DNA of 64,000 bases from a virus: IMG/VR virus record IMGVR_UViG_3300032093_000049, positions 1 through 64,000 of that record. One strand, written 5' to 3'. Positions 1 through 64,000 of this stretch are shown here, piece after piece. Positions within the stretch are counted from its first letter, which is position 1. Every line of letters starts with the position of its first letter. The notes under the pieces are model-generated. The model saw only the letters and a list, made by a program, of their open reading frames with translations, was not told where the DNA came from and searched no databases. A program made the translations under genes and the position numbers.

Positions 1-3000
1 CTGATCTTTTTTTGTAATATAGTTTCCGTCAGTATCTAGTTCTGGTTTAAAAATACTTGATATGACCATCCAGGTATCTTCATTAGCAATTTCCTTTGAT
101 GACTTGATGTTACCAAGGTTTGCCTCTAGCAACTTTGTTGTTTCTCCTGTTGCTGTTGGATCTTCTGCCATCTCAAGATATGCATTCTTGATAATATTGA
201 ATCTTGTATTTTCCATGTGGAAAGCAACAAGACCAGATTTTTGTTTACCATCTACTGAAGCTTCAATATCTCCAAAGTTAGCCAGAGCTTTTTGGAGAAG
301 CTGATACTTATCAACTTGTTCTTGAAGAAGAGCTTCTTTTTCAAAGTCTGGTTCCTCAGCAGATACATTTTTAATAACTGTCTCTTGGTATTCATCCATA
401 AACTTAGATAGCTCAGTTGCTTTTAACTCAAGTTTATCTTTAATGATACCATAAACACCCTTTCTATTTTTTGTACTCTGAAGAATTTTTGCTACACCAG
501 CTGAGGTATTTTTACTCTCATTATATTGCATGAATACTGAAGCCATCAGGTTATCCATAGCAAGCTTGAGCTTCTCAGTTTCTTCTGATGTAAACGGTAA
601 AGATTCATTCTTCTCACTTTTTACTAATGAAGGTGTAGCAGGTTTAGCTCTATACAGATCCTCATTTACAAAGAGTGCATTGTCTTGGCTAGGTGCAAGG
701 TTAAGTATTTCTCCTTTATAGAGTACATCATAGTACTCACGTACCTTTGCAATATCTCTAGGCTTAAGAAAATCTCTTTTAGTTACTTTAGAAAAGAACA
801 CTCTAAGAGCTCTAGCAATCTTTTCAAATATTCTACCAATTACTCCTGGGAACTTCTTTTTAAATACCATAAATGATCTGAAGTCCTCTGCAAGTTCTTC
901 CTCTATCTCTCTATAAAGATCAATCTTATTTGGATAAGTTTTCTTTTGCCACTTTGGTCTTTGTGCAACGGCCTCATACAAGTCTACCTTTTCATCTAGA
1001 GTAAGATATAACTGTGAGAAACCATGCCATGCTTCGTGGTAAATATCTACAGGTGTACCACCGTCTCCTTCAAAAAGTGTAATACCATTAAGATTCCATT
1101 TAGCAAATGCATTAGAGTTTACAATAGCTGTAATTCTTTCTAGAGGTATAACGGACTTAAGCCCACTTTCATTATTATACCAGTCAAGTGCCTTTTGTTG
1201 ATCTCTTTTAGTTATGAATACACTATCAATAAATCTTTTAACTGACTTTGATCTTTCCAGGTCACCAAGCTTATCATTAATCTTATCTAGAATCTCTTGG
1301 GTCTTTTTACCTGCATCTAAACCATCAATAGGTGTAACAGAAAGTCTAACCATATCTTCTGTAGACAACTCTTGTTTTTCAGTTTTAGGTTTACCTGTCT
1401 TTAATCCAAATCTTTGTTTGAAAAGCTTTTCATTTGAGACATCTCTAGTAAGGAACTTTTTAGTTTTTTTGTCTTTAAATGAAGTTCTATACATAAAGCT
1501 TTTAGGGGCAACAATCTCTACTGGGATACCAAGTCTATCTGCAGCTTTTGCAACTGCTTCAGATACACCAGTTTGACCTGTTGTAATAACTTTACTTATG
1601 TCAACTTTTAATTCAGGATGCTCAAGAATTTTTTGAAGTGTTTCATACATAAAATTATCTACAGTTTTTTGAGATGATGTTTTCATCTCAGATAAACTAT
1701 CTCCACTAATAAATAATGTTCCTGTAGAGTTATTAACTGTTCTAATAACATTGTTCAAAAGAGCAACGTCACTGACACTATACCGGTTATTTCTTTTCTG
1801 AATAGGTTGTCCACCATATTCTTTAGCAGCTTCATCTGCTTGGTTCTTAATAAGAGTCTGTGTTGCCGTATCAAAATTCTCAGAGAATGTAATTACTGCA
1901 GAAGCTTTACCTATTGCTTCTTCTTGTGCGGATGCATAACCTGGTCTTGTATTTTGATTAATGGTAATATTTCCAAATGTCTTTTCTAACTTATCATCAT
2001 TAACATCTTCAAGATCAATCTCTGCTTCTTCAGCGTCTTTTATTGTTTTAGCAATAGGTGCAGACTCATCTTTTGTTATAATACCAATTCTCTCTAGAAC
2101 ATCATCTGGAACTGAAAATGAAAGATATGCATTAGAACCTTTTACAAAGTCTGCACTTTCAGGATTGTATATAACCCTTAAGTAAGGAGTAATAAATTCA
2201 AAGTAGTTTAACTCTACTTCTTTTATCTTCCCATCTTCAATTTCATAATCAATAAATGTTTGATTTAAACTATCCTTAGAGTAGTTTAATGGTGCCGCAT
2301 AAACTGCACCTTTATCTCCTTTGATTTGTGTACTAAGTGCATCAATAATAAAGTCTTTTGCCCCTTCTTCAGTTGGGTCAACAGGAACACCATTAATAAC
2401 AATAGATAGAACTGAAACACCATCAACTATTTCTGCTTTTACTTCTATAGGAGTTACAGTATAACCTTTTAATTTAGGAGTTGGGCCAAGAAGAGTTCTT
2501 GCATAGGTTGCTCTTTCATCTGGTGTTAATTGTTTACCACCAGGAAGAGTTGCTGTTGTTGTAAGAACATCAGCAAGTTTGTTGATAACCTCTTGGGGCA
2601 TATTAGATCTCTGAAGATAGATCTTAGTCTCACCATTATTAGCAAAGAAATATACTAAACCAGCATCATCTACAACTTCAACATCTAGTTCTTTAATATC
2701 TTCAGGTTTAATAGTAGTATTAGAAAGAAGGACACCAGCTGAAACATTTCCTATATAACCAAAAGATCCTCCATCAATAGGTAACAGTATTTCTTGATCA
2801 GGATTTTTTAATATAAAGTTCCTTAAATTATAAAGAGTGTTTACTTCTCTTTTAATTCTTGCATCTTCATATGCTATAATGTTATCATAATCTTTTTTAG
2901 TAAATTCTATACCTTGAGCTTCTGCACGTTTCTTTCTACTCTCTGCTATTTCTTTAGGACTTACAAGAGTATATACATAGTTAAGATTATTAGACAGCAA

Positions 3001-3957
3001 CAATTTACCTTCATCTGACTTCTGTACTTTTCTCATTGATTGGTACACTAGTCTTGCTCCTGGTTCAGTTGCATCTACTACATCTCCTGATTCATTAAAG
3101 TAAAGAAATTCACCAGACTCAGCATCAGCAAGAGCTAAAACAACACCTTCTTTATGAAGAATTTTAAATGTCTTTCCTGATGCTTTATCAATTGGGTTAG
3201 ATATAAGTTTTTCTTTTACCTCATTTGTTAATTGCTCATCAGGAATAGAACTTGAAGGAAGAAGTCTAAATGTCACCGGAGTTCCTCTATATACAGGAGC
3301 ATCTCCATCTCTTAGTTTGTTTTTAGTAGCTAGTACAATTTCTTCTGTAACTTTATAAAACAAAGCCTTATCAGGATCTCTAAGTGCATTTCTTTCTTCA
3401 GGTGTTAATCCTACAGGGTTCACAGGATAATACTCCTGTCCCGTACCAACAAATGCTGATATTGGTTTTAGTCTTTTATTATTTGCTGACCACTTTAAAA
3501 GTTCTGCACCCTTTTCATCATCATACATTAATACAGGTAGCTCACCTTTAGTTTCATTCATATTCATTACAGCTGCTGTAATGTACTCCGGCTTAATCTT
3601 ACTTTTTTTTACATATCTAGCCACAGCATTAAGACCACTTGAAAGATCTGTAAAATCAAATGCAAGCTTAGAAATCTTAGTAATGAGATTAGCATCAGAC
3701 TTGAAAAAGTGAGCCTTTATATCTCTCTCATTTGCTATAAGTTTTTCTAATAGACTTGGAACTTGTTGAACATATATAAGAGCCCTGGATGTACTATCAG
3801 GATCAGTAGGATCTACAAGATCATTATACAAATCTTTGATATATGAATCAATGTCAAAAACCCCTAACTTGGGGTTCTTGATTCTATCAGTGATTTCTAT
3901 TTTGATATCTGCGTATAAGTCTAATATCTGATCTTTGGTTAATGGTCCACAAGTCAT
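1..3957 (-). CDS. Giant virion ejection/polyvalent protein, N-terminal part (3' end lies outside the window); zincin HExxH plus SLOG-like domain; candidate virion RNA polymerase-containing protein
   Basis: Missing from the ORF track because it has no stop in the window. ATG at 3957 (MTCGPLTKDQILDLYADIK...); the parts I translated are open, in frame with position 1. YHEAWHGF at 1024-1038 with downstream EELAEDF; KVITTGQTGVSEAVAKAADRLGIP near 1570. Position after the other giant genes fits the crAss-like vRNAP gene, but no DxDxD catalytic motif is seen in the window. Confidence 0.75.
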   Translation of the reverse strand, partial: MTCGPLTKDQILDLYADIKIEITDRIKNPKLGVFDIDSYIKDLYNDLVDPTDPDSTSRALIYVQQVPSLLEKLIANERDIKAHFFKSDANLITKISKLAFDFTDLSSGLNAVARYVKKSKIKPEYITAAVMNMNETKGELPVLMYDDEKGAELLKWSANNKRLKPISAFVGTGQEYYPVNPVGLTPEERNALRDPDKALFYKVTEEIVLATKNKLRDGDAPVYRGTPVTFRLLPSSSIPDEQLTNEVKEKLISNPIDKASGKTFKILHKEGVVLALADAESGEFLYFNESGDVVDATEPGARLVYQSMRKVQKSDEGKLLLSNNLNYVYTLVSPKEIAESRKKRAEAQGIEFTKKDYDNIIAYEDARIKREVNTLYNLRNFILKNPDQEILLPIDGGSFGYIGNVSAGVLLSNTTIKPEDIKELDVEVVDDAGLVYFFANNGETKIYLQRSNMPQEVINKLADVLTTTATLPGGKQLTPDERATYARTLLGPTPKLKGYTVTPIEVKAEIVDGVSVLSIVINGVPVDPTEEGAKDFIIDALSTQIKGDKGAVYAAPLNYSKDSLNQTFIDYEIEDGKIKEVELNYFEFITPYLRVIYNPESADFVKGSNAYLSFSVPDDVLERIGIITKDESAPIAKTIKDAEEAEIDLEDVNDDKLEKTFGNITINQNTRPGYASAQEEAIGKASAVITFSENFDTATQTLIKNQADEAAKEYGGQPIQKRNNRYSVSDVALLNNVIRTVNNSTGTLFISGDSLSEMKTSSQKTVDNFMYETLQKILEHPELKVDISKVITTGQTGVSEAVAKAADRLGIPVEIVAPKSFMYRTSFKDKKTKKFLTRDVSNEKLFKQRFGLKTGKPKTEKQELSTEDMVRLSVTPIDGLDAGKKTQEILDKINDKLGDLERSKSVKRFIDSVFITKRDQQKALDWYNNESGLKSVIPLERITAIVNSNAFAKWNLNGITLFEGDGGTPVDIYHEAWHGFSQLYLTLDEKVDLYEAVAQRPKWQKKTYPNKIDLYREIEEELAEDFRSFMVFKKKFPGVIGRIFEKIARALRVFFSKVTKRDFLKPRDIAKVREYYDVLYKGEILNLAPSQDNALFVNEDLYRAKPATPSLVKSEKNESLPFTSEETEKLKLAMDNLMASVFMQYNESKNTSAGVAKILQSTKNRKGVYGIIKDKLELKATELSKFMDEYQETVIKNVSAEEPDFEKEALLQEQVDKYQLLQKALANFGDIEASVDGKQKSGLVAFHMENTRFNIIKNAYLEMAEDPTATGETTKLLEANLGNIKSSKEIANEDTWMVISSIFKPELDTDGNYITKKDQ

Positions 3958-3968
3958 CTTAATATATA

Positions 3969-6900
3969 TTAATCACATTTACTATTTTTTCTAAGTCTGC
4001 TTCTTCTCTCTTCTTTAGAGAGCTGACTTAGTTTATCTACTATTGATTGAACTTCATCAGGGTCATTTATGGCATCTTCCAGAGACTCTACGGTTTCTTC
4101 AGAAGCTGATTCATCTGATTCATCAAACACTTCATCCAAAACTTCCTCTTCTTTTATTCCTTCCATATAATGTTTCAAATACTTGTTCTTTAAGTCTTTG
4201 TTAGATATAAACATTTTTTCATTTGTAGATTCATTTGTTACCTCAACACCTTCATCTACTATGTCTGTTACTGTAAATATCTTATTATCATTCTTTCTTA
4301 CAAGTATGTCTCCTTTTTGTACTGTTTTAGCAGAGACTGTTGTAGAAAACTCTTTTACCTTGTCCTTATATAATTTATCTATATAATTTGAATTTGGCAA
4401 GTTAATTTCTCCTTTTGATAGCTTTTGTATAAGATCAATGTATATATCATCAAGTGTTTCAGCAGTAGCATTTTCAAAGAGAGTATTGATTTCTTCTAAG
4501 TCAATGACTTGCTCTTCTGTAGGTTCTGCTTCTACTATAGTAGGTTGAACTATTAAAGAGTAGATCATTGGCTGAAGCAAATCACTATTTACTTGTCTTC
4601 TTCTTTTTTGTTTAGCTTGTTGTTGAGAAACTCTTGCTGCTTTGCCGGGCTCAGGCTCCTGTACAGCAGATTCATCAACATCTTGTTGTAACCTTGCTTG
4701 TTCTCTTTGGACTGCGGCTGTTTGGACTTTTCTGACTCTGCCATCTTTATTAGTTTTTATACTGGTAATAAAGTTAAGAAGCTGACCTAATACATCTATC
4801 TCATTAGTGATATTAGTAGTAAGTCTGTCCTTACCTTCATACTCTGATTTTAATTGCTCTAATTTAGGAATAATTGAGTTTACATAGTTTGCAAAACTAT
4901 CTAAATCTTGCTTAGTAAGAGAATTAATGTCTGTAATTAACTTATCAAAATTAGCAGGCATGCTTTCTGCCATGATATCATACATATCTTGGATAGCAGC
5001 AGAATTGTCTGATTTGTTTTTGATATCATCTAGATCCTCCTCCTCTTCTTCAGGAGTATTAGAATTAGCAAAAGATTCTGGTAATGACTGAATAGCGTTA
5101 ATTAAATCTTGATTCTTAGATATTACAACTTTGTTATCTTCTACAAGTTGATTAACTTTCTTACCTAGGAAATTAAGTTTGTATTCCATTGCGGCAAGTT
5201 GTTGTACTAACTGTAAACCTTCAGTAAGTTTTTCATCATCACTAAGTTGTCCAGATTTTTCTAGAAGCTGTTGATACTTTGCATCTACTTCAGCAATTTG
5301 TTTTTGAACATTATTTATCTCAGCATCATTAGCACGGTATCTTAGATTCTTAATGCCTTTTTTTCTTGCATATCTTTCAATAGTGTACTCTACTCCATTG
5401 ACTATATATACATCATCAGATTGCTTTGTAATATCATATACCTTACCGTTAATAACAGGCTGATTAAACATTTCTGGATTAAGTCTTATAGTATTTAGAC
5501 CTAACTCAAGGATGTTTGTTTTTTCTGTTGTATTAATAGGGTAGATACTATCTTCTGTTTCAACTCCGTAGTCACCATCCTCATGTGCAAATAAAACTAA
5601 GGTTCCGATTTGTCCATTGTATATAACAGTCTTGTCAACATTATCTTTTATCTCATAGGATTCAGGGACATATTCTTCATATATATTTTGATCTTCAACC
5701 TCTTCTTCTTCTAGAGCAGCTAGCTCATCGTATTTAGCATTAATGCTAGCTAATAATTCTGGTTCTGAAAGCATATGTGTAACAGGAGCTTGTCCTGGTT
5801 TATTTATAATTTCACCTTTAAATCCAGTTACATCAAAAGAATAATGCGTTCTGTCAGGAGCATCTTTTGATAGTACTCCTGTTAATTTACTTTTTCCAGG
5901 AGCAGATACATTTTTTATAGTTATGGTTTCTCCTTTTTTTATTATACCAGGTAATCCATTCACTATAATTCGTACATCTTTTCCTAAAGTAAATGTATTT
6001 CCTATTTTTCTTTCTTTTACTTTTTCTAACTCTTTCTCTATATCAGCTTTCTTAGCTTCTATATCAGCTTTTGGTTTTGCTCTTTTTGCAGAAGGAGCCA
6101 AAGTAACAGGTACTAACTCATTAACCATGTCAACCGGTTCTATAGTAATAAAACCAGATTCAGGATCTGCAATAGATGCTAACTGAAGACTTTCAATCTG
6201 TGCCTCTTCATTAATCTTAGTTTCTATAGGAAGAATTCTAATCTCTTTAGGCATTATACCTGTCATGTTTGCAAACAGGTTTCTATAGAAAGTAAGCTGC
6301 GTAGCATACTCTGGTCTTCTACTAAACTCAGGAGTAAAAACATATGTTGGTTTTTTAAACTCTACATCTATGTTAACAGCTTTTTTACCAGCACCCTTTT
6401 CAAAATAAACTTTAATAGTACCGTTGATAATACCCTTTTTGTCTGAACCTTCTGTAGAAAGAACACTAATTGATTTAATGTCATTATCATATGAAGCATT
6501 AAACTCTTCATATGACTCATAACCTAAAGCTTCCCAATTAACGGCATCTAAGTCTGTTAATTTAGGTGCATCCTTTATTGACCAAGTATAAGCTTCACTA
6601 AGATCAATAGTTTGTGGTTGAGCATTAAAATTTTTCCAAACACCAGAATGACCAGTCTTAAAGTCAACAATATAGAAGTTACCATCACTATCAACTAGTA
6701 GAAGGTCAATCTCTCCTGTGATGCCTTTTTTACCGTCTTCAGAAACATAGTTAGGATCATACAACAAGATATCTTTAGGTACAAGAGTAAGCTTACCATC
6801 TTTTGCTTTGTCTAATATCTTATTTAGTACCTCTTTTAGATTTTTAAATGCCTTCTCAGACATTGTTGAAGGTCTCTTAATTGGTTTACCTGCAAGATAG

Positions 6901-9900
6901 TCTCTAGATAAAGAGTCAATCAGTGTGCCTGTTTCTGATGATTCTTTGTCAGCAAGTTCTGTTACAATCTCTTTTACATTTTCAAAATTAAATTCCTTTG
7001 GTTCAGCACCTAAGAAATAATCTTTAAGTCTGTCATACTTCCACTGTGCACCAAACTTTTGAATTTCACCTTTACCAAAAGCTGATTTTAATTGTTCAAT
7101 GAAAGCATTTACTTTTTCTTCTTCTGTTGCGTAGTTAAGTATCTCTACACGTTTTACCATTGTCTCAATCTTAGATGGTTTTTTTACCAACTGTCCTGTG
7201 TTTGGATCAGTAACAATAGGTTCTCGTAAAGCATTGTAGACATAAGCTTTATAGTTAGGATCAATTGCTTTTACTACTCTTTCTTTTTCAGATGTTACTC
7301 TAGTAGCATATTCTCCTTCTTCATAATCAATACCCTTGATTCTTCTACCAATTGTTCTTCCGTTTTTATCTTTAATAACTTCTACATTCTCTGAACCATC
7401 TTTAATTAGGGCCTCAATAGTAGAAACTATTTCTGCTTCTGGAGTTGTAATATCTGCTACAGATCTACGGTATGAAAGATAACCCTGTAGTGCTCTTATT
7501 TCTTTATTAAGTTGCTCTAATTGTGCTTTAGTAAGAGTTTTAGTTTTTCCTTTTGCATCAACTATAGTTTTTGAAGAGTACTGAAACTGCATATCTTTAA
7601 TGAGCTTAGATAACTCTTCAAGATTTTTAGTTCTTAATTCTTCTGGTGTTACTGGTTTAAAAGTAAGAGTAGGAGGTTCTGCTACTAGAACTTCTTCTGT
7701 TTCTCTTTCTCCTGCTTTTGAAGTGTTGTATGCCTCAATAAATGAGCCTTGAGTTTTTAACCAGTTTTGTTTTAGTATAGATAATCTTGCAGGATCTTTT
7801 TCAGATTTGAATTTTTCCTTTCTATACTTCTCAAACATTTTTTCTAAGTCTGCTTTAAGATCTTCAGGAAGTTGATCCCAAGGAGTATCAATAGAAACTT
7901 TTACATAAGCTTTTGCTTCTGAAGCATCAGTAGCTTTAGCACCTTGTCTACGGTATTCTTCTACCAGGTCAGCTTTTATGTTTTCATACTTCTGAGTTAT
8001 CTCAGCAACTTTTGCATCATATCTTTTCTTAGCTTCAGTAGATGCTACATCAATATCAACTACTTCAGCTGATTCTTTGGCAGAATCTACCTTAGATTGT
8101 AATTCTTCTATTTTTTCTTTTAGAAGTTCTGGAATAGCATATCTATAAGTTAAAAACTGTTTTCCAGGATCTGTCCTTAAAAGTGTGGTATCTGAATCAG
8201 CTTTAGATAAAGTGATTGAAGCTTTTATTTTTTCAGGATTAGAAAGTACTTCGTCAAGCTTGTTATTAAACTCTTCATTTGTAATATTAAAGTTAATTTT
8301 AGCTTCTGCAACAAAAGCTTGTTGAGTAGTTAAATCTTCTTCAGTTAAAAGTGGTAAATCTTCAATAGCCTTTGCAGCTTCAGACATTGCAGTAATTTGT
8401 TTTTCTTCTTCTGAAGTATCTACTGCTACTTCTTTTAAGTCTTCAATTTCTTTTTCATTATACCCTACTTCTTGCTTTAGTTCTTGATCATAGATTTTTT
8501 TAGCTTCATCAAGTTCTTTTTGCATCTTCTCATCTTCCTCAGCTATTCTTCCTTTGAGAAGTTCATCAGCATTTGCTCTTTCACCGGCAGGTTTTTCTTT
8601 TTGTATATCTGCAAGCTCTAAGAAAAGATCAAGGTATTCTCTATACAAAGGAGTATCTTGAGTTATAATTCTTTTATTTACCGCATCCTCAAATTGAGTA
8701 GGTAGATTTCTTTTATCTTCTATCCATGCAGCAAATTCATCAAGATCTACATATATACCTTTGTCTGCAAGTTTTTGAAGTAAGTCATTATATTCTTTTT
8801 GTTCTATACTTGTATTAACAACATCTTTAAAGTATTCTGATCTGTTGTTATACATGTCACTCATCCACTTAAAGTTTCTGTTGACATGCTCTAAGAACTC
8901 TTCTGGATCTGAAAGTGCTGTTACAGCAGATGCAAGTGCTGCTGCTTCTGCATCAAGCTTTTGTAAGTCAATAATTGAACTAACTAATGAATCAATAGAT
9001 TTAATTCCTTCTTGTGAAGAAAGTTTATTCATTAGAATATTATACTCATTTGTACCTCCAGTAATTGTTTTAAGATATTCAATAGTACTTGACTTTACAT
9101 CTTCTACTATTTCTTTTGCCATCTCTGCAGCTTTTTCTGCAAAGTTTTCTTCTATAGCTTTTTTTACTTCTTCATCAGTAGCAGTTTCATCAATGTTCTG
9201 TAAAATAGAATTACTTACTGTTATTGCAAACTCTGAAGGATCTAATGCAGAAAGACTAGTTTGAATTCTTCTGAGTTTTTCAACTTTTTCAGTAACCTTA
9301 TCAAGTTGTTTTACAGCAGAAGGATCGGTTACTCCTTTAAGTGATTCTATTTCTGTTTGAAGAATGTTTAATTCATTAGTAAGTCTATCTGTAGAAGTGA
9401 GTGCCATAATATCTGATGCGGCAATCTTATCACTTTGATTTACAAGATTTAATACTTCATTACTTACTGTTTGTATTCTTTCTAAGTTTCTATCAAAGCT
9501 TTCCCCCATAAAGACAAGGTTAGCTCTAGATACCTCAAAGGCTTCATTTAACAAAGCAGCTTTTCTATATTCATCAGTACCTTCCTTGAAGTTATTTAGA
9601 TCAATACCACTTTGCATCTTAAGAGATGCTTGGTATCTTTTATCCATTCTTTTAGCTCTAGCTATAATAGTATCTATTCTATCTAGTGCTTTTTGTCCTT
9701 CACCTGCTTCAAGGCTAAGTTCTTTTTCAACTTCTTCAGGTGTAAGTTGCTTTAACTTTTCAAAGTTGTCAATAAAGTGATGCATTGTTCCTGTTCTCAG
9801 GATAGTAGTGAGATTAGTAATAAAGCTATCATCTAATGCATCAACTGCTTCTTTTGGAGTTAGATCTTCTGAGTCTTGAGTTTTAGATAGAAGGACTTGG

Positions 9901-11768
9901 TGACCATAATTAAAATAACGGCTATTAAAGAAATCTTTAGGATTCTGATATACTTTATTTAATCTTTTAGCAATAGACTCTGCTGTTTCTTTTCTACCTT
10001 TTACATAGTTGTCATATCCTTTTGGATCTTTAACAAATTTGTGATAGTTATCAGCAAGAAGTTCATATCCACCAGTAAGAATTTTACTATAACCACCCAT
10101 TACAAATCCAGAAGCAAATGTTTCAAATCCTTCAGGACTTATTTGACTTAGCATTGCATCTTTGAGTAGACCTTTTTTATAGTCAAAAGTCATCTTGGCA
10201 GGCTCATAAAAAGCCTCAGTATATCTTTTTTGAGTGTAATCAGCAATTACATTTTGAAAGTTTTCCTGAAGACCTTCAGTTATGTTTGCTTTAAAATAAG
10301 CAGCTGCAGATCTACCATATGTAACAGGATTCTTTAATGCCTTTAAAGAATTTTTAAGATTAACTTCAACAGCTTTAAAACCTTCTTTAGTAAGAATAAC
10401 TTTAGCTTTGTTGTCAAGATTTAAAATATCCTCACTATAATTAGTCATTCTCTTCATTAGAGTACCCTTCATTAGTGAAGGCATCACCAGTTTATTACTT
10501 CCAAATATTAAAAAGCTATTATACAATACTGCATCGGCACCGGCTTGTTTTGCTGTTTGTCTAAATTCTTTTTGCTTCTCTGTATCTGGTGCTACACCAA
10601 ACTTAGAATAGTACTCATCATATAGTTGCTTGTATGTATTATTTTCAACAAATCCTCCTTCAAGTCTAGCTTCAGATAAAGCCATGTTCATATTTCTTAC
10701 ATCAAGATAGAATCCAGCAAATGTATTTTTAGCTCTTGCTAGTTTACCAATATTGTTAGCATTCTCTAAAATATTATCTCCTCCTCTAAGAGCTTTAATT
10801 GTATTATCAAAAGGATTTAAGAAATCACCTACTACTTTTGCAGAAGCATTAAATGCAGTTCTTGCTTCATTTACATTATCTAGATTTTTAAGATTGGCCA
10901 TTATTTTTGCACCATTCTTTGACATACTGTATAGTGCTTTTGGTATTTGAAATAAACCCTTCAATAAACCAGCTCCAGCACCTACACCAGCACCTACTCC
11001 TGCGCCACCAACACCACCTCTAGAACCTATAGCTGCTCCTATAAGTGCTTCTTCTGCGGCAGCTTCCACTAAGATACCTGCTGTATAGGCAAAACTATTT
11101 AGTGTATTATTAAGAAAGGCACCTACACCTCCTTTTGATGAATAACCAATAGCATTGGCTTCTTCATATGCTGCGGCTTCTGCAATATCTTGTCCAAAGT
11201 CACCAGTAAAAAGACCTGCGTAACTCTTAGGATTAGCAATAATACCTCTACCAAACAAAGGAAAGAATGATGTAGTAAACATTCTACTAAAATCATCTAG
11301 TATACTTGTATTTGCATTAAAGAGTGCTTCATTATTAATAAGAGGATTGAACCCTACCTTATCAAATGTTTTTTGTCCATATGCTAAATACCTTGCTCTA
11401 TGAGCCCCGTTAGCTGAGGGGTCATATGATTGTATTTTAGCATAAGCATCGTTATCTTGATAGTTATTTAATTGATTGTATGTATAATTAAAAAAAGCAT
11501 TAGCCTTTTGCTCAGCTGTCATTTTCCCTACTCTTGGAACTTGATCTGTGTAAGGTGGTAAACCGGTAATACTATCTTTAACCGGATACATTGAGTTATC
11601 CAAATTAGAATTTGGATTAACTCTTTGCACTGGAGAAGGAGTATTAATAGGTTCATATGTGGGCATGTTACCTTGAAAAGGTAGGAATGATTTAATATCA
11701 GTTGTACCTGAATCAAAAGGACCTAATGCTCCATTAAACTCTTCTGGATTTATATTCTGATCTACCAT
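3969..11768 (-). CDS. Giant (2599 aa) virion cargo/ejection protein with internal PD-(D/E)xK nuclease domain
   Basis: Long ORF, largely helical/coiled-coil. Gly/Ala hydrophobic segment near aa 225-270. GEIDLLLVD...IVDFKTG...YATQLTFY nuclease motifs at ~6290-6720. Confidence 0.75.
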   Translation of the reverse strand: MVDQNINPEEFNGALGPFDSGTTDIKSFLPFQGNMPTYEPINTPSPVQRVNPNSNLDNSMYPVKDSITGLPPYTDQVPRVGKMTAEQKANAFFNYTYNQLNNYQDNDAYAKIQSYDPSANGAHRARYLAYGQKTFDKVGFNPLINNEALFNANTSILDDFSRMFTTSFFPLFGRGIIANPKSYAGLFTGDFGQDIAEAAAYEEANAIGYSSKGGVGAFLNNTLNSFAYTAGILVEAAAEEALIGAAIGSRGGVGGAGVGAGVGAGAGLLKGLFQIPKALYSMSKNGAKIMANLKNLDNVNEARTAFNASAKVVGDFLNPFDNTIKALRGGDNILENANNIGKLARAKNTFAGFYLDVRNMNMALSEARLEGGFVENNTYKQLYDEYYSKFGVAPDTEKQKEFRQTAKQAGADAVLYNSFLIFGSNKLVMPSLMKGTLMKRMTNYSEDILNLDNKAKVILTKEGFKAVEVNLKNSLKALKNPVTYGRSAAAYFKANITEGLQENFQNVIADYTQKRYTEAFYEPAKMTFDYKKGLLKDAMLSQISPEGFETFASGFVMGGYSKILTGGYELLADNYHKFVKDPKGYDNYVKGRKETAESIAKRLNKVYQNPKDFFNSRYFNYGHQVLLSKTQDSEDLTPKEAVDALDDSFITNLTTILRTGTMHHFIDNFEKLKQLTPEEVEKELSLEAGEGQKALDRIDTIIARAKRMDKRYQASLKMQSGIDLNNFKEGTDEYRKAALLNEAFEVSRANLVFMGESFDRNLERIQTVSNEVLNLVNQSDKIAASDIMALTSTDRLTNELNILQTEIESLKGVTDPSAVKQLDKVTEKVEKLRRIQTSLSALDPSEFAITVSNSILQNIDETATDEEVKKAIEENFAEKAAEMAKEIVEDVKSSTIEYLKTITGGTNEYNILMNKLSSQEGIKSIDSLVSSIIDLQKLDAEAAALASAVTALSDPEEFLEHVNRNFKWMSDMYNNRSEYFKDVVNTSIEQKEYNDLLQKLADKGIYVDLDEFAAWIEDKRNLPTQFEDAVNKRIITQDTPLYREYLDLFLELADIQKEKPAGERANADELLKGRIAEEDEKMQKELDEAKKIYDQELKQEVGYNEKEIEDLKEVAVDTSEEEKQITAMSEAAKAIEDLPLLTEEDLTTQQAFVAEAKINFNITNEEFNNKLDEVLSNPEKIKASITLSKADSDTTLLRTDPGKQFLTYRYAIPELLKEKIEELQSKVDSAKESAEVVDIDVASTEAKKRYDAKVAEITQKYENIKADLVEEYRRQGAKATDASEAKAYVKVSIDTPWDQLPEDLKADLEKMFEKYRKEKFKSEKDPARLSILKQNWLKTQGSFIEAYNTSKAGERETEEVLVAEPPTLTFKPVTPEELRTKNLEELSKLIKDMQFQYSSKTIVDAKGKTKTLTKAQLEQLNKEIRALQGYLSYRRSVADITTPEAEIVSTIEALIKDGSENVEVIKDKNGRTIGRRIKGIDYEEGEYATRVTSEKERVVKAIDPNYKAYVYNALREPIVTDPNTGQLVKKPSKIETMVKRVEILNYATEEEKVNAFIEQLKSAFGKGEIQKFGAQWKYDRLKDYFLGAEPKEFNFENVKEIVTELADKESSETGTLIDSLSRDYLAGKPIKRPSTMSEKAFKNLKEVLNKILDKAKDGKLTLVPKDILLYDPNYVSEDGKKGITGEIDLLLVDSDGNFYIVDFKTGHSGVWKNFNAQPQTIDLSEAYTWSIKDAPKLTDLDAVNWEALGYESYEEFNASYDNDIKSISVLSTEGSDKKGIINGTIKVYFEKGAGKKAVNIDVEFKKPTYVFTPEFSRRPEYATQLTFYRNLFANMTGIMPKEIRILPIETKINEEAQIESLQLASIADPESGFITIEPVDMVNELVPVTLAPSAKRAKPKADIEAKKADIEKELEKVKERKIGNTFTLGKDVRIIVNGLPGIIKKGETITIKNVSAPGKSKLTGVLSKDAPDRTHYSFDVTGFKGEIINKPGQAPVTHMLSEPELLASINAKYDELAALEEEEVEDQNIYEEYVPESYEIKDNVDKTVIYNGQIGTLVLFAHEDGDYGVETEDSIYPINTTEKTNILELGLNTIRLNPEMFNQPVINGKVYDITKQSDDVYIVNGVEYTIERYARKKGIKNLRYRANDAEINNVQKQIAEVDAKYQQLLEKSGQLSDDEKLTEGLQLVQQLAAMEYKLNFLGKKVNQLVEDNKVVISKNQDLINAIQSLPESFANSNTPEEEEEDLDDIKNKSDNSAAIQDMYDIMAESMPANFDKLITDINSLTKQDLDSFANYVNSIIPKLEQLKSEYEGKDRLTTNITNEIDVLGQLLNFITSIKTNKDGRVRKVQTAAVQREQARLQQDVDESAVQEPEPGKAARVSQQQAKQKRRRQVNSDLLQPMIYSLIVQPTIVEAEPTEEQVIDLEEINTLFENATAETLDDIYIDLIQKLSKGEINLPNSNYIDKLYKDKVKEFSTTVSAKTVQKGDILVRKNDNKIFTVTDIVDEGVEVTNESTNEKMFISNKDLKNKYLKHYMEGIKEEEVLDEVFDESDESASEETVESLEDAINDPDEVQSIVDKLSQLSKEERRSRLRKNSKCD

Positions 11769-11770
11769 GA

Positions 11771-14700
11771 TTATCTTTTAAGTGTTAACGGTTGATTAGC
11801 TCTATATGCTTCCATTTCTTTTTGTTGACGTATTCCTTCTACAGCAAGTTTGTAATCACTTATATTAATACTTGACTGTTTAGCAAATTGATTACGAAGC
11901 ATAAGATAAGTCATGTCCAAATTTTTCCCAAAGTTTACTTCAGGCATAACTCTTGTTTCAGTTACCATTTTACCTGTAAAATCATTTATTTGTTTAGTAG
12001 TAAGGAGAACTCTATATCCTGTTGAAGCGGTATTATCTTTTATAATTTGGAATCCACCACTATACGGATCCTCATATTTAATAGCTGCTTTACCATTATC
12101 AGTCATATTTAAAATTGCTTCTAGTCCTCCAATTTTAGCATTTGTAAACAATTCATTTTTCCATGTACTTCTTGGAGCAGCAATTGCAATACCATTCTGT
12201 ACCATACGGTTAGCTTGCTCTTGGGTTATCATACCTGGTTTTTTGTCAGTTCCAATAAGTGATTGAAGTGCGTCAAGCTTTGGATAAAAAACCATTACTC
12301 CTTTATTTCTATCTTCTTTTCCAATCTGTCCTTGATAAAGTTCAGGGTCTTGAAATTTTTCTCCTTTATTTAATAAGTTAGTATAGAGTGAAAGAACCTG
12401 CATTCCTATGTTTCTTCTTGCATCAGGACTTTCTAATTCATCATTATCAAATCCTGTTACATTGTTTCCATCAAATGAGAATTCATACTGTGATTTAGAA
12501 AGCTTTTGCATGTCACCACTTGCAAACTGAACAAATGCATTATAACCTGGTGTACCGTTTGCATTAAGATTTACAAATCTTCCTGAGTTTTGAGAAGTAA
12601 TTGCAAACTTACCACCTTCAGATTTAATATCATTAATAGAATCAGTAACAGATACAAGTTTGTTAGATACAGTAAGAGATATCAACTTTTCTTTATATTG
12701 TTTATACAAAGTACTTAGTTCTTCTTCAGTTTGATATCCAGATCTTTTTCTACCAGAAGTTGGATCTAAATTAAATTCTTTTGCATACCAGTTTCTAATA
12801 AGTCTATCTCTTCTTGATGCATCATTAAAAATATACTTCCCTTCTTTGCTATTCCTAACTCTTGTAATAAATGCATCAAACTCTTTCTGTTGCTTAGCAG
12901 AAAGTGGATATTTTTGTTGAATTCTTTTACTGCTACGATCTCCTTGATAGCCTGTTAAATAATCAAGATCTTTTAGTTCACCAATTCTTCCTTCAACTAA
13001 ATCTTGTGATAATAATTGGTCTTTTGCTTTTTTAATAAAAGTTTCTTCATCCAATACTTGACCATCGTTCCAGAATACTTTTGCAAACTGATTACTTTCA
13101 CTATCTTGAAATTCCTTTTCAAATATTTCAGTATTTTTATCTGACGCTAATTGATAAGCTCTCTTACTAAGAAGATACCTATCAAAATTGACATTCATTT
13201 TAGTTTCAGGTAAATCTGGATTAAAGACAAGTTGTCCATTTGCCTGACCAACAATACCAAAATAATTTAATGCTGTTTGATCACCAACAGCAACTCTTTC
13301 ATACATGAATCTATCTACACCATCTTTAACCTTTTTAAGTTGATCAAAGTTTTTATCCTGTAAAAATTTAGCTGGACTCTCTGCCATCTCCTTAAGTGCA
13401 GCTACAGGATTAGCAACAGTTCTTGATGCTCTAGATAAAAATCCTTCTGTCCAAGGTTGAGTTGCTCTTTTTAATGCCATACCTGCTGAGATATGTTGAC
13501 TTAACATATCATCAGTTGACAAACGGCCATAGTTCATCATTCCTTCTCCAAGTATACCTGAGAGTTGACCGTTTGATACATTATTTCCTCTTTGATATGC
13601 AGAAAGTAAACCACTCATACTTTTGACCCAAGACTCACCGTATTCTTCTCCAGCTTCTTGAATAAAGTCTTCATTTTGTTCCTGCATACTAAATGGTTCA
13701 GTCGTTGCACCAGAACCTGCATCTACTTTTACTAGTGTCTGATCATACTTAGGATTGACTTTAATTGCACCTGTTACATTGTCAATCACATAGTAATTAG
13801 TTTTTAAACCATACTCAACAGCAAGATTTTTTTCATCTGCTTTTCTTTTCATCTCAACAAGCTTCTCCCTATTTGACTGCCTAAAACTTTCAAGGGCATA
13901 AGGATCTGCTTCTACTGATACTTTGTAATCTTTAAATGAATATACATAAGCTGCTTCTGCTATATCTTGATTCATTAACATTGCTGCAGTACCAGCATCT
14001 ACTTTAGATCTAAGTATATCTAACTCTTCTGCTTGTTCTGGAGTATAACTATTTGTGGTAGATGTTGAGTTACCATCAGACATTGTTTCTTGAAGCTGAG
14101 TATTATATGCATCAGTTGCATCAATTGGACCTGAAGCTTCTTCTAGTCTTCTAAGATACTCTTCTGTAAACATTGTGCCATTACCTGACTCTATGGCCTG
14201 TACTGCTTCCCTTTTGTTGGTATCATTAACAACCTTTTCTTGAGAACTCTCAGCTTTATTCTGGTTTACATAGTTTTGAATAGTACCATATTGCTCAGTA
14301 AGATACGCTCTTTCTGCAGCTACTAGGTCTCCTTCAAATCTTGAAGCATTCTGAGTTACATAATCTTTTCTATTTACATAAGCTTGTGTTCTATAGATAT
14401 CTTGTAACTGTGGATCATTTGAAGCATGAGCTTTAAACAAGTATGTAAGTGGCTCTATTATTTGTTTACCGTTCTTTGTAATTATTTTGTACCTACCGTC
14501 CTCAGACCAACTAGGGGTTTCTGCTTGAATTCCAGAAGCCTTAGCAAGATCCATATAAAGCTTGTTTATGTTTTTATATGGGGTGTATTCTACATTTTGA
14601 AATCTTAATGACTCATCATCAGATACTGATCTAAATTCTTCACGCATATAATCCATAGCACGTACTCCAGTATCCCAGTACATTTCACGGTTCTTTTCAT

Positions 14701-15088
14701 CTTTAGAGTTCTTAAGATTTAAAGCACCTGTTCTATTATTAATGTAGTTTTTAGTCCAAGCCATATCTTTCATCAGAAACTGATCTTCATAAAATGGCTT
14801 GAAGACTTGAAGAGCTTGTTCTACATTTTGTTCAAGAGATAAATCTAGCCCTGATATTCTACGTAGATTAAAATCAATTTGTTTTATTAATTCATCTTTT
14901 TTTGCAATGTTATTTTCACGTGAAAGATCAGAATAGAAGTATTGACCATAAATCTTATTTAATGCTTTCCAGTTACTGTCATACTGAGTTTGCTTTGTCT
15001 GAAGAACATTAGCATAAAAATTTAAGTCAGGATCAAATGGTTGAAACTGGGGTATGTAATCTTCGACACCTTGTAAATACGTAGCCAT
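11771..15088 (-). CDS. Large (1105 aa) putative virion cargo/ejection protein
   Basis: Long ORF in the giant-gene block, 2 nt from the next gene; no recognisable catalytic motif. Confidence 0.6.
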   Translation of the reverse strand: MATYLQGVEDYIPQFQPFDPDLNFYANVLQTKQTQYDSNWKALNKIYGQYFYSDLSRENNIAKKDELIKQIDFNLRRISGLDLSLEQNVEQALQVFKPFYEDQFLMKDMAWTKNYINNRTGALNLKNSKDEKNREMYWDTGVRAMDYMREEFRSVSDDESLRFQNVEYTPYKNINKLYMDLAKASGIQAETPSWSEDGRYKIITKNGKQIIEPLTYLFKAHASNDPQLQDIYRTQAYVNRKDYVTQNASRFEGDLVAAERAYLTEQYGTIQNYVNQNKAESSQEKVVNDTNKREAVQAIESGNGTMFTEEYLRRLEEASGPIDATDAYNTQLQETMSDGNSTSTTNSYTPEQAEELDILRSKVDAGTAAMLMNQDIAEAAYVYSFKDYKVSVEADPYALESFRQSNREKLVEMKRKADEKNLAVEYGLKTNYYVIDNVTGAIKVNPKYDQTLVKVDAGSGATTEPFSMQEQNEDFIQEAGEEYGESWVKSMSGLLSAYQRGNNVSNGQLSGILGEGMMNYGRLSTDDMLSQHISAGMALKRATQPWTEGFLSRASRTVANPVAALKEMAESPAKFLQDKNFDQLKKVKDGVDRFMYERVAVGDQTALNYFGIVGQANGQLVFNPDLPETKMNVNFDRYLLSKRAYQLASDKNTEIFEKEFQDSESNQFAKVFWNDGQVLDEETFIKKAKDQLLSQDLVEGRIGELKDLDYLTGYQGDRSSKRIQQKYPLSAKQQKEFDAFITRVRNSKEGKYIFNDASRRDRLIRNWYAKEFNLDPTSGRKRSGYQTEEELSTLYKQYKEKLISLTVSNKLVSVTDSINDIKSEGGKFAITSQNSGRFVNLNANGTPGYNAFVQFASGDMQKLSKSQYEFSFDGNNVTGFDNDELESPDARRNIGMQVLSLYTNLLNKGEKFQDPELYQGQIGKEDRNKGVMVFYPKLDALQSLIGTDKKPGMITQEQANRMVQNGIAIAAPRSTWKNELFTNAKIGGLEAILNMTDNGKAAIKYEDPYSGGFQIIKDNTASTGYRVLLTTKQINDFTGKMVTETRVMPEVNFGKNLDMTYLMLRNQFAKQSSINISDYKLAVEGIRQQKEMEAYRANQPLTLKR

Positions 15089-15148
15089 AGTTTTTTATCT
15101 CTTTTGTAAAACTATTAAAATTTTAAAAGTTTACTAAACTTATTAAGT

Positions 15149-18100
15149 TTAGTAGAACATGAATGGGAAAACATTGCTACCCATTACATAAACACCTCCT
15201 GCTGTGTCACCACCTTCTTTTCTATTATCATAAAGTGCCATCATAGCTTCAGCTGGGTACATGCTATTTGTAGCACTTCCTGTAGACTTATTATAATCTA
15301 TAATTGCAAGTTTAGTAGCTTGTTCCTCATCCTTAGTAAGGTTATAGTACTTCTGATAAAGATCTTCAAGTTCAGTTCCTCTCTCTGGTCTTGGAGTTTT
15401 ATAACCTGGTTTCTTTAGTAGTCTTCCACCAATTGATGGATCAACAGCATAATCAGGATATAGTTGATTAAGTGCATCTGTTTTCCATCTGTTAGTAATT
15501 GCACTCTTTAATTGATCTTCAAGATACTTTTTATCAGCAAGTTTAGTATTTTGTTTTTTAGCCAACATGTAATTCATTTGATCTACATACTGCTGAGCTG
15601 CTGCTGCTCTTGCTGCTGATTCTTTGTTTCTTATATCTACACCTGCATATTCATCTTGTCTAGCAAGTTGAACATTTGCATCATTGTATCTTGAAAGAAT
15701 GTCTGCTACATCTCTTGATTCCTCACCCATTATTTTAGATGCTACACTACCATAGCTTTGAGGCCCCATTGTTTTACTTAGGTAGTTAAGAACTTTATTG
15801 GTAGTTTCTTCACGGGCAGCAACTTCTCTAGCAGAATCTAAGAATGGTCCTCTTGGTTCTTCAAAGTCAACTCTTTGAGATGAAGGATACTGATCTTGTC
15901 TGCTATACATTCTGTTAAATGCACCTGCAGTAGCTATTGTATCTTGTAACCAATACGGAGCATACTGAGGTACCGGTACATTAATAGGCATTGGATTACC
16001 TTCAGGATCTGGAACTTCTTTATTTATAAGTTCACCTGGAGAGTATTCATACTTAACATCAGGACTAAAACCAAATGCATCAAAGTGTTCAAACCCTGCA
16101 AGTTGTTCATCACCTATAACTGGTCTTGCTCCTTCTTTACTAAGAACACCTTCAATACCACGTGTTACATCAGCATATCTTGTTTTATAAAAGTCAGGCT
16201 TGAGTAGTTCCTCATCATTTGCAGGTACATTAGGTATACCTAACATAGTAAGATAATCTCTTCTGAACTTTGCTTTAAGAACTGGATCATTATAAACTTG
16301 ATCTACAATTGCAAAAGCTTCATTATCATTATTTCCTGCTCCTCTTGCTTTTTCAAAAATAAATCTCTTCTCATAGTCTTCAGGAGTAAATCCAGCAACA
16401 AAAGAACCAGTTCCTTTATATACTCCTTTTTCTGTTCTTGAGTAACCTTCAGTTGCTGATTGTTTTTTTACAACATACTTATCAGTACCAAAATCTGCAT
16501 TTGAATTTAAAGCTCTACTAAGAATAATTCTATCTTGGAAACCAGGGTTAAACTTACCGGTTATTCTAATTTGAGAACAACTCTTATCTAAACAAAGTAT
16601 TGTCTTATCAATATAAATACCTTTTTCAATAATTGCATTTGCTCTTTCTATAATTTGTTTATTCTCAGGAGCCTGAGACATAAAGTCCTGAACTGTTTGT
16701 TTTTTAGTTCCTGTATCTACTGCAACTTTTCTAGGGTCAAACTTAACAGCAGTTACCTTTCTATAAGTGCCATCAGGTTGTAATACAAACTCTCCGGTTT
16801 TAAGATTCCATGCATCTTTTGAAGTTTTAATTACAGCACCTTCAGGTAATGATTCTTTAGTATATACTTTAGGTGAAGTTTTTACTTCTCCTTTATCTTG
16901 ATATTTATCTAACTCACCACCTTGTTTGTACATATAGTCACTTGGAGCAAACGGTAAATCATAACCACCCATAGTCATACCATACATAGCCATTGGAGCT
17001 TGCATCATTTCATCTTCTGCAGGCATTCCTTCTTCTGATGTCATAGCCATCATATCCATTTCTTCAGGAGTTGCTTCTGCTTGTGCTTCAGCAAGTTTAC
17101 TTTTAGGAAGAATGTCTTCATCTCTAAGACCCATTGATTCCATGTAAGGTCTAGCTACTTCTGGTATACCTTGAGGGAAACCTTTTTTAGATTCTTGTGC
17201 TAATGCAAGAGCACCTAGTTTAATATTAAACTGTTTAATCATTAACTCAGCAGTTTTCTTTTCTAACTTATCTGAGTTAGGATCCTGAAGTACCTTACGG
17301 TATGTATTAATGTCATACTGTTTTGCAAGATCAGCTGGAGTGTATCCTCCTTTTTTAGGAGTTTTGCCAAACATCTTAAGAATCTTAGGATCTGTAATCT
17401 TCATAGATCTAGTATCACTAAAGATAAATGTACCATCAGGAAGGTTTAGAGGTACACCACCTGAACTATGTCTAGGACCAGTAATCTTGTAGTGTTCTGG
17501 GAAACCATCACCATTGATATCTCCATATGCTGTTTCACCGCCTTCTGCTTCTAGATTAGCTTCTTCTCTTGGTACTCTAGAGATTGAATCTTTTACTTCT
17601 ACTTTCTTTTCTCCTGTGTACTGATCAATATCATTACCACCCATAGCAGTTGGAATGATTGCTAGAGAACCAAATCTTTGTGGATATGGTGTTCCTCCTT
17701 TTGCCATTATAGCTCCACCTTTCTGTCCACGGCCTATTACTCCTTCAAAACCTTCTCCTTGTGGTGCTCCAGGTTTCTGAGCAGTAAATGCAGTTTCACG
17801 GTTAGGAAAATATCTACCAGGTTCAGTATAGAAAGTATCTGCTGCAATGTTATCCATAGTTTGACCTTCATACATATTACGCATAGCTTGTCTTCTGCCT
17901 TTGTCAAACATTTCTGCTACTTGACCTACCTTATTTCCAATAACGTTTGTAGCTAATAGAGCTTGCTGAGGATCAAATTCTTTTAGTTCATAAGTACTTT
18001 GTTCCCAGTCTTTAAGAAACTGATCTGAGCTTGGTTCTTCAAGACCCCATGATTCCATTATTTCAGGACGGGTCTTATCCCAAACTTCCTGCATTGATTT

Positions 18101-19570
18101 TGGTTTAAGAAAAGGTATGTCTTGGTTTTGATTGTTTACCTGATTACCTTGATCTATACCTTGAAACTTTTGAAGTCCGTATTGAGCTTGTATAGGTTTT
18201 GTAAACATCTTAGACATGAACCCTTTAAAGCTTCTTGTTTTATCTTCATTGGGTTGAAACATTTTTTTGAAACCATACTTAGTTCTTTCACCTAGATTAG
18301 CAAAAGGTCCTTGTCTGTCTTTATCTTTTCTTCTATTTCTTTTTTCTTCAGTTAAATCAGATTCAGACTCAGCTTGATCATACAAAGGTCTATATGTATA
18401 TTTTTTAGCACCTGGTCCTAATCTTTCTTTAGTCATACTAAATCCTGTTGGCATTTCACCAGTAGGACCTGTAAATGGTAAAGTAGTATTTAGGTATTGA
18501 GGCATACCTGGGATATATTTTTTTCTTCCCTGATTAAAAGGAAGAAATGCATTAAAGATATTATCAGTAGAGTATGGTACAGGATTATAATAGTATCCTT
18601 GATAAGGATTACCAGTCATTTTACCGGCAGCCATAAAAGCTTTTTCTTGATCAGTAAGTTCTTGTTCAGGAGCTTCACTTGTAAATGATAAGTCAGTAAG
18701 TCTTAACTCTGGATTTGCAGCAGATTGTTCTTTCCAATATTCTGCCTCTTCCTGTGATAATGACTTAGAATTACCCCATCTATCTGTTACAGTTAAACCT
18801 GCTTGAGCTCTTGTTAAATCAGGTATAGAAGGATCATTACCTCCATATACAAACTTATACAAGTCACCACCTGTCATTCCACCAAACTGTTGTTCAAAAA
18901 AGCTTTCAGCTTGTTTTTCAATTTGAGACAGTACTACATTGTTTTTTATAGTAGAAAGAAAGTCTGTAGTTTTCTTTTGTCTACCATCCATTATATCTGT
19001 TGAGTCTGCTGTTTCTTGTGGCTGATCAATAGTATCACCTAATTGTTTTTTAGCAAGTTTGACTGCAGACCTAACAAATTTATTTTTAAGTTTATCTGTA
19101 GAACCACCTTCTTTTGCTGTTGGTTGTTCATATAGAAGCTCATTCATAAAGTTTTCATCTTCTTGAACAAACTCCTCTTCTTGAGCTAATTGCTGTCTTT
19201 TTCTTTCTTCAGCAATTAAATCTTCTTGAATAGAAAGTTGATCACTTAATGGTGCTTCACTTTGTGCAGTTTGTTCTTGTGCAGAGTTAGACTGTGCTTG
19301 CTGAAGATATTGAGCAGCAGCATTTATTATTCGTGTTGCTGCTTCTTCTCCATAAGATTTTGCTAATTGAGCGTATACTTGATTAGGGTCATTTCCTTGA
19401 CCTCCTAAGTCAACTGGTGCAATAAGACTGACAACTTTCATTACAAGTTGTTGTGGATCAACTTGTTGCTGTTGAGTTCCATATTGAGCTCTTGTAATAA
19501 AGTCTGAAAGTGGTGTAACTACTTTACCTCCATCTTCAGCTTTATAAATTCTAACTCTTCTTTTTTCCAT
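15149..19570 (-). CDS. Virion cargo protein (crAss-like cargo protein 1-type), 1473 aa, with many xxGG motifs
   Basis: Core ANLEAEGGETA...GPRHSSGGVPLNLPDGTFIFSD...TPADLAKQY resembles crAss-like cargo proteins as I recall them. Gln/Met-rich low-complexity linkers; more than 10 K/A-x-x-G(G) motifs. Confidence 0.65.
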   Translation of the reverse strand: MEKRRVRIYKAEDGGKVVTPLSDFITRAQYGTQQQQVDPQQLVMKVVSLIAPVDLGGQGNDPNQVYAQLAKSYGEEAATRIINAAAQYLQQAQSNSAQEQTAQSEAPLSDQLSIQEDLIAEERKRQQLAQEEEFVQEDENFMNELLYEQPTAKEGGSTDKLKNKFVRSAVKLAKKQLGDTIDQPQETADSTDIMDGRQKKTTDFLSTIKNNVVLSQIEKQAESFFEQQFGGMTGGDLYKFVYGGNDPSIPDLTRAQAGLTVTDRWGNSKSLSQEEAEYWKEQSAANPELRLTDLSFTSEAPEQELTDQEKAFMAAGKMTGNPYQGYYYNPVPYSTDNIFNAFLPFNQGRKKYIPGMPQYLNTTLPFTGPTGEMPTGFSMTKERLGPGAKKYTYRPLYDQAESESDLTEEKRNRRKDKDRQGPFANLGERTKYGFKKMFQPNEDKTRSFKGFMSKMFTKPIQAQYGLQKFQGIDQGNQVNNQNQDIPFLKPKSMQEVWDKTRPEIMESWGLEEPSSDQFLKDWEQSTYELKEFDPQQALLATNVIGNKVGQVAEMFDKGRRQAMRNMYEGQTMDNIAADTFYTEPGRYFPNRETAFTAQKPGAPQGEGFEGVIGRGQKGGAIMAKGGTPYPQRFGSLAIIPTAMGGNDIDQYTGEKKVEVKDSISRVPREEANLEAEGGETAYGDINGDGFPEHYKITGPRHSSGGVPLNLPDGTFIFSDTRSMKITDPKILKMFGKTPKKGGYTPADLAKQYDINTYRKVLQDPNSDKLEKKTAELMIKQFNIKLGALALAQESKKGFPQGIPEVARPYMESMGLRDEDILPKSKLAEAQAEATPEEMDMMAMTSEEGMPAEDEMMQAPMAMYGMTMGGYDLPFAPSDYMYKQGGELDKYQDKGEVKTSPKVYTKESLPEGAVIKTSKDAWNLKTGEFVLQPDGTYRKVTAVKFDPRKVAVDTGTKKQTVQDFMSQAPENKQIIERANAIIEKGIYIDKTILCLDKSCSQIRITGKFNPGFQDRIILSRALNSNADFGTDKYVVKKQSATEGYSRTEKGVYKGTGSFVAGFTPEDYEKRFIFEKARGAGNNDNEAFAIVDQVYNDPVLKAKFRRDYLTMLGIPNVPANDEELLKPDFYKTRYADVTRGIEGVLSKEGARPVIGDEQLAGFEHFDAFGFSPDVKYEYSPGELINKEVPDPEGNPMPINVPVPQYAPYWLQDTIATAGAFNRMYSRQDQYPSSQRVDFEEPRGPFLDSAREVAAREETTNKVLNYLSKTMGPQSYGSVASKIMGEESRDVADILSRYNDANVQLARQDEYAGVDIRNKESAARAAAAQQYVDQMNYMLAKKQNTKLADKKYLEDQLKSAITNRWKTDALNQLYPDYAVDPSIGGRLLKKPGYKTPRPERGTELEDLYQKYYNLTKDEEQATKLAIIDYNKSTGSATNSMYPAEAMMALYDNRKEGGDTAGGVYVMGSNVFPFMFY

Positions 19571-19587
19571 AATATGTTATATATAAC

Positions 19588-19598
19588 AATATACTAAA
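19588..19598 (-). promoter_or_regulatory. Candidate phage late promoter motif TTTAGTATATT
   Basis: Recurring intergenic TTnGTATATT motif, 17 nt upstream of the 19570 ATG. Confidence 0.5.
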
Positions 19599-19627
19599 TT
19601 AAAAGTTATGTAATAAACTTTATAAGT

Positions 19628-22600
19628 TTATTCATAGACTACTGTATAACCATCAGCTTTATACCTATCTATTTCTTCTGGGCTAAGATACATAGATATA
19701 CCTCCGTCTTTGTATTCTTTTTGAGATAAAGCATCTATTCCTACTAATGCAGGCACTGCATAAATACCTTTATTAAATATTTCTAAAAACTCTTCAGGCT
19801 TTATTATATCGAGTAATGTTTTTACTATTTTATCTTTAGGCTTTCTGTCCATAAAATATTGAGCAAGCTTATCTTCTGTTATATTTTCCCAATGATTTTT
19901 AAGTATATTCATTTCTACAAGTTTATCTCTAAAGCTTGTATTAAGATATGCATCTATTTCAACAGGATCACTTATGTATTCATATAGTGTTGGAGAGTTT
20001 TCCATTTTTGGAAATGCTGGTTGCATTAAGTCATCCGCTAACTGAGGGTTTATTTTACTTACTTCCCCCGGTGCCTCTAAAGCATTTTGCAATTTTTTTC
20101 CCCAAGCATTATTAAATGCAGCTAAATTATTTTGTCCTAATATTGTATGATGGCTCATTTCATGTTGAACTCTTCTTCTAATATCTTCAATAGGAGAATC
20201 ACCATATATAACTATTTTTCTATCATCAATTGTAGTAGGTTGACCTAAATTTCTTTTAGCAATACCTTCTGAAGTTAATGCTGAGTATCCTCCACCTCCT
20301 TCACCTGGATTATTTTCAACTCCTATCTTAAAAGGATATTTTTCTGCAACACCTTGACTTTGCTTTTGAGTAATTAAATCTTGTAGAGCTTGCATATAGT
20401 TTGTTCCATATTCTGCATCTAAAGCTTTAGCTCTTTGAATATTTTCTGGTGAAGTCTTTAGTCTAAAGTATTCTTCTGCTTGGTTAGCTATTTCTTTTTC
20501 AAAATCTGTATTTGGTGTAAAATAAGATTTTTCAGGTACTAAGAAACCTGCGTCTTCAAAATCTATTGTTCTATATATGTTAGGATCATTCATATCAAAG
20601 AATCCCACATTACCACGCAAAGATTTCATTCTATTTGAGTAGGGAACAACTATTTCAAAAGAGTTTTCATTTATTTTTGGATAAAATTCATCTCCAATAA
20701 CAAGATCATTATCTAGAAATCTATTGACTCTACCCTCTAATTTTGGAGGAATATCTCTATGAAACCATTTTAGTTGAGAATCTGCAAGTCTTTGTCTAGC
20801 ACTTAGTGGAATATTATCTGGTATAAAATTACTTGCATATAAAGGATTCTTACTATTTACAGCTAATTCGTAAACATTATCTCCGTATTCCTTAGCAAAA
20901 TCAAGAGGAGTTACATAAGTTCCTACTCCTTTATCTCCCATATCTGTTGTAGAACCAAAGTAATCTTTTTTAAATTCCTCAAATTTATTTGGGGAACCAT
21001 GTTTTACTGGTAAAACATTACCTTTCGAGTCTCTTAAAATATTAGGAAAAGCTTTTTTAAAGTAACTGCTTTGTTGTTGTATAAACTGTTCAGGAGTTCC
21101 TTGGAAAGGAGAACCATCAGGATTTTTCATCCAAGTACCATTAGCCTTTGTAGCTTCTTCTATTGCATTGTATTCATTAATAAGCTCTGGATATTTAGGA
21201 GTGTCAGGATTCCATTTACTCCAGTCTATTTCTGATTTAAAAGTGTTAATAGGATTAGTAGTAGTTTGTACTCTTGGAACATTCCTTAAAGGTAATTTAT
21301 TTGTAACATATCTACTTGCTCTAGCAAGATCATCTATAAGACCTGTTGCTTTTGCAAACGGAAGTACACTGACTGCATCTAATGTTTCGTTTAATCCTTC
21401 ACCATAGTTTGAACCGGTAAGTGGATTGACACCCATGTCAAAATCATCTTTAGTTGCATAGTTATATATGCCTTCTCCTAACCCAAAAGGCAAGGTAGCT
21501 AAATCACCAACAGTTTGTCCTACTCCTTTTGCAGTTTCTATAGGATTTTCAACAACTCTAACTAATGCAGGGGCTCCAGTTAATTCTAATGCGGTCTCAG
21601 TAACTGCCATGTTTTTAGCCTTTCTTGCATTAGCTTCATCTACTGCATCCTGAAACTGACCTTTGTAACCTTCTCTCATTACATAAGGATCAAATCTAGA
21701 CCAGTTTCTTTCTTCATACATTCTAGCAAAATCAGAAGTAGATATCTTATCTTCTTTTACTTTTCTTCTAGCTCTTTCAAATTCTTCAGCTTGTTTGCGA
21801 TAATCTTCTGCACCTTGAATAAAACGGGAGAGTTCTTTATTTGTAAAGTCTTTAGGTTTCACATCTTGATACCAAGCTTCTCTACCTCTAACTGTAGTCA
21901 TAAGAGCTCTTGCTTTGTCCATAAGCTGCTTATGTTTTTTTTCTGCAGCCGGAGTTGCATATGCAAATGTTTCCGGAGCATCATATGTTAGTTCTGGTTG
22001 TGTAATTATACCTTCTTGTGCTTTAGTTAATCCACCATTTTTTTTATTTCTCGTAGGATCTTCATAAACTTCTTCTCCTTTTTCATTAATCCATGCTACT
22101 CCAGGAGCATCCATTGGTTGCCAACCTTCTCCTGGAAAATATGCTGAGTAAGGAACTTGCTTAAAATCTTTTATCTTATACTCTCCAGGTTTATTAGGAT
22201 CAGGTTCCATAACAGTCTGCAGTCTTTTTGCAGTTCTGATAGGATCATAATTTATAGGTTTAGGTATTAAATTTCTTTGTATAAATTCTGGTGTTTCTGG
22301 TTGAGAAATAGTTTTAACAGGAAGTCTTCCTATTTCAGGTATTGTACTAGTAAACTCTGGTTCTTCACTTCCTTCAGGTAACTTTTTATAAATAAAGAAT
22401 TGCTGTGGGGCCATATATTCATTAACTCTCCACGGTTGTCGACCACTAGGATTTGCAGGAGCATATGTATTAATTTTAATAGTATTAATAGGTTTTATTT
22501 TACCAATAGCCTTTGGATCAATATAGTGGTTACTGAAACTAGTACTTTTATTAATAGCACGAAGAGCACCAATATTAGCCACTGGATTAAGATTTACAAG

Positions 22601-22885
22601 TTGAGCTTTACCAAGTTTGTCTGTTAACGGTTTTTTATACTGCCAGCTATCAGCACTTAAGTTTTTCATTTTTGAATATGTGTTATACAAAATTGAACTG
22701 TCTATATATGCATCAACTCGCCTATTATACTCATCAGGATCTGTAATTACATAAGGATTGTTATAGTTTTTTTGTACACACATCTTTAACTTAGAATTCC
22801 ATATCCATCCTTTTGGACATGCACCCGTGCCTGCAGCCCTTCCCTTTTGTGCTTTAGGTAAACCTGTTATCTTATACTTTGCCAT
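19628..22885 (-). CDS. Polyvalent cargo protein (1085 aa): ART-PolyVal-like ADP-ribosyltransferase domain plus zincin metallopeptidase domain
   Basis: KANGTWMKNPDG...PVKHGS...F..F...GVGTYVT...AKEYG..VY...NP...EIVV...KSLRGNVGFFD pattern; QHEMSHH...DPVEIDAY zincin motif. Confidence 0.65.
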   Translation of the reverse strand: MAKYKITGLPKAQKGRAAGTGACPKGWIWNSKLKMCVQKNYNNPYVITDPDEYNRRVDAYIDSSILYNTYSKMKNLSADSWQYKKPLTDKLGKAQLVNLNPVANIGALRAINKSTSFSNHYIDPKAIGKIKPINTIKINTYAPANPSGRQPWRVNEYMAPQQFFIYKKLPEGSEEPEFTSTIPEIGRLPVKTISQPETPEFIQRNLIPKPINYDPIRTAKRLQTVMEPDPNKPGEYKIKDFKQVPYSAYFPGEGWQPMDAPGVAWINEKGEEVYEDPTRNKKNGGLTKAQEGIITQPELTYDAPETFAYATPAAEKKHKQLMDKARALMTTVRGREAWYQDVKPKDFTNKELSRFIQGAEDYRKQAEEFERARRKVKEDKISTSDFARMYEERNWSRFDPYVMREGYKGQFQDAVDEANARKAKNMAVTETALELTGAPALVRVVENPIETAKGVGQTVGDLATLPFGLGEGIYNYATKDDFDMGVNPLTGSNYGEGLNETLDAVSVLPFAKATGLIDDLARASRYVTNKLPLRNVPRVQTTTNPINTFKSEIDWSKWNPDTPKYPELINEYNAIEEATKANGTWMKNPDGSPFQGTPEQFIQQQSSYFKKAFPNILRDSKGNVLPVKHGSPNKFEEFKKDYFGSTTDMGDKGVGTYVTPLDFAKEYGDNVYELAVNSKNPLYASNFIPDNIPLSARQRLADSQLKWFHRDIPPKLEGRVNRFLDNDLVIGDEFYPKINENSFEIVVPYSNRMKSLRGNVGFFDMNDPNIYRTIDFEDAGFLVPEKSYFTPNTDFEKEIANQAEEYFRLKTSPENIQRAKALDAEYGTNYMQALQDLITQKQSQGVAEKYPFKIGVENNPGEGGGGYSALTSEGIAKRNLGQPTTIDDRKIVIYGDSPIEDIRRRVQHEMSHHTILGQNNLAAFNNAWGKKLQNALEAPGEVSKINPQLADDLMQPAFPKMENSPTLYEYISDPVEIDAYLNTSFRDKLVEMNILKNHWENITEDKLAQYFMDRKPKDKIVKTLLDIIKPEEFLEIFNKGIYAVPALVGIDALSQKEYKDGGISMYLSPEEIDRYKADGYTVVYE

Positions 22886-25800
22886 TACTTAACCATTTCT
22901 AATGTATAACCTAATCTTTGCCATTCTCTTACTTGCTCATCAGTAAGTTCTATTTCATCTCCAATATTGTGAGTACCACCTTCTTTTTTGTTTGTTATAA
23001 ATTTTTTAAGTTGCTTTCTTCTAAATTCATCTTGGGGTGATAATTTACCTGTCTCTTTTTCTATTTTATTAAGAGTTTCTAATTCTAATTTATATTTACT
23101 TTTTTTATCAGATTTATAAGATTTACTAGATTCATATATTCCTAGACCTGTAGCCGCAGTTGCTACGGCTAATAGTATTCCAGGTCTTATAATTTGAATC
23201 TTATCTCTTCTACGATTAAGTTCATCAATAGTATCAGTCAGTGTAATTATTTTATCATTTAAGTCTTGTCTTTCTTTTAATAACCTTTCTACTTCAGCTG
23301 GATTTTTTTTAGATGCATATTGTATAGCTGTTTTTGCAATTTTTTCATCAAATAACTTCTGAAATTCTAATGCTTCATTTTTCTTTTTTACTAATTCATC
23401 TAAGCCACCATCAAGATAATGTTTAAGCTTATAATAATCTTTTTCTATTATACCTATGTTGGTTAAATTAGAAGTGTTAGCAAGATTGGTAAATCTTTCA
23501 GTTTGTGATTTTAAAACCGGAACATATTTATTAAACGAAAGAGTTAGAGCATCAAATTTTTTATCAAAATCATTTAATAATGTTGTGTATTTACTACCAG
23601 CAAAAAAACCTCTTTGTATAGCTTTAGCTCCTAATAAAGATGCAGCTTCTTTATAAAAATTATCAATATTGCTCACATCTTCTGGTATACTAGTCATACC
23701 AAAAGTTTCAGGATCTAATAAATCTCCTAAAGTTTTTGGTAATTTTTTCTCATCAATTTTAATATTATACTTTTCAGCAATATTTTTTAATTGAGTTACT
23801 TCAGCAGATTCTAACTGTCTATTACCAGATGTTTGTTTAATTATATCGTCTACATATTCTTTTGGCGTATTATACTTTTTATTTTTTATCAAATCATAAT
23901 ATATGCTACCAGTAATATCTTGATCCATATTTGCAAACTTAGGACTACCCAGAGTTACTGAATTTGTACCCATACCCATTGCTGAAGCCCCTTTACCTTT
24001 CCATTGTGTATACGCATTAAAAAGATCTTCAGGAGTTTTTATATACTCAGGAACTAATGATATTTCTCTATTATATATTGAATTATTAATATAAAAGTCA
24101 TTTAAAAATAACTGCATCCTTTTGGGATCAGAAGCAATTTTTGAAAGGTTATGTTTTGTTACACCTATATCTTTTAATATTTTGAGGTTTTCAGAGAAAT
24201 CAGATAATTGATCTTCTGAGAACTGATATCCTATTGAACCTTTTGAACCAACAATGCTTTTGGTAAATAATTCTTGTGCTTTCGCAACTTTATTATAATC
24301 AGTTGAGGTTTCTAATATATAATCAATTCTATTTATTTGTTTTGTCTTATTAAGATTTAATCCTGATCTAACTTGAGGTGTTGCTTCATATGCATCAAGA
24401 ATAGATTTTATTTCTGGATCATATGCATCCATTAACTCCTGTGGTGTTTTACTAATGCTAAGACTAGGAAGATTTTTTAAATTTATAGATTTAGTTATTC
24501 CTTGCTCTACTAAACGTTGTGTTTCTTTATAAAATTCATCAGGAAAGAATTGTCTAAATAACTCAGTAGCAAACTCTCCTTCTGCCATTCCTGTTTTAGG
24601 ATTTTCTTGAATTATATTTACATCAATTTTACCTTGAGAACCAAACTCATCTCCTAAATTTATTGTTGGTCCATATTTAGCTTGTTTACTTTGATCAATG
24701 CTAACATTCTTTTTTACTTTATTCCAATCACTAGCCGTCATAGCCACATCAATATCATTAGAAGCATGTGCTACACCAATATTATGAAATACTGAACTCC
24801 CAAATGGTTTAGAACCTGGAAGAACTTTTTGTACAAAAGCAATATTTTTATTTTGTGTATCAGCATATTTTGGATTAAAACTAAAATCAGGTATAAATTT
24901 TTCTGTTTTAACAGGGATTCCTTCTTTTAACTCTAGTGTAACTTCTTGACCTGGAACTTGAATATCAAATGGTATCTTTTCTTTTGTCTCAAAATCATAA
25001 ATATAGTTAATGTTTTGACCTGTTCCCGGATCTGTAACTACAGATTTCATTGTACCTATTTGCTGATATGGAGATAGTTCTTCGCTGTATAAAATTTTAT
25101 CATCAACTAATTTTGCATTATTTCTTAATCTACTTAGTTCATCTATTTTATCTTGTAGTTTAATTATTTGTTGTTTGGTAGCTATATCTTGAGTTCGATT
25201 ACTTTTTAATTGATGAAGTTTATACTTTGCTGTAATTATGTCTCTTTCTATTTCCTGATTTTGTTTCCATAACTCAAGACTTTTATCTTGAAGTTCAGCT
25301 CTTTCAAAAGCTAACTTCTCACTTTTTTTCCTATACTTTCTTAATATACCTGGTGTTAAAGATTCTCCAACATTTTTACCAAAATAATATGCTCCCTCTC
25401 CAATAGTTTGTGCTACTGGTTTTGCAGTATTATATACTTTTTTTACACCTTTAGTAATATCATCTATAGCACCCATACCAGGTATCATTTCAAGAGCTGT
25501 TTCTCCTAATGCCCAACCTGCATCTGACCAGTCACCTGTTTGTCTTGCTTTACCTATAAGGCCAGGAATTTCTGCTGCAGTTTTAATTGCTTGCAATGCA
25601 GCAGTAGCAGGATTAAAATAACTTGCAAAATCTAATCCTTTACCAACAGCATTTCTACTAAGTATTGGATCTTCTTCACCTAGTTTATCTAAAGCTCTTT
25701 CATAGTCTGTAATATTCCATGGAGCATTCATCATATCTCCTGTTGCTACAGAGTAATTAAAGTAGTCAATTGGATTTGTTATTATATCCCAAACTTTACC

Positions 25801-28377
25801 AGCATAATCTCCAAAAGTTGGATTTTCAGGAGCATTAAAATAAGTTGTGCTTTTGCTTGGTGTTTGAATAACTCCTGGATCATATTGTGTACCTACTCCA
25901 GAAAGATTCCATCTTCTATTAGCTATTTCATCTTCATCAGCTTTAGTCCATTCTAAACCACTTTGCTCATAAAGTTTCTTTGCTTCCTGAATATCTTTTT
26001 GAATTTGATCTTCTACTTTTTCATAGTTAGATTTACCAGTTACTTTAAAATCTTTGTCAAAAACTTTCTGTGCAGCTATCTGTTGAGCAGTAGGTTTTTT
26101 AGCAACTTGTTTTGCGGGTGCACTTTGAAAAGCTTGATTTCTATTTTCAACGAGGTCATAGTAGTCTTGATCAAAAAGTTGCTTAGCCCCTTTGTTTAAC
26201 TTAGCAGTTCTCTCTGCCACATCTCCTTTTGATAATGGTTGAAAGTTACCCGATCTGTTCCAGTCTACTTCCCACTTATTTCCAACCTTTCTATAAACAC
26301 CTTCACTTCCGGGATATGTATAGTACATACCTCCTTTTTGAAAGCTTCTTACACCTCCGTATTGCTGTTTGCCTTGAAGATTCTTTTGTCTATACTCTTC
26401 TCTTTCTCTTGCATATTTTTCTTTTAAGCTTTCTGTAGGTTGGCTTGTTTCTTCTCGTTCTGGCATTGGAAACTCAGGAGCCGGTTGCTCATTGTCTCCT
26501 CCACTTATACTCCATACACCATATCTGTATTTCTTTTCTGGCTTTTCAATATCAACTAAACTAGGTTCAACATTTTCTCTTATTCTTTTGGCAATTGGTT
26601 TAATAGATTTATTAACACTTTCATAGCCACCTAATGAAGGATTAGTTTTTCTATATACAAAATCTTTGTCATAGTATACGGACTCTCCATGACCAAATGA
26701 ACACTCAGGACAATTTGTTTTTAGATAGCTTTCATATCTTTGTTTTGGACCTGATTTGTAAAACTGATCATATGGTAAAAGCCCTTCTGGTATATATGCG
26801 GGATTTGCATAATTTTCTTGAACTTTCTTATTTAATTCATCATTTATGTTTTCAAGTTTAAACTTACCAGTATTAACTAATTCTTGAGCTACTGCTAGAT
26901 TTTGTTTTTCAAGCTCTTTTGCTTTTTCCCACTCTTTATATTTTTTATACTGATGTGTGTTTTCAGAAGGAACATAGTATGTATTTGTAGCTTCATCATA
27001 TCCTTCTGCTTTTGAGGGGTCAACAGCAAGCTTATAGTTAATATCTGGATAAATATTTATTGTTTGATAATCACCTGCACCATATACTAAGTCTTTTTGC
27101 TGTATTGGTTTAATATATATTGGCTGATTAATGTGAGTAAACTCCCTACTATATTCTGTAGGCCAGATATCATGTACTGAATGTAAATCTCTTATATCTG
27201 TACCTTCAGGATATCCATATTCTACTCTTTCATAATCTGAAACACATTTTTTTATTTTTAGATCATACGTATAACCTTCAGGACATCTTACAACTTTGCC
27301 AGTTTGAGCTTTAGGCAATTCTTCTACTACATACCCATCTTTTTTATACTGTTCTATTTCTTTAGGAGTAAGATCTAATTCTAGATACCCACCATCTTGA
27401 AATGTATAACCCTGCTTTTTGAGCTTTTGAATATGATTTACATATTTTAATGCATCTTTATATGAAACATTTGAAGGAATATAATCTCCAAAGTTTGTCA
27501 GACTTATATCACTATAGTCTTTTTGCATAAGCTTTTTAAGTTCTGTATTTTCAAGATCTAATAGCTTTTTTTGCATTTCTTTAAGAACTGGATCTGCAGG
27601 TGGAATATTTCTTTTATCATCTTCAATAAATAATGAACCAATAAAATCTTGATTGTTTACAGGCAAGCTAAAGAAGTCATCATCTGTTTCAATAGATTCG
27701 TAAAATTTATTTTCAAGGGGCTCATATAAAGTTTTATACCTCTCTTGTTGAGATTGTTTGTTTTCAACTGCTTGTTGAGCTTTAGTTCCTTTTGTCCATG
27801 TTTTATTATCAGGATTAAATCCGTACCATTCATCTCCTGGAGATCTCCCCCATTGGTCTTTAGTAGTAAACTGTTTTTTATCAGGATCAAACCCATACCA
27901 TGGTGAATCTGATTTTCTTCCCCAAGAGTCTGTTTCTCCACCTCCTTGATAGTACTTAGCATTAGGATCAAAGATTTTCTTTTTCTTTGATTTAGGCTTT
28001 TTGAATAATGGATTTTTGTCAAACAACTTATTAGTAGCAGAGAGACTTCTTGAATACTTTTTAGTATTAGTTTTTTGACCTCCTTTTTTTAACTCATACT
28101 CATCTACATATTCTGCTCCGTCAAAAGTTTGATTACTAGTATCTCCAGCAGGTATTATTCTTTCTTCACCAGTAGATGCAACAGCTAGTATATTATAAGG
28201 TGTTGGATTATATATAGTATTGCTTGGAATTCTATAATTGGTTCCTGCCGGTGGCTCTCCTTGTTTATATCCAGAAGTAGATACAAAAGGAATTAGGTCA
28301 TTATTAGCAACCTTTTTTTTTGATGGCTTGTTTAACTTTTTTGTTGCCTCTGATAAAACTTTCTTGTTGTAGCCCAT
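22885..28377 (-). CDS. Polyvalent cargo protein (1830 aa) with Pol-beta-type nucleotidyltransferase-like motif and C-terminal hydrophobic helix
   Basis: PFGSS...SNDIDVAM...KIDVNII at ~24610-24810; ILLAVATAATGLGIY near the C-terminus; repeated GG motifs. Confidence 0.55.
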   Translation of the reverse strand: MGYNKKVLSEATKKLNKPSKKKVANNDLIPFVSTSGYKQGEPPAGTNYRIPSNTIYNPTPYNILAVASTGEERIIPAGDTSNQTFDGAEYVDEYELKKGGQKTNTKKYSRSLSATNKLFDKNPLFKKPKSKKKKIFDPNAKYYQGGGETDSWGRKSDSPWYGFDPDKKQFTTKDQWGRSPGDEWYGFNPDNKTWTKGTKAQQAVENKQSQQERYKTLYEPLENKFYESIETDDDFFSLPVNNQDFIGSLFIEDDKRNIPPADPVLKEMQKKLLDLENTELKKLMQKDYSDISLTNFGDYIPSNVSYKDALKYVNHIQKLKKQGYTFQDGGYLELDLTPKEIEQYKKDGYVVEELPKAQTGKVVRCPEGYTYDLKIKKCVSDYERVEYGYPEGTDIRDLHSVHDIWPTEYSREFTHINQPIYIKPIQQKDLVYGAGDYQTINIYPDINYKLAVDPSKAEGYDEATNTYYVPSENTHQYKKYKEWEKAKELEKQNLAVAQELVNTGKFKLENINDELNKKVQENYANPAYIPEGLLPYDQFYKSGPKQRYESYLKTNCPECSFGHGESVYYDKDFVYRKTNPSLGGYESVNKSIKPIAKRIRENVEPSLVDIEKPEKKYRYGVWSISGGDNEQPAPEFPMPEREETSQPTESLKEKYAREREEYRQKNLQGKQQYGGVRSFQKGGMYYTYPGSEGVYRKVGNKWEVDWNRSGNFQPLSKGDVAERTAKLNKGAKQLFDQDYYDLVENRNQAFQSAPAKQVAKKPTAQQIAAQKVFDKDFKVTGKSNYEKVEDQIQKDIQEAKKLYEQSGLEWTKADEDEIANRRWNLSGVGTQYDPGVIQTPSKSTTYFNAPENPTFGDYAGKVWDIITNPIDYFNYSVATGDMMNAPWNITDYERALDKLGEEDPILSRNAVGKGLDFASYFNPATAALQAIKTAAEIPGLIGKARQTGDWSDAGWALGETALEMIPGMGAIDDITKGVKKVYNTAKPVAQTIGEGAYYFGKNVGESLTPGILRKYRKKSEKLAFERAELQDKSLELWKQNQEIERDIITAKYKLHQLKSNRTQDIATKQQIIKLQDKIDELSRLRNNAKLVDDKILYSEELSPYQQIGTMKSVVTDPGTGQNINYIYDFETKEKIPFDIQVPGQEVTLELKEGIPVKTEKFIPDFSFNPKYADTQNKNIAFVQKVLPGSKPFGSSVFHNIGVAHASNDIDVAMTASDWNKVKKNVSIDQSKQAKYGPTINLGDEFGSQGKIDVNIIQENPKTGMAEGEFATELFRQFFPDEFYKETQRLVEQGITKSINLKNLPSLSISKTPQELMDAYDPEIKSILDAYEATPQVRSGLNLNKTKQINRIDYILETSTDYNKVAKAQELFTKSIVGSKGSIGYQFSEDQLSDFSENLKILKDIGVTKHNLSKIASDPKRMQLFLNDFYINNSIYNREISLVPEYIKTPEDLFNAYTQWKGKGASAMGMGTNSVTLGSPKFANMDQDITGSIYYDLIKNKKYNTPKEYVDDIIKQTSGNRQLESAEVTQLKNIAEKYNIKIDEKKLPKTLGDLLDPETFGMTSIPEDVSNIDNFYKEAASLLGAKAIQRGFFAGSKYTTLLNDFDKKFDALTLSFNKYVPVLKSQTERFTNLANTSNLTNIGIIEKDYYKLKHYLDGGLDELVKKKNEALEFQKLFDEKIAKTAIQYASKKNPAEVERLLKERQDLNDKIITLTDTIDELNRRRDKIQIIRPGILLAVATAATGLGIYESSKSYKSDKKSKYKLELETLNKIEKETGKLSPQDEFRRKQLKKFITNKKEGGTHNIGDEIELTDEQVREWQRLGYTLEMVK

Positions 28378-31300
28378 TACCTAGGAGAATATGTGTTTTT
28401 TGTATTTAGTATTTTAAGTATCATGTTTGTATCATTAGATACAGCCTTAGATAAATATAAGAAATTTAAGTAATGTCTAAACCTTTTTCTTTGAAGTTCA
28501 GGTTTAGAATAGTTTAGATTATCCGGGTTAAGATCTCTAACATAACCATTAGCTTCCGTGATCCACATATTTTGTGATTCAGTTGGGCCGTCAAGTATTG
28601 TTGTACCTGGTATTACAGGTCCTGTTGGTGGATAGTCTGAACCAATAGGAAACTCTCCACGGTCTTTTGTTATATCCCAGAACTGGTTAAATCTATACTT
28701 CTGTTCTTCTTTAGAGAATAATATATCTATAGAATCAAGATTTACTTGTGGGTACTGAAGTGACAGTGCAACATTATTTTTAGGGAACAGGTTTAGATTA
28801 AGATAACCCGAGACCTGTTCTGTATTATATACTACTGCCCTATCAAAGTTATAATCTAGTACATGAAACTGATCAATACAGTTTCCTTTCTTCCTTCTGT
28901 ATGCCTCTAGTATATATTCTATACTTTTTAATGTAGTAACAGTTTGGCCTAAAGAAATTGGCATTTCAATTTCAAACGGATAATCAACTCCATAGTAATT
29001 ACAGAATCTATCACACTGATAATTATGTTTCCATATACCATTAAGCTTAGTACTTAAGAAAGTATTCTTACCTGGCATAAGTAAATCAGGATGCCAGTCA
29101 TGGAAAGAAATCCAAAACTTAGACTTAGGATCAAAGCTTAGTGTCCATGATGCAGATTCAAATGCTGGATTGTCTGGATCATTAAGTTTAAATCTTGCTA
29201 TTTTGTCTATGACAAAATCATTAGTACTAGGATCATAAACAACTCTTCCTTCAAAACTATCTTTAAGTCTGTAATCTTTTTTTGTAAAGTACAGTACAGA
29301 GTTTAAGTTATCATATATTGCCTGACATCCTATACCTGCAACAGGATTGTCTGTATGTGGATAATCAGGGAAGTCTTTAATTAACTGATAAGGAAGATAT
29401 AATGTAAACCACCACTTCATACCTAGTTGAGAGATCTCATCAAGAGACCCGGCAAATGACATTATTTTTCCTTGATTCTGAGAAACGTAGTATGTACCTG
29501 CAGGAGTAGATATAATTGACCTTGCGTTTTGACATGAACCATATTCATATGGTTTGTCAGCTATAATAAGATTCTGTGGTGCTTGTGCAAAAAGTCCCCC
29601 GTCACCTATTGTAATCTTTGTACCTGCATCTGTTTCTAATTGGTCAACTCCTTGGAATACAACAGGACTTGAGTTTTTAAATGTAATGAGTATACCTGTT
29701 TTAGCAAAGTTCTTAACTGCAGATATTTGATCTTTAAACTCTCTATAGTTACTTGCTAGATATAAAAACCAACCATCAAAAGAATTATTAATTGGTCTTC
29801 CTACAGGATCTGCAGTAGGGAAAGAATATAAAATTCTGTCTGGATAATATGTGTAGCACAAGCTAGATACTTTAGGATCATAGTATCTATTTTGTAAGTT
29901 ACCTCTTGAAAAATAATCTGTATAAAACTTTGATATACTTAATGACTGATCATATGCATAATAATCTCCCCGTGTAATTATACTAGGGTTCATATTAAAC
30001 ATGGCAGTTAGTTCACCAAACCCATATGGGTTGTAATATTTTTCACCATCAGTAAGACCTTGGTTTCTGAAGTTGACTAGTATTTCTGTTTCTACAAAAA
30101 AGTCTCTTACACCAGATACAGCCAAATAGAAAAATGATTCTTTTACACCAAAGAAACCTGGATAGTTACCGGGATCATCATTAGAATAATTATAGTTTTC
30201 ATTATCAAGATTAAAATAACTTTGAGGAAGTACACCTGTAGACGGTGTGGTTAAGTTACTTAAATCTGTGATTTCGGCTAGTGCCCCATTAAAATCATAC
30301 TTTTGACTGTTTAACCAGAACCTAGGTTGTGCAATATTTTGTCTTTGGAAATAATCATACTCTATACCAAATGGTTGTGCATATAACCATTCCCAGAAAA
30401 ACAGCATTGTATTTTTTTCTGTGTATCTACAAACATATGTGTCACCACCAAATATAACTGGAGTTGTACGTATTTTCTTTTGTACATACTGTTGTGGACA
30501 TGCAAGAGTACCACCTACTATTGAAGCAGGTAAATCAAAATAATTAAACTTTTGTTCACAAGGTGTAATAGGTATTTGTTTAATAGACTCAAGTTGTCCA
30601 TACTGACTTCTGATTCTTACTTTTATAGCAGCATAATGACTTGCAATATTTTTAGAAAACTCAATTTGCGGATCCTTAAAAGTTGGTCCTAAATCATTTT
30701 GATAAGGATTGCTTAGAGTAACTAATGAGCTATCTTGTTGTGCACCTGTTATGTATGCTGGACCTGTTGTTACTCCAGCACCATTTGTAGTTCTAATAAA
30801 AGCTGTCTCAGGTCTATTAATATTGTTTATGCTATAAGCTATAAAATCATTGGTAGTGTTGTTTTCAAAATAGCGTGGTACTCTTTGGATATTATTTCTT
30901 AAGTAAAATGAATCAGCAATTTTATATCTTTTACCATTTGCACTTGGGGCAAAAGCCATATCAGAATAAAATCCTTCAGAAATCATTTGTAATGCATATT
31001 GCCTGTATGGCATAAATGCATAGAATAATCTAAATATAAGATCTGAACCTTCCGCAAAATAATACAATACATATTGTAGTCCACCAATTGCTCTTAAGAA
31101 ACCAGGAGCATAAGCAAAGTCTGGTGCTTCAATAGAACCTGCAGGTAGTATTGGACCAAGACCTGTAACTGATGATGTACTGCTTATTGCTTGAATTAAT
31201 GAATCTTGTGCAGTTGCATATGATGTAGCACCATAACCACCTCCTAATGCTAAAACTGCATCTGCTAATGGAACAAGGTTACCATAGTAGTTTCCTAAGA

Positions 31301-33665
31301 AACTGTTATATAAAAAGATTGGTCCTCCAGGTGCACTTAATCCTGCAATTGCTGCAGATTGTGCTGCGTTACCTACTACAGCACCTCCTGGTATATTTTG
31401 CATTGCAGCTTCTATTTCAGGAGAATTAAATGTTCTTTTACCAACAAGAGATATGATAGCTTCAATTGCTCCACCCACAAATGCAACAGTTGCAACTATA
31501 TTACTTATAAGTTTATGTTCTGGATGTTGATTAGGATATATAAACTTTTGTGTTGAATTTCCATATAGGCTGCCGTATAACTTAAGTTCTGTACTAGACA
31601 GATATGGGTTTTTAAAATTTAAGTCTGGTGCATGAAATGTCATTACATCTCTTGGCACTTGTTGGTAATCATACAATACATTACCGTTTTCATCTACCGT
31701 TTTGATATATGGGTCAGTAAAGCTACCTGAATATTGTTGTGGATAAATTGTATTATAAGGATAATTAGGGTAAAGACCCTGTGTTTTATCAGCAGCGGCC
31801 TGACCAACAATCTTATATGTTCTAAGATTGTTTAGCATTCCTTTTGCAATTATAGTTCTGTTACCTTCTCTTGATCCTCTAAGAATTTCATATCCTACAA
31901 TTCCTGGTATATCATTACCATCATTATCTTTAGGGTAAGTAATGTTTTTAAACACCACTCCCATGAGTCTAATAGTATTTGTTGCTCCTAGTGTACCTGC
32001 GTTACCACCAGAAGAAAAATGACACGTAACATCTGTTTGTGTATCATAAATAAAGTTTTCAGGAAACTTATGATGTCTTATAGGTTTTCCACAAAGATCA
32101 TAATCAGTATTAGATGTACCTGTCCAACAATGATATGTTGAGTTCCATATATCAGGTCTGTTATCAGGATATATTTCTGATGACTCCCAATATCCCATAT
32201 CACCTGATGCAATAACAACTCCTCCATCCGGTAATGTAGATTGTGTTAATGATGTTATTGAGGCAGTATTTATTACTTCAAATAATTGTTCTTGATCTGA
32301 AGGAGTACTAAACAATGTGTTTATATCATTATAAGGAACTGTTTCAAGCTGTCCTTGAAAATTTCTTGGTGCTCTTCCAGGTATGTGATAAGATGAAGAT
32401 TTATCTCCAGTATCATATACCCAACGGATAAAGAAGGCATACGTCTCATCACGGAGATAACTTGTATTAGAACCTCCTTTAATATAATAGTCTTCAGGAT
32501 ATTCTACTGATACCCAATCTGCCTTAATTAAATTTGCAAGTGGTTGATAATTAAAATCAAATTTTGATCTGGGACCAACTCTTAAAAGATAATTATTAAC
32601 CTCTATCATTTGATCAGATCTTTCAAATACAGGTGTCTGAACCGGTAAAAAATCAATAGGTTCCGTTATTAACTCTGTTTTGATTTGATCAATATAGATT
32701 ATATTAGTTTTAGTAGAATAAATACCATAACGTTTAGCTACTGTATTCTGATTTACATATTGAATTATACAAAGTATAAATTCATCAAAATGTTCATCAT
32801 CTGCTTCTACTTCTAGTTCTAAGGCACCTTGTGGTTCAGACTCAAACCAAATAGGTTGTACGTTACTTGGAGAGAACCAGTCAGTAACCTTTTCTCCTTT
32901 TATACTATACGCAATACAAGCTGAATATGATCCATTAAATAAAGTACCACCTGCTTTACCAAATCTAAGATTAAGGCATGGTGTCTTCATTAAACGTGCT
33001 AGTCTAAGTTTATCACAATTTAATGTAGTAAGGTTAGTACATATTGTACAGCTATCAACAATATTACACTCTTGATTCCAAGGAACTCCTGGCCATTGTT
33101 TTGTGTTTCCTGCAGTATTAGCATAAGTGTTATTTCCTATCCATTCATAGTCATCAGAAGGCCAAGTCTGTGGATCACCTATGTTGAGATATCTATCTGG
33201 GTTTAATGCATCTGCAAAATATACTGCCCAAGAACAATCTTCTTTTTCTCTTGATGCACCCGTAATAAGATTTAGTTCATTAAGGTTAAGACAAGGATCT
33301 TGTACAATAGGTCTGTATCTACAAACATCTTCTTCAAATAATCCTATCTCTGAGTTTATAGATGCAAGTTGACCAGGCACATGTACAGCAGTAAAAATCA
33401 CCCATTTGTCACTGTAAAGATGTATAGTCCCTACTATCACCTTTTTCCCGTTAGTAATAGTCTCTCCTGAAATACCACAAATATAATTGGCAGCTTCATT
33501 TGATATTGTACCTAAGTCTCCCTCAGCAGTATTGTTAACTGCATTACGAGCATGAGTCCACATTCCATCTGTAACAAATGATGGATCAGAATCCTTATTG
33601 AGACCTTTTATAAAAGTTTCAGTAACAGTTTGTATTATATTTTGAGGTCCAGATTTTTTTGCCAT
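28377..33665 (-). CDS. Muzzle / tail stabilisation protein (crAss-like, P22 gp10-like)
   Basis: N-terminal F.KGLNKD...ARNAVN motif, YLRDETYAFFIRW and WISFHDW motifs; size and position after the ring proteins fit this family. Confidence 0.75.
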   Translation of the reverse strand: MAKKSGPQNIIQTVTETFIKGLNKDSDPSFVTDGMWTHARNAVNNTAEGDLGTISNEAANYICGISGETITNGKKVIVGTIHLYSDKWVIFTAVHVPGQLASINSEIGLFEEDVCRYRPIVQDPCLNLNELNLITGASREKEDCSWAVYFADALNPDRYLNIGDPQTWPSDDYEWIGNNTYANTAGNTKQWPGVPWNQECNIVDSCTICTNLTTLNCDKLRLARLMKTPCLNLRFGKAGGTLFNGSYSACIAYSIKGEKVTDWFSPSNVQPIWFESEPQGALELEVEADDEHFDEFILCIIQYVNQNTVAKRYGIYSTKTNIIYIDQIKTELITEPIDFLPVQTPVFERSDQMIEVNNYLLRVGPRSKFDFNYQPLANLIKADWVSVEYPEDYYIKGGSNTSYLRDETYAFFIRWVYDTGDKSSSYHIPGRAPRNFQGQLETVPYNDINTLFSTPSDQEQLFEVINTASITSLTQSTLPDGGVVIASGDMGYWESSEIYPDNRPDIWNSTYHCWTGTSNTDYDLCGKPIRHHKFPENFIYDTQTDVTCHFSSGGNAGTLGATNTIRLMGVVFKNITYPKDNDGNDIPGIVGYEILRGSREGNRTIIAKGMLNNLRTYKIVGQAAADKTQGLYPNYPYNTIYPQQYSGSFTDPYIKTVDENGNVLYDYQQVPRDVMTFHAPDLNFKNPYLSSTELKLYGSLYGNSTQKFIYPNQHPEHKLISNIVATVAFVGGAIEAIISLVGKRTFNSPEIEAAMQNIPGGAVVGNAAQSAAIAGLSAPGGPIFLYNSFLGNYYGNLVPLADAVLALGGGYGATSYATAQDSLIQAISSTSSVTGLGPILPAGSIEAPDFAYAPGFLRAIGGLQYVLYYFAEGSDLIFRLFYAFMPYRQYALQMISEGFYSDMAFAPSANGKRYKIADSFYLRNNIQRVPRYFENNTTNDFIAYSINNINRPETAFIRTTNGAGVTTGPAYITGAQQDSSLVTLSNPYQNDLGPTFKDPQIEFSKNIASHYAAIKVRIRSQYGQLESIKQIPITPCEQKFNYFDLPASIVGGTLACPQQYVQKKIRTTPVIFGGDTYVCRYTEKNTMLFFWEWLYAQPFGIEYDYFQRQNIAQPRFWLNSQKYDFNGALAEITDLSNLTTPSTGVLPQSYFNLDNENYNYSNDDPGNYPGFFGVKESFFYLAVSGVRDFFVETEILVNFRNQGLTDGEKYYNPYGFGELTAMFNMNPSIITRGDYYAYDQSLSISKFYTDYFSRGNLQNRYYDPKVSSLCYTYYPDRILYSFPTADPVGRPINNSFDGWFLYLASNYREFKDQISAVKNFAKTGILITFKNSSPVVFQGVDQLETDAGTKITIGDGGLFAQAPQNLIIADKPYEYGSCQNARSIISTPAGTYYVSQNQGKIMSFAGSLDEISQLGMKWWFTLYLPYQLIKDFPDYPHTDNPVAGIGCQAIYDNLNSVLYFTKKDYRLKDSFEGRVVYDPSTNDFVIDKIARFKLNDPDNPAFESASWTLSFDPKSKFWISFHDWHPDLLMPGKNTFLSTKLNGIWKHNYQCDRFCNYYGVDYPFEIEMPISLGQTVTTLKSIEYILEAYRRKKGNCIDQFHVLDYNFDRAVVYNTEQVSGYLNLNLFPKNNVALSLQYPQVNLDSIDILFSKEEQKYRFNQFWDITKDRGEFPIGSDYPPTGPVIPGTTILDGPTESQNMWITEANGYVRDLNPDNLNYSKPELQRKRFRHYLNFLYLSKAVSNDTNMILKILNTKNTYSPR

Positions 33666-33667
33666 GA

Positions 33668-34711
33668 TTACCTTACAATTACATTACCTGTATGATACTT
33701 ATAATATAGAGGATCAACATTGTAACTCTTAAACATGTTATAGTACTTACCATACATTGCTTTACGGTTATTCCACCACACCTTCTTCATCTCTTCAAAG
33801 TTAGGTGTATTAACCAAACTTACTGCTTGGTTTCTAGCAGCTCTTAATCTTTGTTCTATAAGTGCAATTTTTTGACTTACATCTTCACCATTAAGATATA
33901 GATTCTCAAGTATTCTTTGCTTGAGTGCATATTCATAATACTCATTAAGAAGTTCATGGTCTGGAACAAGAAGGTTACCCTCATCATCTTCTAATGTACT
34001 TTGGTAGTTAAGATATACTTTACCGGTAACAAAAGATGTAAACAAGAATCCATCTTTTATCCATCCTTCATTGGGAGTATTAAAGTAAAGATTAGGGCAG
34101 TCACATTCTATATTTTGACTAGCCTTCATCCTAAGTGGAATAAGCACTCTATATAATCTAGTTTGAGCCGCATTAACAATCTGTATAAGCTCATATGAGT
34201 CACCTTTACAATTCATAAATACACGTGGTCTTATACATGTATTTCCATAAGGTGAGTTAGGATCATACTGTCCAGGAATATAATCACCTGGAGGTCTTAC
34301 TTGTCCTAAACATCCTGCTGTGTTATTACAGGGATGAGAGTTACACACAGAACAATTTACTGTAGGTGCATTACATGTATCTACACTAAGTGGTGTTTCT
34401 TGATATGGTACTTCTTGAACATTAGTTCCTCCAATATTATAACCAGTCCTTACTTCATACTCTCCACAGATAAGTGCAAAGTTGAATGTATAAAAGTTAT
34501 CAGGAAGCTTTACTCTACCGTGTTCAACTTCAAGTATAGTCTCTCTTGTTTGGTTTACTCTCAATCCTAAATCATAGTTTATCCTTCTAGCAACTTTAAT
34601 TAGTGTTTGAGGATCTAGCATATTCTCAAGAGCATACGTGTTGAAGTCAACTGTTACATCTTCAAACAGTTGATCAAACGTGCGGTATTTTAGTGTATAA
34701 TTAAAGTCCAT
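33668..34711 (-). CDS. Tail ring / tubular adaptor protein
   Basis: Directly upstream of the muzzle gene; VKLPDNF...GKVYLNYQS..DDEGNLLVPD motif typical of crAss-like ring proteins. Confidence 0.65.
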   Translation of the reverse strand: MDFNYTLKYRTFDQLFEDVTVDFNTYALENMLDPQTLIKVARRINYDLGLRVNQTRETILEVEHGRVKLPDNFYTFNFALICGEYEVRTGYNIGGTNVQEVPYQETPLSVDTCNAPTVNCSVCNSHPCNNTAGCLGQVRPPGDYIPGQYDPNSPYGNTCIRPRVFMNCKGDSYELIQIVNAAQTRLYRVLIPLRMKASQNIECDCPNLYFNTPNEGWIKDGFLFTSFVTGKVYLNYQSTLEDDEGNLLVPDHELLNEYYEYALKQRILENLYLNGEDVSQKIALIEQRLRAARNQAVSLVNTPNFEEMKKVWWNNRKAMYGKYYNMFKSYNVDPLYYKYHTGNVIVR

Positions 34712-35385
34712 TATCTAAGTATATTTTGACTATCATCTTCACTATCTACTGGTATCTTAGCAAGCATACTAAGTTCTTGTATTGTGAACTGTTCTATTTC
34801 TGAAAATAAATATTCAGGAAAAGGAAGTTGCTGGTCTTGTTTTGCTATACATTGATTTGTGTCTGTTTCACACAAGAAGTCTGCTCTGTCACCTTCAAAT
34901 ATTCCTTCAACTTTAATTGCTTCCCACTCTACATTGGGTAAGTACAAGTAACCGTTTAAATACCAGAAATACTTTTTCTTATTATACTTGAAGTTAGTAG
35001 TCTTAGTCATAGAAACATAAGTACCCGGTTCTGTTCTCATAAGCTCAATCTCACCATCAATGGATGACACTGTTCTCAGAACTGGGCCAAACATACCCTC
35101 AAAAAGTTGAGGGAGTTTTTCTTTAGTACGTTTAATAGTACAACCTGAGTAGACACCTGTACACTGTGCCTCAATCTTATCAACTTCAATAAGCTCAACA
35201 AAAGGAAGATTTGTAAAAAGAGAACTAATCTTCATTAGTCTGTTTTGATTGTCTTCTCTCTTAAGGAGAGTTTTACCGTATTTGATTATAGCAAAGTAAA
35301 TAGTTCTATCAGTTAGGAATGGATCTTCCTTAACTGCTTTAAGTGTATTTCTTACTCTTGATATTGCTTCTCCTATTGTTGTCAT
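34711..35385 (-). CDS. Tail ring protein
   Basis: RTKEKLP...YFWYLNGYLY...GIFE...PFPEYL pattern and position between the IHF-like and ring genes. Confidence 0.6.
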   Translation of the reverse strand: MTTIGEAISRVRNTLKAVKEDPFLTDRTIYFAIIKYGKTLLKREDNQNRLMKISSLFTNLPFVELIEVDKIEAQCTGVYSGCTIKRTKEKLPQLFEGMFGPVLRTVSSIDGEIELMRTEPGTYVSMTKTTNFKYNKKKYFWYLNGYLYLPNVEWEAIKVEGIFEGDRADFLCETDTNQCIAKQDQQLPFPEYLFSEIEQFTIQELSMLAKIPVDSEDDSQNILR

Positions 35386-35969
35386 AAATCAAGCTCGTTA
35401 TATGTATCAAGTCTCATTAGTGTATCCATCTGCATACGTTCTTTGTATATCTGTTTCTTATACTTCTCTCTAAGTTTTTTAACAGAATCTACTTGAACAT
35501 ATATTGTCCAGTTTTCTGGGTATGTTTTGGCTACACTCCTTTTAAAGTTTCTACAAGGAATAAAACCCCAACACTCTCTATTTTGAAACTTAAAGTTGGT
35601 ACTATAGCTTGTATAAAATATCTTAGCTAGCTTACCATCAGTTTCCCAATTTTTATTAGTGACTGTTACTCCATATTTTTTAGACTTTGCAAAATCTATG
35701 TTTTGTCTAAATGGAGATTGACAAGTGCCAATAAAAATTATTCCTATTCCTTCTGGAAGTTGAACCCCGTCTCTAGTTTCTATTACTTCCTTCCAAACAG
35801 TTTCATTAAATGTTTTAACAATTTTATTTATCTCAGATTCAGTAAGGTTTGCATACTTAGGATACTTTTGTTTTAACTGTTTTAAAAACTCAGCATCTAT
35901 AATACTCACACCGTTTTGTCTGAATCTTGGTGCCTTTACATTTGGTTCTTTATATTCTTTTGTAACCAT
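35382..35969 (-). CDS. HU/IHF-like DNA-binding protein
   Basis: Helix-turn-helix followed by GVQLPEGIGIIFIG (HU/IHF VxLxGFGxF-like); basic; position conserved in crAss-like tail modules. Confidence 0.55.
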   Translation of the reverse strand: MVTKEYKEPNVKAPRFRQNGVSIIDAEFLKQLKQKYPKYANLTESEINKIVKTFNETVWKEVIETRDGVQLPEGIGIIFIGTCQSPFRQNIDFAKSKKYGVTVTNKNWETDGKLAKIFYTSYSTNFKFQNRECWGFIPCRNFKRSVAKTYPENWTIYVQVDSVKKLREKYKKQIYKERMQMDTLMRLDTYNELDL

Positions 35970-35982
35970 CTATACTCTATTT

Positions 35983-35993
35983 AATATACGAAA
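35983..35993 (-). promoter_or_regulatory. Candidate late promoter motif TTTCGTATATT
   Basis: Same motif, just downstream of a terminator and 13 nt upstream of the 35969 ATG. Confidence 0.55.
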
Positions 35994-36018
35994 AATTAAG
36001 GACTATAGCAAATATATG

Positions 36019-36058
36019 AAAAATAGAAAACCCCGGACTCTCTTGTCCAGGGTCTTCC
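36019..36058 (-). terminator. Probable intrinsic terminator
   Basis: Minus strand GGAAGACCCTGGAC-AAGAGA-GTCCGGGGTTTTCT-ATTTTT: hairpin (with G-U pairs) plus U tract downstream of the 36096 gene. Confidence 0.65.
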
Positions 36059-36095
36059 GTGTTTGTCACAGAACCAACAAACCTGCAACATATCT

Positions 36096-36581
36096 TTAAC
36101 CTATGACTATAATTCTTGTTGAACCACCAGCATCTGTTCTTGATACATTTAAACTATTGGCCGTATAACTGTTAACTACATAATCAGTCCCATGAACGAG
36201 TAGTGTATTAGATGCATCATCAATAAGTTGTACAGTCACAAAAGTAGAATTTAGATTATGATTGATAGGTACAACTGCTAGTGTAGCTAATACTAAAGTG
36301 TCAGTATACTTAAAAGCATTAGGTACAGGAAGGTTATCAATAACTCCACAGAAGTATGTAACAAGATCTTCTAATGCTAAAGCTACTGATGTATTTTGTG
36401 CAATTACAACATCTTGACCACATTCTAAATCTGGACCTGTATATACAATACACTGTGCATCAAATACCTCTGAGCATGGTTGAGGATCAGGACAGTTCTC
36501 AGGAGTTGGGCACGGTGGTGGAGTTGTAAGATAAGTCTCACATCCACACTTTCCTAAATGACCACATGTTTTATTTGCCAT
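36096..36581 (-). CDS. Cys-rich structural protein (putative short fibre/hub-docking protein)
   Basis: Cys/Pro-rich N-terminus; CIVYTGPDLEC motif shared with the next gene; C-terminal INHNLNS..VTVQL beta domain. Confidence 0.5.
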   Translation of the reverse strand: MANKTCGHLGKCGCETYLTTPPPCPTPENCPDPQPCSEVFDAQCIVYTGPDLECGQDVVIAQNTSVALALEDLVTYFCGVIDNLPVPNAFKYTDTLVLATLAVVPINHNLNSTFVTVQLIDDASNTLLVHGTDYVVNSYTANSLNVSRTDAGGSTRIIVIG

Positions 36582-36585
36582 GATA

Positions 36586-38061
36586 TTATCTTATTTCTTC
36601 TATGTAAAATTGTGCTTGAAGCAAGTATCCAACTAATGATGGTGGAGTACCTTTGCTTCTAAATTTAAGTTCTACTGACTCTCCATTAGCAAGTGTAACT
36701 TTTTTAAAGAAGGATACATTTCTAGGAAGTCTTGCAGTTAAAAACTGAAATTCAGTATCATTAGTACTAGGAACTGTCTGAAGTGTTTCAGCAGAAGTTA
36801 GGTTGACTGGATTACCTCCTGAATCAACCATAGATCCTACTAAACGTGTTTCTCCTGCAGAACTATATAATTGAACCACTCCATTTTTAAATAATCCGCC
36901 ATCAACAACATTCCTTATTTCAGCTTCATTTGGAGCAGTAACAAAGAAATCTGAATCATAAGAGACTCTTACAAAAAAGTCTTTTGATACTCCTGAAGTA
37001 TTTGTATAACTTAATCCTGTATAACCAGTAGGTTGAAAGTATGTTGAATCTACATATCCAGGGTCACTAGAAAGTTGAATTGGTGTAGTTGCTTCAGCAT
37101 AATAGTTCAGAATAGGAGCTCGTCCTACATTATACGTTGTTAGTGCACCGGCTACAGTAGTAGTTACTGTTATATCATTTGATGCAGTTACATTGTATTG
37201 CATCAGTTCAATATTCCTAACATCACACAATGCTACCCAAATGTTTCTAATAGAGTCTGCAAGTGAAGCAGGTGTTGCCACCCATGATCCTGCATACTGA
37301 ATTGACATAATAGTAGGACTAGTGTACTGATTTATTAATGCAGTATCTGTACTGAGTACACACTGAGATGCTACAGCTGTTGTTAAATCTCCTGCAGTTC
37401 CACCTACTCCTACAAGTGCAACATTCATTGGGCACCAAACATTATTAATAAACTCTTCAAGAATTTCATTAATAGGGAATGTTGCTGGAGATACAAGCGT
37501 ACCGATGTCACATTGAATTTCAAACTCAGGTGTTGTATAGTTAGTAAGACCTGCTACTGTTGTTTGAAGTGTAGTTACTTGAGTTTGCAAACTAGATATA
37601 GAAGCATTAATAACACTAATCTCTGTTATTAAATCACAAATCTTATTTGCTATCTGTTGCACATATGTTACAAGACTTACTGTTCCTCCACCAAAACATG
37701 GAGCTGCAAGCATTAAGTAATCTGTAACAAGTGCTGATCTAGTTGTATCTGTAGTAGTAGTTGTAGTAGTAACTGTAGCTGGATCTATATTCTCAAGTGC
37801 ACAAATTCTATTTATCAAAAACTGAATAAGTTCTTGAAAGTTATTTGGACCACAACTAGCAAGATTAAAACAACTAAGATCATATCCAGATACTTTTAAG
37901 TAATCTAGAATTGTACATAGTTCTGTTGCTAACTTAAAAGTAACATCAGATATAGTATCTCCCTTACATAGATTAATGCAAGGAATATCTTCACCTGCCC
38001 AAATTACACAATTGGATGCTATTGGTGAACAAGGTGAGTTATCTAAGTTTAAAGGCTTCAT
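36586..38061 (-). CDS. Putative tail fibre/spike protein with Cys-rich N-terminus and coiled coil
   Basis: CVIWAGEDIPC motif, helical Cys repeats (ELC, RIC, KIC, ALC), heptad stretch ISSLQTQVTTLQTTV, beta-rich C-terminus. Confidence 0.55.
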   Translation of the reverse strand: MKPLNLDNSPCSPIASNCVIWAGEDIPCINLCKGDTISDVTFKLATELCTILDYLKVSGYDLSCFNLASCGPNNFQELIQFLINRICALENIDPATVTTTTTTTDTTRSALVTDYLMLAAPCFGGGTVSLVTYVQQIANKICDLITEISVINASISSLQTQVTTLQTTVAGLTNYTTPEFEIQCDIGTLVSPATFPINEILEEFINNVWCPMNVALVGVGGTAGDLTTAVASQCVLSTDTALINQYTSPTIMSIQYAGSWVATPASLADSIRNIWVALCDVRNIELMQYNVTASNDITVTTTVAGALTTYNVGRAPILNYYAEATTPIQLSSDPGYVDSTYFQPTGYTGLSYTNTSGVSKDFFVRVSYDSDFFVTAPNEAEIRNVVDGGLFKNGVVQLYSSAGETRLVGSMVDSGGNPVNLTSAETLQTVPSTNDTEFQFLTARLPRNVSFFKKVTLANGESVELKFRSKGTPPSLVGYLLQAQFYIEEIR

Positions 38062-38067
38062 ATATAT

Positions 38068-38078
38068 AATATACTAAA
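38068..38078 (-). promoter_or_regulatory. Candidate late promoter motif TTTAGTATATT
   Basis: Same motif, 6 nt upstream of the 38061 ATG. Confidence 0.5.
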
Positions 38079-38092
38079 TTTTACTTACTTAT

Positions 38093-40039
38093 TCAATTTC
38101 CGCAGGTGGTATTTGTTGTTGTCATACTAATATACCCGCAATCACAAGGTTGTGGACATCCACATGTGTTTGTTGGACTACATTCATAATCTGGATTGAC
38201 CAATACTTCTAGCATAAGCATTTCATGTTTAATCAACCATTTTGTAAGTTCTTCAGGACAACAGTTGGTAATACCATATCTCTTAGACAAAGCATCCTTA
38301 TACATCCACTCTGAGAAGTTACATTCTACTTTCTCATAATAATCATTTGAACAAGTTGCTGTATTATACCCTGGGGTAACTTTTCTTTTTGGTTGAGGTG
38401 GTAATGGACATTCTCCATTTACACATTCACCAAATATATTTACAGTAATAACTGCAGTATTGACACCCCAATTTAATGCGCAAATTTTAGGTGTTGTTCC
38501 TTTACCATCAATATCTACTTTTACAACATTAGCATTAATGTCTGTATAAGTAACTGAGTCACTTGTATTAGAGTTATTAGTAAAGGTTACGCACTGCGGA
38601 GTAAATGTTAAAAAACATTCTGGACAACCTTCATACTCAGTATCAAATATTACTTCACCAGTAATAGTTGTAGGATCTGTTACCGCAACTTCCCAGCATA
38701 CATCAGGACAATATTTAATCTTAATTACCTTACCTACATAATCAGATAAGTCAGTAATTGTAACAATATCATCTTTAACACCCAAACAATCAGTAAGTAT
38801 GTAAAAAGTTGCATTACAAATTTCACAAGATTCAAATCCTACTGTTACTGTTACTGGTTGTGTAGTAGGTGGAATAATATCTATTGGCTCTACATACCAA
38901 CATCCAGGGCAATCTATATTTATATAAACAAACTCATACTGACTAAGATCAGTTGTAGTATAGATTATCTCTCCTGTAGTACATTCAGTAAGCTTGTATG
39001 ATTGTCTTTGATTACATGCTTGACAATTATAGAATACACCACTCAGAGTTGTAGCTATTGCACACTCACAAGATTCAGCACTGCTAAAAACTCTCCAGCA
39101 CACATCTGAACCAACAATAGTTATTGACTGGTTAGTATCTGCATATGTGCTAAGATTTGGATCAAGAGAGAATATATCATCTGCTATACCTGCACAATCT
39201 TCAAGTCTATAACATCCCGGACAATCAAATTCTCCATTAGATAAAACACAGTTACCAAATTCTTCTACAACCCAATTAGGTGATGGTGGTGTAATTAGTT
39301 GTGTAAAACATACTTTTTCTGTACTTATCCCTCTGATCTTACTTAGTGTAACATCAACTACTTGAGGTTCTGGTTTAGTACAATCATAGAATGATATTGT
39401 AATATCTGGACCTATTTGTGTTTTTTCTACCCACTTAAATCTTACACAAGTACATGGGTCACAATATACTGTACACTCTAGAGACTCACAATCAATTCCA
39501 GGATCTTGAGTAAAATTAGATGCTTCTACAAGACTTCCAGAAGGAGGTCCTATTATAGGTCCTTGAACTTCAGTAACAGTATAACAACCTTCAGGAATAT
39601 TTATATATCCTTCATCACCATTATAAACATTTACTCCTTCTGTAATTTCATCTACTACAGTATACACTTGTATTACTGATCCTCCACAACAGTTTTGAAT
39701 CTGATAAACATGATATACAGGATTAGGAGCAGACGTACAAGGACATTCTGCAGTAGGCTCTGAAGAACAGTTTAAATCACCAGTGTAGGTTAAGTTAGCT
39801 ACAGGTATAGTATCCCATGAAGAAACATCATACGGACTGTCTTCAGTATATTCTAATTTATAACATCTTCCTGTTATAAGACAAACTTCTTCAGTTTGTG
39901 TAACTGGAAAGCATACTGTATCAAGTGGACCTGAATAATTATATACACCATCTACTAAAGGTGACGGTTCACTTCCAGGCTTTAAATAAAGCGGATGTGG
40001 TTCATTACAACATGGTGTTAGTAAATAGTATGCTGCCAT
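38093..40039 (-). CDS. Highly Cys-rich repeat structural protein (648 aa)
   Basis: About 50 Cys by hand count; tandem ~70-aa repeats YxLxxC...DLSxY...CWxV...CxxC. Confidence 0.6.
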   Translation of the reverse strand: MAAYYLLTPCCNEPHPLYLKPGSEPSPLVDGVYNYSGPLDTVCFPVTQTEEVCLITGRCYKLEYTEDSPYDVSSWDTIPVANLTYTGDLNCSSEPTAECPCTSAPNPVYHVYQIQNCCGGSVIQVYTVVDEITEGVNVYNGDEGYINIPEGCYTVTEVQGPIIGPPSGSLVEASNFTQDPGIDCESLECTVYCDPCTCVRFKWVEKTQIGPDITISFYDCTKPEPQVVDVTLSKIRGISTEKVCFTQLITPPSPNWVVEEFGNCVLSNGEFDCPGCYRLEDCAGIADDIFSLDPNLSTYADTNQSITIVGSDVCWRVFSSAESCECAIATTLSGVFYNCQACNQRQSYKLTECTTGEIIYTTTDLSQYEFVYINIDCPGCWYVEPIDIIPPTTQPVTVTVGFESCEICNATFYILTDCLGVKDDIVTITDLSDYVGKVIKIKYCPDVCWEVAVTDPTTITGEVIFDTEYEGCPECFLTFTPQCVTFTNNSNTSDSVTYTDINANVVKVDIDGKGTTPKICALNWGVNTAVITVNIFGECVNGECPLPPQPKRKVTPGYNTATCSNDYYEKVECNFSEWMYKDALSKRYGITNCCPEELTKWLIKHEMLMLEVLVNPDYECSPTNTCGCPQPCDCGYISMTTTNTTCGN

Positions 40040-40053
40040 TTGTTTAGGTTTTC

Positions 40054-40209
40054 TTAACTCTTTCTAATTATTGTTGGCTGAGTAGTGTTGGTTTTTTTGC
40101 TTAGTTCATATTTACCAATACAGTTAGCACATACTTGTTTTCCGTCTGATGCTTTTTTCTTTTGACATCCACAAGAAAGTGTCCTTCCGCAATTTGAACA
40201 TGTTGCCAT
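40054..40209 (-). CDS. Small Cys-rich (zinc-finger-like) protein, 51 aa
   Basis: Below the ORF-track cutoff. MATCSNCGRTLSCGCQKKKASDGKQVCANCIGKYE...; fills the intergenic gap and has an AACCAACAAA leader. Confidence 0.7.
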   Translation of the reverse strand: MATCSNCGRTLSCGCQKKKASDGKQVCANCIGKYELSKKTNTTQPTIIRKS

Positions 40210-40230
40210 AATTTGTTGGTTTTTGTTGGT

Positions 40231-40773
40231 TTAACAATTAATACACTCTAATTTATTTAAAAGTTTGATTGCATAATTATAAAGTGTCATACCTTTCTGA
40301 GGTTCATGACAAAATTCTACTTTAGCTTTTGCCGCATCTAGATACATTCTTATCATCATGAGCTTATCTAGTTTCTCTTTTACTTTTGCCGGTGGATCAC
40401 ATGCAGCAAGATCAAGGTCACACATAGCCTTGTTGTATCTAGTCAAAGCCTTAGTAATTCTCAAATGATTGTACTCTACATATACTAGATCATTTGGTGA
40501 CACACTGTACTTTATAATATAAATACCGTCTGGTAATTCTGCATACACTTCACCACACTGAGTAGACTGCAACTGAAGATCACATGCAGTTAGTATCAGA
40601 TTGAATCCTGATTTTACATCAATCTGGTTAGAGTAGCCAAATCCAGGAACTGTAACATTAAGAGTCTCACAGGTGATAGGTACAATATCAGAATAAACAC
40701 TTGTATCATTTATTGAAAGTATACAAGTATTCATTACCGTAGGTACTTCTAAACTTAAGACATGATTTGCCAT
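40231..40773 (-). CDS. Structural protein, possible tail hub protein
   Basis: LPDGIYIIKYS beta domain followed by a helical C-terminus ending ECINC; position matches crAss-like hub genes. Confidence 0.5.
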   Translation of the reverse strand: MANHVLSLEVPTVMNTCILSINDTSVYSDIVPITCETLNVTVPGFGYSNQIDVKSGFNLILTACDLQLQSTQCGEVYAELPDGIYIIKYSVSPNDLVYVEYNHLRITKALTRYNKAMCDLDLAACDPPAKVKEKLDKLMMIRMYLDAAKAKVEFCHEPQKGMTLYNYAIKLLNKLECINC

Positions 40774-40785
40774 GTGTAGATTTTT

Positions 40786-40835
40786 AAAAAAAGAAAAGGA
40801 GAGGAGAGATTTAAACTCCCACTCTCCCGTTTCTT
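40786..40835 (-). terminator. Probable intrinsic terminator
   Basis: Minus strand GGGAGAGTGGGAG-TTTAAAT-CTCTCCTCTCC followed by TTTTCTTTTTTT, downstream of the 40854 gene. Confidence 0.6.
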
Positions 40836-40853
40836 AAGTTTGGTAATTAATTA

Positions 40854-42545
40854 TTAAACCAAGATTGGTTGTACTGGTAGAGGCTCAGACGGGAATCTAA
40901 TAATAGAATCACAATCTGTTACACATGTGATAGGTTCAATCTCACATACTCCACAGTTTGCCAACCATCCTCCTACGCCTTCAGTAAATGCAGGTAGAGG
41001 ATTAGTACCAAAAATTGGGTTAAGAGCAAATACTTCTAACAAGTACTGATCTGCATCAAATGTTCCAGTAGGGTTGTTGTGACGTGGCACATTGTGCTGT
41101 AGATAATATCTCCAGTAAAGAGCTCCACGGTCAACAGAAGAAATAATCTGGTTACCCTGTGTAATCTCCCTGATACGTAAATCAGTTGCTACAAAGTTCT
41201 GACGGTAAGACTCAGAAAGAATCATGTCACGGAGAACTGTTTCACCAAGTCCATTTACCTGACGGCCAAAACACTCATGAACTACACAGATACCATCAAA
41301 TGTACATGGGTCTCCGTTAAGATCCATTTCAGAAACATAAAGTCTCACAGGCTCTTTCTCATAGAAGTCAGAGATTTGGAAAGTACAATCTCCAAAACGT
41401 GTATCTACATAAGCACCGTTAAGAATCATACCTGCACAAGCTCCTTCAATATATCCTGGAGATACATAGTTATTCCAAGTGTCACCACCTACCTGAGCAA
41501 GGAATGCTGCTGAAGTTCCTGGAGCATACCAAAGTACACCTTCCTGATCTTGAATAACAATCTCTACAAATGGATTAACAATTGGAGATCTCAAGATAAG
41601 GTCTGCCCAACCAATCATAACCAAAGTAGAATCTACCGGTACTGGTGCAATTTGTGGATCATCTGGGCTATCAGGACAACATCCTGTATAGAAAGATGCA
41701 GTATAGTATGCATTGTGGTTCAAATAACGTAGTGCAGGAGATCCTTTGATATCCAAACGTAGGTTATAAGTCTCACCACAAAGGAAAGGCTTGCAACAAG
41801 ATTCACCACCTGAACCTGTAACAGGGTCTGTGTTAGCTTGAGTTACTGTAATATCAATTGTAGCATCACCAGTACCACCATCAATCGTAAGTGGTGATTC
41901 CGCAACATCATATCCTTTACCTGGAGCAATCAATGTTACACCAGTAACAGGACCAGGAGAAACTGCACATGTAACTTGTACAAGAGCACCTGTTCCAGCT
42001 ACACTGCCTGTAAGAGGAAGAATATCACCATCAGTGTAGGTTGTTCCTCCAGCATTAACAGCTACAGAATCAATACCACCACCTGCAGTCCAGTATGTAG
42101 AACCTACGTGTAGTACTTCATTCTGTGGAGCACAAGGTGCAACAGTGTAGAAGCGGGATACATAACGTGGGTTGATTACTTTAGACTTGTTAGTCTCAGT
42201 ATAACCTCCTGCAAAAGGACCAATCTTATCTCTACTGTAAATTGCAGAACCTGCAAGATACAAAGGACAACACTCTTGTTCTAGAGCTGCAAGGTCAACA
42301 GAAGCGTTAGTTCTAGGATTAAAGAATCCAATATAACCACTTGTAAGTGGAGAACCAAAGATTCCTGTTTCTACTGCTTGAGAGATGAGGTTAAGTCCGT
42401 AAGTAGGAACACCTGCTGTAAGCAAATAACCACCATCAGTATCAACAGTAACTGCGCTGCCATCCACTAGTGTAATGTCAAAGTCAGAAACTGTGACACC
42501 GGTTGCTAGGAATGACTTTTTAAATGCATGATTAAAATAAGCCAT
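40854..42545 (-). CDS. Abundant virion structural protein (candidate auxiliary capsid/decoration protein)
   Basis: Long A/C-rich leader and its own terminator, like the MCP gene. Position after the ring gene matches the auxiliary capsid gene of crAss-like phages. Cys-rich. Confidence 0.5.
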   Translation of the reverse strand: MAYFNHAFKKSFLATGVTVSDFDITLVDGSAVTVDTDGGYLLTAGVPTYGLNLISQAVETGIFGSPLTSGYIGFFNPRTNASVDLAALEQECCPLYLAGSAIYSRDKIGPFAGGYTETNKSKVINPRYVSRFYTVAPCAPQNEVLHVGSTYWTAGGGIDSVAVNAGGTTYTDGDILPLTGSVAGTGALVQVTCAVSPGPVTGVTLIAPGKGYDVAESPLTIDGGTGDATIDITVTQANTDPVTGSGGESCCKPFLCGETYNLRLDIKGSPALRYLNHNAYYTASFYTGCCPDSPDDPQIAPVPVDSTLVMIGWADLILRSPIVNPFVEIVIQDQEGVLWYAPGTSAAFLAQVGGDTWNNYVSPGYIEGACAGMILNGAYVDTRFGDCTFQISDFYEKEPVRLYVSEMDLNGDPCTFDGICVVHECFGRQVNGLGETVLRDMILSESYRQNFVATDLRIREITQGNQIISSVDRGALYWRYYLQHNVPRHNNPTGTFDADQYLLEVFALNPIFGTNPLPAFTEGVGGWLANCGVCEIEPITCVTDCDSIIRFPSEPLPVQPILV

Positions 42546-42629
42546 TGTTGTTTGTTTTTGTTAATAAATAAAAATATACAGTATAATATAATTAAAGTTT
42601 TGATAAAAACCAAATCTTTAGTAAAAATT

Positions 42630-43256
42630 TTATCCTGCTACTTCTGCCATGTCATTATCAAGAAATCTCAATGCTAATGGATCAGTACCAAAAGTTTTAA
42701 GTTTATCTAACCATGTTTGCATCTTATCATGTTCTTCTACTTGTTCTTTTAGATAAGATAGGCAAAGCTCATACAACATGTGATCTTTCATACCAAGGGC
42801 ATGGTCTGCCATCTTCTTAATTTGAGTTGATACCTCTATCTCATGTTCATAAGATAGTTGTACAATCTCAGGAAGGCTGCCTGAAAAATCTTGTTGCGGT
42901 TGGTCAAGTCTAGGGGTTAATGGTTGTACACCAAATGCTAATAGATACTTACGTGCTATATCTGCATGTGTAAGTTCTTCATCTGAATACTTTCTCCATA
43001 GTGCCGCTGCACCTTTAAAACCTTTTTCATCCAACCACATGTTCATTGCCATGTAGATTCTAGAAGAGTATTCTTCTTGTTGAATACGGTAGTTAAGATA
43101 CTCTACACATGATTCTGTGATGAGTGGATTGATAGTTTTAAAGTCTGGAGTCTCCTTAGTAGTACCTGTGCTTGGTTTATCAATTGCAGGTACACCTGTT
43201 GAAGCAGGCATCTTTACTACTTCCGGTCTCTTAAGCATTCTTGGTTTTTGTTCCAT
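42630..43256 (-). CDS. Ferritin (non-haem FtnA-like) with N-terminal extension
   Basis: LNYRIQQEEYSSRIY, GFKGAA, DEELTHA, YEHEIEVS, KEQVEEH, LRFLD: four-helix ferritin motifs with the ferroxidase ligands intact. Confidence 0.9.
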   Translation of the reverse strand: MEQKPRMLKRPEVVKMPASTGVPAIDKPSTGTTKETPDFKTINPLITESCVEYLNYRIQQEEYSSRIYMAMNMWLDEKGFKGAAALWRKYSDEELTHADIARKYLLAFGVQPLTPRLDQPQQDFSGSLPEIVQLSYEHEIEVSTQIKKMADHALGMKDHMLYELCLSYLKEQVEEHDKMQTWLDKLKTFGTDPLALRFLDNDMAEVAG

Positions 43257-43261
43257 TACTA

Positions 43262-43960
43262 TTAGTTGTTACGTTCTGCAGTTTCTGTACCTCTAGAGAA
43301 TTGATTACCTGATTCAATATCTCCTGCTAATATACTAGCTGCTTCATCTATTATTAATTCTATGATATCATCTTTAAACTCACAGAGTACTTCTTGAGTT
43401 GACTCTACATTTGTATATGGATCTACACAACCTTGAATCTGAATCTTTCTTGGTTGTCTGTAGTATATAAGTGCTGCGGTATCTATACCAAAGTCATTAT
43501 TGGTATAGATATTTACCCGATTACCTTTAAGAGTAGCAAAAGTCTCTGCCCACTCAAAACTAGGTTGTTTAGCTTTATCTCTCAAAAGTTGATTAAGGTT
43601 TCCTTCCTCTGCTAGATATACTGTCATACGTCTGTTATCACAGCAATCTTTTTTAGCAAATACATCAACTCTCTTCCACTGCAGATAATCAACAGGAATG
43701 GCACCGTCAACGTAACCATTACCATCTGATACTAATAAAGCTTCAGTAACTAGAAGAACATGGAGATCATCTTTTCTCCGGGTAGATCCCTCATCTCCTT
43801 CTTTAGTAAGATTAATACCATGAAGCTGTCTGCGGGCCCACTCAACCTGTGCCTTATTAAATGCCTCAACTACTTGCCAACATTCAATGTTATCATAGTC
43901 TTGAGAGTCTAGTTTGTTTAGACGTTGCTTAAGCTTTATGGTAATAGTACTATTAAGCAT
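43262..43960 (-). CDS. Head-tail ring / adaptor protein
   Basis: LNKLDS...FNKAQ...RRKDDL...IPVDYL...YYRQP...CEF..DIIELIIDEAA pattern typical of crAss-like ring proteins. Confidence 0.65.
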   Translation of the reverse strand: MLNSTITIKLKQRLNKLDSQDYDNIECWQVVEAFNKAQVEWARRQLHGINLTKEGDEGSTRRKDDLHVLLVTEALLVSDGNGYVDGAIPVDYLQWKRVDVFAKKDCCDNRRMTVYLAEEGNLNQLLRDKAKQPSFEWAETFATLKGNRVNIYTNNDFGIDTAALIYYRQPRKIQIQGCVDPYTNVESTQEVLCEFKDDIIELIIDEAASILAGDIESGNQFSRGTETAERNN

Positions 43961-43963
43961 GGA

Positions 43964-44344
43964 TTATTTCTTTTTCTTTTTTACTACTCCACCTTTTTTT
44001 TGTTGTGGAATTTGATTCTGCATTTCATCCATATACATGCTTCCCATTCCAGAACCAGGTCCTGACACATTCACTGGTTTATTTCTAACAGTAGAAGGAA
44101 TAAATATTGGATTTCCTAAACTATCAGTTGTATACTGTGGATACATTGCGTTTAGTTGCTGTAGTTGTTTTATTCTTTCCTTTGCTGGATCATAGTAATT
44201 TACATCATTAACATTTCCTTGACCTAATTGAGCTTTAGGTAAAGACTTCTTAAATGCTTTCATAGCACCACCAGCTTTCATATAAGCTTTAGCTTTATTA
44301 TCATTGAAAGTCTTAAACGGATTTGATGTAGTTTTCTTTTTCAT
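43964..44344 (-). CDS. Small Lys-rich protein with GG motifs
   Basis: MKAGG, LPKAQLG, QKKGG, poly-Lys tail. Confidence 0.65.
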   Translation of the reverse strand: MKKKTTSNPFKTFNDNKAKAYMKAGGAMKAFKKSLPKAQLGQGNVNDVNYYDPAKERIKQLQQLNAMYPQYTTDSLGNPIFIPSTVRNKPVNVSGPGSGMGSMYMDEMQNQIPQQKKGGVVKKKKK

Positions 44345-44346
44345 GA

Positions 44347-44514
44347 TTATTTCTTTTTACGGGCAGCAGCCATTTTCTTAAAAGTCTTAGCAAGAGCTTT
44401 TGCTCTACCAGTACAGCCAGGTTTAGTAATAGGTGTACACTTACCTTCAGTGCCTCTACGTTTAATAGAGGCAGTAGCTTTCTGTATCCACTTCTTATCT
44501 TTTTTCTGAGCCAT
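44347..44514 (-). CDS. Small basic protein, 55 aa
   Basis: Below the ORF-track cutoff. MAQKKDKKWIQKATASIKRRGTEGKCTPITKPGCTGRAKALAKTFKKMAAARKKK; TAATG overlap upstream and 2-nt gap downstream. Confidence 0.75.
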   Translation of the reverse strand: MAQKKDKKWIQKATASIKRRGTEGKCTPITKPGCTGRAKALAKTFKKMAAARKKK

Positions 44515-44777
44515 TACTTTTTCTTTTTAGAGGTAGACTTCTTTTTAATAATACCTCTTCCCATTAGGATATCTTTCTTAGTTACTTTACCGTCTCCAGA
44601 AATATCAGGAAAAGATTTTGCTGAACCACCTTTCTTAAGAATTCTACCATCAGTTCTTGGGTTGTTACCATAACCAGGCATACCTACAATAGTTTTTGTA
44701 GCACCACCTGCTTTTTTTCTAGGGAGTGCTGTTGGTGTTTTTTTTACACCTCCTCCACATGCCATACATCTTGCCAT
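44514..44777 (-). CDS. Small basic protein with CxxC, GG motifs and a DxxxDG (EF-hand/dockerin-like) loop
   Basis: CMAC, KKAGG, LKKGG, FPDISGDGKVTKKDIL. Confidence 0.65.
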   Translation of the reverse strand: MARCMACGGGVKKTPTALPRKKAGGATKTIVGMPGYGNNPRTDGRILKKGGSAKSFPDISGDGKVTKKDILMGRGIIKKKSTSKKKK

Positions 44778-44795
44778 GACTTATATATAATTAAA

Positions 44796-45155
44796 TTAAC
44801 AATTCCACTTTCTTAAAGACTTATTAATCCTTGAGTTAGGATCATTAGCTGTCTTAGAGCTTGTTAGTTTTTTCTTCATACCTGACATTCTTTTACAAAA
44901 TGACTTGCGTCTCTTTGCTGCTTTGCTGTCAGGATCTAGTTTAGAAGGTTTAGTAGTTACAGCTGTCTTAAGTTTACTACCTGGATTTTCTCTTCTATAA
45001 GATGCTACTCCTTTAGCATTAAGACCACCAGACTCAGATTTACCCTCCTTACGCGTCCATGCAGGTGTAGAGCCACCTTTCTTCATCTTAGGTGTTTTAC
45101 CAGCTTTCTTCATTGAGATAGCTATTGCTGCTTGTTGTGCTCTACTCTTTGCCAT
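44796..45155 (-). CDS. Small basic phage protein (DUF6321-like)
   Basis: AWTRKEGKSESGGLNAKG...RRKSFCKRMSGMK...SRINKSLRKWNC, a family I recall from aquatic phages; preceded by MKKGG. Confidence 0.65.
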   Translation of the reverse strand: MAKSRAQQAAIAISMKKAGKTPKMKKGGSTPAWTRKEGKSESGGLNAKGVASYRRENPGSKLKTAVTTKPSKLDPDSKAAKRRKSFCKRMSGMKKKLTSSKTANDPNSRINKSLRKWNC

Positions 45156-45157
45156 GG

Positions 45158-45397
45158 TTACTTCATTTTGCCATTAGCCAAGTTGCTAAACATCTTAGCT
45201 TGTTCCATTGCCATCTTCTTTACATCAGACATGAGTTTTGCATCCTTCTGGATCTCAGCAGCTCTCTTTAATGTTGACATAGCAGATTCAACTTCCCACT
45301 TTCTCATATCAGCTTTGTTACCACCCATAATAGAAATACCTAATGAAGAAGATTTCTTAGCTGGAGTTTTCTTTACTGTTGTTTTTTTTATTGCCAT
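45158..45397 (-). CDS. Small basic hypothetical protein
   Basis: Lys-rich N-terminus; tightly packed with its neighbours. Confidence 0.6.
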   Translation of the reverse strand: MAIKKTTVKKTPAKKSSSLGISIMGGNKADMRKWEVESAMSTLKRAAEIQKDAKLMSDVKKMAMEQAKMFSNLANGKMK

Positions 45398-45400
45398 AAC

Positions 45401-45739
45401 TTATGCTTTACTCACTCTTCTACCCATACCTACTCTAGATTTCTCTGCTTTCTTAGCAGCTAGTTTAGAAGGTGTTAGTTCATATTTAGTTTTTGGTGTT
45501 TTACTTGAAACCTTTTTTGTGGGACGGCAGTATTCATTTTTACCACCGGCCCCACAAGGTTTTCCAGATTTAGTGTCTTGCCACTTTTCTTTTTGCCATC
45601 TTTTAAGCTCAGTACCTTCTTTGGTCTTTCTTACTTGACCTTTACCTTTACGGCACTTAGCAATAGCTTGAGAAGCCCTTGCTGAAGGGAACACCGCATA
45701 CCGGGCTTTTACACTATGATAACAAGAATCTTTTGGCAT
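45401..45739 (-). CDS. Small basic phage protein (DUF5872-like)
   Basis: KDSCYHSVKARYAVFPSARASQAIAKCRK...LKRWQKEKW...CG...YCRPTKKVSSKTP. Confidence 0.65.
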   Translation of the reverse strand: MPKDSCYHSVKARYAVFPSARASQAIAKCRKGKGQVRKTKEGTELKRWQKEKWQDTKSGKPCGAGGKNEYCRPTKKVSSKTPKTKYELTPSKLAAKKAEKSRVGMGRRVSKA

Positions 45740-46188
45740 TACTTCTTTTTCTTCATTGTCATACCATACTTGGCTTTAGGTACAGCAGTCTTAGGGGCAG
45801 TTGATATACCACCAGTGCGACCAGTAGCTTTAAGAAGAGCACTTACTTTTTTGTTAGAGTTAGTCATACCTCCTGTTTTGTATGTAGCTCCACCCTTCAT
45901 TTTATTTTGCCCAGGCTTAAATGGAGTAAAGTCATCTTCTTTTGCAGCTTTAGGATTCTTAGCATAAAATTCATTAGCCTTTATTTGATCTTTAGTAAGT
46001 CCTGGAGTAACAATTCTTTCTCTCTTCATTCCTGAAGATACGGGATCATCATATTTAATTTTAGTTACAGTACGACCTGTTTTTGTATTTGTTTTAGTTT
46101 TAATAACATTACCTTCTGGGTCAACTACTTTATTTTTGACTACCTTACCATTCTTAGCTTTACTAAGAGTTTTTTTCATATGTTTCAT
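45739..46188 (-). CDS. Lys-rich protein with GG motifs (start revised from 46254)
   Basis: ATG at 46188 (or 46179) avoids overlap with the upstream gene. KAKNG, MKGG, YKTGG and PKAKYG motifs; poly-Lys tail. Confidence 0.6.
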   Translation of the reverse strand: MKHMKKTLSKAKNGKVVKNKVVDPEGNVIKTKTNTKTGRTVTKIKYDDPVSSGMKRERIVTPGLTKDQIKANEFYAKNPKAAKEDDFTPFKPGQNKMKGGATYKTGGMTNSNKKVSALLKATGRTGGISTAPKTAVPKAKYGMTMKKKK

Positions 46189-46198
46189 TTTACATAAA

Positions 46199-47212
46199 TT
46201 AAGAGTTCCACAACTTTTCAATTTTGTTGTTGAGATCCTTAAGTATATCCTCATTAAGTGGATTTCTTAAGTACTCAATAACATCGGAAGTGTTTCTACC
46301 CATCATAGTTCCAGATTGAGTATGATAGATATGTCCATCTGCCTTATTAACAATATACTTAAAAAATATGGAATCTTTTACAATTGCTTTAATTTTTAAT
46401 GTTTCCATATCCATTGCTGCTGCATCTAGGAATCCTTTTGCAGCTCTTTCTTTGTTACCTTCAGTACCTTCACCATTGATATGCCTATCCATATTGTCAT
46501 AGATAACATCATTAGGAGTATACTTCTTATATTGTACACTTGCTGTATCTACTGCTTTAGCAATGTAGAACAACTTAGTGCTATTCTTATCAAATAGTTT
46601 CTGCAGTTCTGCAAGAGCTTTGTTTCTGAGTTTCTTGTACTCAGTTCTTGCACCGGCAGTTTCTTGTGCTTTATCTAAATAAAACTTAGGTGGTACTGCT
46701 TTAGATCTTGCTTCATCATAGCTACGTGCTACAATAGAGAACCCACCTGCTTCAATCGCATAAAGCTTAAGTCTATCAAATGGATCTTTTGGATCTAAGT
46801 ACAATGGTTCATTACCACATGATATAGATATCTTATTCCAGAATTCTGAATTATCAGGACGCAGAAGTTTTACATTGTTCCAAAAGTGTGTATCTTCTAC
46901 ATCTATTACATTAGCAGCTAATTCTCTTTCTAATTCTGCAACCGCATGTCTAATTTGTAGAATCTTTGCTGCTCTTTCTTCAGGATCTCTAATGAGTCTG
47001 ATTTCTGGAGCAAACTCATTGAGTCCAGTTACATATTGAACCACCCCATTCTTTTCTAAGCATGCAAGTTGTTCAGTATGGGTAACCCCATCAAATAAAG
47101 AAAGTCCGTAATCTTCTAGTCCCATGTTTGAAACTGATCTGTCAAAATAAGGTTTAATAGAGATAGCTGTTGCTTTAGTATCTCTTGTTTCTACCATTGT
47201 GAAATTTTCCAT
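46199..47212 (-). CDS. Conserved crAss-like hypothetical protein downstream of MCP
   Basis: 337-aa ORF immediately after the MCP terminator; FWNKISI...LDPKDP motif; AAAACCAACAACA leader. Confidence 0.55.
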   Translation of the reverse strand: MENFTMVETRDTKATAISIKPYFDRSVSNMGLEDYGLSLFDGVTHTEQLACLEKNGVVQYVTGLNEFAPEIRLIRDPEERAAKILQIRHAVAELERELAANVIDVEDTHFWNNVKLLRPDNSEFWNKISISCGNEPLYLDPKDPFDRLKLYAIEAGGFSIVARSYDEARSKAVPPKFYLDKAQETAGARTEYKKLRNKALAELQKLFDKNSTKLFYIAKAVDTASVQYKKYTPNDVIYDNMDRHINGEGTEGNKERAAKGFLDAAAMDMETLKIKAIVKDSIFFKYIVNKADGHIYHTQSGTMMGRNTSDVIEYLRNPLNEDILKDLNNKIEKLWNS

Positions 47213-47244
47213 TGTTGTTGGTTTTTATTTGTTGGTTAAAAATA

Positions 47245-47282
47245 GTAAAATAGGGAGGAGTATGAACCCCTCCCTATTTTAC
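47245..47282 (-). terminator. Intrinsic terminator after the major capsid gene
   Basis: Perfect 14-bp inverted repeat GTAAAATAGGGAGG / CCTCCCTATTTTAC with a 10-nt loop, followed by TATTTTT on the minus strand. Confidence 0.8.
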
Positions 47283-47294
47283 CGGTTGTATATA

Positions 47295-48911
47295 TTAGAA
47301 TGATCCACCAGTGATTGGGTTTCTCATAACAATCTTAAGGACTTTAGTTGGGTCCTTAACCCAGATAGCAGGCATTGTCTGAGACATCATCACACGGTAT
47401 CCATTGAATTGTCCAGAAGACTGGAATCCTTGAGTACGGCCCATGTAGTCCATAGTACCATTCTGATACCACCACTTAAGTTGGTTATCCCAAGACAACT
47501 TCAACAAGTAGATATTGTCGTTAGTGTTGTCAGTGATATCAAAGATGATAAAGCTATAAGAAGACAATGGGAAACCATCAATGATTGGGTTTTCAATGTC
47601 ATTAGTATGTACGTTGTCAAATGCTGGATTGAGGACAAACTTAACATTAGCCAAGAATGGAATAACGTAGCTTGTGTATGCAAATCCAAAGTTCAAGTCC
47701 ATACCCTTACCTGTGATTGCACCAATATCAGCAGCCTGGATAAGAAGACCAGAAGAGATTGCTTCTCTCTTGATAGCTTCATTAACCATACGCATACCAC
47801 CCATACCAGTTTGTACTACAAGTGAACGCTTAGGATCTGGACCCTGGAATTCAACCTTACCATTGAAGAAGTTGTAGATTTCTCCACGGAACAAATCAAG
47901 TGTAAAGTTATTCTTGTTGTACACACGCTTGAATGAGTTGTCAAGCTGCTTCCAGAGACCCACAGACAAACGGATATCATCTGGTCCATCCTGCTTAACA
48001 CGTCCTCCTTGTCCCCACATTAGGTAAGTCTCAATGTCAGTAGCAATCTTAGAAAGGTGTGCTGCTTCCATTGTAGTAAGGAATGTACGTGAAAGATCAC
48101 CATTATCAAAAGCTTTCTTTACTTTATCCTTACCCATTACCTTAACCATATCTTCCAAAGAAGCAATTGATGGATCAAGACCCTTGTCAAATGTTCTCCA
48201 GATCTCAGTTACAGGAACTGTACCATCTGCATTCATACCACCCTTGATCATCAAGTCTGCACGTGAAGAAATAGAGTAGTGAACATGTGCTTCTGCTCCT
48301 CCTACAAAGTTGTAGAATTCACGGAATCCTGCATTAGTAATGATGTCAGAGAAACGTTCTCCATACTCACCACGTGCAGAACCTTTACGGAATACCTTAG
48401 TACCATTAGCAAGATACTTGTTATCCAGATACTTGTAGTTATCATTGTTAACAAGTTGTACGGTATAGATGAATCCGTCTCCTACAGGAAGAATGTCATC
48501 CTGAGTAACGTACATTTCCACACCATTGTACTTGTCATATGTAAAGATATCTCCGTGACCAAACTCACGTCGGTTAATCTTTACTTTGAATGTAGTACCA
48601 TCAAGACCTTTGAAACCATTTTCTGGTTCAATGTCTTCAATGATGTAAGGAAGATCAATTGACACAGGTGTCTGCCAACGGTATTCACCACGTGCATTGT
48701 CAACCATAATTACATTCTTTCCTCCAAAAGAGGACATCTGATAAAGGGGCATTTCAACCTTCTGAGCCATAGCCCATAGGTCTACTGGACCAAGATCCAT
48801 TGGTTCTGCATCCTTCAACATGTTTGTTAGGTGGTATGAATCCACGTGTGATGAAGCTGCATAGGCAGTATCACGCATGAATATACCATTGTTTAAAACT
48901 GGAGTTGCCAT
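47295..48911 (-). CDS. Major capsid protein
   Basis: 538 aa, directly after the scaffold. EYRWQ, LMWG, GLWKQL and VQTGMGGM motifs resemble crAss-like HK97-fold MCPs. Strong leader and terminator. Confidence 0.85.
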   Translation of the reverse strand: MATPVLNNGIFMRDTAYAASSHVDSYHLTNMLKDAEPMDLGPVDLWAMAQKVEMPLYQMSSFGGKNVIMVDNARGEYRWQTPVSIDLPYIIEDIEPENGFKGLDGTTFKVKINRREFGHGDIFTYDKYNGVEMYVTQDDILPVGDGFIYTVQLVNNDNYKYLDNKYLANGTKVFRKGSARGEYGERFSDIITNAGFREFYNFVGGAEAHVHYSISSRADLMIKGGMNADGTVPVTEIWRTFDKGLDPSIASLEDMVKVMGKDKVKKAFDNGDLSRTFLTTMEAAHLSKIATDIETYLMWGQGGRVKQDGPDDIRLSVGLWKQLDNSFKRVYNKNNFTLDLFRGEIYNFFNGKVEFQGPDPKRSLVVQTGMGGMRMVNEAIKREAISSGLLIQAADIGAITGKGMDLNFGFAYTSYVIPFLANVKFVLNPAFDNVHTNDIENPIIDGFPLSSYSFIIFDITDNTNDNIYLLKLSWDNQLKWWYQNGTMDYMGRTQGFQSSGQFNGYRVMMSQTMPAIWVKDPTKVLKIVMRNPITGGSF

Positions 48912-48942
48912 TTGTTTATTTGTTTATTTGTTTGTTACTATA

Positions 48943-50184
48943 TTAAAATCGTCTAAATATATTTCCACTATTTCTTGACAATGTCTTCTGAACTGGTTTC
49001 TTTCTGGTTGGTTCTTCTTCTTGTGCAGATGAAGAAGTAAGTTTCCTTTGTTGTTCAGTCTTTAATTGTCTCACTGTTTTTTCTACAGCTTCTTTGCTAC
49101 CTTGTTCTCTTACACGTCCTTTGTATCCATCAGGATCTGCAAGTAACCATAATGCCTCTGCAATCAGATCATGTCTTGGTTCTACAAACTGATACTTTTC
49201 AAGCAAGTGACCAAGTAAGTTTGTTTGTTTACCAGAGATAGAAGGGTAGTTAGGTTGAACCAATCCTGAGTAAAGCAGTGATTGAGTTTTCTTGTCTAAC
49301 TTAATTCCTCCTACTTCTCCTGTTACAAGTGTATTATATACATTATCTGTATATGCTTTTGCTGCTTGTTCTTGCTGTTGTTTTTTTAATTCTTGTTCTG
49401 CAAGTTGCCTAGCAACAATCTCCTCTTGCATTTTGTCCAGCTTTGGTTTAAACTGGTTTGCCTTTTGCTCAAGTTTACCAAGATCTGCCCAATCAGTGAT
49501 TTCTGCTTCAATCTCTTCTGGAGTACCAAACTGAGTTGCATATAGATACTGTCTTGCAATCTCTTGTTGATCATACTCATCAGAAGGATCAAGTTGCCGC
49601 ATTTCTTCAACATGTGCTAGAGTACGGAATAAACCTTTAAGGTCTTGTCCACCATCTGCAACATACTTGGCAGCAATCTGAAGTTCTTCAGGCAATGCTT
49701 GAAAGAATTCCCTTGGAGTATTCTCTCTTACTTTGTTTTCCCTTTCTTGGAAGTTAGCTTCAAAAAGTTCTCTAAAGTCTTTTGTTGTATATTCCTCTAA
49801 AGGCTTATCATCATCAAAAGGAATTAGAGTACCTTCCTCAATCATTTTAGTTGCTAGTTCAGCAAGACCTGATTTATCAACCTTTGGTCTTCCTTTGTTA
49901 CCAGCATCTTCTTCCTGAGCAATAAGACTATCAAGTTCATTAATAGTCTCTTCAACTTCTTTAGGAGTTGCTTTCACTTCTACAGCAGGAGTTTCCTTCT
50001 CTGTAGGTTTGTCAAGGAACGTTGTGTCTACAGTCTCTCTTGTAAATACTGATTTCTTTTCTTCCTCTTCTTCTTTATTGTCTGCAGGGAGCATAACATT
50101 CTCTGCACCAGGCATTCCAAAGAGGTCATCAATATTCACATCCACTTGAGAGACGGATGTTGACTCATTTGTTGGTTCTGTCAT
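48943..50184 (-). CDS. Putative capsid scaffolding protein
   Basis: Acidic disordered N-terminus and coiled coils; lies between portal and MCP. Confidence 0.65.
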   Translation of the reverse strand: MTEPTNESTSVSQVDVNIDDLFGMPGAENVMLPADNKEEEEEKKSVFTRETVDTTFLDKPTEKETPAVEVKATPKEVEETINELDSLIAQEEDAGNKGRPKVDKSGLAELATKMIEEGTLIPFDDDKPLEEYTTKDFRELFEANFQERENKVRENTPREFFQALPEELQIAAKYVADGGQDLKGLFRTLAHVEEMRQLDPSDEYDQQEIARQYLYATQFGTPEEIEAEITDWADLGKLEQKANQFKPKLDKMQEEIVARQLAEQELKKQQQEQAAKAYTDNVYNTLVTGEVGGIKLDKKTQSLLYSGLVQPNYPSISGKQTNLLGHLLEKYQFVEPRHDLIAEALWLLADPDGYKGRVREQGSKEAVEKTVRQLKTEQQRKLTSSSAQEEEPTRKKPVQKTLSRNSGNIFRRF

Positions 50185-50292
50185 TGTTGTTGGTTTTATT
50201 TATTACTTAATTTAATATAAGAAGAATAAGTGAAATAAACTTCAAAAATTTAAAGTTTCTGAAACGTTTTTTGCACTATATAGCTAAATAGA

Positions 50293-53022
50293 TTATTCTT
50301 TATCATATTTATTTTTGTTCTCCCTAGCAATCTGCAATTGTTTATCAGCTATTTCTTTCTGAGCTTGTATCTTTTCTCTTTCAATTTGATTCTTCTCTGA
50401 AGAAAGCATATTTCTATTTGTTTCCTTTTGTCTTTCTAAACTTGTCTGTTCTTGATACTGTTCAGTTTGTCTGATTTCTTTCATAGCATCACTATAGTCA
50501 GACATCAAGTTTTGATTAAGGTCAACCATTGATCCCATACCAGCAGATCTAATTTCTGCAACAAGAATATCACGTTGTCTATTCTTCTCAGCCTCCATTG
50601 CTTCATGGTCTCTTCTAAGTTGTTCTTCTTGAGCTTTAGCCTGAAGCATCTGTTCTTGCATTTGCTGTTGCTGTTGCATTTCTTGCTGCTTCATCTGAGT
50701 AGACTTATCTTCTGCCGTTTTAAGTACTGTATTAAGCTCTGCAATAGAATCAGACTGTACTACTCTACCTAAGTCATATATAGAAGCACCGGTAGTGTTA
50801 TTCTGTAGAGCCATTGCTTTTAACTGTTCTAGTATAGCCCTATGATTTGCAGTAGTAGTACAGAATATATTAAGATCTCTAAGAAGTAAATCAGTACCGT
50901 TGATTTCAAAGTTTACTTTTTCATCTGCTCCAGTAATATATGACAATCTTACTGAAGGTTTATTAGAGTGGTAGTACTGAGCTAAGTCTGTACGCATTTG
51001 ATGCACCCTTGGCATTAGATAATCACAGTGCTGGATAAAGTACATCTCTGTTTGTGCATAAGATGCATTTACTGCTTGTTCTACACCGGTAGCAGTTTGC
51101 TGTGATAACTGTTGACCCATCCTTTGGGGGTTAACACCAATTACTTCATATGCTTGTTGCTTAAAGTAATTAGCTAGGTTAACCCTGGAAAGCAAACGGT
51201 TTGTTTGTTCTAGGTCAAGTTTTTGGAAGTGCTGGAAATTTAATGCATTCTCTGTATTTGTAATAGAAGTGTCCAGTGGTAACATCTGGAAGTTCTTCAT
51301 TGCCACATAAGCTTTTGCTAAGTTATTCTTACCCCAGTCTTCATTCATGGAGTGTCTAGGAAGTGCATTCTGATCTAAAAGAATAACTGTACCTAGTTCA
51401 TCAACAAGGATATCTGCAATCTGGTTATTAACAATATTATATCCAATCTGGTATGGCTTCATTAAGTCAATAAGAGCAGTAGACTTAGTGTTCCTATCTG
51501 AGAATACAGAACCTTCTACTGGTAGTTTACATCCATATAGAGTTGCATCACCCTTAAACTGAAACTTAATAGGACCTATTTTGTTTTTATCTACACCTAT
51601 GTAAATTGGAGTAAATCCACCTGGGTTATTCATACCCCAGAATGATGGAATGTTTGGTCCAATCTTTACACCACCCCATACCTCATTGATCCAAATCCAA
51701 TCTATATGTTCACCATACACCAGATTATCTTTAGTTCTGTTCTTAAAGAGTCTAGTATCATAGATAGGTTTGTCTGTAACTTTATAATCTTCTGTTACAA
51801 TCTCAGTAACAACTTCACCATTGTCTGCTACTTTAGTAAGATGTCCTACTTTACGCTGTGACTTCCAGTAGCATGTTGTTACTCTTAGTAAGTATGCAGT
51901 ACCTGCAGTATCATAATCTTCACCTTCAGAAAGAATTTGTGTTACTACATCACCTCCCTGTAGTACAGATCCTGCCATCATAGATGTGTATTGACGGTAT
52001 GCAAGTGAAGGCATGTTTACGTTCCACTCATGAGTTCTTGTAGCATCATAATAAGAACCATCATTTTGGAGACCACCAATATTATAACCCGCAGATCTAA
52101 TAGGATATATTGCTTCTAGTGCTTCTAATTGATCTTCAGTCATTAAGTATCCATACCTGTCAATTACATCAGCAACAGTATACATATCTGTTTTCCCTAC
52201 CCAGTTAGCTTGAGATATATATCTTGCATCTGGTGACTTATGATAGAATGTAAGAACAGGATTCCATAGTTCTACTTCATAGTCATCTTCCATCATACGG
52301 AAATGCCAGAACTCTCTATCTGTAATAAGCATGTCACGGAAACCTCTTTCTTCAAGCTCATCCATCTTGAATCTTTCTACATCAATCTTATGTTGATGTG
52401 AAGCCCACTGTTCTACCATAGATTTGTAGTCTTTCTTAAAGAACTGTTCTATCTCTGGTAATGACTTTAGATTCTGTGGGTTTAATTGTTGTTGTGCTTC
52501 TTCTGATTGTGGATCTAGACCTTGCTCCATTAATGCGGCAACAATTTTCATTTGAGCATCTGCCATTAATACTTCTTCTACAGCAGCTCTTTTTTGTTCC
52601 AACATCTCATTATATGAGAACTCATCTATTGCACGGTAAGTAAGTTTAGTGGATCTCTTTGCAAACTCTGCTACTAAAACATTAATAACATTAGGGATAA
52701 TAGGGTAGAACTTTAATTCTAGTGCAGTAGCATCTTCTTTTGTAAGAGTTTCAATAATATCTACATACTCATTGTCTTCCTCTACAATGTAGTCTGTTCT
52801 GTCTATAATACCCTTTGCAAGCTTGTAGTTCTTCATTAACCTACGTGCATTCCTGCGTAGTTGCTTAAGTCCATTCCACTCTAGCCAGTCTAAGTTCCAT
52901 GCTGCCCACTCTTCATCTTTATCTTTTTTTGGTATAAACTGAAGTGGCTGAGTAATACTACCCATCCTATTGTGTTGAACTTTTGCTCCCTTCTTGAGCT
53001 GTAAGGCGTTATATACCTGCAT
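50293..53022 (-). CDS. Portal protein
   Basis: 909 aa between TerL and scaffold; YPIIPNVINVL, WINEVWGG, LMKPYQ and Gln-rich C-terminal coiled coil typical of crAss-like portals. Confidence 0.85.
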   Translation of the reverse strand: MQVYNALQLKKGAKVQHNRMGSITQPLQFIPKKDKDEEWAAWNLDWLEWNGLKQLRRNARRLMKNYKLAKGIIDRTDYIVEEDNEYVDIIETLTKEDATALELKFYPIIPNVINVLVAEFAKRSTKLTYRAIDEFSYNEMLEQKRAAVEEVLMADAQMKIVAALMEQGLDPQSEEAQQQLNPQNLKSLPEIEQFFKKDYKSMVEQWASHQHKIDVERFKMDELEERGFRDMLITDREFWHFRMMEDDYEVELWNPVLTFYHKSPDARYISQANWVGKTDMYTVADVIDRYGYLMTEDQLEALEAIYPIRSAGYNIGGLQNDGSYYDATRTHEWNVNMPSLAYRQYTSMMAGSVLQGGDVVTQILSEGEDYDTAGTAYLLRVTTCYWKSQRKVGHLTKVADNGEVVTEIVTEDYKVTDKPIYDTRLFKNRTKDNLVYGEHIDWIWINEVWGGVKIGPNIPSFWGMNNPGGFTPIYIGVDKNKIGPIKFQFKGDATLYGCKLPVEGSVFSDRNTKSTALIDLMKPYQIGYNIVNNQIADILVDELGTVILLDQNALPRHSMNEDWGKNNLAKAYVAMKNFQMLPLDTSITNTENALNFQHFQKLDLEQTNRLLSRVNLANYFKQQAYEVIGVNPQRMGQQLSQQTATGVEQAVNASYAQTEMYFIQHCDYLMPRVHQMRTDLAQYYHSNKPSVRLSYITGADEKVNFEINGTDLLLRDLNIFCTTTANHRAILEQLKAMALQNNTTGASIYDLGRVVQSDSIAELNTVLKTAEDKSTQMKQQEMQQQQQMQEQMLQAKAQEEQLRRDHEAMEAEKNRQRDILVAEIRSAGMGSMVDLNQNLMSDYSDAMKEIRQTEQYQEQTSLERQKETNRNMLSSEKNQIEREKIQAQKEIADKQLQIARENKNKYDKE

Positions 53023-53027
53023 AGCTT

Positions 53028-55232
53028 TTATTTAAAATGTTTAAACGGTGAACGTTTATATTGTTGTCCATTAGCAAGTTTACCCTTTCCCATATGCCGG
53101 AAAGGGCTATTAGATAATTTAAACAAATTATCTGACTTTTGCAACTTTTTAGCTGCATCATCCATTATAGTTCTTTTTATATAACCTCTATTAGATTCTT
53201 GAATTTTCATAAATGCAACTAGTGCACAGAAAGAAACTAACCGGTCAACGTTGAGTCCTTCCACATACTCCTTCATTTCTTTGATGAGCATTGGATCTTT
53301 TATTCTCTCTATTCCATATATAGTTTTTAGTATGGAGCCATCCTCTGTTGTTATTACATCAAGTTCCTCCCGGATGTATTCTATAGCATAACTAATTAGA
53401 TGTGACCTAAAGAGTGTACCAGTGTTCTTCCACCCATATTCTTGGAATACATTAGCATTAGCCTGAAGATCTTTAAGAAACATTATCTGAGTTCTTGGTA
53501 CTAGATACTTTTGTTTCTTACGGGATATCATGTACTGAATAAAAAGAGATATGTTATTTTCTATTACAGTCCAGGCATTATACCATTCTATAATAAGTTC
53601 TAATCTCTCATGTGTTTTCTTTATATCATCAAACCTGCCACACCATGCTGCTACCATTTGACTTTGTTCTATAAAGTTCTCTGTTTCAACACCATTAACT
53701 TTAGTTACTTCAACCGGTGCTTTCATTACATATATAGAACACAGTGATTCTGAGGTAGTTGTCTTACCTTCAGATACGGGGTCAATAGATGCATAATACA
53801 TTCCAAAGGTTGGATCCTTTACCGGTCTTTCCCATACTACAAGAGTTCCTGTTTTATCTTCAGTCTTTTTAGATATTGGGAATTCAGATATAGGAAGTTT
53901 GTTTGTTGCTTTTACTGCAGGTTTACCATTATCATCAGCATAGATATCTAAGAACTCATATGCATATTCTTTGTCTTCAATTCTCCTTTGTTGAGCACCA
54001 AGAAGATGTGGTGGAAATATAGATGCTTTTCTATATGCAAATGCTTCTTCAATGTTTCTAGGTCTCTGTGATACTTCAAGCTGGTAATCTTCTGGAGTCA
54101 TTTCCCTCTTACACTTATCAAAGTACTCATCAAGAGCTTTGAGTGCTTCTTCTACTTGGGAGTTACCATAATTATCTATAAAAGGAGGCATTGACCACTG
54201 CTCAGGAATAAATAGTCCTGTTCTTCCTATAGTACCTTCTGAATCTATTAGATTAGTATCTACTGCATATATCTGATTAACCTCTGGTTTAAGAACCATA
54301 TTCTTTAGTGGAACACACTGATCCAAGTCACCCACAGATCCTGCTGCTATAAACATACCTGTGGTAATCATACCTGATTTAAGTGCAGGTTTAATATATC
54401 CATATGTTTGATCCATCTTAGGTGCAATACCTGCTTCTTCATGAAAGAAGTACTTTACTGGTCCACCGACACCATTAGTAGGATCCTTTTCAAAAGACAT
54501 ACCTTGTATTACACCTTTGAGACCTACTTCTGTTTTACGGTTACCTTTTCTTACTTCAATCTTCTGCTGCCACATCATTACTTTGTCTGGTGACATTGGA
54601 CGGTACCATGCAGTATGTTCATTTAAGAATGCGGCATATTCATTTAAAAATTTCCAAGAACCTTTCTCATTGATATAATCTTTGAGTGATGCACCCATCT
54701 TAAGAGTAACCCCTTCTTCAAACCATATCTGGTTGATGAATTTACCCATGTGAAAATATGATGATGCTATCTGACGTTTCTTAAGAATAGCAGCATGCAT
54801 ATAGTATAGTTCTGCTAAACATTCATATAGGGCCATATGATACTGTGCATCCCTGATTTTGGCAAAACCAAATGCTTGTATCTCTTTATCAAAGATTGGT
54901 AAGAAGTTTAACCACATATAGTAGTCTCTGGTAAGATACCATATTTCCTTACCTGACTTAACTAATATACCTTGTCTGCATTTCTTCTTTTGATCATCCC
55001 AGTAAGCTATAAAATCTTTGGACTTAAAGGGTGCAGTACAGTAAACCTTTTCCTTAGCAAATATTTGAGCTTGCTCATTAAATACTTTGGATGTATCTGA
55101 GTTAAAGTTATATTGACCTGGTTCTTTAAAAATAGAAAACACAAAAGTTCTAAAGTCTTCTTTAGAATCAAAACTTGTAGTAGTCCAAGTACCGTTATCC
55201 CAGGTTGGTATGTCTATCCAAATATTATCCAT
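53028..55232 (-). CDS. terL: Terminase large subunit
   Basis: Walker A-like LKKRQIASSY, Walker B FFHEEAG, nuclease-domain ASIDPV, IENN and NVDRLVS. Confidence 0.9.
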   Translation of the reverse strand: MDNIWIDIPTWDNGTWTTTSFDSKEDFRTFVFSIFKEPGQYNFNSDTSKVFNEQAQIFAKEKVYCTAPFKSKDFIAYWDDQKKKCRQGILVKSGKEIWYLTRDYYMWLNFLPIFDKEIQAFGFAKIRDAQYHMALYECLAELYYMHAAILKKRQIASSYFHMGKFINQIWFEEGVTLKMGASLKDYINEKGSWKFLNEYAAFLNEHTAWYRPMSPDKVMMWQQKIEVRKGNRKTEVGLKGVIQGMSFEKDPTNGVGGPVKYFFHEEAGIAPKMDQTYGYIKPALKSGMITTGMFIAAGSVGDLDQCVPLKNMVLKPEVNQIYAVDTNLIDSEGTIGRTGLFIPEQWSMPPFIDNYGNSQVEEALKALDEYFDKCKREMTPEDYQLEVSQRPRNIEEAFAYRKASIFPPHLLGAQQRRIEDKEYAYEFLDIYADDNGKPAVKATNKLPISEFPISKKTEDKTGTLVVWERPVKDPTFGMYYASIDPVSEGKTTTSESLCSIYVMKAPVEVTKVNGVETENFIEQSQMVAAWCGRFDDIKKTHERLELIIEWYNAWTVIENNISLFIQYMISRKKQKYLVPRTQIMFLKDLQANANVFQEYGWKNTGTLFRSHLISYAIEYIREELDVITTEDGSILKTIYGIERIKDPMLIKEMKEYVEGLNVDRLVSFCALVAFMKIQESNRGYIKRTIMDDAAKKLQKSDNLFKLSNSPFRHMGKGKLANGQQYKRSPFKHFK

Positions 55233-55747
55233 TACATATCATATGCAAGACCCTGACCACCTCTTACTCTACTTTGTTGTTCTTCCTGTAGATCTTTATA
55301 CACACCCTTGAAGGATTGTCTAATACTGTCAAAGTCTTTAGCAATTGCTCTAATCTGTGCTATATTACCATCTTTACCATCAGTGATTTGTGTGGTAGCA
55401 AGATATCTTGAGATTCTGTCTAGTGCTTTCTGCATGCCCTCATACGCGCGTGAGGTAGGTGTTTCATACATTCTCTCACAGAACTTAAGTGCTGTTGATA
55501 TATCATCATCTTCAGTAGAGAACTCTGCTTCTATTTCATCTAGTATAAGCTCCTCTTTGTCCATGTGCGGCACATTGAAAAAAGGATTCATATCTGGATT
55601 CGGACAAGTCATGTAGAAAAGGTACTGATATATTTTCAAATAATCATCAGGATAATTATCCATTATATCTTTTAGTGATTTTAGTGTATAACAGTGTTCT
55701 GTAGGAATCACTTTACCGTTTTGAACATCAAATAGTCTTGCTATCAT
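55232..55747 (-). CDS. Putative terminase small subunit
   Basis: 171 aa, TAATG-coupled to TerL; helical with a VRGG C-terminus. Assignment is positional. Confidence 0.45.
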   Translation of the reverse strand: MIARLFDVQNGKVIPTEHCYTLKSLKDIMDNYPDDYLKIYQYLFYMTCPNPDMNPFFNVPHMDKEELILDEIEAEFSTEDDDISTALKFCERMYETPTSRAYEGMQKALDRISRYLATTQITDGKDGNIAQIRAIAKDFDSIRQSFKGVYKDLQEEQQSRVRGGQGLAYDM

Positions 55748-56577
55748 TTCTTAGTTATTTTGTCTCGGTTATCATGTAACCAGTTAATTATTGATATAAC
55801 TTCATCTTTAAGATAAGGTACTTTAAGAGGTATAACTTCTTTTACAATAGGATCTCCTTCAATAGAGTACTTTGTAATAGGATAGCCATACTCATCTTTA
55901 CCTTCTTCTTCAAAGACTATGTGGTGTATGTATATATCTCCTGGTTTTAATTTAGGATTGTGCTTTAGTATAATATACATATAAATACTAAGCTGTAGAG
56001 AATAATGATTAAAGTTACAGTCATCTAAGTTATTTACCGGGTGTAACATCTTCTTAGATATACCTTCCCAGTCTTTGAAAGATTCTGTCTTTATCTCTTT
56101 GTTTGTTTTGTAATCTATGATATGTACTCTACCATTAACTACTTCAACTAAATCAGATTGACCGCATATACCTGCAGACTTAAGATATACCATATGTTCA
56201 GGATATATACCATCGGTAAGTCTTTGTGGGGGTGCAGTCTTAACATTATTCTCTTGTATAGGTGTATACACAGGAATTGGTATACCTTCCTTTTCTATTG
56301 ACGATAAAGAACAAATATCAGATTCTCTTTGGTTATGATAAAAGGTACCCAGTGCAATAGCTCTGTCTGATTCAGCTTGCCATAACTCAAGTATCTTATC
56401 TGGTGGTACACCATACCACTTAGATCTTTTAGACTTTGTTATTTTAGCCGCAATACCTTTTGCATCAAAAGGTTCTTTTAAGCTGGAAACAAGTGATGTA
56501 ACACTTATCCAATTTATGTCTTCTGCATTATCAATGCTTTTATAGCTATGATCTGCAGCATTAAATACTATACTCAT
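55744..56577 (-). CDS. PD-(D/E)xK exonuclease-like protein
   Basis: SVTSLV, GTFYH, PEHMVY, GQSDLV, IIDYKTN and YSLQLSIY motifs. Confidence 0.85.
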   Translation of the reverse strand: MSIVFNAADHSYKSIDNAEDINWISVTSLVSSLKEPFDAKGIAAKITKSKRSKWYGVPPDKILELWQAESDRAIALGTFYHNQRESDICSLSSIEKEGIPIPVYTPIQENNVKTAPPQRLTDGIYPEHMVYLKSAGICGQSDLVEVVNGRVHIIDYKTNKEIKTESFKDWEGISKKMLHPVNNLDDCNFNHYSLQLSIYMYIILKHNPKLKPGDIYIHHIVFEEEGKDEYGYPITKYSIEGDPIVKEVIPLKVPYLKDEVISIINWLHDNRDKITKK

Positions 56578-56921
56578 GCATTTTCAATTATAGAATCAGC
56601 TAGTGTAATTGATGCTTCATCATTTGACATTAGCATCTTTCTTATGTTTATAATCTCGTCTTGTGTAAACTTGCCTTCCATAGAAAGCATCTTTAGTCTT
56701 AATAGTTTGTTATCTAGTTCTAGTTTCTTTACTCTTTCTTCAAGTAATACTACCGGACTTTTATAAGTATTTTCAACAACACTTCTTTTCCACTTATCAG
56801 GATCTATTGATGTAGTTGTTGATGTTATTGTTTGATGCTTATCTACTGGGTTACCCATACTACTCCAAGTTTCTAAAAACTTTTCAGGATCCCAATTCTC
56901 TGGTGTACTGTTTGAATACAT
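56574..56921 (-). CDS. Hypothetical protein
   Basis: 115-aa ORF with a short coiled coil, ATGA-coupled to the next gene. Confidence 0.6.
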   Translation of the reverse strand: MYSNSTPENWDPEKFLETWSSMGNPVDKHQTITSTTTSIDPDKWKRSVVENTYKSPVVLLEERVKKLELDNKLLRLKMLSMEGKFTQDEIINIRKMLMSNDEASITLADSIIENA

Positions 56922-56922
56922 A

Positions 56923-57219
56923 TTAATTTAGATTATCAAGTTTCTCTTCTTCCTCCTCTGTCATTAGAGCTTTCCACTTACCTAGAGGACATTCAGTAGA
57001 TAGAGCTCTTGTCTTAAATCCAAGTGAGCAACCGCATTCATTGCAACATGGAGCAGTACCTTTTACTACACACTTATTACCTTTACTGGGACATGCATCA
57101 CAAACTTCTAGTCTTACTCTGGATACTGCTTCTACATACTCATCTCTGAGTAAAGCATTAGTTATTCCCTCCAGAATCTGTTTTCGGTTCTTCCAAATGT
57201 CCTTCAGTTTGTTTGCCAT
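56923..57219 (-). CDS. Cys-rich zinc-binding protein (DUF6171-like)
   Basis: RLEVCDACP...CNECGCSL..KT....ECPLGKW. Confidence 0.7.
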   Translation of the reverse strand: MANKLKDIWKNRKQILEGITNALLRDEYVEAVSRVRLEVCDACPSKGNKCVVKGTAPCCNECGCSLGFKTRALSTECPLGKWKALMTEEEEEKLDNLN

Positions 57220-57574
57220 ATCTTAAGTCTTTAAATTTTTTCTTAACCTCCATAAACTCTTTTATTTTTTCATTGATTGCGTAGAGTTTATCTAAACGTG
57301 CTTCAATAAGTTTTCTATTATGATAATTTGAAAATGTTGCATCTCCCATTCCAGATCTCATGGACTCATATTTCTTTATAGTCTTTGCTACACCTGTGTT
57401 GCGTATTAAAAAATGCCCAAGTCCAGGATTACTAAATTTGAGATCTTCAAGATTTGATAACTTCTTTCTTAGCGTCTTATAGTAGAATGTAATCACGTCA
57501 TCTACCATACTTTGAGGAACATCAAGTTCTTCTGCTACTTGCTTAATTATTTCCTTGGGTTTCTTGGGTATCAT
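57158..57574 (-). CDS. HU/IHF-like DNA-binding protein
   Basis: EIIKQVAEELDVPQSMVDDVI...FSNPGLGHF, matching the HU/IHF N-terminal signature. Confidence 0.65.
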   Translation of the reverse strand: MIPKKPKEIIKQVAEELDVPQSMVDDVITFYYKTLRKKLSNLEDLKFSNPGLGHFLIRNTGVAKTIKKYESMRSGMGDATFSNYHNRKLIEARLDKLYAINEKIKEFMEVKKKFKDLRYGKQTEGHLEEPKTDSGGNN

Positions 57575-57932
57575 ATCCTAAGAATTTAAAATCAAGAAGT
57601 AAAGTTCCCTCAGTTTGTATTTTTAAATCTGGGTTGAGACTAATAAGTTTTTTATTCTTCTTGTCTTTAAGAACTAACTTATTTTTCTCAGCTTTATTAA
57701 TACAGTTTCTTACTGTTTGTGGAGATTTAAAAATCCAAGATTCTTCTGAAGATGCATCATAACAAAAATCATTCAACCCAATAGGTTGATTAAAGCTAAG
57801 TAATGTTAGACAGTTTAAGTCAGATTCACTCACTGCTATACGATTAATATAACAGTGAGTTAGTATCTGAAACTTTACAGCATCCCATTTACTCATTTTT
57901 ACACGTTTCTCTACTTGAGTAACAAGTGCCAT
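57543..57932 (-). CDS. Winged-helix DNA-binding protein (RepL-like)
   Basis: SPQTVRNCINKAEKNKLV recognition helix followed by a wing ending in LNP. Confidence 0.5.
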   Translation of the reverse strand: MALVTQVEKRVKMSKWDAVKFQILTHCYINRIAVSESDLNCLTLLSFNQPIGLNDFCYDASSEESWIFKSPQTVRNCINKAEKNKLVLKDKKNKKLISLNPDLKIQTEGTLLLDFKFLGYDTQETQGNN

Positions 57933-57934
57933 GA

Positions 57935-58246
57935 TTATGATTTCTTAAGTTTTCTTTTACTTGAATCTTCAGTTTGTTGCATTACAGTTCTAAACTCTTC
58001 ACCAGTATTTTGATCTGGTTCATCATTTTCCTCTTCTTCAGGACCTGGTCCCTGCATCATCATTGCAAACTGCATTTGAATACTTGTTCTTTTGAATCTT
58101 ACTTCATCTAGTTTCATAAGCATTTCTTCATACTTAAACTGTGCTTCTAGATAAGGTAGTGAGTCTGTGTAGAACTTAAGCATTTCCTCTTTTCTAGTTG
58201 CTAGTTCTTCTGGACTAAGATCCATTTCTTGTTGTTGGTTTTGCAT
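57935..58246 (-). CDS. Hypothetical acidic coiled-coil protein (start revised from 58345)
   Basis: The upstream extension crosses a terminator and a promoter-like motif, so the ATG at 58246 (MQNQQQEMDL) is preferred. Confidence 0.65.
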   Translation of the reverse strand: MQNQQQEMDLSPEELATRKEEMLKFYTDSLPYLEAQFKYEEMLMKLDEVRFKRTSIQMQFAMMMQGPGPEEEENDEPDQNTGEEFRTVMQQTEDSSKRKLKKS

Positions 58247-58271
58247 ACTACTGTATTTTAAGTTTATAACA

Positions 58272-58282
58272 AATATACAAAT
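58272..58282 (-). promoter_or_regulatory. Candidate promoter motif ATTTGTATATT
   Basis: Just downstream of the 58311-58339 terminator; extends to TATATTTG, matching the Bacteroidota -7 box TAnnTTTG. Confidence 0.5.
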
Positions 58283-58310
58283 AAAGTTTAAACTTGAAAT
58301 ATTTAGAAAC

Positions 58311-58339
58311 AAAAAACCCAGGTACAGTATACCTGGGTT
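58311..58339 (-). terminator. Intrinsic terminator ending the lysis operon
   Basis: Minus strand AACCCAGGTA-TACTG-TACCTGGGTT followed by TTTT. Confidence 0.8.
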
Positions 58340-58357
58340 GATCAAGCTGTTTTTAAA

Positions 58358-58543
58358 TTATAGACATCCTTTGTAAGTACACTTACCAGGATTAGCTATC
58401 CTTCTTTTTTTAGGTAACTTTTTTCTTTTTGGTCTTCCTGGCCATTCCATCATAGATGTATCTGCCTGAGATGACTGCATAAAATCTTCAGTATTTACCA
58501 TAGCTCCTTGAGCATACTTTTGCAAACCTTTAAAATTCTTCAT
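58358..58543 (-). CDS. Small basic protein
   Basis: 61 aa; LQKYAQG motif; RPKRKKLPKKRR. Confidence 0.55.
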   Translation of the reverse strand: MKNFKGLQKYAQGAMVNTEDFMQSSQADTSMMEWPGRPKRKKLPKKRRIANPGKCTYKGCL

Positions 58544-58545
58544 GA

Positions 58546-58704
58546 TTATCTGTTTTTAATGCTAAAGTTTAATAGAGTCAACATATAGAACTCTCTAGAT
58601 ACATCTATATCAATAGATACAAAATCAATCCTTCCAATTCTAATTCTTATTTGGAACTTATCCCACTGCTTATTCTTTACTTTCCAGTTATTTCTAAGTT
58701 TCAT
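58546..58704 (-). CDS. Small hypothetical protein, 52 aa
   Basis: Below the ORF-track cutoff. MKLRNNWKVKNKQWDKFQIRIRIGRIDFVSIDIDVSREFYMLTLLNFSIKNR; fills the gap with 2-nt spacers on both sides. Confidence 0.7.
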   Translation of the reverse strand: MKLRNNWKVKNKQWDKFQIRIRIGRIDFVSIDIDVSREFYMLTLLNFSIKNR

Positions 58705-58706
58705 AA

Positions 58707-59222
58707 TCAAGCTTCATTAGTTGTTATTGTTCCTTTTGCTTCAAGGAATACCTTTCTCACATTTGCCGGTTGAGCTACTTTCCATTTTGTTCTACGTGCT
58801 TTAAACAATCTAGATTTAGCTATCCGTGCAACATTAACTGAATTGTTCTGGTTTCCACCTAGAACATGATAGTATTTAGGATCTTCTCCTACATATATAC
58901 CTACATGACCTCCACCATCTCTTTTGAATGTAAGGATATCACCAAGCATAGGTTCATCTACTGCAGTTCCATATTCTGCCCAAGACAAAGCACGGAGAGG
59001 AGCTTTAACAACCTCAAGACCTGATGCCTTTGCACAATAAGCAATATAAAGACCACACCAAGGTATCTCATCATTAGTGTACCAAGATACACCAACAACA
59101 TCTGCCCAACGCATAATCTCAGGATTGTGTTCTTTTCCTACAATCTCTTTTACTCCAATATGCTTTACAGCTTCTACTAAAATCTTTGGAGCCTTCTCTG
59201 CTTTTAACCATTCATAACCCAT
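58707..59222 (-). CDS. TIGR02594-family (NlpC/P60/CHAP-like) peptidase, putative endolysin
   Basis: DEIPWCG (catalytic Cys), GGGHVG (His) and LGGNQNNSV. Confidence 0.8.
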   Translation of the reverse strand: MGYEWLKAEKAPKILVEAVKHIGVKEIVGKEHNPEIMRWADVVGVSWYTNDEIPWCGLYIAYCAKASGLEVVKAPLRALSWAEYGTAVDEPMLGDILTFKRDGGGHVGIYVGEDPKYYHVLGGNQNNSVNVARIAKSRLFKARRTKWKVAQPANVRKVFLEAKGTITTNEA

Positions 59223-59745
59223 AATGCTTCAATATGCTTCTTAGTAATATTAGTATTGCAAATATAAACCCGGCTAGTACTACCCAAGCCCAAGGTTGTC
59301 TATTTTCTACACGTGTAATAACTCTATCAGTTCTATTGTCTTGTCTGTTAGTCTTGATAAGAGCCCTGAGTTGTTTAGCTAGTGAATCATTCTGTAGCTT
59401 CATCATCTTCTCTAGATGCTTGTAGTAAGATTCTAATGCTATTCTTTCTTGACGTGACATTCCAGGAGCTATAGTATTATTTATAGTTTGGAAGCTGCTA
59501 TCTTTCTTGAGTATCTCCCTGTAAGTATTGGTTACTGTATCATACACAACTTCTTTTGTGTAATGATACTGCCATACTGTGTCAGGTTTAATTACTGCTC
59601 CCTTGCGTATTGCAATGTCAGTATGTTTTCTTGCTTTAGCTAAGTGATGCTCTACTGAGCAGGAATTAAGAAGAGCAATTAAGATAGTTACTCCCAGTGC
59701 CCAGGTTATTAATAGCAATATAAATTGTGGCCAGTTAAACTTCAT
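59212..59745 (-). CDS. Lipoprotein with C-terminal transmembrane helix, putative unimolecular spanin
   Basis: Signal peptide with lipobox LNS|C29; C-terminal WAWVVLAGFIFAILILL; lies between holin and endolysin. Confidence 0.6.
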   Translation of the reverse strand: MKFNWPQFILLLITWALGVTILIALLNSCSVEHHLAKARKHTDIAIRKGAVIKPDTVWQYHYTKEVVYDTVTNTYREILKKDSSFQTINNTIAPGMSRQERIALESYYKHLEKMMKLQNDSLAKQLRALIKTNRQDNRTDRVITRVENRQPWAWVVLAGFIFAILILLRSILKHYGL

Positions 59746-60179
59746 GGTTGCATGTCATCCTTTACTTTCTTGATATTCCTTAGATTGTTATAAAGTTTAG
59801 CAATGAAAGAATAACCTTTTACTTTCTCAAAAGACTCATCCATTGACTTAACTTCAATAACAATCAGGCCTAAAGATACAAGTTTTGTTGATACAAAGTC
59901 AATATCTATAAAAAGCTTAGTAAGTTCATTTACTATATAGAAGTCAGCTACAAATAAAAGAAGTACAATTCCTACATATGATCTTATCTTTGGTATCAAA
60001 CCTTTACGGCACTTTTTGGAATCACAGTGTTCCCCTAGTGACTTAGCTTTCCATATACCAAAACAAGTATCTACAAGAGTAGCCAAACCTACTAAAAAAA
60101 CCATAACATAGATGGGTGCAAAGAATACTATTATTGGTAAGATTAGTGAGCTGTATACTTTAATAAGAGTTGCTTTCAT
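59742..60179 (-). CDS. Holin
   Basis: Three hydrophobic segments; DTCFGIWKA...S.K.RKG and EVKSMDE motifs of Bacteroidota-phage holins; first gene of the lysis cassette. Confidence 0.7.
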   Translation of the reverse strand: MKATLIKVYSSLILPIIVFFAPIYVMVFLVGLATLVDTCFGIWKAKSLGEHCDSKKCRKGLIPKIRSYVGIVLLLFVADFYIVNELTKLFIDIDFVSTKLVSLGLIVIEVKSMDESFEKVKGYSFIAKLYNNLRNIKKVKDDMQP

Positions 60180-60213
60180 TTCTATTAATTATAAAAAATA
60201 AGTATATATACTT

Positions 60214-60224
60214 AATATACAAAA
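60214..60224 (-). promoter_or_regulatory. Candidate late promoter motif TTTTGTATATT upstream of the lysis cassette
   Basis: Same motif in the fibre-holin intergenic gap. Confidence 0.5.
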
Positions 60225-60233
60225 AAAAGCTGA

Positions 60234-62015
60234 TTAATCTATTCTTTTATATCTTAAAATTGAACCCTTCCAAGTTCTTGACGTTCGTCCTGCTGCTGCT
60301 GCTGCATTAGAGAAACGGTAGTTGAGAGTAGCATTTGCTGATGCTGTGAAATTAAACCAAATCTGTAAAAATTGCAATTGGTCTAAATCAGCTAAATTAA
60401 CACCCACAAATGGAGTATTTGTGACCGCTGAGCTATTAGCTGTAAAAGAACCGTTAGTAATAGTACCTGCCGAAGAATAAGCATAAATAGTACCTTGCCC
60501 TTTCATATTTCCTGAAGTAACTCGTAATTCAAAGGCATAGTCTCCTGTAGTGTTATTCCCTGAGTAACATACATCCATTTGTAACATATAATGACCACCT
60601 GCCACAACGGAAAATTGCAAGTCTGTATCTATTTGTGGAGTTGCATTATTTGTCACATCTTGGTTTGCACTCTTTACTATTGTAGTCCATCCTGCAGGAT
60701 CTGGTGCTGTTACTGTAAATGTTCTATTAGCAGATAGATCTTGTGTGGTACCATTAATAGTTAAGGTTCTGGTAAGAGGTACATATGTAGAAGCTGCTGT
60801 AGCAGAAGTAAGATATGGTGATAAAGCTGCAGATGTAATATACCCAGCTGGGTTAGTAGAGTTATATGGAGTAAATCCAAGTGCAGTAGTTACATCTAGA
60901 GATGTGATGCCTGTGATATATCCTGCAGGGTTTGTTGCATTATAAGGTGTATATCCTAGAGCTGTGGTAACATCTAGAGAAGTTATTCCTGATATATATC
61001 CTGATGGGTTTGTAAGAGGGTAATAGGTTGCCGCAGCTGTTGCTGAAGTTAGATATGATCCTAAACTTGCTACTGTAGCTATGACAGATGTATCTACTGA
61101 AAGTACATTAGGAGTAAGCTCTTGTAATCCAAAACCAGCAGTAACAACTTGGGCTGCATTAAACTGAACATAGTTTATAGCAGTAACTCCTACAGTAATT
61201 GTACCTGTGGTATTCAAGATAAATCCAAAACCACCATAAGTTGCACCTACTTGAATAAAAGTAAAGTCTCCGTTCTGAAGTTCTCCTGCGGGTGAGTTAT
61301 CTGCATCTGTTGCTCTAGTTAGTATCCATGGTGTAGTAGGAGATCCTGCATCAGTAACACTATATATACCATTCTCAAGCCCCGCAGACTGTTGCCACAC
61401 AAGCACTCTATCATTAACTGCTAAAGTATGTGTATCAATAACTAGTGCTGCATTTACTGTAGAAGTAAGTGTAGCACCTACTCCTGACACACCATTAAGA
61501 TATGTAGCAGATAAGTTACCTGTTGTAGCTACGTGACATGGTGCATGGAAATTAATACCACCTGAAAGGTTATCTACATACTGCTTAGTAGCTGCGTGTA
61601 GGGCTGATGTTGGGTCTGCATTTAGAGTTAGGAAACCTAACATAGTATCTCCCGCTTTATTTACAGGGGTATAACCTAGTGCTGTTGTAACATCAAGTGA
61701 TGTAATACCTGATATATAACCGGCCGGGTTAGCTGCTGAATAAGGTGTGTATCCTAATGCTGTTGTTATTTGAGTACTTGTGATACCCGTTAAGTATCCT
61801 GCTGGGTTAGATGATAATGGATAATAAGATAAGTTATAAGTAGGTAAACCATTAGGCCAGTTAACTCCTGGATTAGGATAGAAACCTGTTAGATCTCCAC
61901 CTGCGGGGCCTGTAGGAGAACCACCTCCACTAGTAGTTTTAGGTTTACCATCAGGACCTATTACTTGTATAGGAAGTCTACCAAATACATTACCGTTACC
62001 ATCTACTACTTCCAT
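60234..62015 (-). CDS. Tail fibre protein with internal repeats
   Basis: GPAGGDLTGFYPNP, VNKAGDTMLG...HAATKQYVD, DRVLV.Q....ENGIY...RATDAD fibre motifs; NPAGYITGITSLDVTTALGYTPY repeats. Confidence 0.8.
   Translation of the reverse strand: MEVVDGNGNVFGRLPIQVIGPDGKPKTTSGGGSPTGPAGGDLTGFYPNPGVNWPNGLPTYNLSYYPLSSNPAGYLTGITSTQITTALGYTPYSAANPAGYISGITSLDVTTALGYTPVNKAGDTMLGFLTLNADPTSALHAATKQYVDNLSGGINFHAPCHVATTGNLSATYLNGVSGVGATLTSTVNAALVIDTHTLAVNDRVLVWQQSAGLENGIYSVTDAGSPTTPWILTRATDADNSPAGELQNGDFTFIQVGATYGGFGFILNTTGTITVGVTAINYVQFNAAQVVTAGFGLQELTPNVLSVDTSVIATVASLGSYLTSATAAATYYPLTNPSGYISGITSLDVTTALGYTPYNATNPAGYITGITSLDVTTALGFTPYNSTNPAGYITSAALSPYLTSATAASTYVPLTRTLTINGTTQDLSANRTFTVTAPDPAGWTTIVKSANQDVTNNATPQIDTDLQFSVVAGGHYMLQMDVCYSGNNTTGDYAFELRVTSGNMKGQGTIYAYSSAGTITNGSFTANSSAVTNTPFVGVNLADLDQLQFLQIWFNFTASANATLNYRFSNAAAAAGRTSRTWKGSILRYKRID
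60780..61830 (-). repeat. Dispersed ~26-aa coding repeat (NPAGYI[ST]GITSLDVTTALG[YF]TPY) in two clusters within the fibre gene
   Basis: Two copies at ~61665-61830, and two full copies plus a partial one at ~60780-61060. Confidence 0.75.
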
Positions 62016-62314
62016 TACTCAACAGTAAAATAAGCTGTATAGTTAGTTCCCGGGATTGAAGATGTGAGAATTAGTTTATCTCCCTCTTCAAGAAAATAAC
62101 CAGTTTGATCAATAACACTATCTCCTGCATTGAGTGTATAGCTAAAGATTGTAACTGTGTTGTTTAGTGATTTATCAAATCTTGATAGAGTCAATACATA
62201 GGCTGCCGGGTTTGTTGCTGTAATAGTTACAAACCTAGCTTTCTTTGTAGAAGGTACAGTATATAGAGTAGTACCTGTTACACTTACTATGCCTTGTATC
62301 GGTATATTAACCAT
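62015..62314 (-). CDS. Small beta-rich virion protein
   Basis: TTLYTVP...LEEGDKL motif common in phage fibre-associated small proteins. Confidence 0.55.
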   Translation of the reverse strand: MVNIPIQGIVSVTGTTLYTVPSTKKARFVTITATNPAAYVLTLSRFDKSLNNTVTIFSYTLNAGDSVIDQTGYFLEEGDKLILTSSIPGTNYTAYFTVE

Positions 62315-62324
62315 ATCAGAAGTA

Positions 62325-62870
62325 TTACTTTATTTTTTCAAGAATAAATGTCCAAGAACCTATTTTATTTGTACCCAGTGCAGACCCAAAACTAGCAGCT
62401 AAAGCAAATGTATAAGGAACTGTTACATCAATTATTACTGCAGAAGAATATGCACTTGTTGTATTTGGTACTACAGGAACGGCATTATCTCCACATGTAA
62501 ATAAAACTGAAGTAAGAACAGAACCCGAATTAGTTATAGTAAATTCACCTTCAATTTTAAAATAGCCATTGTTAAGAGGAGGCATTGAATACTGTAAAGT
62601 TGTAGGGCCCGTTAAAGAAACTGGGATGAAATTATCTAAACCAATTGCAAATTTTACTACTTCACCGGATACATTATCATTGTCAAGTATACCTCCCATA
62701 GAATATCTATATGTGGTGCCTTCTACTAGAGTATTAGCAGGAATTACCAAAGATCCTATTCCTGATGCTATTAAGGATATAGGACTGTTTCCAGTAATTA
62801 CTGCAGAACCTGTGGTTTGTAGATATACAACATTGGATTTTGCTTCACTAATAGTTATTTGTGTACTCAT
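62325..62870 (-). CDS. Beta-rich virion/fibre-associated protein
   Basis: GIGSLVIPANTL motif; beta-rich; lies in the fibre cluster. Confidence 0.5.
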   Translation of the reverse strand: MSTQITISEAKSNVVYLQTTGSAVITGNSPISLIASGIGSLVIPANTLVEGTTYRYSMGGILDNDNVSGEVVKFAIGLDNFIPVSLTGPTTLQYSMPPLNNGYFKIEGEFTITNSGSVLTSVLFTCGDNAVPVVPNTTSAYSSAVIIDVTVPYTFALAASFGSALGTNKIGSWTFILEKIK

Positions 62871-62881
62871 TATCTTTAGTT

Positions 62882-64000
62882 TTATCTACTTATTTCTTCC
62901 CAGTCTGCTGATGCATACATACCTAATGTACCTCCTATAGCATCTATTGCTGCTTCTACAATAAGTTCTGTTGCTACACCGGTAAAACTATTTCTTTCAA
63001 GCTGAGTTGAGAACAAAGCTTCTTTCAATATATTGATACTTGGAGAACCTTGGTTAGATGAATTTACATACCCTTGTGCAAGTATTCTTCCGCCAGCAAC
63101 TGATGTGCCTGTAAGATTGTATTCTACTGCCGAATCAGCACCAACTGGTACCCAAGCACCTCCTGTGACTGTTCCACCTTGAACTATTCTCCAAGCATAG
63201 TTTTTACCATTACCTAATCCAAGTATAGATATAGCAGTTAATATAACTATAGCATCTAGTTTGGTTGCTGTAAGTTTTACACCTACAAGGGGATAATATG
63301 TTGCAGGAGCTGCAAAAGATATAGGTGCGTTTATAGGAGTACCAATAGCTTGTTGTGCTCCTCTTAATTCATATCCACCTTCAGATATTACAGTAGAACA
63401 AACTTGTTTTAAAGTACTTGCAGTTGCTGTTCCTGTATTAGTTATCTCATACCTTAGCGGTAATGAAGCCGTGGTAATATAAGTAGATGGAATTAAGTTA
63501 GCATGATTAAATCTATGACATACTATAAAATTACCATCTATTACAAACCCTAATCTTACTGTTCCTTCCCCTAACCACTCAATATCCATAAACATGATTT
63601 GAGCCTTGGTTATGTCTAAGATTACTCCTGAAGCTCCGTTACCATCTAATGTATCTGCATTCCAAGCAGCTTGATCAACAATAGTCTCAGTTACCAAACC
63701 TGTAACTGAACTTCTTTCTACAAAACTTAAAGTGCTGTCTTTTAACTGAATGTAGATACCATTCTCTGTTCCAAAATAACCTACTTTTTGTACTAAATCG
63801 TTTTGTGCAGGAGCCATTACAAATGTATTGAATACAAGTAGTGACTTACCAGGTTGATAAGAGAATACTTTTGTAGTTTCTCTTAGTACTTCAGATCCAT
63901 TTGTACCAGTTACATTTAAGTTTACTAATCCCTCATTTGCACTAAATACAGCAGTTCCACCATTAGCAGTATCAGTATTCCATAGACCATTATCCCTGTA
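62882..64000 (-). CDS. Virion structural protein (5'-truncated by the window end)
   Basis: The frame stays open upstream of the ATG at 63817 to the window end (...VLRETTKVFSYQPGKSLLVFNTFVMAP...). YQPGKS, WLGEGTVRLG and LPLRYE are motifs I recall from an aquatic-phage structural family. Confidence 0.65.
   Translation of the reverse strand, partial: YRDNGLWNTDTANGGTAVFSANEGLVNLNVTGTNGSEVLRETTKVFSYQPGKSLLVFNTFVMAPAQNDLVQKVGYFGTENGIYIQLKDSTLSFVERSSVTGLVTETIVDQAAWNADTLDGNGASGVILDITKAQIMFMDIEWLGEGTVRLGFVIDGNFIVCHRFNHANLIPSTYITTASLPLRYEITNTGTATASTLKQVCSTVISEGGYELRGAQQAIGTPINAPISFAAPATYYPLVGVKLTATKLDAIVILTAISILGLGNGKNYAWRIVQGGTVTGGAWVPVGADSAVEYNLTGTSVAGGRILAQGYVNSSNQGSPSINILKEALFSTQLERNSFTGVATELIVEAAIDAIGGTLGMYASADWEEISR

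Follow-up and report, generated by a model that had tools for sequence, protein, structure and literature searches.

A glycine-ending joint motif in putative virion-internal proteins of a crAss-like phage lineage from lakes

In an uncultured lineage of crAss-like phages that is abundant in lakes, we found a single linear motif of about 10 residues at the joints of two groups of proteins: three giant proteins encoded downstream of the muzzle-position gene (the cargo-position proteins) and a cassette of small Lys-rich proteins encoded downstream of the capsid gene. We propose that it serves virion-internal proteins as a joint signal peculiar to this lineage, most probably one that a dedicated endopeptidase recognizes and cuts; the sequences point to this reading, which we put forward tentatively, as the leading candidate. 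We infer the virion location of both groups from gene position and from PhiCrAss001.

The motif and its distribution

The window (the whole stretch of DNA that was analysed, 64,000 nt) contains a Crassvirales virion module, as indicated by matches to CrAss_Ring_1 (E 4e-11) and CrAss_Ring_2 (E 3e-24) directly upstream of the gene for the 1762-aa muzzle-position protein. The portal, MCP, and TerL genes had PHROG matches and lie in the crAss order, and the closest deposited MCP showed 29% identity to the MCP of this clade. The giant proteins and the landmark genes are:

1..3957, minus strand: largest giant, N-terminal 1319 aa, truncated by the contig end; HExxH at residue 974; no motif
15149..19570, minus strand: 1473-aa protein, third cargo-position protein; GG- and AQ-type sites
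19628..22885, minus strand: 1085-aa protein, second cargo-position protein; AQ- and GG-type sites
22885..28377, minus strand: 1830-aa protein, first of the three after the muzzle-position gene; six motif sites
28377..33665, minus strand: 1762-aa muzzle-position protein, where the cargo block begins; no motif; context only
48943..50184, minus strand: 413-aa scaffold-like protein between portal and MCP; no protease fold, no motif

The motif occurs in two forms that align in register, a GG form (Phi-[K/Q]-x-G-G-[S/T]-V-K) and an AQ form (L-P-K-A-Q-x-G, in which L, A, Q, and G are invariant). Relative to the first Gly, a hydrophobic residue stands at -3 and K or Q at -2, with Met, Tyr, or Phe frequent at -3 together with K/Q at -2; isolated Gly residues, used as a control, gave a flat profile. 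An earlier sequence-only reading had described a shared 'K/A-x-x-G(G)' tag, and all the peptides that it listed were found in the genes that it named. The shared signal is thus real, but the pattern was too loose, since the hydrophobic residue at -3 and K/Q at -2 belong to the motif. The same reading placed the tag in disordered linkers at termini and module boundaries. Placement at boundaries was borne out (see below), but disorder is not separately supported, because the composition of the flanks is the same as that of the remainder of these very hydrophilic proteins.

To assess enrichment in this genome, each protein was compared with 2000 composition-matched shuffles. In the gene set of the sequence-only reading, the pattern [MLIFYV][KQR]xGG was observed 10 times against 1.48 expected, and none of the shuffles reached 10, whereas the rest of the 100-kb genome had 2 against 4.0 expected; likewise, [KRQ]A[QK]xG occurred 10 times in the set (0.91 expected) and once elsewhere in the genome (1.46 expected). 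Plain GG dipeptides were only mildly in excess (43 vs. 27), so the signal resides in the residues around the glycines. A PSSM trained only on the cassette proteins of relatives gave 15 matches in this genome compared with 1.7 in shuffles, and 14 of the 15 belonged to one of the three giants or to a small basic protein. No PSSM match was found in the portal, MCP, scaffold-like, ring, muzzle-position, and fibre proteins of this genome, nor in its 1105-, 2599-, and 1319+-aa giants, in agreement with the rarity noted by eye for the portal, ring, fibre, 1105-aa, and 2599-aa proteins. This distribution was replicated in six related genomes with gene classes assigned from synteny alone: densities per 1000 aa were 7.70 in the cassette, 3.18 in the three cargo-position proteins, and 0.15 in all other proteins by regex, and 9.76, 1.36, and 0.08, respectively, by PSSM. 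Chance and composition were ruled out by the shuffles, the flat single-Gly control, and the six-genome synteny test.

Selection on the motif acts at the peptide level and not on the DNA: 248 sites use 120 distinct 12-nt encodings, and their codon usage equals background. A nucleotide signal was therefore rejected, the Shine-Dalgarno-like string AAGGAGG being present in only 19% of sites. The Met at -3 is not a former start codon, as none of 315 proteins begins with the motif and Met is still found at -3 in 27% of sites at least 30 residues in. Nor is the motif a general Crassvirales feature, since PhiCrAss001 lacks it and phi17:2, csAssE-Sib, and Lbo-JY46 lack the cassette.

Joints, leaders, and tails

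The three cargo-position proteins and the cassette proteins are strings of modules with the motif at each joint, and the motif also divides their variable bodies from what is conserved at the ends, namely leaders at the N-terminus and tails or other elements at the C-terminus. In the cassette, 109 of 303 fusion or fission boundaries adjoined a motif (null mean 68, maximum 92), and in the cargo proteins the same held for 10 of 46 homology-block boundaries (3.2 expected, P = 0.0004).

In the 1830-aa protein, the sites lie at residues 96, 143, 326, 356, 679, and 1232; those at 96 and 143 are kept in the orthologues G5_725 and G1_807, and an acidic junction element lies internally (residues 326-362) and recurs at the C-terminus. 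The 1085-aa protein begins with a basic leader that runs into L-P-K-A-Q-K-G (residues 9-15), carries a further AQ-type site at residue 288, and closes with a 23-aa acidic element behind a GG-type site (residue 1058); between them lie an HExxH (residue 908) and an ART-PolyVal-like region (residues 619-763), the only Pfam domain found in the three proteins, whose match to PF18760 (E 1e-6) scored 30.0 bits against a cut-off of 31.2. No homologue of this protein was found in the related genomes G1 and G5, and a pattern scan returned no orthologues. In the 1473-aa protein, a basic leader with GG and AQ-type sites (residues 14 and 27) precedes a module of about 70 aa (residues 156-230) with motif sites on both sides, and a conserved block starts at about residue 632, after GG sites at 618 and 625. 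Orthologous cargo sites were retained although their flanks drift, and the nonhomologous cargo proteins of G1 and G5 carry the motif too. Among the nine cargo-position proteins of the three genomes examined, six have N-leaders and six have, by eye, a GG site with an acidic C-element (five of these were matched at the C-terminus by pattern); both features are confined to cargo-position proteins in these genomes.

The cassette, by contrast with an MCP that is 91-96% identical among relatives, is hypervariable: its proteins share 25-71% identity, and modules are gained, lost, fused, and split. The proteins contain 17-21% Lys. In the window, the genes are:

43964..44344, minus strand: leader-family protein, 126 aa; 41-aa leader and variable payload
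44347..44514, minus strand: stand-alone Cys-containing mini-domain, 55 aa; no motif
44514..44777, minus strand: Lys/Gly-rich protein, 87 aa; three PSSM sites
44796..45155, minus strand: 119-aa protein with a 27-aa leader, M-K-K-G-G, and DUF6321 (PF19846, E 6e-20)
45158..45397, minus strand: basic protein, 79 aa; no motif
45401..45739, minus strand: stand-alone DUF5872 protein, 112 aa (PF19197, E 2e-12); no motif
45739..46188, minus strand: basic protein, 149 aa from Met23; AQ- and GG-type sites

The longest ORF of the last gene is 171 aa and overlaps the upstream gene; its product has an AQ-type site near the N-terminus, a GG-type site at residue 125 (long ORF), and another AQ-type site 7 residues before the C-terminus. 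The 126-aa protein has a GG-type site at residues 22-26, a leader that ends in L-P-K-A-Q-L-G at residue 41, a variable payload, and K-K-G-G plus a Lys tail at the C-terminus. Six cassette proteins and 38 leader-family members gave no match to the Pfam KGG-repeat/YciG-type model of the stress proteins YciG/GsiB; one leader-family member is called YciG by one database source.

The 41-residue leader terminates exactly at the motif Gly. In 89 of 93 database members of the leader family this Gly is at position 41 or 42, and identity falls from 69% over the 30 aa before it to 9% over the 30 aa after it. The leader is joined to at least 30 unrelated payload groups and is present in at least 171 clusters at 50% identity, almost always as residues 1-44; where it is internal, a GG site directly precedes it in 6 of 11 cases. 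At the other end, 35 of 120 leader-family proteins terminate in Phi-K-K-G-G-x-V-K-R-K-K.

The relation of the motif to fusion was clearest in two mini-domains. Wherever DUF6321 or the Cys mini-domain is fused, x-K-x-G-G-S-T lies directly upstream (22/22; 18 strict and 4 relaxed variants), whereas all 12 stand-alone forms begin at the joint point and lack the motif. The motif does not travel with DUF6321 in other phage groups; the homology of the 119-aa protein to the domain in those groups begins only past it. The contrast between fused and stand-alone forms points to a joint or cut site and makes the motif unlikely to be an obligatory address. Thus, of the portable address label proposed from the first inspection, what stands is one signal common to unrelated giant domains and tiny basic proteins, with a T4-like logic; the address itself is better sought in the conserved leaders and tails delimited by that signal.

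Possible readers of the motif

In the cut-site model, leaders and tails would attach to the procapsid during its assembly (to scaffold, portal, or shell interior), and a protease would then cut at or just after the motif Gly. The mature modules so freed would correspond to those that are encoded separately: core proteins rich in Lys that neutralize DNA, and effectors for ejection, among them the ART-like domain. The logic of the T4 capsid-targeting sequence would thereby be extended to internal joints, where gene fusion or fission would be neutral. The enzyme could be a DUF2201_N-vWA metallopeptidase conserved in the lineage, a packaged zincin, or a host enzyme.

The protease search weighs against cleavage. 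Neither S77/S78 nor clan CE (C5, C48) peptidases gave a match at E <= 1 in G0, G1, and G5, no C39 domain was matched in these three genomes, and the morphogenesis module held no Pfam peptidase, consistent with the earlier failure to see a stand-alone prohead protease gene. The 413-aa ORF in the portal-MCP gap was considered as a hidden protease and rejected (it is all-helical and scaffold-like), as was a motif-specific role for the 337-aa ORF, which has weak homology to PhiCrAss001 gp33. The possibility that the proteins cleave themselves through an N-to-O acyl shift at G|S was also discarded, since Ala, Met, or Val often occupies position +2. The sequence-only reading had offered two zincins, the first being the largest giant (1..3957), as candidate maturation proteases, but neither tracks the motif: G1 and G5 have nothing corresponding to the HExxH of the 1085-aa protein, and that of the truncated giant is shared with gp47 of PhiCrAss001, a phage without the motif. 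No peptidase Pfam model matched either HExxH. A weak alternative candidate is the DUF2201-type metallopeptidase-vWA gene, which lies among replication-type genes and whose association with the motif rests on one phylogenetic contrast. Literature searches on DUF6321, DUF2201 in phages, and a crassvirus cargo motif found nothing relevant. Also against the cut-site reading, the MCP, scaffold-like protein, and portal carry no motif, unlike in classical prohead maturation, and cleavage at the several sites spaced only 5-9 residues apart would yield tiny peptides.

Such spacing, and the multiple copies that many proteins hold, would instead give avidity to an uncut docking motif that attaches to some part of the procapsid (scaffold, shell interior, or portal) and stays in the mature protein. 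The motif copies are basic and helix-flanked, and the predicted model of the 126-aa protein shows the leader as one helix followed by an exposed L-P-K-A-Q-x-G; a parallel is the P22 scaffolding protein, which binds coat protein via a basic C-terminal helix-turn-helix. Docking also accommodates the lack of a detected protease. It fits poorly with the stand-alone DUF6321, Cys mini-domain, and DUF5872 proteins, which lack a motif that fused copies always have, and a drop in conservation placed precisely at the leader Gly is more what one expects of a cut site than of a binding patch. Of the two, cleavage seems the more likely, and docking seems to us a possibility of limited weight. A structural hinge or helix-capping turn, perhaps with DNA contact, spread by recombination between modules and without any dedicated reader, would need no invariant L, A, Q, and G, nor Met/Tyr/Phe at -3 with K/Q at -2; it leaves unexplained the flat profile of isolated Gly and the absence of the motif from all other proteins, flexible Gly-rich fibres included. 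Gly-Gly is admittedly a natural hinge, some cargo joints place the AQ-type motif between two strand-like segments, and some cargo GG sites come after a helix-like S/T-P-E-E-I segment; the Lys content of the cassette also recalls the T4 internal proteins, whose Lys residues contact DNA (PMC3012670), but the motif persists in giants whose flanks are not Lys-rich, and we consider this explanation improbable. Still less probable is processing after ejection, in which a packaged zincin of the RNAP-type giant or the cargo proteins would cut the joints in the host and release effectors. Polyvalent proteins have been predicted to undergo autoproteolytic release by an MPTase (PMC5512222), and an HExxH domain is conserved in the largest giant of G0, G1, and G5 and occurs in the 1085-aa protein and G1_807; yet the same kind of HExxH is found in the motif-free PhiCrAss001, the three cargo proteins of G5 have none, and the small basic proteins are hard to cast as host-directed polyproteins.

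If cutting does occur without a known prohead protease, a new maturation protease would await discovery in a phage group that is among the most abundant in lakes. Crassviruses must select and load several megadaltons of cargo protein, and in this lineage the leader, joint motif, and tail can be read as a grammar; its more than 170 fast-evolving orphan payload families are candidates for delivery into the host with the DNA and, by analogy with T4 internal proteins, might be expected to include anti-defence factors. A bolder version of the cut-site model, speculative and rather doubtful, is a maturation of internal proteins like that of a polyprotein virus: a protease new to capsid maturation (possibly DUF2201_N-vWA with an AAA partner) would cut Gly-ending joints to give adenovirus-like Lys-rich core peptides and freed ejected effectors, the leader and the basic or acidic tails would form a general code for loading arbitrary payloads into crAss-type capsids, and hundreds of orphan payloads would be an injected anti-defence reservoir.

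Comparison with known systems

The closest analogue is the capsid-targeting-sequence (CTS)/gp21 system of T4. There, the prohead protease gp21 takes off the CTS propeptides of the internal proteins IPI-III and of Alt, with processing at both ends in the case of Alt, and the payloads of the IPs are hypervariable (PMC9026906, PMC3012670). In both systems, a short conserved terminal peptide, portable to arbitrary payloads, is found on unrelated, fast-evolving, basic, Lys-rich internal proteins, and an ADP-ribosyltransferase cargo has signals at both ends, although the ART-like match here is subthreshold. Unlike in T4, the signal of the lake phage, a crAss-like podovirus, ends in Gly or Gly-Gly and not in L/I-x-E, its leader has 41 aa compared with 10, it also marks internal joints of multimodule proteins, there is no S77/S78 gene, and the MCP and scaffold-like protein lack a site.

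Adenain cuts adenovirus core and capsid precursors at (M/L/I)-X-G-G|X or (M/L/I)-X-G-X|G, and the ASFV polyproteins are cleaved after G-G. The hydrophobic residue with Gly-Gly, the polyprotein-like precursors, and substrates that include small, very basic proteins of the DNA-condensing kind are shared with the lake phage. However, the hydrophobic residue here is three before the first Gly, not two as in adenain sites, an L-P-K-A-Q-x-G variant exists, and clan CE peptidases (C5, C48) went undetected. Double-glycine leader peptides, which are cut by C39 peptidases, likewise combine a conserved N-terminal leader up to Gly or Gly-Gly with variable cargo and a sharp fall in conservation at the cut; unlike those exported peptides, the proteins described here are cytoplasmic phage proteins with an unrelated leader sequence and no C39 domain.

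PhiCrAss001 carries two cargo proteins, C1 (gp45) and C2 (gp46), whose location was described in a structure paper that gives no protease, cleavage, or loading signal (PMC10172136). The lake phage shares its ring-protein families and the position of the cargo genes, which directly follow the muzzle gene and precede those of the RNAP-type giants, but has three cargo proteins without detectable homology to gp45 or gp46, together with a motif and a Lys-rich cassette that PhiCrAss001 lacks. The polyvalent proteins of phages and conjugative elements, for which autoproteolytic release by MPTase domains was predicted (Iyer et al. 2017; PMC5512222), are similarly giant, multidomain, module-shuffling proteins delivered with DNA (as gene position suggests here), with ART-PolyVal-like (just below the cut-off here) and zincin-like HExxH domains. 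Whereas no joint motif is described for them by Iyer et al. (2017; PMC5512222), the joint grammar of the lake phages reaches even tiny, separately encoded proteins.

Gene order and lineage

The window was the initial portion of a 100,016-bp IMG/VR contig, and its long ORFs all lay on the minus strand in a crAss-like order:

53028-55232 (-), TerL
50293-53022 (-), portal
48943-50184 (-), 413-aa unknown protein
47295-48911 (-), MCP
46199-47212 (-), 337-aa unknown protein
43964-46188 (-), cassette of seven small Lys-rich ORFs
43262-43960 (-), virion structural protein
42630-43256 (-), ferritin-like gene (PF00210, E 2e-26)
between the ferritin-like gene and Ring-2 (-), fibre-like genes
34711-35385 (-), Ring-2
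33668-34711 (-), Ring-1
after Ring-1 (-), 1762-aa protein at the muzzle position
after the 1762-aa protein (-), 1830-, 1085- and 1473-aa proteins
after the 1473-aa protein (-), giants of 1105, 2599 and >1319 aa

In PhiCrAss001, the cargo proteins C1 and C2 come after the muzzle gene and are followed by RNAP-associated giants (PMC10172136); by this gene order, the 1830-, 1085- and 1473-aa proteins hold the cargo position. The portal and MCP were at most 33% and 29% identical, respectively, to those of GenBank phages. Approximately 600 IMG/VR stretches matched the MCP patterns, the best 80 of these being 91-96% identical, and the 413-aa protein had >6,600 matching clusters (90% identity). By these sequence comparisons, the phage is distant from all deposited phages, yet is a member of a very abundant uncultured clade. 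The ferritin-like protein, encoded within the virion morphogenesis operon, carried an N-terminal extension and had no homologue in the two related genomes compared here, G1 and G5. Upstream of TerL, a conserved 138-aa protein (57158-57574, -) showed a weak HU/IHF match (PF00216, E 0.009, below the cut-off); an HU/IHF-like gene is also present in the PhiCrAss001 virion module.

A motif of cassette and cargo-position proteins

The sequence-only reading had described a loose K/A-x-x-G(G) tag in these proteins as a candidate capsid-loading or maturation-cleavage signal. Every peptide it listed was found in the window proteins, and the enrichment over composition-matched shuffles was strong and specific: [MLIFYV][KQR]xGG occurred 10 times versus 1.48 expected in its protein set and twice versus 4.0 expected in the remainder of the genome, and [KRQ]A[QK]xG 10 times versus 0.91 expected in the set and once versus 1.46 outside it. 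To keep the motif definition independent of the test data, we built the profile on every GG in the cassette proteins of relatives (315 distinct proteins, 47 related loci). In the GG profile, position -4 was K, -3 was Met or Tyr, with an 8.5-fold enrichment of Met, and -2 was K or Q, followed by G-G, S/T/A, V/T and K. The AQ-type profile read K-K-S-L-P-K-A-Q-x-G-(G)-S/T-V, Leu being enriched 18-fold, and the control profile, centred on isolated Gly residues, was flat. Since the two forms align in register, they are a single motif. The PSSM from relatives found 15 sites in this genome versus 1.7 in shuffles, 14 of them in the three cargo-position giants or the small proteins. Across six genomes, with protein classes assigned from synteny alone, densities per 1000 aa for the cassette, the three cargo-position proteins and all else were 7.70, 3.18 and 0.15 by regex, and 9.76, 1.36 and 0.08 by PSSM.

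The sequence data indicate that the motif is under selection at the peptide level. Its codon usage equalled the background, and 248 motif sites had 120 different 12-nt encodings. Where the 1830- and 1473-aa proteins have orthologous sites, the pattern was kept and adjacent residues drifted, and the motif was also borne by G1 and G5 cargo-position proteins that showed no detectable homology to this genome's own. A relic of ORF starts was ruled out as an explanation.

Module joints, leaders and tails

The proposed placement at module boundaries held up in two boundary counts. The cassette was hypervariable (proteins 25-71% identical versus >91% for the MCP), its modules undergoing fusion, splitting, gain and loss, and 109 of 303 fusion/fission boundaries lay near a motif (null mean 68, null maximum 92). 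In the giants, 10 of 46 homology-block boundaries fell at motifs versus 3.2 expected (P = 0.0004). A 70-aa module that the 1473-aa protein shares with a G5 protein unrelated to it was flanked by motifs on both sides in each. For the DUF6321 and Cys-containing mini-domains, x-K-x-G-G-S-T stood immediately upstream in 22/22 distinct fused forms, and 12/12 distinct stand-alone forms, including the window's 55-aa ORF, started at the joint point without the motif.

DUF6321 (44796-45155, -) and DUF5872 (45401-45739, -), stand-alone here, are parts of 450-930-aa PHROG families, and DUF6321, which appears in 523 GenBank phage records, is widespread among cyanomyoviruses and pelagiphages. Only residues ~632-942 (16745-17677, -) and 1176-1472 (15152-16045, -) of the 1473-aa protein were conserved in relatives' 744-1010-aa proteins, neither block having a Pfam match; its extreme C-terminus (...G-S-N-V-F-P-F...) was conserved in two of three genomes. 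Some cassettes of related loci (L010, L020, L011 and L024) encoded long Lys/Ala/Pro repeat proteins resembling histone H1 or AlgP, and proteins with K-V-A-A-N-type heptad repeats, and our impression is that these strengthen the picture of a DNA-condensing content.

The 126-aa protein family had a 41-aa N-terminal leader ending exactly at L-P-K-A-Q-x-G, in which L, A, Q and G were invariant; the Gly was at position 41 or 42 in 89 of 93 database members, whose mean identity was 69% over the 30 residues preceding it and 9% over the 30 following. The payloads formed at least 30 unrelated groups, with no Pfam family found, and 35 of 120 family proteins ended in Phi-K-K-G-G-x-V-K-R-K-K. An exhaustive profile search placed the leader in 171 clusters (50% identity), nearly always at residues 1-44; where it was internal, a GG site immediately preceded it in 6 of 11 cases. 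AlphaFold predicted, with modest confidence, that the leader forms a single helix followed by the AQ-type motif in coil. Among nine cargo-position proteins, a short basic strand-like N-leader ran into a motif in six, and a C-terminal GG site was followed by a 25-30-aa acidic element in six. This element was also internal in each genome's first cargo protein, and in the 1830-aa protein L-P-K-A-Q-x-G is joined to it; across the three genomes examined, both signals were confined to cargo-position proteins. Gene-to-gene and internal junctions are thus equivalent.

Candidate readers and interpretation

Searches of the three genomes detected none of the known prohead protease families, in agreement with the sequence-only reading, and none of the known families specific for Gly-Gly. 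The 413-aa ORF, at the classical protease position, was all-helical and scaffold-like; the 337-aa ORF was a weak homologue of PhiCrAss001 gp33; and a Pfam search of the remaining morphogenesis module found no peptidase. The two zincins that the sequence-only reading had put forward did not track the motif among G1, G5, this genome and PhiCrAss001: the 1085-aa protein had no homologue in G1 or G5, G5's three cargo proteins had no HExxH, and the HExxH of the largest giant was lineage-conserved and also present in gp47 of PhiCrAss001, where the motif was not found. This genome, G1 and G5 all kept, beside an AAA gene, a gene for a DUF2201_N metallopeptidase joined to a vWA-like domain, and four motif-less crass-like phages lacked it; as this is one phylogenetic contrast, it is only a lead as a motif-cutting candidate. 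Its G5 gene (locus L116, G005:C1:4000-12500, about 1397-3696) had an intron of ~1.1 kb exactly within the HExxH codons, exon 1 ending H-E-L; this insert carries an ORF of 284 aa that resembles homing endonucleases. The 3/3 motif-bearing genomes tested had a short ClpS-like gene (PF02617, E 9e-12; G000:C1:81191-81379, +, outside the window; also in related loci L112 and L114), which PhiCrAss001 and phi17:2 lacked; this is likewise a single contrast and only a lead. ClpS recognises N-terminal Leu/Phe/Tyr/Trp, and the residue at motif -3 is Met/Tyr/Phe/Leu; a putative tie to processed N-termini is conceivable.

Because the stand-alone mini-domains lack the motif, we read it as the cut or joint signal, with leaders and tails the likelier address; cutting at the motif is what we infer. 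It is also possible that the motif is a docking motif left uncut, a hinge without any reader, or a joint processed after ejection by a packaged zincin. The searchable literature held no description of the motif, nor of processed core proteins in crassviruses. For a cut or joint signal, the closest likeness is to T4, where diverse basic internal proteins have in common only a capsid targeting sequence, removed by gp21, and where both ends of the ADP-ribosyltransferase Alt are cleaved (PMC9026906, PMC3012670). The pattern here matches that of the T4 internal proteins, and the 1085-aa ART-like protein, like Alt, has a motif site close to both ends.
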